A stretch of 64,000 nucleotides of DNA from Chlamydiota bacterium. Lineage in GTDB: Bacteria; Chlamydiota; Chlamydiia; Chlamydiales; Parachlamydiaceae. Made by a program: the position numbers and the translations under genes. How positions within the stretch are numbered: position 1 is the first letter of the stretch; every line of letters starts with the position of its first letter. This document shows, in pieces, positions 1-64,000 of this stretch. The notes below the pieces were generated by a model, which was given only the letters and a program-made list of their open reading frames with translations, was not told the origin of the DNA and did not search any database. Where the stretch lies: positions 10,186-74,185 of the forward strand of contig JBEPVL010000004.1 of the NCBI GenBank assembly GCA_041691035.1, in the 5' to 3' direction.

Positions 1-801
1 GATGAAGTTTTACCCTCCAAACCTAAAAATGCTAGAGATACAAAACGGCATCTTGAATGGTGGAAAAAGAAAATCGGGAAATATGCACTGGGTTTGATTT
101 CTTATGATCTCGTGGATAAATATCGAAAAGAGCTAATTAACAGCCCAACTAATCGAGGTTGTAAACGCAATTCAGCGACAGTCAATCGCTATATGGCCTC
201 TCTATCAGTTGTTTTTACTTATGCGATAAAGCAATTGGGTTGGTTAAAGGAAAACCCTCTCTTTCGTTTTACAAAGCTTAAGGAATCAAAAGGAAGGCAA
301 CGGTTACTTACTCGAAATGAATGCGATCGCCTACTAGAGTCTTGTCAACAAAGTAAGAATAAAAACCTTCATTCTATCGTTATCTTAGCGATAGTAACAG
401 GAATGAGGCAAGCCGAAATACTTGGTTTGACTTGGGACAGCATGGATTTAAAGAATAAAGCAATTAGGTTGCAAGAAACGAAAAACGGCCGTTCACGTTC
501 TATACCCTTGATCAATGAATTTGTTCATTTTTTTGAGGAACTTGATCAGAAAAAATTGCCCTATCAAACACTTGTGTTTCCTGGCAGATCAGGGCTTAAA
601 AAAATTTCAATCAGAAAAGCATGGGATGAAGCTCTTATGCGTGCAGAGATATCTGAACTACACTTCCATGATCTCAGGCATGCTTTTTGTACGTACGCCT
701 CGCAAGAAGAAGGAAATCCGGCTCTACTTGCAAAGGCAACAGGGCATCAAACGCTAGATATGCTTCTTCGTTACACCACGAGTCCCTCAATGAACAAATA
801 G
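1..801 (+). CDS. tyrosine-type site-specific integrase, C-terminal part (5' end cut by window edge)
   Basis: The reading frame is open from base 1, in frame with the ORF at 94. Catalytic-domain motifs are present: TGMRQAEILGL, HDLRHAF, LLRY. It is a clear paralog of the integrase at 10530-11612, sharing TVNRY, KLKESKGR, LTGMR and TKNG. Confidence 0.85.
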   Translation, partial: DEVLPSKPKNARDTKRHLEWWKKKIGKYALGLISYDLVDKYRKELINSPTNRGCKRNSATVNRYMASLSVVFTYAIKQLGWLKENPLFRFTKLKESKGRQRLLTRNECDRLLESCQQSKNKNLHSIVILAIVTGMRQAEILGLTWDSMDLKNKAIRLQETKNGRSRSIPLINEFVHFFEELDQKKLPYQTLVFPGRSGLKKISIRKAWDEALMRAEISELHFHDLRHAFCTYASQEEGNPALLAKATGHQTLDMLLRYTTSPSMNK

Positions 802-1339
802 TTTTAGAGAATCTGGCTAGCCCCGTTGAAAAGCATTTTAAGGCTTTCATGAAATGCGCGACTCTCTCAGAAAATCCAAAACAGTCACAACCATATAAAC
901 CATTACCTGGAGAAAGCATTAAAATAGCTTTAGCGAAAGCAGTTATTTGTAGATACAGCCGAAAATTCGGAACATCGTACGATCTATTTCAATATTGGGA
1001 AGAGCAACTCCTGGCCCTTGTTTTTCAAGGCACTAATTGGTCTTTTGAAGAAAAGAATTCCTGCTTTATCCATGCACTAATACCAAATGAAAAAATTAAA
1101 AATACAATTCAAAATATGATATAAGAATTCCTTTTCAAATAAAGGAATTCTCATGTCGTCAAAGAACCCGATTTTTTTAGAAAAAAATCAAATACATAAC
1201 TTTAAACAATTAGCAAAACGTGCAGCTGAAAATTGATGATAAGGATCAAGATTTCTGGTATGATTTCTCTCAATTTAGAGAAGGAAAAGAGAATCATACA
1301 AATTATCTTTTTCGGTTTTTTTTAACAGATGAGTAAATA

Positions 1340-1930
1340 ATGAAAAATAAAGCCATTTCCCTATTAGCTGCGATATTTGTCATCACCTGCTTTTTGGGTT
1401 CTTTTACGTCTCTTTATGCCACTCAATTTAATCGGGAAGACATCATGAAAGATTACACAGTCATTAAAAAGCCATCCATCAATGTAATTGGAATCGAATG
1501 CAGAACATCAAATGCTCCTGAAAATGGCCCTCAAGACATTCCACGCCTTTGGGGACGATTTTATGGCGAAGATATCATTAATAAAATTCCAAACAAAGCC
1601 TCTAATGAGGTCATCGCTCTCTACTGTGATTATGAAGGTGATTATACACAGCCATATTCAATAGTGATAGGATGCCCTGTAACTTCTTTAAATAATATTC
1701 CCGAAGGAATGGTAGCAAAAACAATTCCTGCTGGATCATATGCCGTTTTTCGTGCCATTGGCGAATATCCCACAAGTCTGATTGAAACTTGGGGAAATAT
1801 TTGGCAAACAGAATTGAAGCGTACCTATACAGGTGATTACGAATTCTATGGAGAAAAGTTTTCTTCTGGATCACCTCAGGAAGTCGAAATCTATATTGCT
1901 ATTGAAAAAGAGACTCCTAATGATCATTAG
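1340..1930 (+). CDS. GyrI-like (AraC effector-binding domain) small-molecule binding protein with N-terminal signal/TM segment
   Basis: 196 aa. N-terminal hydrophobic stretch. The body matches the GyrI-like/AraC_E_bind fold (PRLW..FY, GxYAVF, EFY..). An AG-rich region sits before the ATG. Confidence 0.6.
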   Translation: MKNKAISLLAAIFVITCFLGSFTSLYATQFNREDIMKDYTVIKKPSINVIGIECRTSNAPENGPQDIPRLWGRFYGEDIINKIPNKASNEVIALYCDYEGDYTQPYSIVIGCPVTSLNNIPEGMVAKTIPAGSYAVFRAIGEYPTSLIETWGNIWQTELKRTYTGDYEFYGEKFSSGSPQEVEIYIAIEKETPNDH

Positions 1931-2471
1931 AACAAAACGTTTGATTCTTAGACCTTGGCATGAAGAAGACTTTGAGCTTTTTGCTCAGATGAATTCAGAT
2001 CCTCGTGTCATGGAATACTTTCCGTCAATACTAAGCCATCAGGAAAGTGATGACTTTGCTAAGCGCCTTTCTGCTAAATTACAAGAACAAGGATGGGGAT
2101 TGTGGGCTGTATCTATTCCAGGTTTTTCTAATTTCATTGGTTTTATAGGTCTTGCTGAGCCATCTTTTAGCTCTCATTTTACACCAGCGGTTGAAGTAGG
2201 GTGGCGTTTAGCTCATGAATTCTGGGGGCAAGGATATGCTACAGAAGGAGCTTTAGAAGTTCTTAAATTTGGATTTGAAAAACTCAACCTAAGCCAAATA
2301 GTCTCTTTTACAGCAGCTCAAAATTATCGTTCTATAGAAGTCATGAAAAGAATAGGTCTACATCATGATCCAGTGGATGACTTTGACCATCCTAAGCTTC
2401 CGGAAAGCCATATATTAAGACGCCATGTTTTATACCGCTTAAATCGTAACGAATGGATGGAACGATTATGA
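1920..2471 (+). CDS. GNAT family N-acetyltransferase (RimJ/RimL-like)
   Basis: The internal ATG at 1920 overlaps the upstream stop. The N-terminus KRLILRPWHEEDFELF and the later WGQGYATEGALEVLKFGFE are typical of RimL-type GNATs. Confidence 0.75.
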   Translation: MIIRTKRLILRPWHEEDFELFAQMNSDPRVMEYFPSILSHQESDDFAKRLSAKLQEQGWGLWAVSIPGFSNFIGFIGLAEPSFSSHFTPAVEVGWRLAHEFWGQGYATEGALEVLKFGFEKLNLSQIVSFTAAQNYRSIEVMKRIGLHHDPVDDFDHPKLPESHILRRHVLYRLNRNEWMERL

Positions 2472-3433
2472 CATGTTCTAGTATGTCTCATGACATGAAA
2501 AGAAATATCGAAGTTATCAGATACAATCCACAATGGCCTCAAGTGTTTGAATTAGAGGCAGAACTCATCAGACAAGCTCTGGGAAACAATTGCATCACTA
2601 TTCATCACATTGGCTCAACCTCAGTACCTGGTTTAAATGCTAAGCCCATAATTGATATCCTGCCTGTTGTAAAAAATATTCTAGAGGTTGATAAAGCGAC
2701 AAAAGCAATGGAAAACTTGGGATATGAAGCTAAAGGCGAATATGGAATTGCTTTTCGTCGTTATTTTCAAAAAGGCGAAAACATTAGAACCCATAATGTA
2801 CATGTTTATGAAGAAGGTGATCCCGAAATCAATCGATATTTAAAATTCCGTGATTGGATGCGTTCTCATGAAGATGACGCTCAGTCATATGCAAACCTCA
2901 AGATAGAATTAGCCGCAAAATTTCCTCAAGATATCCTGCAATATTGCAATGGAAAAGATACCTTTGTAGCAAATATTGATATCAAAGATGGTTTTGATGG
3001 ATGGCGCATGGTGCAAGCCTTAACCGATCGAGAATGGCTTACAGTACGCGATTTGCGTCAAAAATATTTTTTCAAATCAAATGAAGATCCTTACACATGG
3101 ACTTTCAAGCATAAAGATCATATTCATTTTGTTTTCTATAAGAATTCGGACATCATCGGTTACACACACCTCCAACTTTGGCCTGAGAATAGAGCTGCAT
3201 TGCGAATTATTGTGATCGATGAGAGTTATCGTAATCGTGGATTTGGAAGCCAATTTCTGAATTTGTGTGAGCGTTGGTTATGCCATCAAGGCTTTAAAAT
3301 ACTATTGATTCAATCCTCACCAGAAGCATACAAATTCTATTGCCAACATGAATATGTAAAAATGCCATTCAATGATCCAGATGGTTACGAAACAGACCCA
3401 AGAGATATAGAAATAGGTAAATTGCTTGTATGA
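2453..3433 (+). CDS. GrpB-family (UPF0157, nucleotidyltransferase-like) domain fused to a C-terminal GNAT acetyltransferase domain
   Basis: The N-terminal half has the GrpB signature IHHIGSTSVPGLNAKPIIDIL. The C-terminal half has the GNAT motif RNRGFGSQFLNLCERW. The start is ambiguous, with in-frame ATGs from 2453 to 2495. Confidence 0.65.
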   Translation: MDGTIMTCSSMSHDMKRNIEVIRYNPQWPQVFELEAELIRQALGNNCITIHHIGSTSVPGLNAKPIIDILPVVKNILEVDKATKAMENLGYEAKGEYGIAFRRYFQKGENIRTHNVHVYEEGDPEINRYLKFRDWMRSHEDDAQSYANLKIELAAKFPQDILQYCNGKDTFVANIDIKDGFDGWRMVQALTDREWLTVRDLRQKYFFKSNEDPYTWTFKHKDHIHFVFYKNSDIIGYTHLQLWPENRAALRIIVIDESYRNRGFGSQFLNLCERWLCHQGFKILLIQSSPEAYKFYCQHEYVKMPFNDPDGYETDPRDIEIGKLLV

Positions 3434-3966
3434 CTGAAAAAACACAACCTAAAATTTCCGTCTACATAGCAATGAGCATTGATGGATATATTGCTCGAAA
3501 AGATGGCAGCTTAGATTGGCTTGAAAGAGGCCATGTGGGAGATGAGGACTATGGCTTTAAGAAATTTTTCAATAGCATTGATGCATTAGTGCTCGGCAAG
3601 AATACCTATGAGGTAGTTTCTAGTTTTGATAAGTGGCCATATAGCGGTAAAAAAGTCATCGTTCTTAGTAGCACATTGAAAACGGTTAGACAAGAAGCAG
3701 AGCTGTTTTGCGGCCAACTGTCAAACCTAGGATCTAGGCTTTATTCTGAAGGCGTCAAGCATGTTTGGGTGGATGGAGGAGTTACGGTATCTAAATTTTT
3801 AGAATCTGGACTTGTAGATCATATAACAATATCAGTAATTCCAGTCGTGTTAGGATCAGGTATTCCTCTCTTCAGTGTTATGAATAATGAGCAACTATGT
3901 CGCTTTATATCCACACAATCTTATCCTAGCGGTTTGGTGCAATTGCGTTATGAGGTGATCAAGTGA
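3430..3966 (+). CDS. RibD C-terminal domain / dihydrofolate reductase-family protein
   Basis: 178 aa. YIAMSIDGYIARKDGSLDWL matches the RibD_C / bacterial bifunctional deaminase-reductase C-terminal family. The start overlaps the upstream stop. Confidence 0.7.
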   Translation: MTEKTQPKISVYIAMSIDGYIARKDGSLDWLERGHVGDEDYGFKKFFNSIDALVLGKNTYEVVSSFDKWPYSGKKVIVLSSTLKTVRQEAELFCGQLSNLGSRLYSEGVKHVWVDGGVTVSKFLESGLVDHITISVIPVVLGSGIPLFSVMNNEQLCRFISTQSYPSGLVQLRYEVIK

Positions 3967-4829
3967 CTCTTGAAGCTCAGAAGTACGTAATCAAAAATGA
4001 TGACACTATTCGTGTAGCTGCTTACCAAGCAACTCCTAAAGTTTCAATTGATGAACGAATGCAGCAAGTTTTGCAAGCTTTAGAGTATGCCGATCAAGAA
4101 GAGATTGATTTTCTTTGTTTTCCTGAAGGGTTCTTAACTGGCTATTACGCAGAAAAGAAACTCGCTGAACAAAATTCAATCGCAATTACCAGTACTGAAT
4201 TTAGAAATTTTCTGGTCCGAGTAGCTTCATTTACAGCCACCTTCATCATCGGTTTTAATGAGAGAGCTGGTGACAAAATTTTCGATTCAGCGGTGATTAT
4301 CGAAAAAGGCGAGATCGTGGGGATTCAAAGAAAGCACTATCTGTATCATGACTATTTTACCTCCGACAACCACTTTTCTGTCTTTCAAAGCAAAGGGATT
4401 ACCTTTGGTGTAGTCATATGTCTAGATACTAATTATTTTGAGCCTTCGCGACTTTTAGCTCTTCAAGGAGCAACGATCTTGTTTACTCCTATGTGCAATA
4501 AAGTGCCTTTAGATCATCCTTTTGTCAATCGCCCAGCGTATTATAGTCAATTTGTTGCACGGACCCATGAAAACCGTTGCTGGCTTGTAGGTGCAGATTG
4601 GGTTTGGTCTAATGATGGGAAAACTACTTGTCCAGGTCATAGTGCAATTTATGATCCAGATGGTCGCGAAATCATACGTAGTCAAGAAGGAAGAGAACAT
4701 CTCATTGTCACCGACATTTCAAGGGATCGTTTATTTCACGAAAAAGGCCGAAGGATACATGGAAGTCCTATTTTGGCTCGGACATTGAATACACTTCTTG
4801 CCAGTGAACAATTTTCCCTAAATCGTTGA
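3963..4829 (+). CDS. carbon-nitrogen hydrolase (nitrilase superfamily)
   Basis: 288 aa. The EGF..GY region and the catalytic Cys context VVICLD (Glu-Lys-Cys triad pattern) are present. It is translationally coupled to the upstream gene. Confidence 0.7.
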   Translation: MTLEAQKYVIKNDDTIRVAAYQATPKVSIDERMQQVLQALEYADQEEIDFLCFPEGFLTGYYAEKKLAEQNSIAITSTEFRNFLVRVASFTATFIIGFNERAGDKIFDSAVIIEKGEIVGIQRKHYLYHDYFTSDNHFSVFQSKGITFGVVICLDTNYFEPSRLLALQGATILFTPMCNKVPLDHPFVNRPAYYSQFVARTHENRCWLVGADWVWSNDGKTTCPGHSAIYDPDGREIIRSQEGREHLIVTDISRDRLFHEKGRRIHGSPILARTLNTLLASEQFSLNR

Positions 4830-5802
4830 ACTTAATAAGCATGATTGCATTAAAAACATCCACTTTTCCTTGTAAACGCTTTACTGTGGCCTTTAATGGC
4901 ATGACGACCGTTGATCCCATGCTGAGATACTCTTGAACCTGATAGTCAATGGTGGCAATGTCTGAACGGAAATTATTAAGAAATTCATAATAGCCTTGAT
5001 AATTTGTATCATATTTTCTGCCGTTTGCTATAACCACAAATTCAGAGGCAAACAGTTCTTTTATATCATTGACACTTAGTTCAGATTGACTTCTCAACTT
5101 CTCTTTATTCCATTCCAATAAACGCTTTCCCTTCGAAATATAAAAATTGGATTCAGTTACTTTACCTGTTGAGGCGCCCAACTTTTCGAGGATAAAATCA
5201 ACTCTTTCTTTAACGGAAACTTTTGGAATAAGAACTGTCTCATAGCCAAAATTTTTGTACTTAATAAGAAGCTCATCAAATTCTTTTTTTGCAGACTCAA
5301 AACTATGCTTCCTCTCTGCATCACATGTGAAAATCTCTTCCCAAGGTGGTACCAAAAATACTAAACGATTGTACCTGAAATTTTTCGCTGCGTTTTGGAA
5401 ATATTCAGGCTGTGAAGTATTCAACTGAACTGAATCAATAATGCCCCGATCGAAAAAGACTAATTGCTTTTGTTCCTTCTGAGTGTTAAACTGAAAGAGA
5501 TAACGCGATAGTGCCAGATCAAGAAATTTTTCAAGATTGATCCAAGGTAAGGCGTTTCCATTGATTGCTGTTTGCTCTTTCACTATTTGACGTCCTGGCT
5601 CTAGAACGACTGAATAGCCTCTATTTTCAAGCTCAGATAGTAGCGTAGACTTCCCTCCACCAGAACATCCAGAAATGATCACATAATTGTTTTTGACAAC
5701 TGGAAAATTTGTTTCGTTCAAATAGGTATTTTCTATAGTTTGACCAGATATATTTGGACTCATAGACAAGCACCCCAATAGAATTATTATAAATATTTTC
5801 AT
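4768..5802 (-). CDS. P-loop NTPase (AAA_28-like) with C-terminal NTF2-like extension; possible N-terminal signal peptide or a later start at Met14
   Basis: Walker A motif ISGCSGGGKSTLL. 344 aa. It is the last gene of the SRPBCC-MarR-EVE-ATPase minus-strand cluster. Confidence 0.55.
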   Translation of the reverse strand: MKIFIIILLGCLSMSPNISGQTIENTYLNETNFPVVKNNYVIISGCSGGGKSTLLSELENRGYSVVLEPGRQIVKEQTAINGNALPWINLEKFLDLALSRYLFQFNTQKEQKQLVFFDRGIIDSVQLNTSQPEYFQNAAKNFRYNRLVFLVPPWEEIFTCDAERKHSFESAKKEFDELLIKYKNFGYETVLIPKVSVKERVDFILEKLGASTGKVTESNFYISKGKRLLEWNKEKLRSQSELSVNDIKELFASEFVVIANGRKYDTNYQGYYEFLNNFRSDIATIDYQVQEYLSMGSTVVMPLKATVKRLQGKVDVFNAIMLIKFNDLGKIVHWQEVYSMSEPK

Positions 5803-5836
5803 CTAAAATTCTCATTCATAAACTTTTTCCTATCCA

Positions 5837-6295
5837 CTAATCATCGTCTGAAGCAGCTTGCATGTCAAGCTCCATCCATGTCTCTAAGCCCATCAAAAAA
5901 GCAATTTTTCTAAAGTCTGCTTCTGAAATAGAAAAACAACCTCTTCGAAAGGGAAACCCCCACCTTCTATTATCTTGAATGAAATCAAGCTCCTCTATTA
6001 AGGGGAGGATAGATATTTCTTTGCATGGCATAAAATTAACATCTCTTCTGAAGGGGGTGAAATCAGAACTCATTTGAAATGAATACGGTTTTCCTTCTTG
6101 AATTTGTCCTATGGCTGTAAATGCTTGGCAGGGAGTTTTCTCACCAAATTTTATAGTCGGAGAATAATAAACGATCCAGTCTTGTGACGACATTTGTTTC
6201 AAAGGACTTTCTTTTCCATGACAGACTTGAGCAAACCCTCCTTCAACTCCACGCATAACATGCTCTTTGCTAGCGACTCCTATCCAGTAACGCAT
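5837..6295 (-). CDS. EVE (PUA-like) domain protein
   Basis: 152 aa. The N-terminus MRYWIGVASKEHV and the overall pattern fit the EVE domain. Confidence 0.6.
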   Translation of the reverse strand: MRYWIGVASKEHVMRGVEGGFAQVCHGKESPLKQMSSQDWIVYYSPTIKFGEKTPCQAFTAIGQIQEGKPYSFQMSSDFTPFRRDVNFMPCKEISILPLIEELDFIQDNRRWGFPFRRGCFSISEADFRKIAFLMGLETWMELDMQAASDDD

Positions 6296-6311
6296 TTATT
6301 TCTCCTGCAAT

Positions 6312-6773
6312 TTAGTCATCTGCCAATTTCTGCAAAATATTGATATATTCATTTGTTGTCTCCAAACCCAATTTGCCAAAAAAATCATCGTCTACTTTTT
6401 CAACAAGAGGTATTGCCTGTTCAACTAGTTTAGTACCTTTTTCAGTAAGTCTAGGAAGTTTAGAACGCTCATCACCTTCACGTCGATGTCGTTCAATATA
6501 TCCTTTTTGTTCAAGAGAGCGTAAAACTTGTGATGTCATGTTAACGTCGGTTCCACAGTGACGTGCAAGCTCCACTTGAGTAACATCGTTATGATGACGA
6601 GTTAGCCAGCCAAGACTAGCTAACAAGACGAATTGGGGATGCGTGAGATTCAAGGTAGCAAGAGCGGCTTCAATTTCTCTTCGCCACTTCGTGCTTACTT
6701 GCCACAGCAAAAATCCAGGACTTTTCTCTGGCCCTTCAAAGTGACTAATCTTTTTCCAAGCTATGTCTTTCAT
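6312..6773 (-). CDS. MarR family transcriptional regulator
   Basis: 153 aa. Winged-helix region THPQFVLLASLGWL...SQVLRSLEQKGYIERHRR. Confidence 0.75.
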   Translation of the reverse strand: MKDIAWKKISHFEGPEKSPGFLLWQVSTKWRREIEAALATLNLTHPQFVLLASLGWLTRHHNDVTQVELARHCGTDVNMTSQVLRSLEQKGYIERHRREGDERSKLPRLTEKGTKLVEQAIPLVEKVDDDFFGKLGLETTNEYINILQKLADD

Positions 6774-7222
6774 TAAATGCTCTTTTGCAATTTTAAACTT
6801 TCAGCTTTTTTAATCATTGCCTCCATTTCTTGCGGAAGATTTATTTTCATATTTCGTCCTATTACAAAGGCGAAGAAAAAAGCTAATGGGCCTGTCATTT
6901 CAATTTGATGAGTCACATGAGTTTTACCATTTGATTCGGTTAAGAAATGGGAGACAATAATACGAGCAAGGGTAAGTTTCGCTTCATCAATGAACAATTT
7001 CTTCGGCTCGACAGCCGTAAGCTTAGTGTGCACCAATGGACCACCCTTTGGTTTCAAGGTTCCAGTCGCTCCTGTTTTGAAAGGCCCATCGATAGTGCTG
7101 AATTCTATACCATGATCCCACGTATTCCAATTAGTTACGTCCTGCCAAATCTCCCAGATAGCTTCTGGAGAAGCTGTTGTTTTAACGGTATGTTTAATGA
7201 TTAACACAGTAATTCTCCTCAC
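6773..7222 (-). CDS. SRPBCC (START/Bet v1-like, polyketide-cyclase/AHSA1-type) protein
   Basis: 149 aa with the SRPBCC fold pattern. Its stop overlaps the MarR start, indicating an operon. Confidence 0.55.
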   Translation of the reverse strand: MRRITVLIIKHTVKTTASPEAIWEIWQDVTNWNTWDHGIEFSTIDGPFKTGATGTLKPKGGPLVHTKLTAVEPKKLFIDEAKLTLARIIVSHFLTESNGKTHVTHQIEMTGPLAFFFAFVIGRNMKINLPQEMEAMIKKAESLKLQKSI

Positions 7223-7359
7223 TCTTATTTAATACGCAAGCATATCATATGCATACATGCAATATTTCGCAAGAGTTGTTTACTAGATTAACTTAACAAA
7301 AAAACCCAGTTGATGTTATTGGGTGTTTTTGTTAAGTTAAAGAAAAAGGAGGATACTTT

Positions 7360-7956
7360 ATGAGACCTCAAGCCTGCTTACAGCTGCTTATCCCATTACT
7401 CAACCAACCATCCTTTACATCGAAGGAAGCGAAGCTTCTTGGAGTTGCAGCCTCGGTATTAAGCCATTATCTTAAGGCTGGAAAACTAAAAAGGATTCGT
7501 CGCGGAGTCTATCAGGCAATTGACTATCAAAATTCCGAGGCTTTCCGCTGGCTAGATCTTATAGAGGTTGTTCATTCTATTAATGGTGGGGTGGTATGTC
7601 TGATTTCCGCCCTAGCTGTGTATGATTTAACCGAAGAGATCCCACGTCAACATTGGATTGGGATTCGGCACGGTACTTCAGCTCGAAGTAGCCGTCAAAT
7701 TAAAATCGTTCGTTTTCGTGACCTCGATTTAGGCAAAATCGAAATCGAACTAGAAGGAACTCTCGTTCCAATTTTTGACAGGGAACGAACCATTATAGAT
7801 GCGTTTCGGCTCTTAAGTCGGGAAACCGCCATTAAGGCTTTAAAATCAGCCGTGGCACAAGGCGGGAAAAGCCGTATCGATCTAATAAAACTTGAAGCAT
7901 ATGCTAAAAAGCTTCAATTCGACATTTCACCTTATTTACTGAGTATAACCACATGA
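7360..7956 (+). CDS. abiEi: AbiEi-family antitoxin (type IV TA / abortive infection AbiE component)
   Basis: 198 aa. Similar to the second AbiEi-like ORF at 18369-19073 (shared RG.Y and L.SAL.. context). Immediately followed by an AbiEii nucleotidyltransferase with a 4-nt overlap. A GGAG RBS is present. Confidence 0.7.
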   Translation: MRPQACLQLLIPLLNQPSFTSKEAKLLGVAASVLSHYLKAGKLKRIRRGVYQAIDYQNSEAFRWLDLIEVVHSINGGVVCLISALAVYDLTEEIPRQHWIGIRHGTSARSSRQIKIVRFRDLDLGKIEIELEGTLVPIFDRERTIIDAFRLLSRETAIKALKSAVAQGGKSRIDLIKLEAYAKKLQFDISPYLLSITT

Positions 7957-8807
7957 TAAATGAACAAGCGCTTAAAGACAGACTGCAAACCATTGCTAAA
8001 GAAAAAGAAATTCCCTTCAATGCTTGCTGGAAGCAACTTCTTCTAGAAAGATTTCTAGCACGGTTAGCGCGCTCTTCCCACGTCGATAAATTTATATTTA
8101 AGGGCGGATTTCTGCTTTCCTATATGATGAAAATAGGAAGAGAAACGGTCGATCTCGATTTTCTTTTGACACGTATGAATGCGGAAGTAAAAGGGCTTCA
8201 AAAAGTCTTTGAAGAAATTGTATCAATATCATCAAACGATGGATTCACTTTTACCTTTGAGAGCATAGAACTACTTCCTCAGCCGCATATGGAATATCCA
8301 GGGTATCGCACAATTTTCAAATCCTCTTTTGCTAAGATGAAAGATAAAATCCATGTGGATGTTGGCGTTGGCGATATCGTAGAACCACAGAATCGAGAAA
8401 TTAAGCTTTTTGAATATCGTGGAAAACCATTTTTCGAAGAATCAATTTCTCTTTTAGTCTATCCTATCGAAACGATTTTCGCAGAAAAACTGGAAACAGT
8501 GCTCTCAAAAGGTTCAAGGAATAGTCGAATGAAGGATTTTCATGATCTGCTTTTACTCCTACGTGACAAAAGCTTACACAGTTCAAAGACGCTGCATGAG
8601 GATGTGAAAAAGACATTTGATAATCGAGGCACCGTCTTGAAACCTATCCAGTTCGATGAATTAGGTCAAAAAGCTCTTCAACAGCTTTGGACTGCCCATC
8701 TTCAAGGTCTTGGTGATATGGCCAAAGAACTTGATCTACCTGATAACATTGCAGAAGCTATAGCTGTAATCAATTCTGGAATACAACCTGTCATTAGCCA
8801 ATCTTAA
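7953..8807 (+). CDS. abiEii: AbiEii/AbiGii-family nucleotidyltransferase toxin
   Basis: 284 aa. N-terminal ERFLARL...KFIFKGGFLL...DLDF motif typical of the AbiEii NTase family. ATGA overlap with AbiEi. Confidence 0.7.
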   Translation: MINEQALKDRLQTIAKEKEIPFNACWKQLLLERFLARLARSSHVDKFIFKGGFLLSYMMKIGRETVDLDFLLTRMNAEVKGLQKVFEEIVSISSNDGFTFTFESIELLPQPHMEYPGYRTIFKSSFAKMKDKIHVDVGVGDIVEPQNREIKLFEYRGKPFFEESISLLVYPIETIFAEKLETVLSKGSRNSRMKDFHDLLLLLRDKSLHSSKTLHEDVKKTFDNRGTVLKPIQFDELGQKALQQLWTAHLQGLGDMAKELDLPDNIAEAIAVINSGIQPVISQS

Positions 8808-8819
8808 GCGAGTTCAAAT

Positions 8820-9782
8820 ATGCGTACTTTTATTGATGAGGCTGGGATATTTATTGATCCTGCCAAAACAAACCTTAACAAAGTCTCAGTTGTGGGTGGT
8901 CTTGTTATTCCAGATGATACTTATGAATCGGTTCTAGATTCATTCCGTTTTTTGAAACAAAGATGGGGTGTTTCTGGCGAAGTGAAAGGAAATGATTTAA
9001 ATGAACCCCAAGTAAACGAATTGATACAGGAGCTTCAGAAGCACAATGTTCTATTTGATGCAGTAATAACCGATGCAAAATTTTTAGATGACTCAACTAT
9101 TGCAAAACATAAATTGGGTTTTTCAACACATTTGATAAATAACATTTCCCCATATCATCACCCAAATCTAGCGCAACAAATCAGAGGCCTTAGTACAACA
9201 ATACCTGAGCTTTCAGATCAGCTCTATATTCAAAGTCTTGCGATGACATCTCTCATTCATCGTATTCATCAACATTCTACTCTTTTCTATGTACAAAGAT
9301 TCCCTAAAGAGCTGTCGCGATTTACGTGGATAATCGATGCTAAACAACAATCGTTAACAAAAGCTGAAAAATGGTGGAAAAATGTCTTAAAACCCGTTCT
9401 GCAAGGGATGAGCATTAAAGATCCTCTAATCATGTTAAATGAGGCAGATTACACCCACTACGAGTATTTTGATGCTAAAGACGGTTCGAAAGGCTTGGGC
9501 ACAGATATCAATAAAGTAATGGCAGATCTTACTTTTTGTAATTCCAAAAATGAGGAGGGACTGCAACTCGCAGATATTCTAACGACATCTTTAAGAAAAG
9601 CTCTAAATGGTAAATTTCAAGAAGGTGGATGGAGGGATATGGGAAAAATTATGATCCAAGGAAATGGGCAAAATATATTGGCAATTGTATTAGGAGATGA
9701 TATGCCAATATCTCAACGAGTTCCCTATTTTCATATAATACATAAATTGAATAGGGTAGGCCGTCCACTTATTCTTGATTGA
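8820..9782 (+). CDS. DUF3800-family protein (predicted RNase H-like fold), co-operonic with AbiE pair
   Basis: 320 aa. N-terminal FIDEAG (DUF3800 IDESG-type motif) and C-terminal GLQLADIL motif. Starts 12 bp after the abiEii stop on the same strand. Confidence 0.5.
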   Translation: MRTFIDEAGIFIDPAKTNLNKVSVVGGLVIPDDTYESVLDSFRFLKQRWGVSGEVKGNDLNEPQVNELIQELQKHNVLFDAVITDAKFLDDSTIAKHKLGFSTHLINNISPYHHPNLAQQIRGLSTTIPELSDQLYIQSLAMTSLIHRIHQHSTLFYVQRFPKELSRFTWIIDAKQQSLTKAEKWWKNVLKPVLQGMSIKDPLIMLNEADYTHYEYFDAKDGSKGLGTDINKVMADLTFCNSKNEEGLQLADILTTSLRKALNGKFQEGGWRDMGKIMIQGNGQNILAIVLGDDMPISQRVPYFHIIHKLNRVGRPLILD

Positions 9783-9824
9783 GGAATCTGTGATGACGAT
9801 GAATCTCATTATTACCTTTGTTTT

Positions 9825-9847
9825 CAGGCTTAAAGCCTGATTTTTTC
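9825..9847 (+). terminator. rho-independent terminator after DUF3800 gene
   Basis: Hairpin CAGGCTT-aa-AAGCCTG followed by TTTTTT. Confidence 0.6.
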
Positions 9848-9985
9848 AAACACACCAAAAACACACTTCGACCCTATTCAGGTTCACAAAAACCAGTAAT
9901 CCACAGTTGAAAGAAAGATGTAAAAAAGTTACTGTATTGCTGTGAACAACGATTGAGTACTGATAGTGGTGCAAAAATCAACGGA

Positions 9986-10027
9986 CTCATAACCCGCTGG
10001 TCGCTGGTTCAAGTCCAGCTTGCCCCA
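9986..10027 (+). repeat. partial tRNA-Met(CAT) 3' half (anticodon loop to discriminator); att site copy 1
   Basis: CTCATAA loop, then CCCGC, variable loop TGGTC, T-arm GCTGG-TTCAAGT-CCAGC, acceptor TTGCCCC and discriminator A. The bases 5' of the loop do not pair and there is no D-arm or 5' acceptor, so this is a fragment. A roughly 51-bp near-identical copy lies at 57282-57333. Confidence 0.85.
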
Positions 10028-10063
10028 CTTTTTCCACACATACTTCTGAATGGGTTTTTACAC

Positions 10064-10111
10064 ATTACGCAAATGTTGCGAAAACCTCATTTTACGCAAT
10101 TTTTACGCAAT
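10064..10111 (+). promoter_or_regulatory. three direct TTACGCAAT boxes (candidate integrase arm-type / regulator sites)
   Basis: ATTACGCAAAT, TTTTACGCAAT and TTTTACGCAAT between att copy 1 and int. Inverted copies TGCGTAAT and GTGCGTAAAA lie at 10381-10399. The same motif recurs at 57144-57199. Confidence 0.5.
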
Positions 10112-10198
10112 CGACCACAAACAACCAGCGCAATTCAAAGCAATACCTCTTTTTACCGACCGAATTTCCTAAAATCTTTTCCTACTTCCCCATTTTTT

Positions 10199-10315
10199 CG
10201 TGGGAACAGTGGGAATTCTGGGAACGCGATTCATTTACCACTCATTTTCATAGACTTACAGTTTATATAACCGTTCCCATACCATCAAATAGACCATGGG
10301 CTCAATGGGAACAGC
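10199..10315 (+). repeat. GGGAAC/GTTCCC iteron-like repeats upstream of integrase
   Basis: GGGAAC agt GGGAAT tct GGGAAC at 10199-10228, plus GTTCCC at 10273 and GGGAAC at 10308. The same hexamer array is found at 15230-15383. Confidence 0.5.
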
Positions 10316-10529
10316 AAAGAACTCTCTTTATCGGCAAAAGCCGACCAAATCATGCAAAAAACAGTCAAATCTTTCTTGAACTGCGTAATAAGTGCGTAAA
10401 AAACGCATATTTTATAGCTCACACACGCTTACAGGCTAATATTTTGATTGATATTCGGCGGAATGACTGTCCGCTGTTCTGGTTTTTTGCCATTTGTGCT
10501 AGTGTACTATACTTTATTTTGGAGGTTAT

Positions 10530-11612
10530 ATGGGAACGATCCGCGAGATAACTAAAAGGGATGGGAGCGTCATGCATCACGCTGAAATTCGATTGCGTGG
10601 CCACCCACCGCAACGTCAATCTTTTCGCACCAAGACTCAAGCGAAAAAATGGATTCAGGATACTGAGGCTGCGATCAGAGATGGTCGCTATAAAGGACTC
10701 TCGGCAGCTCGCAAGCATACGGTCGGTGAATTGATTGATCGCTTTATCGAACAATGCGTGTCGCAGCATCCGATCTATTATCCTAAAAAGGTCCAGCTGC
10801 TTTTGAGATGGAAACAGGAATTGGGATCAATGCTTTTACGCGACCTCTCCCCCTCGTCGATCGCCGAAGTGCGGGACAAATTATTATCCGAAACCACGAC
10901 GAAAAAAACAATTCGCTGTCCAGGAACTGTCAATCGCTACTTGGCACTTTTTTCAAGGGCTTTATCGGTTGCATCTAAAGAATGGGAATGGATGGATGAC
11001 AATCCGATGCAAAAGGTGAGAAAGCTAAAGGAATCAAAGGGACGGGACCGATGCCTCTCGGCCAGCGAAAAGAATGCGCTTCTGAAGGCATGTCGGGAAT
11101 CAAAGAACCCAGTCCTTTATCACATTGTCAATCTCGCGCTACTCACAGGGATGCGTTATGGCGAAATCGTGAAATTGCGATGGGAAGACATTAACTTTGA
11201 TCTCCGCTATGCCACCATGCAGCAAACCAAAAATGGCGATAAGCGCGTGATTCCCATCACAGAGGAGATCATCCAGGTTTTAAAGGAATGCCCAACCTAC
11301 GGAGAGGCCCCCGAGGAATTCATTTTTAAGAGCCGCCGCCTCATGCCTACAAAGCATGGAATTACGATCCGAAAATCTTTCGCAACTGCTTTAAAAGAAG
11401 CGGGAATCAAGAATTTTGTCTTTCATATGCTCCGGCATACTGCTGCGTCAGATCTTGCCAATGAAGGAGCTACAGAAGGCGATCTTCAGGAAATTTTTGG
11501 ATGGAAGACCAAGAAGATGGCCAGTGTGTACTGCCATCGCAGCCTTGAGCGCAAACGAAGCCTCTTGGAGAAGCTTGGAAAAGGATCAAATCATCAAAAC
11601 CAAAAGGATTAA
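10530..11612 (+). CDS. int: tyrosine-type site-specific integrase (phage/island integrase)
   Basis: 360 aa. SAM-like N-terminal domain and catalytic motifs LLTGMRYGEI, HMLRHTAAS, VYCH. A GGAGG RBS is present. Lies directly downstream of the tRNA fragment. Confidence 0.9.
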   Translation: MGTIREITKRDGSVMHHAEIRLRGHPPQRQSFRTKTQAKKWIQDTEAAIRDGRYKGLSAARKHTVGELIDRFIEQCVSQHPIYYPKKVQLLLRWKQELGSMLLRDLSPSSIAEVRDKLLSETTTKKTIRCPGTVNRYLALFSRALSVASKEWEWMDDNPMQKVRKLKESKGRDRCLSASEKNALLKACRESKNPVLYHIVNLALLTGMRYGEIVKLRWEDINFDLRYATMQQTKNGDKRVIPITEEIIQVLKECPTYGEAPEEFIFKSRRLMPTKHGITIRKSFATALKEAGIKNFVFHMLRHTAASDLANEGATEGDLQEIFGWKTKKMASVYCHRSLERKRSLLEKLGKGSNHQNQKD

Positions 11613-11614
11613 AC

Positions 11615-12871
11615 ATGTTTAAAAACTTACCAGATACCCTGCTCATAGAACGCAGCATGATGCATCGCATGGAGACTTCTGGAGCCGTTCTTCAATACTT
11701 GCCTCAATTTTTACAGACTCTTGCCCGAACCAAAGAAAGCGCTCCATCATTTGAAGGTTTTGAAGCCGACTTGAAAAGGCAAGAAAAAATTCAGAGGCAA
11801 GAGATGGCCAAATCAATCGAATGGATCACGGAAAAAATCGACAAACTCAAAACATCTCCTTTTGCAACATACCCAGTGGTTGAACACAGCATTGCAAGAG
11901 CAGAACGATCCCTGACTTCTAAAGATCAGTTATCACCCGCCATCCTTTTGCATAGCATCATAGTGAATTTACAATTTGCTGTTTCCGCAGTTGCAGCTTT
12001 TGGTAATGATCCACTTTTTGAAGGGTGGGTTGAAATTGGGATCGCAAAAATAGACCCAAAAGGAATAGCTCCTAAATTCCCCAAAAATGCGAAAGGTTTG
12101 ATTCCGGTAGAAAATCGATTGGAACTTGCTGAACAGATAGGTCATGGCGTTGATTGCTGGCAAGTCTCACCTCTATCAATAGGCCCGAATGGCAAGCAAT
12201 CAACACCTCCTGCTGTCTATCTTTTGTTTGGCAATTTTGAAAAGTTTATTTTTCCATCCTCTGTTGATTCAGTATTTGCGCTTTCAAAAGATATTCGTGA
12301 ATGGAGAGAGAAAAGGAATACGGATCCGGCAACTCTGTTGAATTTTCTGAAAATTTTATCTCAATATGAGGCTTCTAAAAAACTGTCAGAGCCACCCTTT
12401 TTACGAGCCAACACAGTTTTAGAAGCGGAAAAACTTTGCATTGAAGGAGAGATTCGCCCTTATCTTCGCCAATTTTCTTCGACTAACTCAGAAGATCATC
12501 CACTTTCTCGCAGCCAATTACTCAATCTCATCGACACCTTCTTAAATATGCTGGACATCAATATTACTCAGGCAATTGCCAAGCGAAAAGAAGCAAAGCT
12601 ATCGATTCAGGCCGCTGGTCCGAATTTTGATGTCCGTGTGCGCGATAAAGAAATTGCTGTGAAGTGGATGAAAAAGGAATGGGCACAAGACAACCAACTT
12701 TCTCAAGATACCATTGTTGATAGGCTTGTTCTAGCTATACTGCAAAATAGAATTGAACTTGAAAAAGACTACAAGAGATCTACCTTTGAGAAATGGGTTG
12801 ATGAGGCGGATCCTCTTCCAAAAGCAGAAAGGGAATACCGCCCCAAAACTAAAAATCTGAAAAATGGGTAA
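11615..12871 (+). CDS. hypothetical protein (418 aa) in int-alpA accessory hotspot
   Basis: The start ATG overlaps the int stop. No recognisable motif. Occupies the variable slot between the integrase and the AlpA-like regulator. Confidence 0.5.
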   Translation: MFKNLPDTLLIERSMMHRMETSGAVLQYLPQFLQTLARTKESAPSFEGFEADLKRQEKIQRQEMAKSIEWITEKIDKLKTSPFATYPVVEHSIARAERSLTSKDQLSPAILLHSIIVNLQFAVSAVAAFGNDPLFEGWVEIGIAKIDPKGIAPKFPKNAKGLIPVENRLELAEQIGHGVDCWQVSPLSIGPNGKQSTPPAVYLLFGNFEKFIFPSSVDSVFALSKDIREWREKRNTDPATLLNFLKILSQYEASKKLSEPPFLRANTVLEAEKLCIEGEIRPYLRQFSSTNSEDHPLSRSQLLNLIDTFLNMLDINITQAIAKRKEAKLSIQAAGPNFDVRVRDKEIAVKWMKKEWAQDNQLSQDTIVDRLVLAILQNRIELEKDYKRSTFEKWVDEADPLPKAEREYRPKTKNLKNG

Positions 12872-13024
12872 GTGAGCTTTTTTGAAAGGGGTAGTCAGCT
12901 CCATCATTTTTATAGAGAGAAAGGGGTAGTCACTTACCCTTTCGAATTTTCTTCCCTTAAGAAAAAGAGCGTTAACCCTCACAATTGAGCTTTAACCAGA
13001 AAACAACCAAGTGAGGAGGTTGCA

Positions 13025-13234
13025 ATGACAGTAAAAGAAGCTCAATTAATCACAGTTAGACAATTTTGTGAGAGGTACTCTTATCCATCTGAAAGTGCTT
13101 TGAGAGCAATTATTTTGGATGCCTCGATCAATGGCTTTGATAAGGCCATTTTTCGGGTGGGTCGTCGTGTTTTGGTCAACGTTCCTACGTTTTTTCAAAT
13201 CATTGAAGAGAAGAATGGAGGAAAAAAAATATGA
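13025..13234 (+). CDS. AlpA/excisionase-family HTH DNA-binding protein
   Basis: 69 aa. FRVGRRVLVNVPTFFQII matches the HTH_17/Xis-AlpA family. GGAGG RBS. A paralog at 57810-58058 shares the VGRRVL motif. Confidence 0.65.
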   Translation: MTVKEAQLITVRQFCERYSYPSESALRAIILDASINGFDKAIFRVGRRVLVNVPTFFQIIEEKNGGKKI

Positions 13235-13380
13235 AAGGAAGACTCAAAAAAATACAGAAGCAAAATGATACCCCGTCCTCAATCAATACGAGGACGAGGT
13301 ATGAAAAATAAATGTTGGCAATTTAACCGTAAGTCTACAGAGCGGCAACTCGATAGACTATATCGTAAGGACAAGACAAG

Positions 13381-15213
13381 ATGAATATTAGCATGGCAGA
13401 GGAGATTTCTCAACAAAATTCGGATCTTGAAATCATCCGACATCGGGTCCGAGAAATAGAAAAAAAATGCGATGAACAACGAGAGAGGGAACTCACTCGG
13501 CTTCCTCCTGGATTTTATTTAGATGACACCAGCCTCTGGTATCAGGAACCTAAAGAAGATGAGGATGAAAGCCCTGTCCGCTTACGAATCTGTTCCCGCC
13601 TCGAAATTATAGCAGTCACACGCAATCAGCACGGTGAAGATTTTGGACGATTGCTCCAGTGGCATGATTGCGATGGGCGCATGCACACGTGGGCGATGCC
13701 CATGTCGATGCTTGCTAGCGAAGGATATCCCTACCTGGGAGAACTGCTATCAAAAGGGCTTGAGATAGAACCTGGAAGAATGGCTCGTCAGAAACTCACG
13801 GTATACATTCAATCCTCCCGTCCTACGGCAAGAGGATTATGTACGCCTCATGTTGGCTGGCACCATGACTGCTTTGTCCTGCCTTCGAGGACAATAGGAC
13901 AGACCGCAAATGAACGAGTTATTCTTCAATCCAACTATCCAGCCGGACATTTTTCAACGAAAGGAACTTTGGAAAACTGGCAACAGATCCCTAAGTTATG
14001 TACTGGAAACAGCAGGCTTGTCTTTGCTTTGTCTATGTCTTTTGCCTCCATTTTGTTGACACCGTTAGGAATCGAAAGCGGAGGCGTACACTTTCAAGGC
14101 ACCAGTTCCTTGGGAAAAACGACAATTTTAAGAGTGGCTGCTACCCCTTGGGGTGGAAAAGACTACGTTCTCACATGGCGAGCCACAACTAATGGATTAG
14201 AGGGAATAGCCATGAATCACAACGATACTTTGCTTTGCCTCGATGAATTGGGTCAGAGCGATCCGGATAAGGTTGGAGAAGCCACCTATATGCTGGCTAA
14301 TGGCTCCAAAAAGGTGCGATCTGATGCCTCAGGTGATTCCAAACCCACAGCCAAATGGCGCATACTCTACATCTCCAGCGGAGAGACCAATCTCGCTGGG
14401 CATCTCATGCAAGTTGGCAAAAAAACGCGAGCGGGGCAAGAGGTGCGCATACTGGATATTCCAGCCGATACGGGCAAATATGGAGCATTTGAAAACTTGC
14501 ATCATTATCCGACAGGTGATGCCTTTGCCAATGCCTTGAATGAGTTAACCACAAAATTTTATGGCACTGCAGCCATTCATTTCATCGAACAGTTGATAGC
14601 CAATAAAAGCGAGTACCTGAAATTGACCAAAGAGAAAATGCAGCAGTTTGAACGAGATTGTTTTCCTCCGAAAGCTTCCGGTCAGGTAGCTCGAGTATTG
14701 AACCGTTTCGCCATCATTGCTGCTGCAGGTGAAGTAGCAACGGAGATGGGAATTACCGGCTGGCAAAAAGGAGAAGCCTTTCAAGGAGTGAAATCCTGCT
14801 TTGAGGCTTGGTTGTTCACAAGAGGAAGTATCGGGTTGCTTGAAAGGGAACAAATTAAAACACATATTCGTCGGTTTTTTGAGTTGAATGGAGAGAGTCG
14901 ATTTGCCGACATTGCCGCTTTTAAAACCCATTCGGAGGATTCATCCTCCCATCAGGTGCCTTATCAGAAGATAACCAATAGAGCCGGTTTTCGCGAAAGC
15001 GAAATGGATGAGACTACTTATTATGTTCTTCCTGAAGTATTTAGCATGGAATTCTGCTCAGGTTTTGACAAGCGACTCGTCGAATCCGTTTGCATTGAAG
15101 AGGGTTGGCTGATTCGTGGAAAAGATCGGATGACAATCAAAAAAAGACTCCCTCAAATGGGAGCGAAATGGGTCTACATGTTTACCAATTGTGTGTTGGG
15201 TGATGAAGATTAA
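13381..15213 (+). CDS. DUF927/SF3-helicase-like replication ATPase (primase-associated, P4-alpha/PICI Rep-like)
   Basis: 610 aa. Walker A GTSSLGKTT and Walker B LLCLDELG. The N-terminal region resembles DUF927. Followed by an iteron array and a separate primase gene. Confidence 0.6.
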   Translation: MNISMAEEISQQNSDLEIIRHRVREIEKKCDEQRERELTRLPPGFYLDDTSLWYQEPKEDEDESPVRLRICSRLEIIAVTRNQHGEDFGRLLQWHDCDGRMHTWAMPMSMLASEGYPYLGELLSKGLEIEPGRMARQKLTVYIQSSRPTARGLCTPHVGWHHDCFVLPSRTIGQTANERVILQSNYPAGHFSTKGTLENWQQIPKLCTGNSRLVFALSMSFASILLTPLGIESGGVHFQGTSSLGKTTILRVAATPWGGKDYVLTWRATTNGLEGIAMNHNDTLLCLDELGQSDPDKVGEATYMLANGSKKVRSDASGDSKPTAKWRILYISSGETNLAGHLMQVGKKTRAGQEVRILDIPADTGKYGAFENLHHYPTGDAFANALNELTTKFYGTAAIHFIEQLIANKSEYLKLTKEKMQQFERDCFPPKASGQVARVLNRFAIIAAAGEVATEMGITGWQKGEAFQGVKSCFEAWLFTRGSIGLLEREQIKTHIRRFFELNGESRFADIAAFKTHSEDSSSHQVPYQKITNRAGFRESEMDETTYYVLPEVFSMEFCSGFDKRLVESVCIEEGWLIRGKDRMTIKKRLPQMGAKWVYMFTNCVLGDED

Positions 15214-15229
15214 GATGGTAATTATTGTT

Positions 15230-15383
15230 GGGAACAGCGGGAACGTGGGAACATTATTGAGTTTTATGGGCATTTGTTCCCTGGTTCCCCATGAGCAAAC
15301 TCTAATCTGGGACACAAATTGTAATGCTAACTCATTGATATTAAGAACACTCCTAAACCTGTTCCCAGGTTCCCGAAGTTCCC
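15230..15383 (+). repeat. iteron array: 3x GGGAAC, 2x GTTCCC, 3x GTTCCC (putative island replication origin)
   Basis: GGGAAC at 15230, 15239 and 15247. GTTCCC at 15276 and 15284. GTTCCC at 15361, 15369 and 15378. An AT-rich spacer lies between them. Positioned between the helicase-like and primase genes. Confidence 0.6.
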
Positions 15384-15419
15384 GTGCAAAAATGCCTATA
15401 GAAAAATAATGAAGGAATT

Positions 15420-16475
15420 ATGGATTTAATGGATTTAGCAAAAGAGGCAGGACTTTCACCCATTAAGGTAGCACAAACTAATGGAGGAGAGTACATTTGC
15501 GCCTGTCCCAAGTGCGGCGATGGTGGCAAAGGAAAAAAGTCCGATCGTTTTCATGTATGGCCAAATCAAAAAGCTAAAAATTGTATGGGCCACTACTGGT
15601 GTCGTCAATGTGGAATCAAAGGAGACAGCATTCAATTTTGCCGCGACCTTCTTGGACTAAACTATGCGGAGGCTTGCTCCAGATTGAAGGTACAGATGAC
15701 CCTTTCTCCAAGAGAATGGGTGACCGACCTAGCCAGACCACAAAAGACATTCAAAAAAGCTATCGTCCCAAACGGCATTTGGTTGTCCAAGGCATCGGTG
15801 TTTGTGGAGTGGTGTCATGAATTGATCTGGAAGTATCCAACAGTTATCGCATCCCTCAAGGGACGAGGTTTTGATGAAGAATCTATTCGACATTGGAAAC
15901 TCGGCTATTGCCCTGAAACTTTTTGGCGCGATCGCTCTTCATGGGGCTTGTCTGAAAAACCTAATGCTAGCGGCCTTATCTCGAAATTATGGTTGCCGCA
16001 AGGAATCGTCATTCCTACCATTTCAGAGAGCAATGTGATAAAAATTAAAATTCGCAGACCTGATCCCCTCACACAGCAAGATAAGAAATTCCAAAAATAT
16101 GTCGTGGTCTCCGGCAGCATGGAAGCTCCGGCAGTTTATGGCGACCTATCAAAACCTGTTCTCATTATGGAGTCGGAGTTAGATGCTATGCTGACATTTA
16201 AAGCGATAGACGGAATTTGCTGTGTGGTAGCTCTTGGAGGAGCTCAAAAGAAGCCTGATTTAGAATTGCATCATCAACTCCAACGTTCATCGCGTATTCT
16301 TCTTGCCCTCGACTTTGATGAAGGGGGAATGAAAGGCAACGCATTCTGGCGATCTATCTATCCCCAGTTACTTTTTTGGCCGGTACCAGAAGGTAAAGGA
16401 CCTGGAGATGCAATTAAGCTTGGCCTTGATCTTCGACGTTGGGTTGAAGCAGGCCTCAATACAGTAAAAAACTGA
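15420..16475 (+). CDS. DNA primase (CHC2 zinc finger + Toprim domain)
   Basis: 351 aa. CACPKCGDGGKGKKSDRFHV...CRQCG zinc finger. C-terminal Toprim-like acidic motifs LIMESELDAM and LALDFDEGG. Confidence 0.7.
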   Translation: MDLMDLAKEAGLSPIKVAQTNGGEYICACPKCGDGGKGKKSDRFHVWPNQKAKNCMGHYWCRQCGIKGDSIQFCRDLLGLNYAEACSRLKVQMTLSPREWVTDLARPQKTFKKAIVPNGIWLSKASVFVEWCHELIWKYPTVIASLKGRGFDEESIRHWKLGYCPETFWRDRSSWGLSEKPNASGLISKLWLPQGIVIPTISESNVIKIKIRRPDPLTQQDKKFQKYVVVSGSMEAPAVYGDLSKPVLIMESELDAMLTFKAIDGICCVVALGGAQKKPDLELHHQLQRSSRILLALDFDEGGMKGNAFWRSIYPQLLFWPVPEGKGPGDAIKLGLDLRRWVEAGLNTVKN

Positions 16476-16498
16476 AGTCAACAAACAAAGGAAATATA

Positions 16499-17113
16499 AT
16501 GAACAATACACCAACCATTCCAGAGAAAGCTGATATGTCTCGCCCGGGATTTAAGGGCTATCAAATTGAACAGAACTCTTCCTCAAAGAAATTTGGAAAG
16601 TGTCCGATTCAGTTTGTTCTTGAAGGAGGCCAGGAAAAGCCAAGAGCTTCTATTATTTTGAATCCAAAAGAGCAATGGTGCCAGTCACCTGCGGAAGCGC
16701 TACAATGTGCTCTAACACGAATAACTGGCACTGATGACCAAGATCTAGCAAAAGACATCATCGATAGAGCTATCTTTGCAATGCCAATGGCCAATGGAAA
16801 GGAGCATAATACAAATGTTGTCTACCAGTCTCTATCTGATTGTGAGCCTAAAGATTCCTTGGAAGCCAAACTTTGCGCGCAATGTACGGCTCTATATGCT
16901 CAAGGAATGCAATATCTATCCCGAGTAGAAAAATCTGATATGATGTGCCAGATCGAATTTAATATGAAATGCGCCATAAAGCTGCTTCGCCTTCACAACG
17001 AGACTACAGAAGCATTAGCACGCTATCGTCGCAAAGGCGAGCAAAAGGTCGTTGTACAACATGTAAATGTGAATGATGGAGGTAAAGCTATTGTTGGGAA
17101 TATGATATCCTAA
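16499..17113 (+). CDS. hypothetical protein (204 aa)
   Basis: ORF with AGGAAA RBS-like upstream. No recognised domain. Confidence 0.4.
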   Translation: MNNTPTIPEKADMSRPGFKGYQIEQNSSSKKFGKCPIQFVLEGGQEKPRASIILNPKEQWCQSPAEALQCALTRITGTDDQDLAKDIIDRAIFAMPMANGKEHNTNVVYQSLSDCEPKDSLEAKLCAQCTALYAQGMQYLSRVEKSDMMCQIEFNMKCAIKLLRLHNETTEALARYRRKGEQKVVVQHVNVNDGGKAIVGNMIS

Positions 17114-17128
17114 TGGAGGGGAGGGGGA

Positions 17129-17395
17129 ATGAAAAAAACGAGCGAGGTACCCCATGATTCGAGTATCTGCGGGGCAAAAGCAAGGACAAATGAGCATCAA
17201 TCTTGCAGGCGCATTGCAATGAAAAATGGTCGCTGTCATTTGCATGGAGGCAAAAGTACTGGCTCGAAAACTCCAGAGGGAAGGTTAATTCAGAAAATGG
17301 CTTCTTGGAAACACGGGATGCGGTCAAAGGAAGCAAGGGCCGAAGCAAAAACTATACGGCAAATGATACATGCCTACCGAGAAGAATTAAAATAA
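17129..17395 (+). CDS. small Cys-rich zinc-ribbon protein with CHLHGG motif (phage-like)
   Basis: 88 aa. CGAKARTNEHQSCRRIAMKNGRCHLHGGKSTG. GGAGGGG RBS. Confidence 0.45.
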   Translation: MKKTSEVPHDSSICGAKARTNEHQSCRRIAMKNGRCHLHGGKSTGSKTPEGRLIQKMASWKHGMRSKEARAEAKTIRQMIHAYREELK

Positions 17396-17594
17396 CCTAG
17401 GGAGGATATCTGGGATCCAATTTAAAATTTAATCCGCAATCTCCCAACGGCAGTCATTCACCGGATTAAATTGCTAATAATTATTTTAAGTGACATGGTT
17501 GGGTTGATGAGTGTTCAAGTCAGAATAGATTGTCTATTCGATTCATCACCAAAATTCGTTAATTTTAAGAACAAAACCTAGCAAGGAGAAATTT

Positions 17595-18020
17595 ATGGTA
17601 GCAACAAAAACACAAGCGCTTGAAAAGCAAAAAGCCTTACAAGTGTTAAATCATTTTTTAGATCAATTTAAAAATTGCTGTAAGCAAAAACAGTCACCTA
17701 ATGCAGCTAATTTTGAAAATATTCTTTCTCATGATTTTCAGAATTCAAGCAATGGAAAGCTGATCGGAAAAAACATCCAAGATTTTTTAAAACGCATTCA
17801 AGAAGTGCAAAAAAAATATTCACATGTTGAGTTCTCTCACCTTCAAGATTGTTTGATTTCGGGTAATAAAGCCACTATTCAATATGACATGAACCTAACT
17901 TTACAAAATGGAGAAAAACGTCTGCTAAATATCATGGCGATTGCAACAATTGATGGTGATCTCATAACGCACTGGTCTCAAGTATCCCACGATAAGGAAA
18001 AAGATCATTTAAATTCTTAA
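17595..18020 (+). CDS. SnoaL-like / NTF2-like small protein
   Basis: 141 aa. AGGAGA RBS. The pattern fits ketosteroid isomerase/SnoaL-like proteins. Confidence 0.45.
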   Translation: MVATKTQALEKQKALQVLNHFLDQFKNCCKQKQSPNAANFENILSHDFQNSSNGKLIGKNIQDFLKRIQEVQKKYSHVEFSHLQDCLISGNKATIQYDMNLTLQNGEKRLLNIMAIATIDGDLITHWSQVSHDKEKDHLNS

Positions 18021-18217
18021 TAGTCAGAATATCGTGTATCAAAGTGTGAGAGAATGGTCCCCTTCTAATTGCTGAATGATGAAGGGTTATCCATGAAGCC
18101 GGCTAATCCACGTATTTTCTATCAATGGCGGCTCGTCGAGCATCAAGTTCGCATTGTTCGATGTCGGCGAACCGCTAATTTTGGGAGCGATCGTCCTCCA
18201 TCACAAGTGATTCTGAC

Positions 18218-18376
18218 TCAAAATCTTGTACTTTTTTGCTCGCCCCAATCGCCGTTTCTAGGATAATAGCGTAGAATCTCATCAAATGGGCGTTCTCTAT
18301 CTTCAGAGAGGTTTTTTAATCGTTGCCGAATAGATTCTCCAAGATTCTTTTTTGGCTTGTCATTTGTATTAACCAC
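18218..18376 (-). pseudogene. AbiEii nucleotidyltransferase N-terminal remnant (frameshifted/truncated)
   Basis: The minus-strand translation ESIRQRLKNLSEDRERPFDEILRYY parallels the AbiEii N-terminus (DRLQTIAKEKEIPFNACWKQLLLERF), then terminates. The ATG overlapping the abiEi stop is in a different frame, with a poly-A run between. Only about 350 bp remain where about 850 would be expected. Confidence 0.6.
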
Positions 18377-19073
18377 TGACAATAGTCTCCATGATAGGTT
18401 TTAGGGTTCGTTCAACACGAAAAAGCTTGGCATATTCAAATAACTTATCAATATTTGTCCCTCTTCGCTGCCAGTACATTTTCAGGGCTTCTAAAACCAC
18501 ATCCATGCCGATCTTATTTCGAAATTTAACACAGTCGACGAGAGTCTTTTCAATGTCAAATATCTTAATGAGACATCCATCCATTGAGTGTTCTTCAATA
18601 CCCGTTTTAAGCAATGTTTCTGTGTACCAAAAATATCGCATAGGCGGATATGAAATCGCTGGCTTATGCGCATCGTTAGGCAGTGCGACGTAAACGAAAT
18701 GAGGGATCTGTGTTGTAATCTCATGAAATGCTAAAGCGGAAATTAAGCAAATAACGCCTTGAGGGATTTTTTTGGCTACAGGTATGAAGTCGGGCAATGA
18801 CGGTTCAGGCATTTCGACTAGTCGATACAATCCTCGGCTTAGGACTTCTAACTGGCCAGAATCACGCAAGAAATAAAGCTGACGGCGATGAATGCCTAGG
18901 CGCAAAACTTCCGACATCGTAAGAATGCCGCCGACTTTGCGGAATGCCTCTATAGCCTGCTTTATCTTTATGTTGTCCGACATGGACCAAAACCTCTGAC
19001 TTATTCTGATATATCCATAATATTGTACCAAATCAATAGAATTGTCAATCCACTTTTTATCTTTAACTCTCAT
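18369..19073 (-). CDS. AbiEi-family antitoxin-like protein (orphan; partner decayed)
   Basis: 234 aa. Same architecture as the 7360-7956 product (LSRGLYR and ISALAFHEIT motifs). Confidence 0.65.
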   Translation of the reverse strand: MRVKDKKWIDNSIDLVQYYGYIRISQRFWSMSDNIKIKQAIEAFRKVGGILTMSEVLRLGIHRRQLYFLRDSGQLEVLSRGLYRLVEMPEPSLPDFIPVAKKIPQGVICLISALAFHEITTQIPHFVYVALPNDAHKPAISYPPMRYFWYTETLLKTGIEEHSMDGCLIKIFDIEKTLVDCVKFRNKIGMDVVLEALKMYWQRRGTNIDKLFEYAKLFRVERTLKPIMETIVSG

Positions 19074-19291
19074 TTATTTGTGAGAAGAAATTATCTTCCA
19101 ATCAGGAAAACAGATGGGTGCTAGTCCAAGGCTATTTCAGGAAAAAATTTTCTTTAACATTAAAATTATTCTTGATACAACAGAATTATAGACTGAAATT
19201 ATTCAGCCTGGTACCTGGCTGGTGCCAGGAAATATCTACAAATAACCGAGTTATTTAAAAGATAATCCTCGGAAATAAGTGACGTAAAATA

Positions 19292-20614
19292 ATGACCACC
19301 AGTACTTTAAAGATGAAATCTGATAAGATTTCAGTAGACATGCGTCATGTCACGACAATTATTCTTGCAGGGGGAAATGGTACACGGCTCGATCCGCTTA
19401 CAAATACCCGTTGTAAGCCTGCTGTTTGTTTTGGTGGCAAATACCGTTTGATTGACATTCCTATCTCTAATGCCATACATTCTGGCTGCTCTAAAATTTT
19501 CATTATTTCACAATATCTTTCTTCTTCTCTTAACCAGCACATTTTTAACACTTTTCATCCAGGTTCATTCCCTTCAACCGCTATTGAACTTATATCAGCA
19601 GAACAAAAACATGGAGAGAAATCATGGTTCCAAGGCACGGCATGCGCTGTTAGACAAAATATAAATTATTTCATGGAACTCCCATCGGAATATTTTCTTA
19701 TTCTGTCTGGCGATCAAATATATAACATTAATTTCCAGCACATGATTCACTTTGCGAAGGAAACTAATGCAGACCTCGTCGTTGCAGCATTGCCAGTGAA
19801 TGAGGCCGATGCTAAGCGTATGGGAATCATGAAAATAGATGAAAATTCATTCATTAATGAGTTTTATGAGAAACCTCAAGAACAGGAACATTTAGATCGT
19901 TTGCGTGTTCCAATATCAACTCTTGAGCAAATAGTAGGAAAAGCTCTCGACGACAAACGACAATTTTTGGGTTCAATGGGAATCTATATATTCAAACGAC
20001 AAGCATTAATAGATTTATTGAAGAGAGATTCTCGAGAAGATTTCGGCAAACATCTTATTCCAACTAAAGTAAGTCAAGGAAATGTCGCTGCATATATCCA
20101 TGATGGTTATTGGGAAGATATTGGAACGATCGAATCGTTTTTTAAAGCCAATATTGCATTAACCGCATTGAATCCCGAATTCAATTGTCATGAAGAAAAC
20201 AAACATATTTTTTTCAGACAACATTATTTAACAGCTCCGAAAATCATTAATTCTGCCGTCATGAATTCTATTATCTGTGATGGGTCTATTGTGGAAGCCG
20301 CTGAAGTCACAAAAAGTATCATTGGATTACGGTCGATCATTAAGCAAGGCTCTATCATTAGGAATAGCTATATTATAGGCAATGAGTTCCATGTTTCTCC
20401 TACTCACTCAGAAAGTATTTCGAATTCTCCTATAATCGGAGAAAACTGCGTCATCGATCATGCTATCATTGATAAAAACGTGCGCATAGGAAAAAACGTG
20501 CATTTGGTAAACAAAGAGAAATTGATGAATTACACTAGCGACAAAGTATGTATTCGAGATGGGATCATCATTGTTCCTCGAGGTACTCATATACCAGATG
20601 GATTCATCTTATAA
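19292..20614 (+). CDS. glgC: glucose-1-phosphate adenylyltransferase
   Basis: 440 aa. ILAGGNGTRL..T..KPAV.FGG.YRLID and a C-terminal left-handed beta-helix region. Confidence 0.9.
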   Translation: MTTSTLKMKSDKISVDMRHVTTIILAGGNGTRLDPLTNTRCKPAVCFGGKYRLIDIPISNAIHSGCSKIFIISQYLSSSLNQHIFNTFHPGSFPSTAIELISAEQKHGEKSWFQGTACAVRQNINYFMELPSEYFLILSGDQIYNINFQHMIHFAKETNADLVVAALPVNEADAKRMGIMKIDENSFINEFYEKPQEQEHLDRLRVPISTLEQIVGKALDDKRQFLGSMGIYIFKRQALIDLLKRDSREDFGKHLIPTKVSQGNVAAYIHDGYWEDIGTIESFFKANIALTALNPEFNCHEENKHIFFRQHYLTAPKIINSAVMNSIICDGSIVEAAEVTKSIIGLRSIIKQGSIIRNSYIIGNEFHVSPTHSESISNSPIIGENCVIDHAIIDKNVRIGKNVHLVNKEKLMNYTSDKVCIRDGIIIVPRGTHIPDGFIL

Positions 20615-20641
20615 TTAAAAAACTAAAAAAAGGAGAGTGAT

Positions 20642-20953
20642 ATGGCAGCTACAAAAAATGCATCTATTTTACTTGATGACAACAAGAAAACAAAATCCAA
20701 GCTTTCACGCGTCGTGATTCATTGTGATGTTGGATTCAATAATAACCTTTTCATTCGAGGAAAGGGTGCTAACCTTAGTTGGGATAAGGGGATAATGATG
20801 CATAACACAAATTCTGATGAATGGGTGTGGGAAACCGAACAACCATTTGATTCATGTGAATTCAAGGTATTGATCAATGATTCTCATTATGAGCAAGGCG
20901 ATAATCGCAAACTAACCTGCGAAAATTGTGTTAAGTATACTCCTACTTTTTAG
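20642..20953 (+). CDS. stand-alone starch-binding domain (CBM20-like) protein
   Basis: 103 aa. The pattern W..G..M......W.W..E.....EFKVLIND..YEQGDNR matches the CBM20 family. GGAG RBS. Confidence 0.55.
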   Translation: MAATKNASILLDDNKKTKSKLSRVVIHCDVGFNNNLFIRGKGANLSWDKGIMMHNTNSDEWVWETEQPFDSCEFKVLINDSHYEQGDNRKLTCENCVKYTPTF

Positions 20954-21007
20954 ATGATTGAATTTCAGATTTTTTATTACTAGTAGGAAATTTTGATTAT
21001 GTATGAC

Positions 21008-21853
21008 TTAAGCAATGTCTAAAGGGATTATAAAACAGATAGCGATGATGACCAAAAGTGACATGTGAAACATGTTACGTCCCCAAAGTTGGTCATTATC
21101 GCTTTTAAATCCTTTCATGCACAATCCTAGCCATGCCACACCAATACTCATTGTTACGATTAGATAGACATATCCTGTGTAATCAAAGATAGTTAACATC
21201 AGTGATGCTAATATAAAGCCAATGATGTAAAACAGCATATGGATTTTTGTTCTCAACATTCCTTTTTGAACAGGTAATACTGGCATTTTTGCCGCCACAT
21301 AATCATCAAAGTGATACATAGCAATTGAAAAAAAATGGGGCATTTGCCAAAACACCATTATTAAAAAAAGAATAAAGGCGCCCAAATCAAATTGGTTGCT
21401 CACAGCACAATATCCGATAACTGGTGGGACAGCTCCAGAAATACTTCCTATTGCTGTTCCATAAATTGTACGGCATTTCCAGAAGCTGTACAGGACGACA
21501 TAAACAAAGAAACCAACAAAAGCAATTATTACTGTCAAAAGATTAGTATATAAAAGTAAAATTAAGCTGCCAATGATGCCGAGAAAAGTGGCAAAAACAA
21601 TTGCATTACGTCCTGAGATTAATCCAACGACAAGTGCGCGATTTTTGGTGCGTTCCATTTTTTTATCAATTTGACGATTGATATAATTATTAAAAACGCA
21701 GGAAGAGGCTATGATAAATGCGAGACCTATTATGGTCATAAAAAATAACCAGAAATCTACCTGACCTTTTGAAGCCAGCAAAAATCCTGCAGCAACTGTG
21801 ATGAGATTCCCTAGAATAATTTTCGGTTTCATCAATAGATAGTAATTAATCAC
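21008..21853 (-). CDS. cyoE: protoheme IX farnesyltransferase (heme O synthase)
   Basis: 281 aa polytopic membrane protein. Last gene of the cyo operon. Confidence 0.8.
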   Translation of the reverse strand: MINYYLLMKPKIILGNLITVAAGFLLASKGQVDFWLFFMTIIGLAFIIASSCVFNNYINRQIDKKMERTKNRALVVGLISGRNAIVFATFLGIIGSLILLLYTNLLTVIIAFVGFFVYVVLYSFWKCRTIYGTAIGSISGAVPPVIGYCAVSNQFDLGAFILFLIMVFWQMPHFFSIAMYHFDDYVAAKMPVLPVQKGMLRTKIHMLFYIIGFILASLMLTIFDYTGYVYLIVTMSIGVAWLGLCMKGFKSDNDQLWGRNMFHMSLLVIIAICFIIPLDIA

Positions 21854-22208
21854 GAGACATTTCTTTGTTCATGTCTGGCATCATGCGTTCATTCAAGTCA
21901 TTCATAATCCATAGAGATCCAATAGCAATGATGAGCAGAACTACGACCATGAAACAAAATACAAGCGTTTCCCAGCGTGGTTTAGCTTCTTGTCCCATGT
22001 GCAAGAAAAATATTAATTGACCTATCCCTTGTATAAGTGCGAGGGCTACAACGGCGTAAATTAAGTTTTGATCAGAAAAAAGTCTTGTAAGGACTAGAAA
22101 AAAGGAAATACCTGTCAATAAGATGGATCCTAGAAACCCAATCATGTAAGACTTCAAAGTTCCATGCCATTCTTTTTGGATTTCTTTCAAAGTAAGATCT
22201 TGATTCAT
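21846..22208 (-). CDS. cyoD: cytochrome o ubiquinol oxidase subunit IV
   Basis: 120 aa with 3 TM segments. Sits between cyoC and cyoE. Confidence 0.75.
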   Translation of the reverse strand: MNQDLTLKEIQKEWHGTLKSYMIGFLGSILLTGISFFLVLTRLFSDQNLIYAVVALALIQGIGQLIFFLHMGQEAKPRWETLVFCFMVVVLLIIAIGSLWIMNDLNERMMPDMNKEMSRD

Positions 22209-22844
22209 TTAAATTACTCCCAATAGGTAGACGAATGTAAAGATGAAAATCCATACCAAATCTAAGAAATGCCAAAATAAACTAAAAGCGACGAGCCTGC
22301 GAAAGGTAAGAGCAGTTACTCCAAGCCAAAAAACTTGTGCCATTATCACAATCATCCATACCAATCCGACAGAAACGTGAAGTCCATGCATACCAACGAG
22401 AGTAAAAAAAGAAGATAAGAAAGCGCTTCTTTTCCAACTGTTTCCTTCTTGAACCAGATGCGTAAATTCAGACAGCTCTATAGCTATAAAGGAAGCTCCC
22501 AATAAAAATGCGACAGCTAACCAAGCGATGACTTTATTTTTCTCATTGCGTAGAGAAGACAAAAGGCCAAAGCCGCAAGCTACGCTACTGAATAATAAAA
22601 TCATTGTTTCGGCAAAAGATGTTGAGAGGCTAAAGAGTTCGCGTGACGAGGGACCACTAAAGGTTTGACTACGAAGAACTGCATAGGTAATAAAGAGAGT
22701 GGCAAACAAAAGACAGTCGGTCATCAGATAGATCCAAAAACCTAAAGTGGTTTTAGAAAATGTATCTTGGTGCGGATCTGGAGCGCAAGTATCCGGATTA
22801 TGCTCGAGAGTGTCTTGATGGTGAATCGTTAAAGATTTATTCAT
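22209..22844 (-). CDS. cyoC: cytochrome o ubiquinol oxidase subunit III
   Basis: 211 aa. Heme-copper oxidase subunit III pattern. Confidence 0.8.
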   Translation of the reverse strand: MNKSLTIHHQDTLEHNPDTCAPDPHQDTFSKTTLGFWIYLMTDCLLFATLFITYAVLRSQTFSGPSSRELFSLSTSFAETMILLFSSVACGFGLLSSLRNEKNKVIAWLAVAFLLGASFIAIELSEFTHLVQEGNSWKRSAFLSSFFTLVGMHGLHVSVGLVWMIVIMAQVFWLGVTALTFRRLVAFSLFWHFLDLVWIFIFTFVYLLGVI

Positions 22845-24819
22845 GCAGTTTCACACTCCTTAGGTGAGCAGCTTCCATTTCCTTCACTTGAGCTGCAGTA
22901 ATGATTTCATATTCATCCTTCCCAGAAAGTCGAATGATCAAGCATGCACTGATGGCAACAAAACTCACTATAGCCAGCCAAAAAATATGCCAGGTCATTG
23001 CAAAGCCGAAGATCACGCTGAAGATCCCAATATAAAGTCCTATTGGAGTGTTTATAGGCAAATGAATGTCTTCGTAACTTTTTTCGGGTTGAGGAGCTTG
23101 GCCTCGTTTGATAGCCCATAAGGGATCGATTTGATTAACCGTGGGTATAATTGCAAAATTATAGATGGGAGGAGGAGACGGAATGGACCATTCCAGCGTT
23201 CTAGCATTCCAGGGATCTCCACCGGTGTGGTCCCAATTCTTCTTGCGAACTTTAATGCTCCAAAATAAACCAAAAAACTGAATAAGTGCACCGCATAGTA
23301 TGATGAAAGCGCCTATTCCTGCTATTACGAATAAGGGATGCCATCCGGTAGATGCTTCATAATGGTCTAATCGTCTTGTGGCTCCCATAAAGCCGAGCAT
23401 GTAGAGTGGCATGAACGCGAGCAAAAATCCGAGAAACCAACACCAAAAAGCATATTTATTCAGCCGTTCATCCAATACAAATCCTGTGAATTTAGGAAAC
23501 CAGTACGTAAATCCGGCAAAAAATCCGAAAAGCACACCTCCAATCGCCATACCATGGAAGTGGGCGATCAAAAATAAACTGTTATGTACTTGGTAGTCGA
23601 CAGGTGGCGCGGAAAGCAAGACTCCCGTCATTCCTGCAACAGTAAAATTGAGTACAAAAGCAAAAAACCACAACATAGGTGAGGAAAAGTGAACGCGTCC
23701 TCGAAACTTCGTAAACAACCAGTTAAATATTTTGACACCTGTGGGAATCGCAATTAACATTGTCATGATCCCGAAAAAAATGTTTACTTTAGGACTTGCA
23801 CCCATCGTAAAGAAGTGATGCAACCAAACAAGGTAGGAGAGGACTGTAATCATGATAAGAGCCCAGACCATGGAAGCATAGCCGAACAAACGCTTTTCCG
23901 AGAAGGTTGGCACTACTTCAGAAAAGACACCAAAGGCTGGCAGCATAATAATGTAGACCTCAGGATGTCCCCATGCCCAGATGAGATTGACGTACATCAT
24001 AGGGTTCCCCCCACCATCAGCGGTGAAAAAATGCATGTCGAGGTAACGATCTAAAGTAAGCATCACAAGCGTTGCCGTCAGAACCGGAAAAGCCAAAACA
24101 ACGAGAGCCATTGTGCAGAAGGCGCTCCAAACAAAAATAGGCATTTTCATGAGAGTCATACCCGGACAACGCATTTTCATAATGGTAACCAGGAAGTTAA
24201 TGCCACCTAAAGTACTTCCTATTCCTGCAATCTGCACCGCCCATATCCAATAATCGACTCCCTCATCAGGGCTATACTCTATGCCGGAAAGAGGGGGGTA
24301 CGCAAGCCATCCTGCTGCACTAAATTTGCCCATGACGAGTGACAGAAGTGTTAATGTGGCGCCAGCGGCAAAAAGCCAGAAACTGAGAGCGTTTAAAAAT
24401 GGAAAGGCAACATCTCTTGCACCAATTTGTAAGGGAACAATAAGATTTATAAGGCCAAAGACAGCGCCCATGGCGACAAAGAAAATCATTGTTGTACCAT
24501 GGGAAGAAAAGATTTCTTGAAAGTGGCTGGAAGAAATGAATCCCTGAGCATCACCTACTGAGAGAACTTGTTGGAGGCGCATCATGACAGCATCTGCAAA
24601 ACCTTTTCCAAACATAATGAGAACGACAATAATATACATGATGCCAATTCTTTTCGGGTCAACAGTGGTAAACCACTCATTCCAAAGATATTTCCAACGT
24701 TTAAGATAGGTAATGAGAATAATAAGTGAGATACCGATTATTAACATTCCGAATACAGCACCATTTTGACTGGATTCGTGTTTAAAAGCATCTAAGGTTA
24801 ATCTACCAAACATGGGCAA
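22837..24819 (-). CDS. cyoB: cytochrome o ubiquinol oxidase subunit I
   Basis: 660 aa. Heme-copper oxidase subunit I signature (WAHH, HH..MG histidine ligands). Confidence 0.9.
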   Translation of the reverse strand: MPMFGRLTLDAFKHESSQNGAVFGMLIIGISLIILITYLKRWKYLWNEWFTTVDPKRIGIMYIIVVLIMFGKGFADAVMMRLQQVLSVGDAQGFISSSHFQEIFSSHGTTMIFFVAMGAVFGLINLIVPLQIGARDVAFPFLNALSFWLFAAGATLTLLSLVMGKFSAAGWLAYPPLSGIEYSPDEGVDYWIWAVQIAGIGSTLGGINFLVTIMKMRCPGMTLMKMPIFVWSAFCTMALVVLAFPVLTATLVMLTLDRYLDMHFFTADGGGNPMMYVNLIWAWGHPEVYIIMLPAFGVFSEVVPTFSEKRLFGYASMVWALIMITVLSYLVWLHHFFTMGASPKVNIFFGIMTMLIAIPTGVKIFNWLFTKFRGRVHFSSPMLWFFAFVLNFTVAGMTGVLLSAPPVDYQVHNSLFLIAHFHGMAIGGVLFGFFAGFTYWFPKFTGFVLDERLNKYAFWCWFLGFLLAFMPLYMLGFMGATRRLDHYEASTGWHPLFVIAGIGAFIILCGALIQFFGLFWSIKVRKKNWDHTGGDPWNARTLEWSIPSPPPIYNFAIIPTVNQIDPLWAIKRGQAPQPEKSYEDIHLPINTPIGLYIGIFSVIFGFAMTWHIFWLAIVSFVAISACLIIRLSGKDEYEIITAAQVKEMEAAHLRSVKLHE

Positions 24820-24820
24820 C

Positions 24821-25708
24821 TCATTTTGATTTTGGATACATATATTTCATAATGATCTGATTAAATAAAGTTTCATCTTTTAGCTGATAGATTTCTTCAG
24901 GATTATTTTTACTTGGAGCGGCTAACTTATTATATTCTTCTAGGTTGAGAGCTTTTGATGATTGTTTTGCAGATTGCACCCATTGATGATAATCTTCTTC
25001 TGACGAGGCCCTAGTGATAAAATGCATACCTGCAAAGCCCTCTCCGCTTATATTAGCCGAAGAGCCTCTAAAGTCGCCGGATTCATCTGCGATTAAATGT
25101 AATTCTGTTTTCATTTTAGGCATGGCATAAATTTGTCCGCCTAAGCTTGGAATCCAAAATGAATTCATGGGGGCATCAGCAGTAATTTCAAAGTGGATGG
25201 GAGTTTGTTTAGGAAACTGTACAAAATTCACGCTGGCAATCTTTTCTTCTGGATAAATAAATAGCCATTTCCACTGTAGAGCTACAACTTGAATCGTCAT
25301 AGGCTTATTGTTAGATTCAATGGGTTTGTAAGGATCCAATTCATAAGTTTTGATGTATGATAATATGGCAACAATCAGGACCATAATGCAAGGAAGTCCC
25401 CACCAGATGTATTCAGCAACCACATTGTCAACCAAATCGGGATCATACTTTCCTTTGGGGTTCGTCGCACTATATTTCCAGGAGAAAATAAACGTAAGAA
25501 TGTACACGGGGATAATTACAAGCAACATGAGGGCTTGGATGATGAAAAGAAGATTTCGCTGTTCGATGGCGATATTTCCTTTCGGAAACAACATCACAAT
25601 ATTGCTGCCGAAGTGCAGAATCGATAATGGCTGCATAGCCAAGATGAGGAGAATTATTAAGCCTGCAAAGAATAGCATGCAAAGTACAGGATTTTTCAGT
25701 AGCCTCAT
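24821..25708 (-). CDS. cyoA: cytochrome o ubiquinol oxidase subunit II
   Basis: 295 aa. Two N-terminal TM segments and a cupredoxin-like domain. First gene of the operon. Confidence 0.8.
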   Translation of the reverse strand: MRLLKNPVLCMLFFAGLIILLILAMQPLSILHFGSNIVMLFPKGNIAIEQRNLLFIIQALMLLVIIPVYILTFIFSWKYSATNPKGKYDPDLVDNVVAEYIWWGLPCIMVLIVAILSYIKTYELDPYKPIESNNKPMTIQVVALQWKWLFIYPEEKIASVNFVQFPKQTPIHFEITADAPMNSFWIPSLGGQIYAMPKMKTELHLIADESGDFRGSSANISGEGFAGMHFITRASSEEDYHQWVQSAKQSSKALNLEEYNKLAAPSKNNPEEIYQLKDETLFNQIIMKYMYPKSK

Positions 25709-25810
25709 CGTTTCAAAAATCCTCTAAATTTCTTTGTCTTTGGGTTTTAAAATACACGCCCTCACCATAAAGAACATTTGACAGAAGTCAAGTTGCATTT
25801 TCTGGAATTC

Positions 25811-28117
25811 CTAATCATAAATTGGTTTCTCAACTAATGTATTTGATGAAAAACCCCGTGAAAAAAATGTGATCAAAATCGCGGTTACAATAGGAATTAC
25901 TCCAACTACAATAAATATTGTATCCCCAATAATGCGAAGCTGCTCCAGCAAATGAAAGGTACCGGACATTAAGTATTCTAGCTCTCTTGCATGCCAGTAC
26001 CCATTCTCCATCGCATCCCACAGTTGGAGGACTCCAGCTGGGAAGAGATCGACAATTACCATGAGACTCATTCCAATGTTTAGTCCAAAGAAACTGACTT
26101 TGATAAGAGTTTTGGTACGATTCCATAAAGCTTCATTTTGCATAGCACGCATACAAAACATCACAGTCCCTAGAGCGAGCATGCCAAATACGCCGAACAT
26201 GGCAGCATGCGCATGATTAGCTGTGAGATTCGTTCCAACTTCAAAGTAGGATATAATGGGCAAATTAATCAGAAATCCAAATATCCCCGCTCCAACAAAA
26301 TTCCATATGCCGACAGCTATAAAAAAATAAATTGTCCATTGCTGTTTTTCTGCCAGGTAATGCCTGCATTTGGCACATTTTGTTTGTGAGATTCGGATAA
26401 AATCTCGCGCTTCCATTGTTAAAAGAGTCAATGGAACAACTTCCATGGCGGAAAAACAAGCTGCCAAAGCCATGTTAACGTTGGTTTGCCCTGTAAAATA
26501 CCAATGATGTCCTGTGCCTACGACTCCTCCTAATAAGTAGAGGATGGCATTCAAATAAATCACACGCAGTGCTGTAATTGTTCTAATAATTCCCATTTGT
26601 ACAGCAAAAATGGCCACAAGAACTGTAGAGAAGACTTCAAAGAACCCCTCTACCCAAAGATGGATAATCCAAAAGCGCCAATTTTCAATCAGAGTAAAAT
26701 GAGTGTCATGGTGATAGAAAACAGCTGGAATATAGAAGATAGGAATAGTAGAAGCTGTCAAAAAAAATAGAATGCAAAGTTCTCTTCTACCAGGCATTTG
26801 AAAAGCAGGTTTTAGCGCTCGATAAAGAAGAAAAAGCCAGAAGATGAATCCTGCAATGAGTAAGTATTGCCAAAAACGTCCTAAATCTAAATATTCGGAT
26901 CCTTGGTTGCCGATCCAAAACCACCATTCACCTTGAAAAAAGTTTCTACTGCTCAAATATTCTCCGGTCATACTTCCAAGCATCACAAACAAGAGCGCTC
27001 CAAAAAGAAGATTAACCCCTAGCTTCTGATAGCGTGGCTCACTTTCACTCATCAAAGGAGCGATAAATAGCCCACCTGCAATCCAGGCTGTAGCAATCCA
27101 AAAGATGGACAATTGAAGATGCCATGTTCGAAGAAGATTATAAGGTAAATAGTCAAGGATAGGCAGACCATAAAAAGTTGATTCGACGCGATAATGGGCT
27201 AAAGCTCCACCTGCTAAGCTTTGAAAAAGAAACAAAAGCGCGACGATGACAAAATACTTCCCCATAGCCTTTTGGCTTGATGTAAGAGGCGGTAAGATCA
27301 AACGGGTTTCACAGATATGTCTATTTTTTACACTTTCACCCCAACCTAAACCAAATTTACTGACAATAAAAAGGACAAGGCCTGTTATCCCTATGATAAA
27401 AATCAAGCTCATAGCACTCCATAAATAGGCATCAGCGCTTGGATAATTGCCAGCTAGAGGATCGTAGGGAAAGTTGTTGGTGTAGGTAAATTCTTCTCCG
27501 GGACGGTTAGTCACAGCAGCCCAAGCTGCCCATGCGAAGAAAGAGGTTAATGCATTTTGGTCCTCAGCATTCGAGATATAATTTTTAGGCAATCCAGGTG
27601 CCTGACCTAATGTAAAATAATCTCTCCAGACTTCAAGACTATGCTCATAAGCCTTGACTTCTTCTTCCGTAAAAGTCAAAGTGCCCGTACTAGAATCATA
27701 CCTATTTTGTTTTAGAATTTGAGGAACTTCGTGCAAAATGGATCCCTGTTCGAATTCGGTTAGCTGTTCAAATGGTTTTCCATAAATTTTATGAGCCAGA
27801 AGTTTTTGCATGGTCAATGCCTGCTCATGAAGATGAGAGGCGCTATAATCTGGACCAAGATAGGCTCCATGTCCCCAAAGAGTTCCATGTTCCATTAAGT
27901 TATTTTTCAAAAAAACGCCCTGTCCACGAGTAATTTGTTCTCCCGTGAAGAGCACTTGTCCCGTAGAACCGATCACTTGTTTGGGAATAGGAGGAGTATT
28001 ATCATAAGCAATGCGAGTGACTAATCCTAAAATACTAAAGCCCACAATCATGACGACAACCGTAATGATTCGCCATAAAGGCGAAAGCTTCTCATTTTTC
28101 TCGAGATCGAAAGACAT
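25811..28117 (-). CDS. norB: quinol-dependent nitric oxide reductase (qNOR, single-subunit NorB/NorZ type)
   Basis: 768 aa. N-terminal periplasmic extension plus a heme-copper oxidase-like core with conserved His clusters (HHWYF, HAHAAMFG). Confidence 0.75.
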   Translation of the reverse strand: MSFDLEKNEKLSPLWRIITVVVMIVGFSILGLVTRIAYDNTPPIPKQVIGSTGQVLFTGEQITRGQGVFLKNNLMEHGTLWGHGAYLGPDYSASHLHEQALTMQKLLAHKIYGKPFEQLTEFEQGSILHEVPQILKQNRYDSSTGTLTFTEEEVKAYEHSLEVWRDYFTLGQAPGLPKNYISNAEDQNALTSFFAWAAWAAVTNRPGEEFTYTNNFPYDPLAGNYPSADAYLWSAMSLIFIIGITGLVLFIVSKFGLGWGESVKNRHICETRLILPPLTSSQKAMGKYFVIVALLFLFQSLAGGALAHYRVESTFYGLPILDYLPYNLLRTWHLQLSIFWIATAWIAGGLFIAPLMSESEPRYQKLGVNLLFGALLFVMLGSMTGEYLSSRNFFQGEWWFWIGNQGSEYLDLGRFWQYLLIAGFIFWLFLLYRALKPAFQMPGRRELCILFFLTASTIPIFYIPAVFYHHDTHFTLIENWRFWIIHLWVEGFFEVFSTVLVAIFAVQMGIIRTITALRVIYLNAILYLLGGVVGTGHHWYFTGQTNVNMALAACFSAMEVVPLTLLTMEARDFIRISQTKCAKCRHYLAEKQQWTIYFFIAVGIWNFVGAGIFGFLINLPIISYFEVGTNLTANHAHAAMFGVFGMLALGTVMFCMRAMQNEALWNRTKTLIKVSFFGLNIGMSLMVIVDLFPAGVLQLWDAMENGYWHARELEYLMSGTFHLLEQLRIIGDTIFIVVGVIPIVTAILITFFSRGFSSNTLVEKPIYD

Positions 28118-28272
28118 GGGCTCTATTCCTTTTTAAGATAAGAATGCTTGTATCATTTTTTTGATTTTCGTTTCAGTGTTATTCCTGAATTTTTCAATTT
28201 TTCAAGAAGTTTACAAAAAAAATATTGACACTAATCAGATACGCGTATCAGATGAAATCATGACGAAAAAAG

Positions 28273-28572
28273 TTGCGGAATATCACACCTCACGATAACC
28301 AAGAGAATGAGAAGTTTATGTCAAAATCAATTGTCATAGGTGGATGTGTTAAAATTCCTGATGGACGTGTAGGCCGTGTAAGAGAAAAAGTAAGAAACCA
28401 GTATAAGGTACGAGTTCGACGCAAAACAAGTGTCTCTCATCAATTTTTGCTTTTTGATGGCCATGAATTAAAGCCTGTTGATTGTCCAAAAGGCTGGATG
28501 AGTATAGAAGGATATAATCGCTATCTTAAAAAGACGCTAGCAAAAATGAAAGAACGTGAATCAAAAAGCTAA
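28273..28572 (+). CDS. hypothetical basic small protein (likely starts at Met17, about 28321)
   Basis: ORF with GAGAATGAGAAG before the internal ATG. KVRVRRK basic patch. Confidence 0.35.
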   Translation: MRNITPHDNQENEKFMSKSIVIGGCVKIPDGRVGRVREKVRNQYKVRVRRKTSVSHQFLLFDGHELKPVDCPKGWMSIEGYNRYLKKTLAKMKERESKS

Positions 28573-28680
28573 CGAGTCTGTGATTAATCAAATTCATTGA
28601 GTCTTTTTCCTCTTCACCAATCGTAAAAGAGTAGCAATTCATGTTTAACAGATAGCATAAAATAGTCGAGAGGAGAATCA

Positions 28681-29202
28681 ATGAAACAAAAAATCATTTA
28701 TACAATTGGTCACTCGACTAGACCAATAGAAGATTTTATTGATCTGTTAAAAAGTTACGAGATAGAGATGCTTATAGATGTTAGAACAATCCCCAAATCT
28801 AGATTCAATCCTCAATATAATGAAGAGATCTTGAATTCTGTTTTAAAAGATTCAGGCATTCGTTATCAGCATCTTACAAAATTAGGAGGATTGAGGCATA
28901 CGATTAAGGATTCTGTCAATATTGGATGGCGAAATCTTTCTTTTCGTGGTTTTGCAGACTATATGCAAACATCTCTTTTTAAGGAGGGACTTGAAGAATT
29001 GGAAACGCTGGGGAAAGAATATAAGTCTGCCATCATGTGTGCAGAGGCAGTGCCTTGGCGCTGTCATCGATCTCTTATTGCAGATGCTCTGACTGTACAC
29101 AAATGGAAAGTATTTCATATTTTAAGTAAAAAAAGTGTTAAGCTCCATGAGCTTACATCTTTTTTACACGTTAAAAAAGAACAGCTTATATATGAAAAAT
29201 AA
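28681..29202 (+). CDS. DUF488 family protein
   Basis: 173 aa. IYTIGHS, IDVR.IP.S, LGG and MCAE..PWRCHR motifs. GAGGAGA RBS. Confidence 0.7.
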   Translation: MKQKIIYTIGHSTRPIEDFIDLLKSYEIEMLIDVRTIPKSRFNPQYNEEILNSVLKDSGIRYQHLTKLGGLRHTIKDSVNIGWRNLSFRGFADYMQTSLFKEGLEELETLGKEYKSAIMCAEAVPWRCHRSLIADALTVHKWKVFHILSKKSVKLHELTSFLHVKKEQLIYEK

Positions 29203-30112
29203 AGTTTTAACTTTTTCCTTACCGGCTATTGCTCCATTTAGACTTGATTTGACGGTCTGGGCATTAAGAAGAAGAGATAGAAATATTATAGATTATTGGA
29301 ATGGAACTCAATACATAAGAGTATTTACGATAGAAAATATTCCAGTTAAAGTTCAGGTTGAACAAAATGCAATAGAGTCGCAAATTCATGTGACGGCAAA
29401 CTTTGAATACGCTATCCCAAAGCTTAAAACTAAATTATCAACTTTATTAAATCACATGTTAGGACTTCAGATAAATCTAAATTGGTTTTATGATTTGATA
29501 AAGGATGATAAATTTTTACATCCACTTGTTCTCAAATTCTTAGGAGTTAAGCCTCCACGTTTTTCAAGCATTTTTGAAGCCTTGTCAAATGCAATTTCAT
29601 GCCAGCAACTCTCTTTGGAAGCAGGACTCAGTATACAAAACAATTTTGCACAACAATATGGGATGCAGTTTAAAGAAAATGATCAGGTTTATTATGCATT
29701 TCCGGAGCCAAGTGAAGTAATAAAATGTAAATATGAAGACCTGATGAAGTTAGGATTTAGCCATCATAAAAGCGATACATTTATTGCAATAGCTACAGAA
29801 ATTTGCAATAACAAAAAAATATTTATAAATATTGAAAATACACCCAATGAAGATGTTATAAAATTATTAACTCACTTTAAGGGTATTGGAAGATGGTCTG
29901 CAGAATACGTTTTACTAAGAGGATTAGGGAGAACAGATATTCTACCTGGTGACGATGTAGCGGTCCAAAAAAACATTAAAAGGATTTTCAATCTTCATAA
30001 AAAACCGGATTACAATAAAATTAAGGAAATAGAAAAAAAATGGCATCCCTATGCTGGAATAGTTTATTTTCATTTATTGCTACAGAAATTATCTGAGAGT
30101 GATATTGTTTAA
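29192..30112 (+). CDS. DNA-3-methyladenine glycosylase II-like (AlkA/HhH-GPD family)
   Basis: HhH motif LTHFKGIGRWSAEYVLLRGLGRTDILPGDDVAV. Start chosen at the internal ATG that overlaps the DUF488 stop. Confidence 0.65.
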   Translation: MKNKVLTFSLPAIAPFRLDLTVWALRRRDRNIIDYWNGTQYIRVFTIENIPVKVQVEQNAIESQIHVTANFEYAIPKLKTKLSTLLNHMLGLQINLNWFYDLIKDDKFLHPLVLKFLGVKPPRFSSIFEALSNAISCQQLSLEAGLSIQNNFAQQYGMQFKENDQVYYAFPEPSEVIKCKYEDLMKLGFSHHKSDTFIAIATEICNNKKIFINIENTPNEDVIKLLTHFKGIGRWSAEYVLLRGLGRTDILPGDDVAVQKNIKRIFNLHKKPDYNKIKEIEKKWHPYAGIVYFHLLLQKLSESDIV

Positions 30113-30350
30113 ATTTTAACATTTCTTAAGTGTTGTTGATAGGCCAGCAATGCCCTTGTTGAGCCAAGAGTCAATTTGATAGTTCCGAACCTATAATACC
30201 GGCTGCATAGTTAGGAAAATCACTGGGAGATTTAGACCACACCTCAATGATCGGCATGAATAATTGCCATGATGCCTTTACCCGATCTTGTATACATCTA
30301 TCGTTTATGGCATATGTGACTTTAGATCAATGTTTGGAAAGAGGGTATCT

Positions 30351-31787
30351 ATGGCTACCACAAAAAAAAGTAAGAACATGAGTTACGAAATAGGCATGGT
30401 GGGTCTAGGGGTCATGGGCCGCAATTTATTATTAAATATGGCTGATCATGGCTTTTCTGTAGCTGGATATGACCGAGATAAGAGCAAAGTGGCCGCTTTA
30501 CTGAAAGAATCGAAAAAACAAAAAATTCAAGGTGCAGAAGATATTAATGAGTTTATAAATCTGTTGCGTGTGCCAAGAGCTATTATGTTGTTAGTGCCAG
30601 CAGGAGCACCTGTAGATGCTGTGATTAATGAATTAGTTCCACTATTGAAGAAAGGAGATCTGATTATTGATGCGGGAAATTCCCATTATACGGATACCAA
30701 TTTACGTGCGCAAAACTTAGCAAAAGGGGGAATCCGATTTCTTGGTGTAGGAGTTTCAGGAGGTGAGGAGGGAGCTCGTAATGGTCCAAGCATCATGCCG
30801 GGTGGACCTAAAGATGCCTATGAGAGAGTGCGGCCTATTTTAGAGGCCATTTCTGCTAATATAAACGGGGATCCATGTGTCGCTTATTTGGGTGATGGTT
30901 CAGCAGGACATTTTGTTAAAATGGTTCACAATGGCATTGAATATGGCATCATGCAGCTCATCAGCGAAACATACGATATGATGAAACGCGGTTTAGGCAT
31001 GAATGATGATCAAATTCATGATATTTTTAATGATTGGAATAAAAGTGAGCTAAATGGTTACTTGATAGAAATTACAAGTCAAATTTTTGATAAACAGGAT
31101 GCGGCAACAGGCAAACGGCTTATTGATGAAATATTGGATGTAGCGCGTCAAAAGGGCACAGGCATGTGGACTTCTCAAAGTGCTATGGAATTACAAGTAC
31201 CTACTCCCACAATCGATTTGGCAGTAGCTATGCGTGAACTATCCGTGCTTGAACAACAGCGTGTTGCTGCAGAAAAGGTCTTGCCTCGAGCAATTAGCAA
31301 ATTTAGTGGTGATAAAAAGAATCTCCTCCCGGAAATGAAAAATGCACTTTATATAGGAATGATTATCACGTATGCACAAGGTATGGCATTATTAACCGTT
31401 GCTTCAGAAAAGTTTGAATATCATTTCAAACTTGAAACAATTGCACGAATTTGGCGAGGTGGATGCATTATTCGATCTGCACTGCTTGAGGTATTTAGAG
31501 AAGCCTATCGTGCCGATTCAAATTTAGCCAATCTAATTCTTAATCCAACAATAGCAAAAATGATCACCGATCGCGAAAGTGATTTACGCAGTATTGTTTG
31601 CTCAGCTGCAGAAATAGGCGTTCCTGTTTCCGGTTTTATGACTGTATTAGGATATCTTGATAGCTATCGTTGTGTCTGGCTGCCGGCAAATCTAATTCAG
31701 GCGCAAAGAGATTTTTTTGGCTCCCATTCATACGAGCGAATCGATTCTAAAGGTACATTTCACACTCAATGGGAGCAAAATGAGTAG
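30351..31787 (+). CDS. gnd: 6-phosphogluconate dehydrogenase (decarboxylating)
   Basis: Rossmann N-terminus IGMVGLGVMGRNL. GAGGG RBS before the 30351 ATG. Overlaps the zwf start. Confidence 0.9.
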   Translation: MATTKKSKNMSYEIGMVGLGVMGRNLLLNMADHGFSVAGYDRDKSKVAALLKESKKQKIQGAEDINEFINLLRVPRAIMLLVPAGAPVDAVINELVPLLKKGDLIIDAGNSHYTDTNLRAQNLAKGGIRFLGVGVSGGEEGARNGPSIMPGGPKDAYERVRPILEAISANINGDPCVAYLGDGSAGHFVKMVHNGIEYGIMQLISETYDMMKRGLGMNDDQIHDIFNDWNKSELNGYLIEITSQIFDKQDAATGKRLIDEILDVARQKGTGMWTSQSAMELQVPTPTIDLAVAMRELSVLEQQRVAAEKVLPRAISKFSGDKKNLLPEMKNALYIGMIITYAQGMALLTVASEKFEYHFKLETIARIWRGGCIIRSALLEVFREAYRADSNLANLILNPTIAKMITDRESDLRSIVCSAAEIGVPVSGFMTVLGYLDSYRCVWLPANLIQAQRDFFGSHSYERIDSKGTFHTQWEQNE

Positions 31788-33279
31788 TCAATTGGAACCC
31801 ATACTTTTTGTTATTTTTGGCGGTGGAGACTTAACATGGCGAAAGTTAATACCCTCATTATTCGATCTTAAGCAAGATCGTGAAGGTTTCCAACATTTTG
31901 AAATTATTATCCTAGATATCATAGCTTTGGATGATAACTCCCTGCGTAATCATCTGCATAAAGGAGTAGTCAAGTTTTCAAATAATAAAGTCAATCTTGA
32001 GAACTGGAATAACTTTTCTAAGCATATTCATTATTTACAAGGAGACTTCAAACAATTAAAAACTTATAAATTTTTAAAACTTAGATGCAAAGATTTTGAA
32101 GACGCATGGGAAAGTAAGTCTAATTATATTTTTTATATGGCAACGCCTCCTCCACTCTTTGAAGTCATTCCACTCTACTTAAAAAAATCGGGTATGTCTC
32201 AAGATAAACAACGCTCACGTTTAGTAGTAGAAAAACCTATTGGACATGATCTAGATTCTGCCAAAAAACTTAATCTAATTCTTTTAGATTGCTTTGATGA
32301 GTCTCAAATTTTCCGTATTGATCACTATTTAGGTAAGGAGACAGTTCAGAATATTTTGGCTTTCCGATTTGCAAATCCTTTTTTTGAGCCCATCTGGGAT
32401 AGGCGTTATGTGAATTATGTGACCATTACCGTTGCCGAAGAAGTTGGTGTTGAACATAGAGGAGTTTACTATGAGCAAGCCGGCGCTTTAAGAGATATGG
32501 TACAAAATCATCTGATGCAATTGCTCTGTTTAGTAGCCATGGAGCCTATGGGATCATTCGATGCGAATGAAATTCGGAGTAAGAAAGTGGATGTTCTTCG
32601 CGCAATTCGACCGATTACACACACAATGGTTCATGCCAATGTTGTGAGAGGGCAATATGATGCGGGATGGATTGAAGGGGAAAAAGTACCGGGATACAGA
32701 GAAGAGAAAGGTGTTTCCTCTCACTCGCAAACAGAGACTTTTGTGGCAATGAAACTGTTAGTCGATAATTGGCGCTGGCAAGATGTGCCTTTCTATCTAC
32801 GAACGGGAAAACGACTCACACAAAGTTACTCGGAAATAGCCATACATTTCAAATCAGTTCCCCATCAATTATTTCCTCCCGAAGCTACTCTTGACTGGCA
32901 TCCTGCTAATCTAATCATTGCGATTCAACCTAAGGAAGAGATTATATTGCGATTCCAAGCCAAACATCCAGGGCCTGATATACATCTTAAAAACGTTGAA
33001 ATGCTTTTTAATTACGAAAAGGCCTTCGATACTAAAAGTCCAGAGGCCTATGAAACTTTGTTATGGGATGTGATGAAGAATGATCCAACATTATTCATGA
33101 GACAAGATCAGGTGGAAGCATCCTGGCAATTATTCATGCCGATCCTTGAGATGTGGGCTGAATCTCCTCCCAGTGATTTTCCTAACTATGCAGCTGGTAC
33201 CATGGGCCCAGAACCATCAAATTGGCTTCTGGCTCAACAAGGGCATTGCTGGCCTTTATGTGCTCAAGCTAAAAAGTAA
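31780..33279 (+). CDS. zwf: glucose-6-phosphate 1-dehydrogenase
   Basis: FVIFGGGDLTWRKL, RIDHYLGKE and the YLRTGKRL region. ATGA overlap with gnd. Confidence 0.9.
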   Translation: MSSQLEPILFVIFGGGDLTWRKLIPSLFDLKQDREGFQHFEIIILDIIALDDNSLRNHLHKGVVKFSNNKVNLENWNNFSKHIHYLQGDFKQLKTYKFLKLRCKDFEDAWESKSNYIFYMATPPPLFEVIPLYLKKSGMSQDKQRSRLVVEKPIGHDLDSAKKLNLILLDCFDESQIFRIDHYLGKETVQNILAFRFANPFFEPIWDRRYVNYVTITVAEEVGVEHRGVYYEQAGALRDMVQNHLMQLLCLVAMEPMGSFDANEIRSKKVDVLRAIRPITHTMVHANVVRGQYDAGWIEGEKVPGYREEKGVSSHSQTETFVAMKLLVDNWRWQDVPFYLRTGKRLTQSYSEIAIHFKSVPHQLFPPEATLDWHPANLIIAIQPKEEIILRFQAKHPGPDIHLKNVEMLFNYEKAFDTKSPEAYETLLWDVMKNDPTLFMRQDQVEASWQLFMPILEMWAESPPSDFPNYAAGTMGPEPSNWLLAQQGHCWPLCAQAKK

Positions 33280-33917
33280 GGAGCGGATTCAAATTATTCG
33301 TAATTAATATGGGGCTTTTATAGAGATTAATATGCCTCCACAGGAAGCCACTTGCATCACATTGGAAATAGGATGAAAGCACAAACAAACCTACATTCCT
33401 AGACCTTAAGATAAATTTATATAAATTTAAATCACTTAGGATGTGCAAGTTACAATATTAAAAAAATGCACTCGTTTGTAGCTGAGCGACCGATAGGACT
33501 AACTTTTCATTTGAGAGCCGGTTTATTGTTTTTACATTGGATCATAGTCTCGCTGGTTAATTTTATAACACAAAGAGGCTAAGATATTTGCTAATTCAAG
33601 GAAATGCGACTTAAGGCCTAGGAATGTGGGAACAAATCCCAACAATTGACGGTCGTAAATCCACAAGGGACTGATGCTGAAATGCTGGAGCTCATTTATG
33701 CTAAAACCTTTAAGTACTTTCTCAATGAGATAAACCTGCAAACTGGTTTGATTGCCGACAAGACTGAGCTCGGATTTCCTTCAAGTATAGCAGCAGTAGG
33801 TCTTGGCTTAGCAGCTATATTTCTGCCCAGTCTTATATGAGATACGATTAAAAAATGTCCATATATTATAAAAGAGTTACGCCAAGCGGGTTTTAGTGGT
33901 GGATGGATCGATTAACT

Positions 33918-35579
33918 TTAAAGTAACTCCTTTGATTTCACATAGCGCCTGATCAGGTTGTTAGTTGAGCTATCATGATTCAATTGGCTCTTCGCCCCTT
34001 TCTGAAGTTCTGGGATGATGCGCTCGGCAAGCGCTTTTCCCAGCTCGACTCCCCACTGGTCAAATGAGTCAATATTCCAAATAGCGCCTTGAGTGAAGAC
34101 GTTGTGTTCGTATAATGCGATTAACTTTCCGAGTGCCATTGGAGTCAGTCGTTCCAATAGAATCATGCTGGATGGACGATTGCCTTCGAAGGTTCGGTGC
34201 GGAACAAGCCATTCCGACGTGCCTTCTGCTTTAACCTCTTGAGGTGTTTTGCCAAAAGCCAGGGCCTCTGCTTGGGCAAAGACGTTGGCCAAAAGCAAAT
34301 TGTGGTGGCGACCAATTGGATTTAATGACTGTGTGAATGCAATAAAGTCACAGGGAACGAGCTTGGTTCCCTGATGAATGAGTTGGTAGAAGGAATGTTG
34401 GCCATTAGTGCCTGGTTCGCCCCAGTAGATCGGTCCGGTCTGGTAGGTAACCTTAATTCCATCAAGCGTGACGTGCTTGCCATTGCTTTCCATCGTCAAC
34501 TGCTGTAGATAAGCTGAGAAGCGTTTCAAGTACTGCTCATACGGAAGAACCGCAACAGTCTGGGCTGCGAAGAAGTTGTTGTACCAGATAGCAAGCAGTC
34601 CCATAAGTACGGGTAAGTTATTTTCGAAAGGGGTACTACGGAAATGCTCGTCCATCTGGTGGAAACCATCGAGCATCTCGACAAAATTGTCTGGACCTAT
34701 GGCTATCATTGTCGAAAGGCCAATCGCAGAATCCATTGAGTAACGGCCGCCGACCCAATCCCAAAATTCAAACATATTTGCAGTGTCGATACCAAACTCA
34801 GCTACCTTTTCAGCATTTGTCGAGACAGCGACGAAATGCCTTGTAACAGCAGCGGAATCCTTCAAAGTCTTGAGGGCCCATTCACGGGCAGTGTGTGCGT
34901 TGGTCATCGTCTCTAAAGTGGTAAAGGTCTTCGAAGAGATGATGAACAGTGTCTCGTCAGCATCGAGGTCGCGAGTTGCCTCGACGAAGTCAGTGCCATC
35001 GATATTAGAGACGAAGCGAAAGGTCAGGCTACGCTGACTGTAATGCCGTAATGCTTCATACGCCATCACCGGTCCCAGATCAGATCCTCCGATGCCGATA
35101 TTGATGATGTTGCGGATTGGCTTTCCAGTGTGGCCCTTCCACTCCCCATTGCGAATTCGGTTGGAAAAGGCGGACATCCTATCCAGTACGGCATGGACCT
35201 GAGGTACGACGTCTTCACCGTCCACAACGATGGATTGTCCTTTGGGGGCGCGCAAAGCCACATGCAGAACGGCCCGTTTCTCCGTGGCATTGATCTTTTC
35301 TCCCCGGAACATGGCATCGATGCGAGCCTGCAGGCCTGATTCCTTCGTCAACTGCAGAAGAAGCTTAAGCGTCTCGTCGGTGATGCGATGCTTTGAATAG
35401 TCAAAATAGATGCCAACTGCCTCTGCTGTCATATGCTCCCCGCGCTTTGGATCATCCGCAAAAAGCTTCTGAAGATGCATCTCTCGGACTTTGGGGTAAT
35501 GAGTTTCCAGGGCCTGCCATGCCGAGAGTTTTGTGAGAGAAACGCAGTTATTTGTTACTTTGTTCATGTCCTTCTCCAT
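33918..35579 (-). CDS. pgi: glucose-6-phosphate isomerase
   Basis: 553 aa. PGI signatures (SSKTFTT, GGRYS). Confidence 0.9.
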
Positions 35580-35876
35580 CTATGACAAATTCATCTACCC
35601 ATCTTGACTTTTCCTAAGCTCATTCTCTATCTCGTCTTTTTTTGCTTGGCTTGGCTTTCATGAATATCGTCAACTGTTTTGATCATTTTAGGAATCTTTT
35701 TTTTCAAATTTGATTTTTTTGCGGGGTGCTCGACTCCAGCGTACACGCTTTCAATGATATTGCCGGTATCAGGTGGATAATCTTTTTTTTTGATCATAAA
35801 ACCTTATAAGTTACTAGAGTTTTTATGTGCCGAAGTCCCTAACTTTCATTACTTGCCATCATCAAGACAAATTCAT

Positions 35877-36818
35877 CTACCCATCTTGACTTTCCCTAAG
35901 CTCATTCTCTATCTCGTCTTTTTTTGTTTTGCTTGGCTTCTTTTTGTCTAATCCCATAGTCAATGCTGTCATTCCGGTGAGTCCTCCCAATTGCATCGTT
36001 TCGATGGCCGAACTGGGGACAATAACAATCGTAGAGTTCTCTTTTAATCCCTCATAAAGCATATTCATCGCTCTTAAATGCAATGCAACAGGATTGTCGA
36101 TATATGTCTTAGCTGCCTCGCCAAATTTTTCTGCCACTTGTCTCTCTGAATCTCCAAGAATGACCCGAGCTTGACGTTCTCTTTCAGCCTGAGCTTGCAT
36201 TGACATAGCATCTTCCAAAGCGGATGGAATCAGGACATCCTTGACTTCCACCGAAATCACATTGACACCCCAAGGTTCTGTTCGTTCATCGATAATTATT
36301 TGCAGTTCATTGCTAATTTTACCTCGTCCCTCAAGCATATCAGAAAGCATCGTCTTGCCAATCACATCGCGTAGGGCTGTTTGCGATGCCCACCCGATGG
36401 CACTTTTGTAATCGGCTACTTCCAGTGCGGCCTTTTTAGGATCGATCACTTTCCAAAAGAGAACCGCATCGACGTCGACTGGCACCGTATCTTTGGTCAG
36501 AGTTTTTTCCGCTTTGAACGACGTTGTGATGACCCGGATGTCGATCCAAAAAGGAATTGTATCGATAACTGGGATGATAAAAAATAATCCCGGTCCCCTT
36601 AAGGCATGGAATTGGCCCAATCGTAAAACAACGGCCCTGTCCCATTGATTTGCAACATTTATTGCAGCAGAAACGACGTATGCAATGAGAATAGCAGCAC
36701 CAATAACAAAGTAGCTCAAGTAGACTTCAGAGCTGATATATAAGGTGTATGCTAGCATTGCGCCGAGGAATAGAATTGCGAAGAAAATTAATAAAGATAA
36801 TGAGCTTTTGTTTTGCAT
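35877..36818 (-). CDS. SPFH/band-7 (stomatin/slipin-like) membrane protein
   Basis: 313 aa. N-terminal TM segments plus the SPFH domain. Confidence 0.75.
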   Translation of the reverse strand: MQNKSSLSLLIFFAILFLGAMLAYTLYISSEVYLSYFVIGAAILIAYVVSAAINVANQWDRAVVLRLGQFHALRGPGLFFIIPVIDTIPFWIDIRVITTSFKAEKTLTKDTVPVDVDAVLFWKVIDPKKAALEVADYKSAIGWASQTALRDVIGKTMLSDMLEGRGKISNELQIIIDERTEPWGVNVISVEVKDVLIPSALEDAMSMQAQAERERQARVILGDSERQVAEKFGEAAKTYIDNPVALHLRAMNMLYEGLKENSTIVIVPSSAIETMQLGGLTGMTALTMGLDKKKPSKTKKDEIENELRESQDG

Positions 36819-36833
36819 TTTAACGACCTTCTT

Positions 36834-39650
36834 TTATTTACTATTTTTTTTAGGTTCTTTAGGGGGTTCATCTTTTCGAATTTCCCGTTCCGCTTGAAGC
36901 CAGTATTCATTCGCGTGACCCTCAAGATGCCCATGCTGTTCATACAGCTCATGTGCTCGCTTGGCAATCTGCTGAGTCAAATAGGAAGCTTTGTCCTCAG
37001 TTTGCCCATCAGGTTTGATTTCGGGCTTATCCCCCGTTTTGGCTTCCGGTTTGACCTCTGGCTTGGCTTCCGACTTAGCATTAGGTTTAGTCTCTGACTT
37101 GGCCTCTGGTTTTTCGTCAGGTTTGGCGCCAGGCTTTATTTTTAATTTTTCTTCAGGGGTGGCCATATGTTTTTTCTCGGGTTTGACTGGATCGAAAATC
37201 CGATATGCAAGTAGCTTTAAGCGGTCATTAAGGAGGAACCAAGCAAGCGCATAGCCCCAAACGAACAGTGCCCAAGTCCAGCCGAGAGGTGTCATGAAGA
37301 AACCATAAACTGCTATCAACGTTGCAACCATTTGCGTAGAGAGCACGGCTCCCCATAAAATCTTTGCTGGGCGTATGGACCAAAATGGACCGCGTGTACG
37401 AGTGAGGAAAATCGTCAAATGCCCTGCCAATGATAGCTTCAAATACATCAAAGTTTGGATATGTGCACGGTCAAGATGAAAAACACGTTCACCGAGATAA
37501 AACAAACCGAAGGCCGCGACAACCCCGATGATGCCTAATGTTGTGGCAATCCCCAGTACCATACGCATATTCCAGGCTTCGGGCTGATCCTTGTAATGGA
37601 CGTTGTCATAAGCAATTGATAGAATGGCGCCATCGTTAAGCAACGCTAACATCACGATCATTACCGCTGTCAATGGGTAAAAATTAAAGACTAGAATAGC
37701 TAATGTCATAAAAAACAATACACGCAGCGTCTCTGCAATACGGTAAATTGCATAGCTGTTCATCCGTTGAAAAATTTTTCGGCTTTCCTTGATTGCATCT
37801 ATAATCACAGATAGACCTGGGGTTAGTAGCACGATGGCCGCCGCTGCACGCGCTGCGTCTGTTGCACCCGATACAGCAATTCCGCAATCGGCTTTCTTCA
37901 ACGCAGGGGAATCATTTACACCATCGCCTGTCATACCCACTATGTGACCATGTTTTTGTAGAATATCTATAATATGAAACTTGTGTTCGGGAAAAACCTG
38001 TGCGAAACCATCAGCCTTCTCGATTGATTCGGCTATCGCCGTCGTCTCTTCATGTTTGGCATCGCCCAGGCTGGAAGCATCGAGGATATTTGTTCCCATA
38101 TCTAACTTTTTTGCAGTTTCTTGGGCGATGGCTAGCGCATCGCCTGTAACCATTTTGACCTTCACTCCCATCTCTTTTGCTGTTTCGATAGTTTTCTTTG
38201 CATCTGCCCTTGGAGGATCGAAGAGAGGCAGCACACCAAGAAACTGCCATTGGCCGTTTCCTTCGTCTCGCGCCACTCCCAATGAACGAAAACCACGCGA
38301 AGCGAACTCGTTAACGGCTTTATCGACGGATGGTTTAACCTGTCCTGCATTAGCCGATAATTCCAAAATTACCTGCGGCGCACCCTTTGTCACTTTAAAT
38401 GTCTTTCCATCAGCTGCTTTGACAGTTGCTTCTGTACGTTTATGCACAGGATCAAAGGGCTGAAAATGGGTAATCTGATAACTCTTCAAAGCTTCTTTGT
38501 CTTGCAAACCACCAAGAACGGCCAAATCAATAGTATCATTATTGTCTGCGCGCGATGCCAGCGCAGCATTGAGGATGACCTGTTCAGCGGAGATATTGTT
38601 CACGCTGAATGGATCGCCTAATGTCAGTTTATTTTGTGTCAAGGTGCCGGTTTTGTCAGCGCATAATACATCTACCCCCGCCAATTCTTCAATAGCCACC
38701 AACTTACTCACGATTGCTTGCTTTTTGGCGAGCAGACGCGCTCCAACAGCCATAGTGACCGATAATACAGTCGGCATTGCGACAGGAATTGCAGCTACAG
38801 TTAGCACCAAGGCGAACTGCAACGTGGTGAGAATTGGATCGCCGCGGAAGATCGCAACGGTAATGATCACGGCCACCAGAACCACTGCTAAGATGATCAG
38901 GTAATTACCAATCTTTAAAACAGCTTTTTGAAAGTGGCTGACGGTATGAGCTTCCTGTACCAACTGTGCCGTCTTCCCAAAATAAGTGTTAGCTCCTGTG
39001 CCATATACGATTGCGCTGCTTTCGCCCTGGCGAATAATCGATCCAGAAAACACCGCCTCCCCTGATTTGTGTGTGACCGGCAACGACTCACCCGTGAGAG
39101 CAGACTGATCCACTTCTATAGGATCTCCATCCAAAAGCCGTGCATCTGCTGGCACAATATCACCAGAACGCAATCGGATGACATCCCCCGGCACTAACTC
39201 ACTCGCTGCTGGAGTGATCCATTTACCATCACGTTTCACACGAGCTTTAACCGCTAGTTTAGCTTTCAGAGCAGCGATGGCGCCTGCGGCCTGGTGTTCT
39301 TCCCAAAATCCAACTACGGCATTGGTAATAAGTAATAGTAGAATGATGAAAAAATCAGGCCAGTGCCGGACCACACCCGACAGAATCACAGCCACTTCGA
39401 TCATCCATGGAATGGGACCCCAAAAATAGGTAAGGAATTTTAGGAGAGGATTGATTGTTTTTTCTACAATTTCGTTAGGCCCATATTGAGTCAGCCGTTT
39501 TTGCGCCTCAGCTTGGGTAAGACCATTCGGTGATGACCCCAATTTTTTTTCCAAATCCGCCATGGGAAGAGACTTTAAATCTTTTGCCTCGGGCTTCGAT
39601 CCAGCTTTTACTTTGGGCGTTTTTGGCTGATCACCACCAGGTTTTTCCAT
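36834..39650 (-). CDS. P-type cation-transporting ATPase (plasma-membrane H+-ATPase-like, type III) with C-terminal K/P/E-rich repeat tail and DUF2934-like terminal domain
   Basis: 938 aa. DKTGTLT, MTGDGVNDSPALKKADCGIAV and TGES motifs. C-terminal repeats KPGAKPDEKPEAKSETKPNAKSEAKPEVKPEAK are followed by YLTQQIAKRAHELYEQHGHLEGHANEYWLQAEREI, which looks DUF2934-like. Confidence 0.8.
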   Translation of the reverse strand: MEKPGGDQPKTPKVKAGSKPEAKDLKSLPMADLEKKLGSSPNGLTQAEAQKRLTQYGPNEIVEKTINPLLKFLTYFWGPIPWMIEVAVILSGVVRHWPDFFIILLLLITNAVVGFWEEHQAAGAIAALKAKLAVKARVKRDGKWITPAASELVPGDVIRLRSGDIVPADARLLDGDPIEVDQSALTGESLPVTHKSGEAVFSGSIIRQGESSAIVYGTGANTYFGKTAQLVQEAHTVSHFQKAVLKIGNYLIILAVVLVAVIITVAIFRGDPILTTLQFALVLTVAAIPVAMPTVLSVTMAVGARLLAKKQAIVSKLVAIEELAGVDVLCADKTGTLTQNKLTLGDPFSVNNISAEQVILNAALASRADNNDTIDLAVLGGLQDKEALKSYQITHFQPFDPVHKRTEATVKAADGKTFKVTKGAPQVILELSANAGQVKPSVDKAVNEFASRGFRSLGVARDEGNGQWQFLGVLPLFDPPRADAKKTIETAKEMGVKVKMVTGDALAIAQETAKKLDMGTNILDASSLGDAKHEETTAIAESIEKADGFAQVFPEHKFHIIDILQKHGHIVGMTGDGVNDSPALKKADCGIAVSGATDAARAAAAIVLLTPGLSVIIDAIKESRKIFQRMNSYAIYRIAETLRVLFFMTLAILVFNFYPLTAVMIVMLALLNDGAILSIAYDNVHYKDQPEAWNMRMVLGIATTLGIIGVVAAFGLFYLGERVFHLDRAHIQTLMYLKLSLAGHLTIFLTRTRGPFWSIRPAKILWGAVLSTQMVATLIAVYGFFMTPLGWTWALFVWGYALAWFLLNDRLKLLAYRIFDPVKPEKKHMATPEEKLKIKPGAKPDEKPEAKSETKPNAKSEAKPEVKPEAKTGDKPEIKPDGQTEDKASYLTQQIAKRAHELYEQHGHLEGHANEYWLQAEREIRKDEPPKEPKKNSK

Positions 39651-39652
39651 GC

Positions 39653-40429
39653 TTACGCCCTTCTTACGCTTGAATAGTGGATAATTTGATTAAACGATTC
39701 TAATAAGAGTGAGGCTCCTCCCACCAACAAACCATCCACATCAGGCTGTTCCATAAAATCCTTTGCATCATTCGGATGCACCGAACCCCCATACTGAATA
39801 ATCACTTTTCCAGCAGTTTCTTTTCCCCACTTTTGACTAACCCATAGGCGGCAGAAACTGTGAATTTTTTGAACTTTTTCTGGAGGATCTGAATGACCTG
39901 ATCCAATTGCCCAGACAGGTTCATAAGCTAGAATGATAGCTGTCATGTGCTCTGCGGAGATATCACCTAGGGATTCCTCCAATTGTTTTTTCAGCACTTC
40001 TTCTGTTTTTCTATTCTTGTGTTCCTGCTCAGTCTCACCTACGCAAAAGATAATCTGAATGTTTTCGGAAATGGCTTTTTTGACTTTGCGGTGGATGAAG
40101 GCATTTGTTTCATTAAAAAGGTGGCGTCTCTCTGAATGGCCTAAAATGACAAACTGCGCTCCTGCATCTTCCAACATATTTGCCGAAATTTCTCCAGTAA
40201 ATGCACCTTCGCTCGCGTCGTTCATGTTTTGCGCTCCTATCATGATTGGAGAGCTCTTGGCTGCATCAGCAGCAGGGCGAATCGCTGTGTATGGGACAGC
40301 GATATAGATCTTAGCTTGGGCATCTCTGATTAAAGGGATCAATCCCTTCACAAAACTCACCGCTTCCTCAATGGTCTTATGCATTTTCCAGTTACCGGCG
40401 ATTACAGGTGTGCGATTTGATGACGTCAT
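39653..40429 (-). CDS. tpiA: triosephosphate isomerase
   Basis: 258 aa. TIM signatures (GNWKMH, AYEPVWAIGSG). Confidence 0.9.
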   Translation of the reverse strand: MTSSNRTPVIAGNWKMHKTIEEAVSFVKGLIPLIRDAQAKIYIAVPYTAIRPAADAAKSSPIMIGAQNMNDASEGAFTGEISANMLEDAGAQFVILGHSERRHLFNETNAFIHRKVKKAISENIQIIFCVGETEQEHKNRKTEEVLKKQLEESLGDISAEHMTAIILAYEPVWAIGSGHSDPPEKVQKIHSFCRLWVSQKWGKETAGKVIIQYGGSVHPNDAKDFMEQPDVDGLLVGGASLLLESFNQIIHYSSVRRA

Positions 40430-41496
40430 ATATCTTTCCTTTTGCTCGTGTCATTTTCCATCAAAGCATTGTATTCACCGCGACGTGCAGCCTGATTGCA
40501 TTTGACTCGATGGTATAGTGCTTGCTGGGCTGCTAATATGTTACCCTCTTTACCCTGCCAAATCTCCAAAGCCGGTTGTTGGATAGCGCGGGCAAATGAA
40601 AATGACAAAGCCCAAGGCAGCTCCGACTTGAATCTGGCATTCATGGCATTCAAACGAGCTGATGCGAGTTCGCAGGATTGCCCACCGGATAAGAACATAA
40701 TTCCTGGAACGGCGGCTGGAACGGTTCGCAAGAGACACTTCACCGTACTGTCGGCCACTTCGTCTACAGATTCTTGCGTAGAGCAGGTCAATCCAGGCAA
40801 TATCATGTTAGGCTTCAAAAGCATGCCTTCAAACATAACGCCTTGTGTGTAAAGTTGGTTGAAAACTGTTCGCAGTACTTCTGCCGTTACCTCGCAGCAC
40901 TGCTTCAAAGTATGTGTGCCGTCCATGAGCACCTCCGGTTCTACGACAGGAACCAATCCATTTTCCTGACATAACGCGGCATAGCAAGCCAAGACTTGAG
41001 CATTGGCTTCGATGCAGCCTCTGCTGGGAATACCATTGCCTATCGCAATAACCGCGCGCCACTTAGCAAAGCGCGCGCCCATTTGAAAATATTCTTTGAG
41101 ACGGTCACGCAAACCATCCAGCCCCTCGGTTATTTTCTCTTGTGGATGACCTGCCATGTCCTTTGCTCCAGTGTCAACTTTAATACCAACAATGATTCCT
41201 GCATCGGCAGCAACTTTAATAAAAGGAGTGCCATCTTTCATGGACTGACGGATAGTCTCATCATAAAGGATAACTCCACTGATACACTCACTTAAACCAG
41301 GAGTGGTCAAAATTAATTCTCGGTAAGCGCGCCGAGTTTCTTCGGTCTGTTGAATACCCAACTTGGCAAATCGTTTATTACAAGTTGGATTACTTTCATC
41401 CATTGCCAGGAGGCCTTTATCGCCGCCAATCAGGACCTGCACCGTACTTATAAGCTGTTGTCCATGCATATTTAATGTCATCCTTTCCATTTCCAA
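40426..41496 (-). CDS. fba: fructose-bisphosphate aldolase, class I (eukaryote-type)
   Basis: 356 aa. LAMDES..T..KRF, and LLKPNM with the Schiff-base Lys. Confidence 0.85.
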
Positions 41497-43832
41497 TCAC
41501 GGATTTCCGGCATGTCTTGGCCGTGCTCATCAATATAATGCTTGTGTTCGATGAGCTTGTCTTGCATCATCTGCTTCAAGTACTCTCCCTTAGAACCCAA
41601 ATGAGGCAGACGATCGATCACATCCTGTACAAGGTGAAACCGATCGAGATCATTCTGCACTCGCATATCAAATGCCGTCGTAATCGTACCCTCCTCCTTA
41701 TAGCCGCGAACATGGAGATTCTGGTTGGTTCTTCTATAGGTTAGGCGGTGTACCAACGTGGGATATCCATGGAAACCAAAGATGATATGCTTATCCTTCG
41801 TGAAAAGCGAATCGTAATCCGTTTCGCTTAATCCATGTGGATGCTCGCTCTTGGATTGTATCTTCATCAGATCGACGACATTGACTACGCGAATTTTCAG
41901 ATCGGGAAGATGCTCTCGAAGGATGGAAACGGCAGCCAAAATCTCCAGGGTGGGTGTGTCTCCGCAGCAGGCCATCACTACGTCTGTATCACCGCCTTGA
42001 TCGTTGCTGGCCCATTGCCAAATGCCAATTCCTTCCGTGCAATGCACAACTGCGGCATCCATGTTCAGCCATTGCGGAAGTGGGTGTTTGCCTGCAACCA
42101 CCACATTGACGTAATTACGGCTACGCAGACAGTGATCAAAGACAGACAACAGGCAATTGGCATCGGGCGGCAGATAAACACGTACGATATCGGCCTTCTT
42201 GTTAATGACATGGTCGAGGAAACCAGGATCCTGATGTGTGAATCCATTGTGATCTTGCTGCCAGACGTGGGAGGCAAGGAGGTAGTTCAGCGACGAGATC
42301 TTCCGCCGCCAAGGCAGTTCTAAGCACACCTTCAGCCACTTAGCATGTTGGCTAAACATGGAATCAACGATGCGGATAAACGCTTCATAGCTGTTGAATA
42401 GCCCGTGCCGCCCGGTCAACAAGTATCCCTCCAGCCATCCTTCGCATTGATGCTCGCTGAGCATCGAATCTAAAATGCGTCCTGAAGGTGCAAGGAATTC
42501 ATCATTTTTTACTTCCCGCGCGTCCCACTGGCGGTTGGTGACTTCAAAAACTGCACCCAAGAGGTTCGAGAGTGTTTCATCAGGACCAAAGATACGAAAA
42601 TTACGTTGATCCTGATTCAGCTTTGCCACATCCCGCAGGAACTTACCTAATATGAGCGTATCTTGTCCTTCAATCGCACCAGGTACTGTCACATTTAACG
42701 CATGGTCGTGAAAGTCAGGCATGCGTAAATCTTGTAGCAGAATCCCGCCGTTGGCATGGGGATTGGCTCCCATGCGTCGTTCACCCTTTGGCGCAAGTTC
42801 GGCCAATTCCGCTTTGAGACGGCCATGTTCATCGAATAGTTCCTCGGCCTTATAACTTTTCATCCACTCTTCAAGTAACCTGACGTGTTTAGGATGTTCG
42901 GCATCCACCAGGAGTGGCACCTGGTGCGCTCTAAAGGTACCTTCGATTTGCAAGCCGTCGACTATTTTCGGTCCTGTCCATCCTTTGGGCGACTTGAGGA
43001 CGATCATAGGCCATCTCCGGCGTGTTGTATCGTTCTTGCTTCGTGCATTGCTTTGGATTTGACGGATATCATCGATGGCTTTTTCCATAGCAGTGGCCAT
43101 GAGTTGATGCATCTTTTCCGGCTCATCGCCTTCCACAAAGTAAGGCGTCCATCCACAGCCTCTGAAAAATTGCTCTAACTCATCAGGCTCAATGCGAGCT
43201 AGGACAGTTGGGTTGCTAATTTTATATCCATTGAGATGCAGGATTGGCAGCACGGCACCATCAGTAATTGGATCCAAAAACTTATTGGACTGCCATGCGG
43301 TTGCCAATGGACCCGTTTCCGCCTCACCATCTCCAATAATGCAAGCTACAATTAGATCAGGATTATCAAATGCAGCACCGAAAGCGTGACTGAGTGAATA
43401 TCCCAGTTCGCCGCCTTCGTGAATCGAACCTGGCGTTGTAGGTGCAACGTGGCTGGAAATCCCACCGGGAAATGAAAATTGCTTGAAAAGCTTTTTCATT
43501 CCAGCTTCATTCTGGCTGATATCTGGATAGATTTCGCTATAGCTGCCTTCAAGATAGGTATTGGCTACCAATGCAGGACCGCCATGCCCGGGACCGGCGA
43601 TATAAAACATATCTAAGTCATACTTCTTAATGACTCTGTTCAGATGCACGTAGATGAAATTCTGACCCGGCGTTGTTCCCCAATGTCCGACAACTAATGG
43701 TTTTACATCCGAAAGCTTCAGAGGTTCTTTCAGCAGGGGATTATTATAGAGATAAATTTGCCCGACTGACAGATAGTTCGCGGCGCGCCAATAGGCATTC
43801 ATCTTCTTAAGTAGTTCTGAATCAAGTGTCAT
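41478..43832 (-). CDS. xfp: xylulose-5-phosphate/fructose-6-phosphate phosphoketolase
   Basis: 784 aa. N-terminus [15 protein letters not shown] and TPP-binding motifs. Confidence 0.9.
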
Positions 43833-43835
43833 ATA

Positions 43836-46331
43836 TCACCTTTGCCATATAATTTGATTGTTTTCTAAAGGGACTGCAACGCCTGGAAAACAGGGAATTA
43901 CTCGTATTGTAAAATCCGTTATAGGTCGCTTTGCCGCTACATCTGCGAAATAGTGATTTACCTTTTCTTGTTTCATTGGAGAGGACTCATTAGATCCATT
44001 TGCAAAAAGCTCCACTTTTACCATATTTGGATCTAGACCATTGAAATCGATCTGTATTTCAAAATGATGGTGATCGCCCTGTGTCTCTGCTTTCATCGCT
44101 TCGAATCGAAGTTTTGACATGCCCTCTTCCATAGCGTGTTTCCACTTGACGATCTCTTTAGCTACACGTCCTTCATCTGCAACTCTTTTTCTATAGTTTT
44201 CAGCAGCAGGCAGATAATACTTTTCTGTGTAATCGCTAACAGATCGATTTGTGCTAAATTGAGGTGTCAATTGCGCCATGCTCTCTCGTACGTGAGAGAG
44301 CCAAGCTGTTGGAATGCCTTCTTTATTTCGATTATAAAATTCAGGAATCACTTCTTTTTCTAATAGATCATAGAGTTGATTTGCCTCATGAGCATCCCAA
44401 GCAGGATCATCACCATGTTCATTCCCATCTCCGATGGCCCATCCTATTTCTGGCTTATAGGCCTCAGCCCACCATCCATCGAGCTCGGATAGATTAAGCC
44501 CTCCGTTAACGAGAATTTTCATTCCACTAGTTCCACAAGCTTCCCAAGGACGACGAGGAGTATTGATCCAAAGATCAACGCCTCCAACAAGCTGCTCTGT
44601 TACGAACATATCATAATCACTTACAAAGACGACTGAAGCGCGAACCTCATGTCTCCAGATAAAGTGCATCCATTGTTGAATCAAATTCTGTCCTTCTTTA
44701 TCTGCAGGATGCGCTTTGCCCGCAAGAACCAGCTGCACGGGTCTTTCTTTGTTGGTCAAAATGCGGATCAGCCGTTCGGGATCATGAAGCAGCATGTTTG
44801 GTCTTTTATAGGAGGCAAACCGCCGAGCAAAGCCCATAGTAAAGACATTCGGATCAAATTGATGTTTTGCTTGTTCGACATCTTGTGATGACGCGCCTCG
44901 AGCTTCTAATAGCCTTGATAGCGTATCCCGAATATATTCGATCATTTCTTTGCGAGCAGCCCCTCGCATTTGCCAGATTTTATCATCCGGTACAGCCCGA
45001 ATCTTTTTTTCAAGATCGCCTATTTCTCCCAGCCAACGGTTTTTCCCGCAAGCTTCCGTCCAAAGATTGTCAGACATAGCAGAATCCCAACTTCTCACAT
45101 GAATTCCATTTGTTACATGCCCAACTGGAGTCTCATTGGTTGGCCACCTTGGAAAAAGAGGTGCAAAGATCTGACGGCTCACCTTCTCATGCAAGAGACT
45201 AACCGCATTGACAGCGCCGCTGCCGCGCATCGCCAAATAAGCCATGTTGAACGGCTCTTCAGAATTATGGGGATTTTCTCGCCCCAAGGCGAGGAGCTCA
45301 TCCACAGATATCCCGAGATATTCCTTAGCATAAAAACCAAGATAGTCTTTTATAAAAGAGGGATTAAAACGATCAAATCCTGCAGGTACAGCCGTATGGG
45401 TAGTAAAGAGATTTCCCGCTCGTGTTGCAGTCAGTGCAACCTCAAAAGAGCAGCCAGTCGATTTTCTGTAGCTTTTCGCCCTTTCTAGAATAGCAAAAGC
45501 AGCATGTCCTTCATTTAAGTGACATACCTCCGGCTTAATTCCCATGGCTTCGAGCAGTCGCCATCCGCCGATTCCCAGCACGAGTTCCTGTTTCAGCCGG
45601 AGTTCCGCATCTCCTCCGTACAACTCAGCTGTAATTGCCCGATGTGGAGGATAGTTAGCTGCATCATTGCTATCTAAAAGGTAGAGCTTGACTCTTCCCA
45701 CTTTGACCTCCCATGCGCGAAGCCAAAGTTTCCAACCTGGCAGAGCAATCTCAATCCGCAGCCATTCTCCATTTGGTAAACGGGCTGGTTTTATAGGCAA
45801 TTGCTCTGGACTATTGTAAGGATAAAGCGCCTGCTGCGCTCCATTTTTATCGATGATCTGCCGAAAATAGCCCTGTTGGTACAAAAGTCCAATGCCAACT
45901 ACGGGCACCCCTAAGTCATTAACAGCTTTGAGTTGATCTCCAGCTACATTTCCAAGCCCCCCTGAATAGATTGGGAGAGCTTCGCTCAACATAAATTCCA
46001 TGCTGAAGTAGGCAACGGCAGTCAATGCTGTTTGGGGATGTTTTTTATGAAACCAGGTGTCATTCGTTGCATGGAGTTTAGTATCGGCTAGTTTAAGCTC
46101 GTGGATGATTTTACAAAAGTTCGGATCGGCAAGAACTGTTTTTAATTTTTCTTTGGAAACCGTCTGTAAAATCACCAAGGGATTACGCGTGAGAGCCCAA
46201 ATCTCGGGATCAAGTTCTTTCCAGATAATATCTGCTCTATGATCCCAGGACCAGATCAAATCGTATGCAATCTCTTTTAACACTTCGTAGTCCTTAAACC
46301 CTTCGTCTTTAAAGTCTCGTTGGTTCAACAT
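43836..46331 (-). CDS. glgP: alpha-glucan (glycogen) phosphorylase, GT35 family, DUF3417-type
   Basis: 831 aa. N-terminal DUF3417-like region plus the phosphorylase core. Confidence 0.8.
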
Positions 46332-47968
46332 TTTATTCCTTTATCTACAAGGGATTGCGCTTCTTCGAGAATACGGTTTAAATGATCTTTTCCTAGGAAG
46401 CTCTCGGCGTAAATTTTATAAATATCTTCAGTCCCGGAAGGGCGGGCTGCGAACCATCCATTTTTGGCAATTACCTTTAAACCTCCAATGGGAGCACCAT
46501 TTCCTGGAGCATTTGTGAGAATGGCTTCGATTTTTTCTCCGGCTAATTCCTTTGATTGCACTTGATTAGGGGAGAGTTTTGCTAGTCGCTTTTTCTGTTC
46601 GGCAGTAGCAGCTGCTTCGACCCTGTCGTAGATCGGTTCGCCAAATTCCTTGGTTAACTCTCGATAGAGTTCGCCTGGATCGCGTCCCATCCGTGCCGTT
46701 ATTTCTCCGGCCAGCAAAGCCGGAATTATTCCATCTTTATCGGTTGTCCAGACAGTGCCGTCTTTTCTCAAGAAACTGGCCCCCGCGCTCTCCTCTCCTC
46801 CAAATCCAAGCGAGCCATCGAGTAAACCATCGACGAACCATTTGAATCCTACAGGCACTTCAACCAAATTTCTTCCCAGCTTTTTTGTCACTCGGTCGAT
46901 CATCTGGCTACTTACTATTGTTTTCCCAACGGCAGATTTCTGACCCCAATTAGGCCTATGCTGGAAAAGATAGAGGATAGCGACTGACAGGTAGTGATTA
47001 GGAGGGAGCAATCCGCTGCTTTTCGTTACGATCCCATGCCTATCGTGATCTGTATCGCAGGCAAAAGCGATTTGGAACTGATCTTTTAAACCAATCAACC
47101 GCTGCATTGCGTAAGGCGAGGAGGGATCCATCCGAATCTGCCCATCCCAATCGACTGTCATAAACCGAAATGTCTGATCGACTTCTTTATTTACGACCGT
47201 TAGATCAAGACCATACCGCTCGGCTATCGGCTGCCAATAATGGACGCCCGCTCCGCCAAGCGGATCTACACCCAGATGAATCTTTGCATTCCGAATCACT
47301 TCCATGTCAATGACAGACCCAAGATCCTCTATGTAAGCTCTAAGGTAATTATGTCGATGTGCTATCGAAGATTTTATAGCTTTCTCATAAGAAATTCGTT
47401 TTACGCTCTTTAGCTTTTCCTTAAGAAGCGCGTTTGCTCTTGCTTCGATCCAGTTCGTAATTTGTACATCGGCCGGGCCGCCATTAGAAGCATTGTATTT
47501 AAATCCTCCGACATCTGGAGGGTTATGCGAAGGGGTAATTACAATCCCATCAGCAAATCCCTCTTTTCGTCCTCGATTATAGCAAAGAATCGCATGAGAA
47601 ATCGCAGGAGTTGGAGTATACTCATCATTTTCTGATAGCATGACTTCAACGTCATTGGCCGCCAGAACTTCAAGAGCACTTGCGAGAGCTGGCTCGGAGA
47701 GTGCATGCGTATCCATGCCCATAAATAAAGGGCCTTCGATTTTGTTTGCCTTGCGCCATTCACAGATCGCCTGGGTAATTGCTAGAATGTGCCACTCATT
47801 GAATCCTTTTTTGAAAGAAGAACCTCGGTGCCCAGAAGTGCCAAAGACAACGCGCTCTTCCGGAAGAGCCTGATCCGGAATTTCTGAATAATAAGCCGTA
47901 ATGAGCCTAGCCACATTAACGAGAATTGAAGCGGGGGCAGGCTTTCCTGCGAGAGGGCTTATTTTCAT
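46325..47968 (-). CDS. pgm: phosphoglucomutase (alpha-D-glucose phosphate-specific)
   Basis: 547 aa. TPSHNP active-site Ser loop. Confidence 0.9.
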
Positions 47969-48609
47969 TTAATTCCTTTTAGAGTGGAAAGTTTGGTGCA
48001 TGTCGATTCATAATCAGTATGAAGGATGCTTTTGATCCCCAATCCTTGAGCGACTTCTACAAACAGTGGAGTATTTTCAATATACACTACCCGCTCAGCT
48101 GGGACTTGTGCTATATCCAAAGCGAGACGGAAAATATCTTCATCTGGTTTACGCAAGTGCACGATACAGGAAGAAATAAAAAAATCTACAAACTTACCTA
48201 ATTTAAATTTTTTTATTCTATATTCATTTAACTCATTACTTTCATTGCTAACTACGGCGATTTTAAGTCCATGCTGAACCTTAAATTTAAGAATCAAATC
48301 GATCATTTTTGGAAAAGGCTTTGATTGTTCAAACATAAATTTCTGAAAATCACCTTTAGAAAACTTTCGCTTCCGATAAAACACGACTCTATTTAAATAA
48401 TTCTCAAGCGTGAGCTTACCCATTTCGAATGTATCAGCGTTTAGGTGATGCCGGTTTTCCATCTCTTCTAAATCAAGATCGAATTTTTGTGACGCCAGCA
48501 TGCGGGAGTGTCTATCCCATCCATTGGTCAAAAGAACTCCGCCAACATCTATAAACAATGTTGTCATCGATATTGACTTTTTCACGGGATTTCCTTTTTT
48601 TGCATCCAA
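47965..48609 (-). CDS. HAD-superfamily hydrolase
   Basis: 214 aa. N-terminal FIDVGGVLL DxG-type motif and a C-terminal HAD motif. Confidence 0.6.
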
Positions 48610-48690
48610 AAAAATGGGTGCTAACTGGCACTCATAAAATCAACTCTTTTTTTTATTCAATGAATATCATATTTATGATATCCATCAAAT

Positions 48691-49812
48691 ATGAAAATTC
48701 TTATTTTAAATCGCGGATCGAGCAGCGTTAAGTGCTGTCTATACGATTTTTCCAAATTACCAGATAGCTCAGAGGATCCCTTATGGGAAAAAAAGATCGA
48801 ATGGAAAAACATTAGCAAAGAAGGAACGTCAAAGATCCGAGAGGATCTCCATTCTTTGTTGTCAGGTAAAGAAATCGATTGTATTGGGCACCGCATTGTC
48901 CATGGCGGTAAAAAATATGAAGAAAGCGTATTCATCGATGCGGATGTCAAAAAAGAGATACGCAACCTTGCAGATCTTGCACCTCTTCATAATTTAGCCG
49001 ATCTTGAAGGAATTGATATCTTAGAAAAATTTTTCCCAGGTAAACCTCAAATAGCTGTTTTTGATACGGCTTTTCACCATACCTTGCCAGAATCTGCCAA
49101 AATCTATCCGGGTCCCTATGAATGGGTTCAAATGGGAATTCAACGTTTTGGTTTTCACGGAACGAGCTTCCAATATTGTTCAAGAAGGGCTGTTGAAATC
49201 TTAGGGAAAGAGCCGCATAGAATGGTCATTTGCCATTTAGGTTCCGGCGCCTCTCTTTGTGCCGTTAAGAACGGAAAAAGCATTGACACGACGATGGGGC
49301 TCACACCCTTAGAGGGGTTAATGATGGACACCCGATCTGGTACTGTCGACCCAGGCATTCTGCTTTATCTTTTGGAGAAAAAAGGAAGAACAGTTAAAAA
49401 GCTTTCCACTGAATTGTATGAGAAATCGGGATTATTGGGGCTTTCTGGAATATCAAGCGATATGCGCGATATCTTGGAAAAAGCATCAGAGGGCAATATT
49501 CGAGCTCAGCTGGCCATTGATGTCTATGTCCATCGATTAATCTTCATGATTGGTTCTATGGTAGCCTCTTTGGATGGCATCGACACTCTCATTTTCACAG
49601 CTGGAATTGGAGAAAATGCTTCTCTCATTAGAGAACAGGTTTGCGATCGTCTTTCATTTCTTGGTATTAATCTTTCTAAACATCAACAAAGCAACTCGGA
49701 AGACTATGTCATTTCTTCGCCTATTTCAAAAGTCAAAGTTCTTGTTATTCATACAAAAGAAGCCTTTGAAATAGCGCGAGAATGTTGGAAAAAAATGAAT
49801 AACAAGAAGTGA
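48691..49812 (+). CDS. ackA: acetate kinase
   Basis: 373 aa. ILILNRGSSSVKCCLY N-terminus and GHRIVHGG. Confidence 0.9.
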   Translation: MKILILNRGSSSVKCCLYDFSKLPDSSEDPLWEKKIEWKNISKEGTSKIREDLHSLLSGKEIDCIGHRIVHGGKKYEESVFIDADVKKEIRNLADLAPLHNLADLEGIDILEKFFPGKPQIAVFDTAFHHTLPESAKIYPGPYEWVQMGIQRFGFHGTSFQYCSRRAVEILGKEPHRMVICHLGSGASLCAVKNGKSIDTTMGLTPLEGLMMDTRSGTVDPGILLYLLEKKGRTVKKLSTELYEKSGLLGLSGISSDMRDILEKASEGNIRAQLAIDVYVHRLIFMIGSMVASLDGIDTLIFTAGIGENASLIREQVCDRLSFLGINLSKHQQSNSEDYVISSPISKVKVLVIHTKEAFEIARECWKKMNNKK

Positions 49813-50019
49813 GGATTTTATAAACAACAGAAATCGATGAATTTTTAGAGGAATTGCATTTGTTATGTCATATTCCACAGAAGATGTATGCGAGTACGAC
49901 GAATGTTATATCAAAATAATATTTATATATACATGTTGAAGAATGTGCCTATCAGGACAATAGTGGTGGTCGCAGCGACTAGTGTTAGAGTCCTAAAAAT
50001 ACATAACAGGAGTTTTTTT

Positions 50020-50295
50020 ATGAACAAGGATACCTTGCACGGCGATTGGAATGTTGTTAAAGGAAAAATTAAAGAGAAATGGGGGAAACTTACAGATGAC
50101 GACCTTACGGAAATCAAAGGAAAGAGGGATCAGCTATTAGGCAAGCTCCAAAAGAAATATGGTTTTGCTAAAGAACGGGCAGAACAAGAACTTTCTGAAT
50201 GGGAAAAGTGCTGTGATCATGAGTGCAAAAGCAAAGATCAAGATGCTCGAGAAAAGGAAACTAGTATTTCTGCCAAGCATACAAGCAAGCCGTAA
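50020..50295 (+). CDS. CsbD-family general stress protein with Cys-rich C-terminal extension
   Basis: KGKIKEKWGKLTDDDL..IKGKRDQLLGKLQKKYG. Internal start at Met45 of the long ORF. Confidence 0.7.
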   Translation: MNKDTLHGDWNVVKGKIKEKWGKLTDDDLTEIKGKRDQLLGKLQKKYGFAKERAEQELSEWEKCCDHECKSKDQDAREKETSISAKHTSKP

Positions 50296-50339
50296 TATTG
50301 TTTATCAAGCTTCAAAAACCAACTTATAGGAGAAAAAAA

Positions 50340-51188
50340 ATGAAAAAAATATTTGCTCTAATAGCTCTAGGATCTGTTTCTATGGTATCTGCAGATCAAT
50401 ACAGTCAACCTTATGGTTATCAATCAAATGGTTGCCCATCTTGCTATAATGGCGGGGAAAATTATCAAGATCAACAGAATAATGCTTATTATCAGAAAGG
50501 GAGGGATAATGAATATCAGGGGCAGCAACAGTCCCAATATCAAAGGAATAATCAACCAAATTATCAACAACAACCCCATCGGAATCAGCCTTATAACCAG
50601 AATCAACAAAATGATCAGAACAATCAGCCCTATTATCAAGATCAACAGAAAGGTTATGATAATAATCGTGGCTATGGCAACTCTTCAGATCAAGAAATTG
50701 ACAAAAAAATCCGTGATACCCTCAGCTCCGGCTGGTTTTCGAAAGGATTTCAAGATGTTGATTTTAAAGTGAATAATGGAAATGTACTCCTCACTGGCTC
50801 TGTCAATACGCTTGAAAACAAGAATAAAGTCGAAGATAGCGTGAAAAAAATTGATGGTGTTAGACAAGTGAACAATCAAATCACAATCGTTAAAGAAAGT
50901 ACAGGTAACTATTCTGATTCCCAATTGCAAAACTCCGAAAAAAAATATCCTCAAGATTTTGCGTCTAACCCACAAGATAGACAATTGAATGCAACAATCC
51001 GTGATAAATTGGGTAGTGGTTGGTTTTCAAAAGGCTACGAGACATTGGTGATTAGAACGACTAATGGTGTCGTTGTTGTCAGTGGAACCGTTGATAAAGC
51101 CGAAGATATTCAAAAAATAAGTGATCAGATTAAAGATGTTGAAGGCGTTAAGTCTGTTAACAATCAGCTCTCTGTGAGAAACAGATAA
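50340..51188 (+). CDS. secreted Q/N/Y-rich protein with two BON domains (OsmY-like)
   Basis: Signal peptide MKKIFALIALGSVSMVSA. About 100-aa Q/N-rich low-complexity region. Two BON-like segments (IRDTLSSGWFSKG... and IRDKLGSGWFSKG...). Confidence 0.7.
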   Translation: MKKIFALIALGSVSMVSADQYSQPYGYQSNGCPSCYNGGENYQDQQNNAYYQKGRDNEYQGQQQSQYQRNNQPNYQQQPHRNQPYNQNQQNDQNNQPYYQDQQKGYDNNRGYGNSSDQEIDKKIRDTLSSGWFSKGFQDVDFKVNNGNVLLTGSVNTLENKNKVEDSVKKIDGVRQVNNQITIVKESTGNYSDSQLQNSEKKYPQDFASNPQDRQLNATIRDKLGSGWFSKGYETLVIRTTNGVVVVSGTVDKAEDIQKISDQIKDVEGVKSVNNQLSVRNR

Positions 51189-51360
51189 CTTGTCCAGGAG
51201 AGGCCACTTTTTGTGGCTTCTCCCTTGTCTTGATCGCCCTTTCCTCTTATTAACCTAGAAACTGCGCGTTAGCATGAAGCATAACGTTTGTAAAACCATT
51301 GCTTTACCTGCTCAACAGAATGGGGATATATTATATACTATTCAAACAAAGAGGCTACCT

Positions 51361-51603
51361 ATGTTAAATCCTAAAAAATTAGGCGTTTCTGGAGGAATAC
51401 TTTGGTCCATATGCATGTTCATCTGCACTATCCTTGCCATATACACAGGATATTCCACACAATTTCTAAATTTAATGAGTAGTATTTATCCAGGTTATTC
51501 AATTTCTTGGCTCGGATCTATCATTGGCCTGGTTTATGGATTTGTAGATGCCTTTGTTGGTCTATTCCTTTTGGCTTGGCTTTATAACAAGCTTGATATC
51601 TAG
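51361..51603 (+). CDS. small integral membrane protein (2 TM)
   Basis: 80 aa from the internal ATG. Hydrophobic helices. Confidence 0.4.
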   Translation: MLNPKKLGVSGGILWSICMFICTILAIYTGYSTQFLNLMSSIYPGYSISWLGSIIGLVYGFVDAFVGLFLLAWLYNKLDI

Positions 51604-51653
51604 ACAGACAATAAGATGCCTGAAAAGCCCATACATTTGAAGGAAGGTCACTT

Positions 51654-53381
51654 ATGAAAACTATCAAAACATCAGTTCTTATTATCGGTACTGGTGGTGC
51701 AGGGCTCCGATGCGCTATTGAACTTTTCCGGCAAAAACAAAAAAATATTCTAATTGTTGGAGACTGCAATTTTTGCGACGCCCACACTAAAGTTGCAGAA
51801 GGTGGTGTGAACGCCTCCTTTGGCAACATGGAAAATGAACCCGATAATCCTCTAGTTCATGCTGTTGATACGTTTCATGAAGGCAAGTATATTTCTAATC
51901 CTTATCTTGTCAAACTTTTAACGAATCATGCACAAGAAGCAATCGATGACTTGATTGACATGGGGGCCAATTTTCATAAAGAGCCAAATGGAAAAATAAG
52001 TCAAAGATATTTTGGTGCACATACTTATAGACGCACCATTTTTAAAGGCGACGAAACAGGCCAAGAAATCATGCGTGTCCTCTGCGAGCAGGTCAAAAAT
52101 TACAAGATTGCTCGTATGGATAATCTGTACATTTTCAAACTTCTCGTTGAAAATAATCATGTTTTGGGTGCAATTGGAATACAAAAAAATAAGTTTGTGA
52201 TCATTGAAGCGCCTATTGTGGTCATTGCTACCGGTGGATATTCAAATATTTACAGAGTTTCTTCTTCCAGGAATTTTGAAAATTTTGGCGATGGAATTGC
52301 TATGGCATTTGAGGCAGGGGCAGTTGTTGGGGATATGGAAATGGTACAATTTCATCCAACTGGTCTTGTTTATCCAGAAGAAGTGGTAGGAGAACTTGTG
52401 ACAGAAGCTGTTCGCGGGGAGGGAGGAGTTCTGAAAAATATAAATGGTGAACGCTTCATGGAGAGATACAGTCCAGTCAAAAAGGAGCTTTCAGCGCGTG
52501 ATGTTGTTGCACGTGCTAATTATATGGAAATTCTTGCAGGACGTGGTACCAAACGAGGCGCTGTATATTTGGATATTACTCATCGAAGTAAAAAATTTTT
52601 ACTTGAGCGTCTTCCCAAAATGTATCATCTGCTCAAAAAACATAACAATATTGATATTTCTAAAACTCCTTTCGAGGTTGCACCCATCGCACACTATACT
52701 ATGGGAGGTATCAGATTCGATCCAAAAACGCTGTGCACAAATATTACAGGTTTATATGCAGTTGGTGAGTCATCTATGGGGGTTCACGGCGGCAATAGAT
52801 TAGGAGGCAATAGCCTCATTGAAATTTTGGTGTTCGGAAAACTAATAGCGAAAAAAATTGCAAAGAAGAAGCTTAAACAACATCCAGTTTCATCTAGGCA
52901 ACTCAGCGATTTCGAAGAATTTGTAGTAAAAAATATTACAGAAAATGGCAAGCTCTCTAGTACAAAAACTCTTATTGATATCAGAAATATTATGTGGGAA
53001 TATGTGGGCATTGTTCGAACACAAGCGCGCCTTTCCAAAGCATTAGAACTTCTATCTAACATCAGAAAAGATATTGAAAAAAATGGTCTTGCTGACAGTG
53101 AAACACTTCAGCAAACAACTACTGACAAAATGCGAGTACATGCAGTTTTAGATTTAGCAGAGCTTGTGACAACTGGTGCATTGTCAAGAAAAGAAAGTCG
53201 AGGTGCGCACTTTCGAGAAGATTATAAAGTTCAGAAAAAGGTTTTCCTTAAAAATATATTTTTTCAGAAAGAAGAAAAAACGATCAAAACCTGGACCGAA
53301 AAAATTCCTACTTTGACAAAGCAATTTGAAAAAGCTTTAAAAAGAATACACCCCACTACCATTTATGGTCATTTAGAGTGA
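51654..53381 (+). CDS. FAD-dependent flavoprotein of the fumarate reductase/succinate dehydrogenase/L-aspartate oxidase family
   Basis: 575 aa. GTGGAGLRCAIE FAD-binding N-terminus, HYTMGGI and ESRGAHFRED motifs. No adjacent Fe-S subunit, so it is possibly an L-aspartate oxidase-like standalone enzyme. Confidence 0.7.
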   Translation: MKTIKTSVLIIGTGGAGLRCAIELFRQKQKNILIVGDCNFCDAHTKVAEGGVNASFGNMENEPDNPLVHAVDTFHEGKYISNPYLVKLLTNHAQEAIDDLIDMGANFHKEPNGKISQRYFGAHTYRRTIFKGDETGQEIMRVLCEQVKNYKIARMDNLYIFKLLVENNHVLGAIGIQKNKFVIIEAPIVVIATGGYSNIYRVSSSRNFENFGDGIAMAFEAGAVVGDMEMVQFHPTGLVYPEEVVGELVTEAVRGEGGVLKNINGERFMERYSPVKKELSARDVVARANYMEILAGRGTKRGAVYLDITHRSKKFLLERLPKMYHLLKKHNNIDISKTPFEVAPIAHYTMGGIRFDPKTLCTNITGLYAVGESSMGVHGGNRLGGNSLIEILVFGKLIAKKIAKKKLKQHPVSSRQLSDFEEFVVKNITENGKLSSTKTLIDIRNIMWEYVGIVRTQARLSKALELLSNIRKDIEKNGLADSETLQQTTTDKMRVHAVLDLAELVTTGALSRKESRGAHFREDYKVQKKVFLKNIFFQKEEKTIKTWTEKIPTLTKQFEKALKRIHPTTIYGHLE

Positions 53382-53519
53382 ATTTTATCATTGCAAACCG
53401 CATGTGAGCAGAAATAAATAAATTCTGTCTTTTATAACGCTGGCAACTTTTTATAGCAATTGCACGATCAGTGCAATTGCTATATGTTTTCCGATAGAGA
53501 ATACATGTTTTTTAAAATA

Positions 53520-53900
53520 TTAATGAGAGCTATGAGCTGGAGAACAAGACTCGGAACAGCGAGTACAAACTTCTGCACATTCTTGACAATGGTCAACTTT
53601 CATTTTTTTACACTCTTCTGCACATCTTTTACATATTTGTGCACAAAGATCCATGATTTGATGCTGGAATTCTGACTGAGTGCTTTTGGCTTTTATAGCT
53701 AGACTGCATACATCCGCGCATTCAGCACACAAAGCCGCTGTTTTCTTCTGACCTTCATCAACGCATTTTTTTGCACAAGCTGCACAAACACTCATGCATT
53801 CCATCATTTGTTGCATTTCTTTAGAATCAGTTTGAGGAAATGAAGCGTGTGAAGAACAGCAGCCTTTATCGTTTCCTTTGTTATTTTCTTTATTTTGCAT
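53520..53900 (-). CDS. four-helix-bundle Cys-rich copper-binding/storage protein (DUF326, Csp-like)
   Basis: 126 aa with about 20 Cys in CxxxC patterns across four predicted helices. Confidence 0.7.
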   Translation of the reverse strand: MQNKENNKGNDKGCCSSHASFPQTDSKEMQQMMECMSVCAACAKKCVDEGQKKTAALCAECADVCSLAIKAKSTQSEFQHQIMDLCAQICKRCAEECKKMKVDHCQECAEVCTRCSESCSPAHSSH

Positions 53901-54290
53901 AAAATTCTCCTTGAGTCATAGTGTTAATTAAAGAAGTAGATGCATTTGGTACGGTCCAAATGTAACCCCTTCTCCAATTCTGATAAATATCACAATGATT
54001 CTAAAAATAGCTATGCATATCCCTCTACCCTTAGGGTTAGCAATTGTTTTCATTATAGGCAAATTTAAGATTTAGAAAAATTAGGTAGGAGGTGGATTAA
54101 ATAAATTATTTATAAATTATGATGCATGGATTTCGTTTTTTCCATATCTCCTGGTCGCATGGCAAAGTCACCAAAATGAGCAGATAAAAGGATGCTAGCC
54201 ACAAGCGCCACAAGTGTTAAGACACTCACTGCCACTAATTGTAGTCTTGTTACAGCCAATTTCATGTTCTTTTGAACTTTCATATTTTTA

Positions 54291-54536
54291 CTACATTTCC
54301 ATTTTATTGTGTTTAGATGTAATTTTTTGCCCGCCTTTTCCTAATACTCGCTCTGTTCCCATACCATGCTTAAGCTTGTTAGCCACTAACCAATAATTAA
54401 TTGGGTAAGCTGTCATGCAACCAATAATATTAGCAAGTGGCATTACACCCCAAAAACTAAGGTTTGTAGCTTCCATTGCAGACATGTCCTGACTCATTAA
54501 AATTACCATGACTGGAATCATTCCTACCATTACCAT
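54291..54536 (-). CDS. small membrane protein downstream of copA (hypothetical)
   Basis: 81-aa ORF abutting the copA stop, followed by another 57-aa hydrophobic ORF at about 54117-54282. Confidence 0.3.
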   Translation of the reverse strand: MVMVGMIPVMVILMSQDMSAMEATNLSFWGVMPLANIIGCMTAYPINYWLVANKLKHGMGTERVLGKGGQKITSKHNKMEM

Positions 54537-56828
54537 TTATAATTTAATCCTACGTAGTCTTAAAGCATTACCAATAACGGAAACAGAACTTAAGCTCATT
54601 GCAAGTGCAGCAATAATGGGATTGAGTAACAATCCTGTAAAAGGATAGAGCAAGCCTGCAGCAATAGGAATACCCAGTGCGTTATAAATAAATGCAAAGA
54701 ATAAGTTTTGACGAATATTACGCATCATCGCATGGCTTAAATGGATAGCTTTTACAATTCCCATTAAATCGCCTTTAACTAACGTCACATCTGCGCTTTC
54801 CATTGCTACATCCGTTCCAGTTCCCATGGCAATTCCTACATCAGCAGCAGCCAAGGCTGGAGCATCATTGATTCCATCGCCTGCCATTGCTACATAACTA
54901 CCTTTACCCTTTGCTTGCTTAACAAAATCTTGCTTATATTGAGGCTCAACTCCTGCATGGACTTCATCGATGCCTAGCTTCTTACCGACAGCTTGTGCTG
55001 TTTGTTCATTATCCCCTGATAGCATAACGATTTTTTGCCCTAGTTCATGGAGTTCTCGGACAGCATTGGGGGTAGAATTTTTAATAGGATCACTAACTGT
55101 AATCAATCCTGCTGCTTTTCCATCAATGGACACAAACATGACTGTTTGCGCTTGCTCTTGCAGAATCTGCGCCTGTTCTTGAAGAGACATTAAGCCTTGA
55201 ATTTTTCTATTTTGCAAAAGATTGAGTTTGCCAATTACAATTTCATGATTTTCTACATTACCACTTATCCCTCCACCTGTAATGGAGATAAAATTATCAA
55301 CTTTTGGGATGATTAGGGACCTATCTTTTGCTCCTTGAACAATGGATGTAGCTAAGGGGTGTTCGCTATTTTGCTCCACTGCCGCTGCTAAACGAATAAG
55401 ATCATTTTCAGACCATTCTCCAGTTGTTATAATCTTTGTCAATTTAGGCTTTCCCTCTGTCAGAGTACCTGTTTTATCTACAATAATTGTTTTGACTTTT
55501 TCTAATTTCTCTAATGCCTCAGCATTTTTAATTAAAACACCAGCTTCTGCTCCTTTTCCCATACCCACCATAATCGACATAGGCGTAGCAAGGCCAAGTG
55601 CACATGGACAAGCAATAATTAAGACAGCTATTGCATTGACAAGGCCATAAGCAAAAGAAGGTTCTGGTCCAATGAGTGCCCAAATAATAAAAGTTAAAAT
55701 AGCCACTAGAATAACTGCAGGTACAAAATAAGCCGAAACTTGATCCGCTAAGCTTTGAATAGGTGCTCGACTTCTTTGTGCTTCAGCAACCATCTGAACA
55801 ATTCGAGAAAGAAGTGTTTCACTCCCTACTTTTTCTGCACGCATCAAAAAACTTCCCGTCTGGTTGATTGTTCCGCCTGTGATCAAATCATCTACTGTTT
55901 TTTCAACAGGCATAGGTTCGCCTGTAATCATCGATTCATCAACTAAGCTTTTGCCTTCAGTAATTTTACCATCGACAGGTACCTTATCTCCTGGACGGAC
56001 CCGCAAAAGATCTCCTACTTGAACTTGGTCAATCGAAACTTCAACTTCTTCTCCATTACGGACAACCCGAGCCGATTTAGCAGCTCTGCCTAGAAGTGCT
56101 TTAATGGCTTGACTTGTTTGGCTTCTGGCCTTTAGCTCTAAAACTTGACCCAGTAGGACTAAAACAGTAATGATGGATGCCGTTTCAAAATAAATAGGAA
56201 TTTCTCCGTGATGACGAAAGGAAGGTGGAAAAATATGAGGGAAAAATAATGCCACGACGCTAAAAACATAAGAAGTGCCAACGCCCATGGCGATTAAACT
56301 AAACATATTAAGATGACGATTAACAACAGAATGATAGGCTCTTTCAAAGAAAGGCCAACCCGCCCATAGAACAACAGGAGTACTTAAAACAAATTGAATT
56401 AGACGGGATAATTGAGGGGAAATAAATCGGTCAAAAGAAGGAACCATGCTACTCATCGCAAGGATCAGTATAGGAATACTTAAAACAAGACCTATCCAAA
56501 ATCGTCTCGACATGTCGCGATATTCAGAGTTATCAGATTCAGCTCCCACTGATTTGAGTTCTAATGTCATTCCACAAATAGGACAATTTCCTGGATGATC
56601 TTGCACAATCTGCGGATGCATGGGACAGGTATATTCCGTCGTAGAATCCATAGCTTGATTTTGTTGTTGAGATTGCAGATGCATATATTTTTCAGGATCC
56701 TTTTTAAAGCTATCTAGGCAACGTTTGCTGCAAAAAACATACTGTTTGTCTTGATGGCTACTTTTATATACACTCTGATCTGGATCAACCATCATGCCGC
56801 ATACAGGATCTAATTGCTCTTTTGCCAT
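54537..56828 (-). CDS. copA: copper-translocating P1B-type ATPase with N-terminal YHS/TRASH and CxxC metal-binding domains
   Basis: 763 aa. CGMMVD YHS motif, CPICGM, and CPC, DKTGTLT and GDGINDAP motifs. Confidence 0.9.
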
Positions 56829-56830
56829 GC

Positions 56831-56989
56831 TTATTTCCTTGAGATGTATTGATTTGGATTTTGCCTAAATTTGTTCAAGCATTGCTGGCTACAAAATACA
56901 TATTGATTCTCTTGGTATTCGGTTTTATACTGAGCTTTGCTTGAATCAACATTCATTCCGCAGATAGGATCTTTAGATTGGGTAGCCAT
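56831..56989 (-). CDS. small YHS-domain protein (52 aa), unlisted ORF upstream of copA
   Basis: Minus-strand translation [52 protein letters not shown]. Parallels the copA N-terminal YHS domain. Its stop is 2 bp before the copA start. Confidence 0.6.
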
Positions 56990-57143
56990 AATAAACCTTC
57001 TAAATTTAATGGGTTACGTTAACAAGCACTATCCATTATGGAGTATAGACATCCTCTTTTCTAAATTAGTCTAATGTTACATATGCCAGAAATAATAGAT
57101 GCACACAATAAAATCTAGTTTAGCTTAAATCCTCAGTGCAATG

Positions 57144-57199
57144 AATTACGCTAATTTTACGCACTCGGTGGGAAAAGAGTGGCATAAATTAGCGTAAAT
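57144..57199 (+). promoter_or_regulatory. TTACGC(T/A)AAT boxes (two direct, one inverted) upstream of att copy 2
   Basis: AATTACGCTAAT, TTTTACGCAC and the inverted AAATTAGCGTAAAT. Same motif family as 10064-10111 and 10381-10399. Confidence 0.45.
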
Positions 57200-57283
57200 G
57201 AGCACAATTGGCACTTTAAAAAACCGCTAATTTCACTGTGCCTATGTACTCTCTTTTACGCTCATCTAAGGAAGAACAAGCGA

Positions 57284-57325
57284 CTCATAACTCGCTGGTC
57301 GCTGGTTCAAGTCCAGCTTGCCCTA
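57284..57325 (+). repeat. partial tRNA-Met(CAT) 3' half; att site copy 2
   Basis: Same segment as 9986-10027 with two mismatches (CTCGC, TTGCCCT). The similarity extends into the flanking ACTTTTTC. No 5' half is present. Confidence 0.85.
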
Positions 57326-57809
57326 CTTTTTCTTTTATAGCTTAGGAATATGTGTGAAGCGGAATCTTCAATTAACATCAATTTAGATGAAGAGCTAGAA
57401 AATGCCGTTTGGACCACTGGTGGACCACTCATCACCGAGAATGGATGCATGAAGAAAATATTTATGACCGTCTGCCCTTTGACAAAAGTCTTTAAGAGGC
57501 AGTGTACAGAATTTTGTGTAAATAAATCTTGAGGGAGGGAAGACTTTATCCTTCCCTTCAAGAGCAACGAAGCGAAACCCTTTAAGATTAAATCCCAAAA
57601 CCATCATTTCTTCTACCTTCTATCTTTGGGCTCTTCCATCTATCTTGTTTCTTTCTGCCGACTAACTTGGCTCCAAAATCATCGACCTTTCTCTATATAA
57701 ATCCCTTTCTCTACCTTCTATCTTTTTGATTGTACTCTCTATCTTTTTTATGATTTACATCACGTATATTTTTGTTGTTAAGTGATTTACAGAACTTTAG
57801 AGAAGTTCT

Positions 57810-58058
57810 ATGAATCGAAAAGCTTTACAAAGGAAACATCATATGTCTGATGAATCAAAAATAACCAAAACTCGACTTATTCCATTAACCGAATGGCCTA
57901 AATATCATGAATGGCCACCAATTGGAGGGCTACGTCATCTTGTGTTTTATGGAAGTAATACAGGTTTCAATCAAGTGATTAAGCGGGTAGGTCGACGAGT
58001 TCTTATCGATGAAAACGCTTTCTTTGATTGGGTCAATACAAACAATCCAAAACTCTAG
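57810..58058 (+). CDS. AlpA/excisionase-family HTH protein (paralog of 13025-13234 product)
   Basis: IKRVGRRVLIDENAFFDWV C-terminal motif. The start may be at the internal Met12. Confidence 0.55.
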   Translation: MNRKALQRKHHMSDESKITKTRLIPLTEWPKYHEWPPIGGLRHLVFYGSNTGFNQVIKRVGRRVLIDENAFFDWVNTNNPKL

Positions 58059-58069
58059 GAGGTGAAGAA

Positions 58070-58435
58070 ATGGAATTAAATAATTTTTCTATTAAAAGCC
58101 CTCGCCAATTGCGAGCTATTGAAGTTTTAGTCGAAAACGATGTGCGTGTTCAAGATTTGGGTTCTATTATTGGAGCTTTGAATCCACGTCAGACTGTTAT
58201 GGAACTCCGTAGACAAGGCTTCTACGGAATCATTAAGACTCGACGCTTTAGAGAAAAAGATAGAGATAAAAGGACTTGTTGGCCTGGAGAGTACTATATT
58301 CCTCAAGAATATAAGTTTATTGTAACGGAAGTCTTAAAAAAACGCGCTACCTCGGTTTGTGAGATTTCCGAGGCAGCTAAGAACAATATCCATTCTCATT
58401 TATATGTTGAGGAGGTTAAAAAATGCAAGAATTGA
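58070..58435 (+). CDS. hypothetical protein (121 aa)
   Basis: GGAGGTG RBS before the internal ATG at 58070. Overlaps the downstream gene start. Confidence 0.4.
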   Translation: MELNNFSIKSPRQLRAIEVLVENDVRVQDLGSIIGALNPRQTVMELRRQGFYGIIKTRRFREKDRDKRTCWPGEYYIPQEYKFIVTEVLKKRATSVCEISEAAKNNIHSHLYVEEVKKCKN

Positions 58436-59916
58436 ATTCCTCAACTAAAAATTGGAATCCTCCCATTCCTCTAGAAGAAGAGGCCCATCTTTTACCTTGG
58501 CTAGATAATGTTTATCCAGAGCCTTTTAATGCTTTTATCAAAGAGCTATCAAGGTCCACGGAAACCCCAATTGAACTAAGCGCCTCATTGCTTCTTGCAG
58601 TAGTTGCAACAGCTGTTCAAACAAGTTATCAAGTGCAAATTAAAGAGGATTATTACGAACCTCTTTGCGTATGGGTTTTGCCGATTTTACCTCCAGGCGA
58701 GAGAAAATCTCGTGTCTATACAGAAATTACCCTACCCTTGAAAGAATGGGAATTAGAGCGAAAAAAGCTTATGGACCCAATCATACAATCAGCAGCCAGT
58801 AAAAATAAAACAATGGAGGTGCGTTTAAAAGAATTGAGAAATAAAGCAGCTAAGGCTGAGGGAAGTAATTTTTCTGCAATTCAACAACAAATTGAAGCAT
58901 TAGAAAAAGAAATGACGCCTATTCCCTCTCATCCACGAATTTGGACAGGCGATATCACTCCAGAACATTTAGGAACCCTTATGGCTCTTAATCAAGAGTG
59001 TGCGTCAGTACTAAATGATGAAGGGGGCATCTTCAATATCTTAGCAGGCCTTTATTCGGATGGAAATCCAAATATAGACCTTGTTTTGCAGGGTCATGCC
59101 GCAAGTCCAGTGAGAGTTGATAGAGGCTCAAGAGAATCTGTGATTTTGAATCGACCTGTTTTAACTATAGGAATAACTGTACAGCCTCAAACTATCAAAG
59201 AAATTTGTTCAAATAAAACATTTCGTGGCAGAGGCTTACTAGGACGCTTTTTATATGTGATGCCAAAATCAAAAATAGGCTTGAGAACTTTAGAAGAGCC
59301 TTCTATTTCGCAAGAAGTAGTGAAAGAATACAGGGAGGTAGTTAGAACTCTTTTAAAGTTAAAAGAAGCAAAAGGCAAGCCACAACTTTGCAGTTTAAAG
59401 CTATCCATTGAGGCTTACCAAAAATGGAAAGAGTATGCAAAGGTTATCGAAATGTTAATGGGTGAAGAAATTGGAAAACTCACTCATATGACAGATTGGG
59501 CAGGAAAATTAGCTGGAGCGATTGGAAGAATGGCTGGATTAATTCATTGCATGAGATATGCAAATAGCTATCCAATGGACCATGAGATTTCTTTCAACGA
59601 TATGCATGCAGCTATTAAGATTGGGCATTGCTTGACAAATCATGCTGTGGCTGTATTTGACCTGCTGCATCAAGATGGAACAGTACCCATAGGAAGGCAG
59701 CTTTTAAACTGGATTAAATATGAGAAGCGTACTCAATTTAAGTTTCGAGATGTACAGAGGAAATTCAGACGTTTTAAGAAAAGCGAACTGGAGCCAGTTT
59801 TAACTCTTCTTAAAGAGCATGAAATACTTCAAGAATGGGAATACAAACCTGATAATGGGAGACCAAGCCGTATGTTTGATGTTAATCCGCTTATATTTGA
59901 AACTGAGAATTCATAA
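58423..59916 (+). CDS. DUF3987 (YfjI-like) island protein
   Basis: 497 aa. Sits in the alpA-yfjI-like arrangement known from CP4-57-type islands. GGAGG RBS. Confidence 0.5.
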   Translation: MQELNSSTKNWNPPIPLEEEAHLLPWLDNVYPEPFNAFIKELSRSTETPIELSASLLLAVVATAVQTSYQVQIKEDYYEPLCVWVLPILPPGERKSRVYTEITLPLKEWELERKKLMDPIIQSAASKNKTMEVRLKELRNKAAKAEGSNFSAIQQQIEALEKEMTPIPSHPRIWTGDITPEHLGTLMALNQECASVLNDEGGIFNILAGLYSDGNPNIDLVLQGHAASPVRVDRGSRESVILNRPVLTIGITVQPQTIKEICSNKTFRGRGLLGRFLYVMPKSKIGLRTLEEPSISQEVVKEYREVVRTLLKLKEAKGKPQLCSLKLSIEAYQKWKEYAKVIEMLMGEEIGKLTHMTDWAGKLAGAIGRMAGLIHCMRYANSYPMDHEISFNDMHAAIKIGHCLTNHAVAVFDLLHQDGTVPIGRQLLNWIKYEKRTQFKFRDVQRKFRRFKKSELEPVLTLLKEHEILQEWEYKPDNGRPSRMFDVNPLIFETENS

Positions 59917-59933
59917 AAAAAATAATAACCTAA

Positions 59934-59994
59934 AGGACAAAAGGGACAAAGGGACAAAAGACATATAGTTTTGTCCCTTTGTCCCTTTTGTCCC
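59934..59994 (+). repeat. long perfect hairpin (about 26-bp stem, 7-nt loop) built from GGACAAA(A)G triplicate repeats
   Basis: AGGACAAAAGGGACAAAGGGACAAAAG acatata GTTTTGTCCCTTTGTCCCTTTTGTCCCT. No downstream U-run. Confidence 0.8.
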
Positions 59995-60022
59995 TAAGAT
60001 GTCAAAAAAGGAGATAATATCG

Positions 60023-60535
60023 ATGACAACCTTAAAACAAATTGAAGCCAATCGTCGCAATGCTCAGCATTCAACTGGCCCAATCACTCTACAAGGCAAA
60101 GATAAATCCAGTCAAAATGCAATCAAATATGGGCTATTTTCGAATGCCCCTTTAATTACGGGTGAACAAGAGGAGGAATTCAACCTTTTTTCAAATGAAA
60201 TTTTGAGCTTTTTAGTGCCTCAAAATGGCATTGAATCAATTTTAGTAGAAAGAATCATATCATGTGCCTGGAGACTTAGAAGAGTAACAAGGATTGAATC
60301 AGATATGATGCATGAGTCGCTCAAGTTTGGATTTCGTCATTCTCTTCCTGATTTATTTACAAACGGTGGTGAGAAAATTATAGCTCTTTCTCGCTATGAA
60401 ATGATATTAGAAAAATCTCTGTACAAAGCCTATAATGAGCTTCTAAAATTACAAAGTATTAGGCAAGGGATGGCTGTTTTACCGCCCATATCGGTTGACC
60501 TTAACCTGTCTCAAGAAAATGGGTTCGTTTTGTAA
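60023..60535 (+). CDS. hypothetical protein
   Basis: AAAGGAG RBS before the internal ATG at 60023. No motif recognised. Confidence 0.4.
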   Translation: MTTLKQIEANRRNAQHSTGPITLQGKDKSSQNAIKYGLFSNAPLITGEQEEEFNLFSNEILSFLVPQNGIESILVERIISCAWRLRRVTRIESDMMHESLKFGFRHSLPDLFTNGGEKIIALSRYEMILEKSLYKAYNELLKLQSIRQGMAVLPPISVDLNLSQENGFVL

Positions 60536-60698
60536 CTTTCCGTTTTCTCTGAACGATGCTTCTATCAGGAATCTCGACTAAGAAGACTTTATCCTTATTT
60601 ATAATCTCATTCTTTCTGGATTTTTCCTCTTAAATCAGATATACTCACTACTTTAAAGATACTAAAATTTATTTAAGATTGAAATTGGTTAGTTTCAC

Positions 60699-61157
60699 AT
60701 GAACTCTGAAATATTTGTTTATAATAAGAAACCTAAAGACTTTTATCCTAAAGTAGAAGTTGCGGCAATTTATTTAAATGTAAATGAGAAGCTTTTGCTT
60801 CTTGAACTTAGTGCTGATAAACAAGAAAAAGGGTCATGGGGAGTTCCTGCGGGTAAGTTAGAGATAGGTGAAAGACCCTCACAAGCAGCTAAAAGAGAAT
60901 TATTAGAAGAAACAGGTATAGATATTGAAGCTGAAAGTTCTTTTCATCCCTTAGGTGAGCTGTATATTCGTAAACCTGAAATCGATTATATCTATCATCT
61001 CTTTGGAGTCAATCTAGAGAACTCACCTGCAATTAGTCTATCCTCTGAACATTGCTCGTATCGATGGGTTTCAAGATTTGAAGTAGAAAGTTTACCCTTA
61101 ATGAATGGTGCTAAACTGGCTTTGGAAACGTATTTTCAACGCTCAGTAAAAAAATAG
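60699..61157 (+). CDS. NUDIX hydrolase
   Basis: 152 aa. Nudix box GKLEIGERPSQAAKRELLEETGI. Confidence 0.75.
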   Translation: MNSEIFVYNKKPKDFYPKVEVAAIYLNVNEKLLLLELSADKQEKGSWGVPAGKLEIGERPSQAAKRELLEETGIDIEAESSFHPLGELYIRKPEIDYIYHLFGVNLENSPAISLSSEHCSYRWVSRFEVESLPLMNGAKLALETYFQRSVKK

Positions 61158-61184
61158 AGGTCTGAAGGCACTGTTAATGTTTAT

Positions 61185-61586
61185 TTGATTTTAATGAAAG
61201 ATGCAGACGTTCTTTTACATCTTCGGCAAAATACGGGTTATTTGGATAATTATTATGGATTGATAGCTGGTCATGTAGAGGATGGGGAATCTGCTACAAC
61301 TGCAATAATTCGAGAAGCCTATGAAGAAGTAGGAATTGAAATAGCGCCCTCAGCTCTCAAAGTCGTTCACGTTATGCATAGGCAGACTAATCGGTTAAAC
61401 ATCGACGTTTTTTTTGAATGTTGTGAATTTAAAGGGCAAGTTACAAATAAAGAGCCTGAAAAATGCGAAGCACTCAATTATTTTCCCTTAAAACATTTAC
61501 CCATCAACACAATTGACTACATTCAGATTGCTTTACAAGCGATTGGAGAAAAGAATTTTTATTCTGAGCATGGGTGGCATCAATGA
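61185..61586 (+). CDS. NUDIX hydrolase
   Basis: 133 aa. Nudix box GHVEDGESATTAIIREAYEEVGI. Confidence 0.75.
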   Translation: MILMKDADVLLHLRQNTGYLDNYYGLIAGHVEDGESATTAIIREAYEEVGIEIAPSALKVVHVMHRQTNRLNIDVFFECCEFKGQVTNKEPEKCEALNYFPLKHLPINTIDYIQIALQAIGEKNFYSEHGWHQ

Positions 61587-62116
61587 TTCTAAAAAAAGAA
61601 TTTTATTTTATTCGGCATGGTCAGACCGATTATAATATTTCCAATTGCAAACTGGACCATGAAGATGTTTCATTGAATGCTGTAGGATTTCAACAAGCCG
61701 AAGTCATAGCATCAGTTTTCAGAAACCTTCCTGTACGTTCCATATGCTTTAGTCCTCTAAAAAGGGCAAAAGAGACTAAAGAAATCATTTCTAAAAATGT
61801 ACAAGCAAATCATTATGAGATTCCAGAACTTGGAGAATGTTCTTTGCAAGTGTGGAATGACATGACAGCTTGCGGTATAAATGCCTATCATAGTTCGCAT
61901 GAGCATGTAAAAACTTTTATGCAAAAAGTTCTTAGTGGAATCAATCAAGCCCTTTCTTACGAAGGACCCGTCTTAATTGTAGCTCATGGCGGTATTCATT
62001 GGGCCACATGCTGTTTTATGGGGATAAATAATTACGACTGGACAATTGCTAACTGCATTCCTATGCATTTTTCTCTTACGGCGGAGGGTTCTTGGATTGT
62101 ACGAAGGCTCTCATGA
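61574..62116 (+). CDS. histidine phosphatase family protein (phosphoglycerate mutase-like)
   Basis: 180 aa. N-terminal RHGQTDYN catalytic His motif. Overlaps the upstream stop. Confidence 0.7.
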   Translation: MASMILKKEFYFIRHGQTDYNISNCKLDHEDVSLNAVGFQQAEVIASVFRNLPVRSICFSPLKRAKETKEIISKNVQANHYEIPELGECSLQVWNDMTACGINAYHSSHEHVKTFMQKVLSGINQALSYEGPVLIVAHGGIHWATCCFMGINNYDWTIANCIPMHFSLTAEGSWIVRRLS

Positions 62117-62827
62117 TGAATTCAGCAAAGCATGTTTAGTAAAGGTAGAAAGCTTTTCTATTTCTTTGCCTAAGCCATCAAAATTATCTGGGGTGCGCCA
62201 CGCATGATATGCCTCCTTTAAAGAAGGCCATTCAAGGCTTGTGGCTGCATACCAAGACGTATCTCGATTGCGAGATTTATAGATGGTGGCTTGTTTAAAC
62301 GTCCCCTCGTATGATAATCCCAATCGTTCAGCAGCTTTTCTAGAAGGATTATTTAATGCATCGCATTTCCATTCTACTCTTCGATAACCTGATTCAAACG
62401 CCCATTCAATCATAAGCAATAATGCTTCTGTTCCGGCTCGCGTACGCTGAAGTATAGATGATAAATGTATATGACCTATCTCAATACAACCGACTTTAGG
62501 CTCGATTCTCAAATAACTTGCAACGCCTGCGGGCCCCTTTTCATTTATGATACTATAAAATTTAGGGTCATCACTAAAGCATGTTGTTATGGCCCATTGG
62601 CGGAATTCTTTTTCATTTAAAAATGGTCCATAAGGAAGATAAGTCCAATTGGCACCTGTTGAATCTAAAGAAAAAGCCTTATAAAGTGCAGCTAGATGAG
62701 ATTCTTCAATAGGTTCAACAGCAACAGCATCTCCTTCAAGCTTAGGAAAATTTGGAAAGGAAGGAGAAATGTAGTCTTTAACAGAATACCCTATTTGCTG
62801 TCCTAACTTATTTGTGGTCCTTTCCAC
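62111..62827 (-). CDS. GNAT family N-acetyltransferase
   Basis: 238 aa. The pattern fits RimL-like GNATs. Confidence 0.6.
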   Translation of the reverse strand: MERTTNKLGQQIGYSVKDYISPSFPNFPKLEGDAVAVEPIEESHLAALYKAFSLDSTGANWTYLPYGPFLNEKEFRQWAITTCFSDDPKFYSIINEKGPAGVASYLRIEPKVGCIEIGHIHLSSILQRTRAGTEALLLMIEWAFESGYRRVEWKCDALNNPSRKAAERLGLSYEGTFKQATIYKSRNRDTSWYAATSLEWPSLKEAYHAWRTPDNFDGLGKEIEKLSTFTKHALLNSS

Positions 62828-62898
62828 GTATCCTCCGATTCAAATCCAGCTTGCATGCGTCCAGGAATAGTAGGTCATAAGGGCGGTCAACCGCCATT

Positions 62899-63513
62899 TT
62901 ATTTATCTTTCTTGCGCTGTTCTCTATCATAAGAATCATATCGAGCTAAGGCATCACTTCCAAGAATTCCTATACCAGTGTTCAGCAGGTAAGTGCCAGC
63001 AACTTGACATCCAGGAAGGGGAACGAACCAAAGAAACAATCCACAAAGAGTTATAGTCACTCCCACTGTGATTGTTACGGGAACCTCTTCAATTTTGACA
63101 TCATTGCTATGACCTTTTGCAGACTTTGCCATCATGTAATTCATTTCAAAGTTGGCATCAGCTTCGTAAGCAGTATAGGGAATATCCAGTTCAGCACATT
63201 TAGCAAACCAAACCGCTCTATGCTTATGTTTGTTATCATTCTTATGGAATTCGTTTTTGATTGCCTTAAGATATTTGCTATCTATCTTTTGACCTTTAGC
63301 TTTAGCTTCTCTTTCAACTTGGTCAATAGACTTATTGATATCGATTTTCTGGCCACTGTACTGCTCAACCTCTTGCTTGAAATCAAACATGTAATTGACA
63401 ATCTTATTGGTCTCTCCCTTATCAATCGCACGTTTAACTTTCTCATAAATCTTCTCGATTTTGATACCAAAATTGATATCATTGAGATTAAGACCACCAC
63501 CTGGAGCAGCCAT
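62899..63513 (-). CDS. hypothetical protein with C-terminal TM helices
   Basis: 204 aa. Charged N-terminal region and two C-terminal hydrophobic helices. The overlapping plus-strand ORF is judged a shadow. Confidence 0.45.
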   Translation of the reverse strand: MAAPGGGLNLNDINFGIKIEKIYEKVKRAIDKGETNKIVNYMFDFKQEVEQYSGQKIDINKSIDQVEREAKAKGQKIDSKYLKAIKNEFHKNDNKHKHRAVWFAKCAELDIPYTAYEADANFEMNYMMAKSAKGHSNDVKIEEVPVTITVGVTITLCGLFLWFVPLPGCQVAGTYLLNTGIGILGSDALARYDSYDREQRKKDK

Positions 63514-63527
63514 TAGTTAAGGGGGAG

Positions 63528-63764
63528 TTAATAGTGCAGTCGAGAAAGAAGCAATTGTAAGATACGCAACCATAGAGTTGCAGATACGAGACTTGAGAAA
63601 ATTAGCCATAATGTCCTTCGTTTTGTTTTTGATGTGTATTTTATTTCGTAGTAATCAAGTTCTCTAAAGATTGTAATCCAGCTGAAGAATGCAAAAACAA
63701 AACATGCGACAAATATTAAAAGATAAACTAAAGCATTATCCCACTCAGTAAATACTATATTCAT
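63528..63764 (-). CDS. small membrane protein (2 TM)
   Basis: 78 aa. Adjacent to and co-directional with 62899-63513. Confidence 0.35.
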   Translation of the reverse strand: MNIVFTEWDNALVYLLIFVACFVFAFFSWITIFRELDYYEIKYTSKTKRRTLWLIFSSLVSATLWLRILQLLLSRLHY

Positions 63765-64000
63765 TACCTCTCACTTTCTTTTTGCTTCCTTTTTCTAATC
63801 AAATAGGTAAGCGTGATTTCAATGGTGTTTTTGCACAAATTAAATTTTGGCTCATCAAGATTTTCATTGATAATGAGCTGCTACACATTTGATATTTCCT
63901 ATTATTAACTGAACCGGCTATATACCATCAGAATTTGACTTTCAAATATACTGCTCCAAGCTGAATCTGAGAATTTAAGTGATAGCAAGTCTGATCGTAT

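Follow-up and report, generated by a model that had tools for sequence, protein, structure and literature searches.

The window, i.e., the whole 64,000-nt stretch of chlamydial DNA analyzed here, is a tandem array of three islands formed by successive integrations at a tRNA-Met(CAT) gene, within its 3' half; the gene's intact copy is placed just left of the window. The middle unit (9979-57332, 47.3 kb) is bounded, as judged by sequence comparison, by genuine attL and attR sites of one family, because comparative data support the interpretation of the TTACGC boxes beside them as arm-type sites. Probably, this middle island is a plasmid-like element of the integrase Int2 with mosaic cargo lying between its conserved backbone and its P arm. 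The sequence-only reading had suggested one island: the att-bounded interval proved to be real, whereas the tandem array of three islands and the tRNA outside the window had remained unseen. The array is organized as follows.

1 to 9978, plus strand: island 1 (Pfam), int1 first, then accessory cargo
94 to 801, plus strand: int1 of island 1, truncated at the window start, sharing about 38% identity with int2-type integrases
Cargo of island 1 (Pfam): Cass2, GNATs, GrpB, CN-hydrolase, AAA_28, EVE, MarR, AbiEi/AbiEii, DUF3800
9979 to 10034, plus strand: att copy 1, attR of island 1 and attL of island 2, tRNA-Met(CAT) 3' fragment plus CTTTTTC
57272 to 57332, plus strand: att copy 2, attR of island 2 and attL of island 3, tRNA-Met 3' fragment
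57333 to 62857, plus strand: island 3, without integrase (Pfam, PHROG)
57810 to 58058: candidate excisionase of island 3 (Pfam/PHROG)
Other genes of island 3 (Pfam/PHROG): p135, DUF3987 helicase, p178, two NUDIX, His-phosphatase, GNAT
62836 to 62857: possible decayed third att copy in island 3, GATTCAAATCCAGCTTGC

The two att copies are parts of a 61-nt direct repeat (9974-10034 and 57272-57332; 90% identity) with a 30-nt exact core inside. The repeat represents the 3' portion of tRNA-Met(CAT), reaching from the anticodon stem as far as the acceptor end and about 7 nt beyond. ARAGORN detected no tRNA at either copy, and Rfam aligned copy 1 at 31 bits with the D-arm deleted. From position 9979 on, copy 1 matches the intact tRNA-Met of the related locus L008 exactly, its 5' half being replaced. 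Copy 2 carries two C-to-T changes, at both of which the consensus bases are present in 21/21 metagenomic fragments. Between the copies, neither a third att core nor a remnant of a P or P' arm was found, and therefore the interval is, on present structure, one att-bounded island; it also yielded no second P' arm, integrase or tRNA. No TTACGC boxes were found at the right end of island 1, in the sequence read upstream of att copy 1.

The boxes listed below lie just inside the two tRNA-Met 3' fragments. The positions given by the sequence-only reading were all recovered, and a fourth box on the P side, at 57256, which it had missed, was added.

10035 to 10420, plus strand: P' arm and upstream region of int2; direct boxes at 10065, 10092 and 10103 (plus), inverted boxes at 10383 and 10394 (minus)
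10530 to 11612, plus strand: int2, tyrosine integrase of 360 aa (Pfam Phage_integrase, Int_N)
57146 to 57283, plus strand: P arm; direct boxes at 57146 and 57157 (plus), inverted box at 57192 (minus), core-proximal box at 57256 (plus)

While the bare TTACGC hexamer is only mildly enriched in the window (26 matches vs 16.4 expected), the true signal comes from the 11-bp-phased pair TTACGC-N5-TTACGC, which occurs four times vs 0.00 expected from 100 shuffles. Three of these four pairs, at 10092, at 10383 (minus strand) and at 57146, stand beside the att copies, and the remaining one, at 39653, is situated within a coding sequence. The P'-side region also contains a cluster of GGGAAC repeats (10202-10312), the positions of which are kept in relatives.

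The assignment of a P' arm to attL and a P arm to attR, proposed from the sequence alone, gained support from the comparison of related loci. In all seven genome loci with a relative of Int2 (55-98% identity, all labelled Chlamydiae), int is preceded at a distance of about 500 bp by an intact tRNA-Met, and the 11-bp-phased box pairs stand at the same places; over eight relatives, with integrase identity falling to 55%, the pairs are invariant. A metagenome scan for the box pair followed by about 120 nt and a tRNA 3' fragment yielded 21 independent right ends, none of which (0/21) had an intact tRNA. The approximately 120 nt between boxes and core, unconstrained in the scan, were homologous to 57164-57283 in these 21 right ends, so that the rest of the P arm recurs together with the boxes; homology begins exactly at box 1, where the flanks diverge. 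Over its full length the P arm (57146-57283) is homologous to metagenomic right ends, with 84-91% identity in the seven loci compared. One relative, L020, was assembled as a contig of 9,858 nt whose two ends overlap exactly over 127 nt, pointing to a 9,731-bp circle or a tandem; L033, from another sample, is its permuted, 100% identical copy. Read jointly, the two show the P arm, core, P' arm and int as one contiguous stretch, the layout of L029 being the same, and the boxes accordingly stand on both sides of the core in this circular 9.7-kb relative. In 14 related chlamydial loci that lack this integrase, amounting to about 258 kb, the phased pair does not occur. Taken together, these comparisons support a role of the TTACGC(A/T) boxes as the arm-type sites of a single integrase family. 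Orphan P arms beside att fragments, without an integrase, occur elsewhere (e.g., in L023), and therefore a P arm alone is no proof of pairing with int2 situated 47 kb away.

Only 9979-17398 (7.4 kb) is common to the closest relatives and represents the conserved backbone. Its homology to L008 (91% nt identity), L014 (69%) and L040 (71%) ends at 17351-17398; in the closest elements it goes no further than 17398 and gives way to cargo unrelated to that of the window. Downstream of int2 the backbone includes the following features.

11615 to 17398, plus strand: backbone after int2 (Pfam, PHROG; homology to L008, L014 and L040)
11615 to 12871, plus strand: p418
13025 to 13234, plus strand: candidate excisionase, 69 aa, 93% identical in L040
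13381 to 15213, plus strand: DUF927 helicase part (Pfam/PHROG)
15229 to 15380, plus strand: GGGAAC/GTTCCC iteron-like array
15420 to 16475, plus strand: CHC2/toprim primase (Pfam/PHROG)
16499 to 17113, plus strand: p204
17129 to 17395, plus strand: HGGxSTG protein, 88 aa

The backbone looks like a Chlamydiae-specific, plasmid-like integrative element with a split primase-helicase and iteron-like repeats, of a small type that is common among environmental chlamydiae. It resembles P4-like and other tRNA-associated islands in having the integrase beside a repeat of the tRNA 3' fragment, a primase with a DUF927 helicase-type module, a family backbone of about 10 kb and one relative that assembles as a circle, and the two iteron-like clusters, about 5 kb apart, may correspond in kind to P4 ori and crr. 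It differs from them in the chlamydial host, the length of 47 kb and the absence of capsid-redirecting and packaging genes, the sole hint of which is that the 88-aa HGGxSTG protein weakly matches a small terminase subunit (E = 1e-4). No helper-phage feature backs the earlier "satellite-like" label, an integrative plasmid being the closer likeness. DUF927 relatives (38-40% identity) reside on small plasmids, e.g., a 7.0-kb one of Salmonella and a 14.6-kb one of Legionella fallonii. A viral contig collection yielded no relatives.

Between the backbone and the P arm lies the cargo. All the metabolic genes listed in the sequence-only reading, i.e., glgC, cyoABCDE, qNOR, gnd, zwf, pgi, P-type ATPase, tpiA, fba, xfp, glgP, pgm, ackA and CopA with Csp, were confirmed by Pfam.

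17399 to 19291, no strand assigned: proximal variable cargo (Pfam AbiEi_4)
17595 to 18020: p141, GC 0.32
18369 to 19073, minus strand: orphan AbiEi antitoxin gene (Pfam AbiEi_4)
19292 to 33279, no strand assigned: cargo block B1 (Pfam; GC3 0.25-0.43) with glgC, CBM20 protein, cyoEDCBA (minus), qNOR (minus), DUF488, HhH-GPD, gnd, zwf
33918 to 48609, minus strand: cargo block C (Pfam; GC3 0.39-0.55 from pgi to pgm) with pgi, Band7, P-type ATPase, tpiA, fba (class I), xfp, glgP, pgm, HAD protein
48691 to 56828, no strand assigned: cargo block B2 (Pfam) with ackA, CsbD, BON, p109, FAD flavoprotein, Csp/DUF326 (minus)
54294 to 54494: DUF4396 remnant in block B2
54537 to 56828, minus strand: CopA with YHS and HMBD domains in block B2 (Pfam)

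The xfp, P-type ATPase and Band7 products of block C share 85-90% aa identity with those of L015, and the segment 53452-56779 is 91-96% identical at the nt level to L044. In L040, the integrase of which is 84% identical to Int2, an AbiEi gene and then a YHS-HMBD CopA gene directly follow the shared backbone; the AbiEi of the window is 61% identical (aa) to this AbiEi, and no match to an AbiEii partner was found beside it. AbiEi and CopA are also the gene types at the inner edges of the window's cargo. The window CopA is 93-97% identical (aa) to copies in non-int2 or unclassified contexts vs 75% to the L040 copy, and its nt identity to L042 and L044 is 90-96%.

The claim of a single mobilised 47-kb unit stands only as regards the att sites at both ends. 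Family members are usually about 10-13 kb long, i.e., the window island is about four to five times that size; the shared backbone is confined to its first 7.4 kb; and the cargo genes are rearranged elsewhere in related chlamydial contigs. Composition, checked as GC3, is mosaic: the backbone (0.35-0.50) differs from most of the cargo, pgi to pgm reach 0.39-0.55, and the remaining cargo together with islands 1 and 3 gives 0.22-0.43, and therefore the 47 kb are not compositionally one piece. These data bear on an alternative which we regard as possible but rather unlikely, namely that two histories were fused. According to it, the P arm, att copy 2 and the metabolic and copper cargo would be what is left of an older island of this family whose integrase was lost, and the int2 backbone with AbiEi would have reached that tRNA later, with the junction (P arm of the newcomer, an att fragment and the left end of the older island) deleted or the old backbone replaced; int2 would then never have carried the metabolic genes, though it might move them now. 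Consistent with this, the backbone is 91% identical (nt) to elements in higher-GC MAGs (flanks 0.46-0.48) and keeps a higher GC3, while the low GC3 of islands 1 and 3 recurs in most of the cargo. Degenerate arrays, in which short intervals lack an intact integrase, are common (L021, L023, L024, L032), the L023 P arm is an orphan one, both inner edges show decay (AbiEi having lost AbiEii, and the DUF4396 remnant), and the two substitutions of att copy 2 relative to every other fragment suggest age. However, such a fusion needs an extra deletion that removed exactly the internal att and arms and left no trace, the order AbiEi, then CopA, is that of the L040 cargo as well, and a single island requires fewer events.

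Int2 itself is 98% identical to an integrase of a Parachlamydiaceae MAG, and the columns of R209, K234, H299, R302 and Y334 are invariant in its alignment. Its predicted layout is lambda-like, with three domains: in the AlphaFold2 model (pLDDT 87) an N-terminal beta-beta-beta-alpha unit (beta 2-8, beta 14-20, beta 28-32, alpha 35-51) precedes the core-binding and catalytic domains. Chains of full-length lambda Int could be aligned with the model over 354-357 columns. The N-domain is without a match in Pfam; taken by itself, it hits AP2/ERF DNA-binding domains. The likeness to lambda Int/attP, with its arm sites P1, P2 and P'1-P'3, extends to short repeated sites on both attP arms, which are unlike the core, to the int gene beside the P' arm and to a small candidate excisionase gene downstream of int2. 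Nevertheless, sequence identity to lambda Int is only about 20%, and phage structural genes are absent. The core here consists of the 3' half of a tRNA-Met gene, both the TTACGCA box and its 11-bp tandem phasing are peculiar to the family, and at about 400 nt from the core there is one more inverted pair.

It is improbable that the boxes, being functional, are operators bound instead by another protein encoded on the element (e.g., the 69-aa candidate excisionase or p418) or are promoter elements. The inverted pair about 130 bp upstream of the int2 start does occupy a plausible operator position, and the N-domain of Int2, the predicted binding partner of the boxes, has no match in Pfam. Against this, the boxes flank the core in attP and sit at right ends far from element promoters, they stay constant while the integrases diverge to 55% and the surrounding DNA changes, the phased pair is missing from related DNA without the element, and Int2 carries the additional N-terminal domain with which heterobivalent integrases bind arm sites.

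Least probable of all is a block of core chromosomal genes trapped between two att-bearing sites, e.g., two tRNA-Met paralogues plus a rearrangement: the central-metabolism genes are indeed of chlamydial type (best named match of glgC in Protochlamydia, 58%; CopA 72-77% identical in named Parachlamydiaceae and Criblamydia), L007 groups cyoABCD, glgC, fba and pgm with zero mobile-element genes in 16.7 kb, a CopA of 90% identity lies close to rpsB, tsf and frr in L042, and the cargo is not set apart by its tetranucleotide usage from other chlamydial DNA, but neither att copy is an intact tRNA and both have the 30-nt core in common, a family-typical P arm and not a tRNA 5' half lies to the left of att copy 2, the interval is devoid of a second P' arm, integrase or tRNA, and elsewhere the same genes adjoin integrases, a transposase, a terminase and metal-resistance modules in an order different in every related contig.

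Among environmental chlamydiae, a large island with short direct repeats at its ends is Pam100G of Protochlamydia amoebophila UWE25, which is about 100 kb long and carries an F-like conjugative transfer system (PMC548262). The present island lacks transfer genes, is built on another backbone and possesses defined arm-type sites. As for cargo function, the low-oxygen-activated (lxa) locus of Burkholderia cenocepacia is a co-regulated cluster that includes acetate kinase and stress proteins along with a cation-transporting ATPase (PMC3721108), and the joint occurrence of ackA, P-type ATPase, CsbD and BON bears a loose likeness to it. Phosphoketolase, Band 7, CsbD and BON are unmentioned in the text of that paper, and the likeness, drawn from gene content alone, may serve as a lead only.

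Returning to the reading of an int2 element with mosaic cargo, the N-terminal domain of Int2 would bind the TTACGC(A/T) boxes, TTACGCAAT being the box sequence taken as the target of Int2 or of its residues 1-60, and its core-binding and catalytic domains would engage the tRNA-like core at the anticodon-loop region. By bridging arm and core, Int2 would assemble the integration/excision complex, and the int-proximal inverted pair may also autoregulate int. The place of strand crossover, the present ability to excise and the route by which the cargo entered are what we infer. The approximately 38 kb of genes for glycogen, glycolysis, the pentose-phosphate and phosphoketolase pathways, bo3 oxidase, qNOR and copper would thus be mosaic cargo, which would not have long travelled with the int2 backbone.

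The att copies bounding the 47.3-kb island 2 (9979-57332) are a 61-nt direct repeat of 90% identity with a 30-nt exact core, corresponding to the 3' part of tRNA-Met(CAT), the complete tRNA being present in neither copy. The locus thus has the tRNA-3' direct repeats of a tRNA-integrated island, with int2 starting about 500 bp past copy 1. TTACGC boxes had been reported just inward of both copies by the sequence-only reading, and all of them were recovered at those sites, together with one extra box at 57256. The elements of the two ends are as follows:

9974-10034: att copy 1 (left end, attL)
10065, 10092 and 10103, plus strand: TTACGC boxes of the P' arm
10383 and 10394, minus strand: TTACGC boxes of the P' arm
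10530-11612: int2, gene of the 360-aa tyrosine integrase Int2
13025-13234: 69-aa ORF, candidate excisionase
57146 and 57157, plus strand: TTACGC boxes of the P arm
57192, minus strand: TTACGC box of the P arm
57256, plus strand: fourth P-side TTACGC box
57272-57332: att copy 2 (right end, attR)

The bare hexamer is only mildly enriched in the window (26 matches vs 16.4 expected); the phased pair TTACGC-N5-TTACGC, with the boxes 11 bp apart, occurs four times vs an expectation of 0.00, and three of these pairs flank the att copies (10092, 10383 on the minus strand, and 57146). The fourth pair, TTACGCCCTTCTTACGC (39653-39669), is located at the tpiA stop/P-type ATPase start, with no att nearby. 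The spacer of this pair is rich in GC, which those of the arm sites are not, and the chance expectation for the pattern is about zero.

A scan of one genome per species yielded seven loci with Int2 relatives (55-98% identity), all of them in MAGs labelled Parachlamydiaceae, Waddliaceae, Chlamydiales or Chlamydiae, and all with an intact tRNA-Met(CAT) about 500 bp upstream of int. In the closest of the compared relatives (L008, contig JBAWVE010000001.1) the tRNA and the DNA downstream of it match the window from 9979 on, the 5' half of the tRNA being missing from the window. When eight tRNA-to-int regions were aligned, the direct pair TTTACGCA-N4-TTACGCA and the inverted pair TGCGTAA-N4-TGCGTAA were invariant, while their surroundings diverged; box pairs kept in this way represent a phylogenetic footprint of presumably functional sites. 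The integrase has more than 450 homologues at E <= 1e-20, and among the best 120 of these every source-named match but one belongs to Chlamydiae; contigs of 9-13 kb carry many of the same 120.

For the right ends, metagenomes were scanned with the pattern box pair, 105-135 nt, CTCATAA and T-loop, an order unique to right ends, which gave 21 loci, none with an intact tRNA. The pattern imposes the boxes and the tRNA motifs and leaves about 120 nt between them free. This free stretch proved homologous to 57164-57283 of the window, with common blocks including GGGAAAAGAGTGG, GAGCACAATTGGCAC and CTGTGCCTATGTA, and the right-end sequences are unrelated upstream of box 1. Since the unconstrained DNA between the motifs is homologous and the flanks diverge exactly at box 1, 57146-57283 is a genuine P arm of the family, with the consensus TTACGC-N5-TTACGCA ... 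AGCACAATTGG ... GTGCCTATGTA followed by the tRNA-Met 3' fragment. In direct BLAST comparisons with the window, L022, L023, L030, L032, L034, L036 and L037 were 84-91% identical to its P arm. Scans of a viral contig collection recovered neither relatives of Int2 nor matches to the right-end pattern.

The two arms are found joined in a relative of the island. L020 is a 9,858-nt metagenomic contig with 127-nt identical termini, which implies a circle of 9,731 bp or a tandem, and L033, from a different sample, is its permuted copy (100% identical); such data suggest that this relative exists as a 9.7-kb circle or a tandem multimer. Its order is P arm, tRNA-like core, P' arm, int (55% identical to Int2), a homologue of the backbone ORF p418, candidate excisionase, primase and DUF927 helicase, with box pairs flanking the core of the attP on both sides. 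The contiguous arrangement of P arm, core and P' arm is repeated in L029. Considering this layout and the 9-13-kb contigs with Int2 homologues, the family is a small integrative element with its own replication genes.

Int2 matches Pfam PF00589 (E = 4e-35), and the residues R209, K234, H299, R302, H303 and Y334 do not vary among 48 homologues, Int2 included; its best PDB fold matches are the Tn1549, integron and lambda integrases. In the AlphaFold2 model (pLDDT 87) a beta-beta-beta-alpha domain (residues 2-51) precedes the core-binding and catalytic domains, and the N-terminus modelled alone adopted the same fold. Int2 therefore displays the features of a lambda-type heterobivalent integrase, as far as sequence and model indicate: a catalytic domain, an extra N-terminal domain and predicted arm sites flanking the core. 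Given the conservation at left ends, right ends and attP, combined with the Int2 model, the TTACGC boxes are best read as arm-type sites that would be bound by the N-terminal domain of Int2. The arm-site interpretation proposed earlier is thereby well supported, the pairs being located on both arms of a contiguous attP and kept in 8 left and 21 right ends. The tRNA identity begins at GACTCATAA, which suggests that strand exchange would take place in or near the anticodon loop. The recombination system would work like that of lambda Int/attP, with a tRNA as its target. The position of the candidate excisionase is shared with L040 (93% identical), another Int2-type relative, and with L041. No Pfam or PHROG match was obtained for the Int2 N-terminus, the 69-aa ORF, the backbone ORFs p418 and p204 or the small ORFs of island 3, the integrase-less island to the right of copy 2.

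The replication module of island 2 consists of a primase and a DUF927 helicase part, and the DUF927 protein has relatives of 38-40% identity on small plasmids. The family thus combines the properties of an integrative plasmid, namely its own replication module and a probable circular form, the latter known from the relative with the 55%-identical integrase only. GGGAAC/GTTCCC repeats form two clusters about 5 kb apart, one (10202-10312) within the P' region, with the direct TTACGC boxes on one side of it and the inverted ones on the other, and the other cluster (15229-15380) in the helicase-primase intergenic region as groups of 3 direct, 2 inverted and 3 inverted copies. The positions of both clusters are kept in L008, L011, L014, L040 and L041; they look like replication-origin iterons and may be comparable to P4 ori/crr. 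The backbone (9979-17398) as a whole resembles P4-like and integrative-plasmid modules. It had been called satellite-like, a label that we did not retain: no helper-phage feature was found, no structural or packaging genes are present in 9979-57332, and the sole hint is a weak match of an 88-aa HGGxSTG protein to the PHROG small terminase subunit (E = 1e-4). This protein is encoded by the last gene of the backbone (17129-17395) and is 80% identical in L040.

Island 2 is part of a tandem array. The start of the window cuts into int1 (94-801), and accessory genes then run to 9782; to the right of copy 2 island 3 carries a small candidate excisionase gene, whose product is 29% identical to the 69-aa ORF of island 2, and a DUF3987 helicase gene. 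At 62836-62857 the sequence GATTCAAATCCAGCTTGC matches the T-loop/acceptor part of the tRNA-Met fragment at 16/18 positions and may be a decayed third att copy closing island 3 (57333-62835). The order would then be tRNA, island 1, copy 1, island 2, copy 2, island 3 and possibly copy 3, and with the int1 island on the left and att fragments only in the window, the intact tRNA must lie to the left of it. TTACGC boxes are absent where island 1 ends on its right side and where island 3 begins on its left, so they belong to island 2 alone rather than to att flanks at large. Tandem arrays are usual at tRNA-Met, because many right ends run straight into another integrase, int1-like or int2-like.

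For the cargo (17399-56828), the gene identities assigned from the sequence all hold, and the genes are of chlamydial type, judging from their matches: among named sources glgC finds its best match in Protochlamydia (58%), and CopA shares 72-77% identity with its counterparts from named Parachlamydiaceae and Criblamydia. Subsets of these genes recur in related contigs, with a different order every time:

L007: cyoABCD, glgC, ..., fba, pgm
L015: transposase, glgC, CBM20, ackA, xfp, ATPase, Band7, gnd, zwf
L001 and L016: glgC after an unrelated integrase accompanied by terminase and methylase; in the vicinity CopA, Csp and copper oxidase
L042: CopA (90% identical), near rpsB, tsf, frr

The xfp, ATPase and Band7 products of L015 share 85-90% amino-acid identity with those of the window. 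Neither phased boxes nor a tRNA-Met fragment were found in these five loci, and since the recurrent loci reorder the genes in their absence, the cargo genes belong to a part of these genomes that is flexible and often rearranged, and they have no tie to int2. A second instance of the 47-kb unit was not seen among the loci compared. None of the CopA contexts (L042-L044) extends as far as a P arm; the homology in L042 is limited to the gene body, and the contig of L044 begins inside CopA. Within the cargo, a 74-nt direct repeat (96% identical, 35584-35657 and 35866-35939) duplicates the Band7 3' end upstream of pgi and coincides exactly with the gene-order break relative to L015 (Band7, gnd, zwf); it is probably a rearrangement scar. 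The phosphoketolase (41478-43832) and acetate kinase (48691-49812) genes are found again on related chlamydial contigs alongside glgP, pgm, fba, tpiA, P-type ATPase and Band7, the counterpart region in L015 being 11836-15410; no mention of phosphoketolase in Chlamydiae was found in a literature search. In the Rubidus-like Parachlamydiaceae contigs L001-L006 and L016-L018 (about 8800-10000), an unrelated integrase of 322-325 aa is encoded directly upstream of glgC, preceded by terminase, N6/N4 methylase and DUF1064, with copper/heavy-metal resistance genes around. The 325-aa form (L001, L016) was considered as Int2 kin and rejected (22% identity, no boxes or tRNA fragment); this locus appears to be a separate mobile element beside the same gene.

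Judged from its present structure, 9979-57332 forms a single island bounded by att sites, but its make-up is composite. Both ends have the structure typical of the family, and a fuzzy search between the att copies for T-arm, anticodon-loop block, acceptor end, two P-arm blocks and P' start returned nothing. The homology to L008 (91% nt), L014 (69%) and L040 (71%) ends at 17351-17398, and the closest relatives share the backbone only, their cargo being unrelated (HAD, TenA, MFS; AAA ATPase). The backbone has a GC3 of 0.35-0.50 and the pgi-to-pgm segment one of 0.39-0.55, against 0.25-0.43 for the remaining cargo and 0.22-0.36 for islands 1 and 3. Hence the earlier claim of a single mobilised 47-kb metabolic island is supported in part: the boundaries stand, with both ends family-typical and no internal att, but the unity is called into question, as the relatives share only the backbone and GC3 is a mosaic. 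The reference for this comparison is DNA of islands 1 and 3, the window having no core chromosome of the source organism; the backbone and the pgi-to-pgm segment differ from these islands and from the remaining cargo. The backbone looks like a recent arrival, because its GC agrees with that of elements from higher-GC MAGs, while the L014 backbone (GC 0.38) follows its low-GC host (0.39). The higher GC of the pgi-to-pgm segment was not accepted as evidence that it is foreign, since in L007 and L015, too, the homologues exceed the adjacent genes in GC, and tetranucleotide usage was dropped as evidence (r 0.64-0.96 across all segments and other chlamydial loci, cargo and backbone unseparated).

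The composite may have arisen in either of two ways: an int2-type element took up the cargo, or a newcomer fused with an older member of its family to which the cargo belonged. In favour of a single island, in L040 (Int 84% identical) the shared backbone is followed directly by AbiEii/AbiEi, CsoR and a YHS-HMBD CopA, and the innermost cargo at the two ends of island 2 is, as in L040, AbiEi and a CopA of the YHS-HMBD type. On the other side, P arms without an integrase occur elsewhere, e.g., in L023, and both inner edges of the cargo bear marks of decay: an orphan AbiEi antitoxin gene (18369-19073), whose AbiEii partner, present in L040, is missing, and a DUF4396 gene remnant (54294-54494) between CopA and Csp, the gene being intact in L044. 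A cryptic right end near 17-19.3 kb was considered, given that this is where the homology to the relatives ends and that L021 and L027 have AbiE pairs directly beside the P arm; it was rejected, as the fuzzy search was empty and 19060-19300 has no boxes.

It is possible, though we consider it rather improbable, that the 47.3-kb island is still working, with Int2 and the 69-aa factor excising the whole interval via the predicted arm sites at 10.06-10.4 and 57.15-57.26 kb, and with the resulting circle, equipped with its own primase-helicase, moving between environmental chlamydiae and transferring the cargo in one step. Such a step would deliver the glycogen-to-acetyl-phosphate, pentose-phosphate and glycolytic genes together with bo3 quinol oxidase, quinol NO reductase and copper export.

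Islands of large size were already known from environmental chlamydiae, Pam100G (PMC548262) being an example. A literature search found no description of the present tRNA-Met element family. Taken with its relatives, the locus defines a widespread family whose members are small and plasmid-like, integrate at tRNA-Met and stack in tandem arrays. The attP architecture of the family is now readable, with a tRNA 3'-half core and predicted TTACGCA arm sites on either side, thus providing rules by which fragmented MAGs of chlamydiae can be searched for island boundaries. Environmental chlamydiae are obligate intracellular bacteria, in which the workings of gene flow are poorly mapped. Int2, the boxes and the core are a candidate site-specific integration tool for a group in which genetic tools are scarce. 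The 47-kb copy shows that such a backbone can end up bracketing a sizeable set of genes for energy and carbon metabolism; if this copy is still mobile, it would offer a route for exchanging respiratory and fermentative capacity among lineages.
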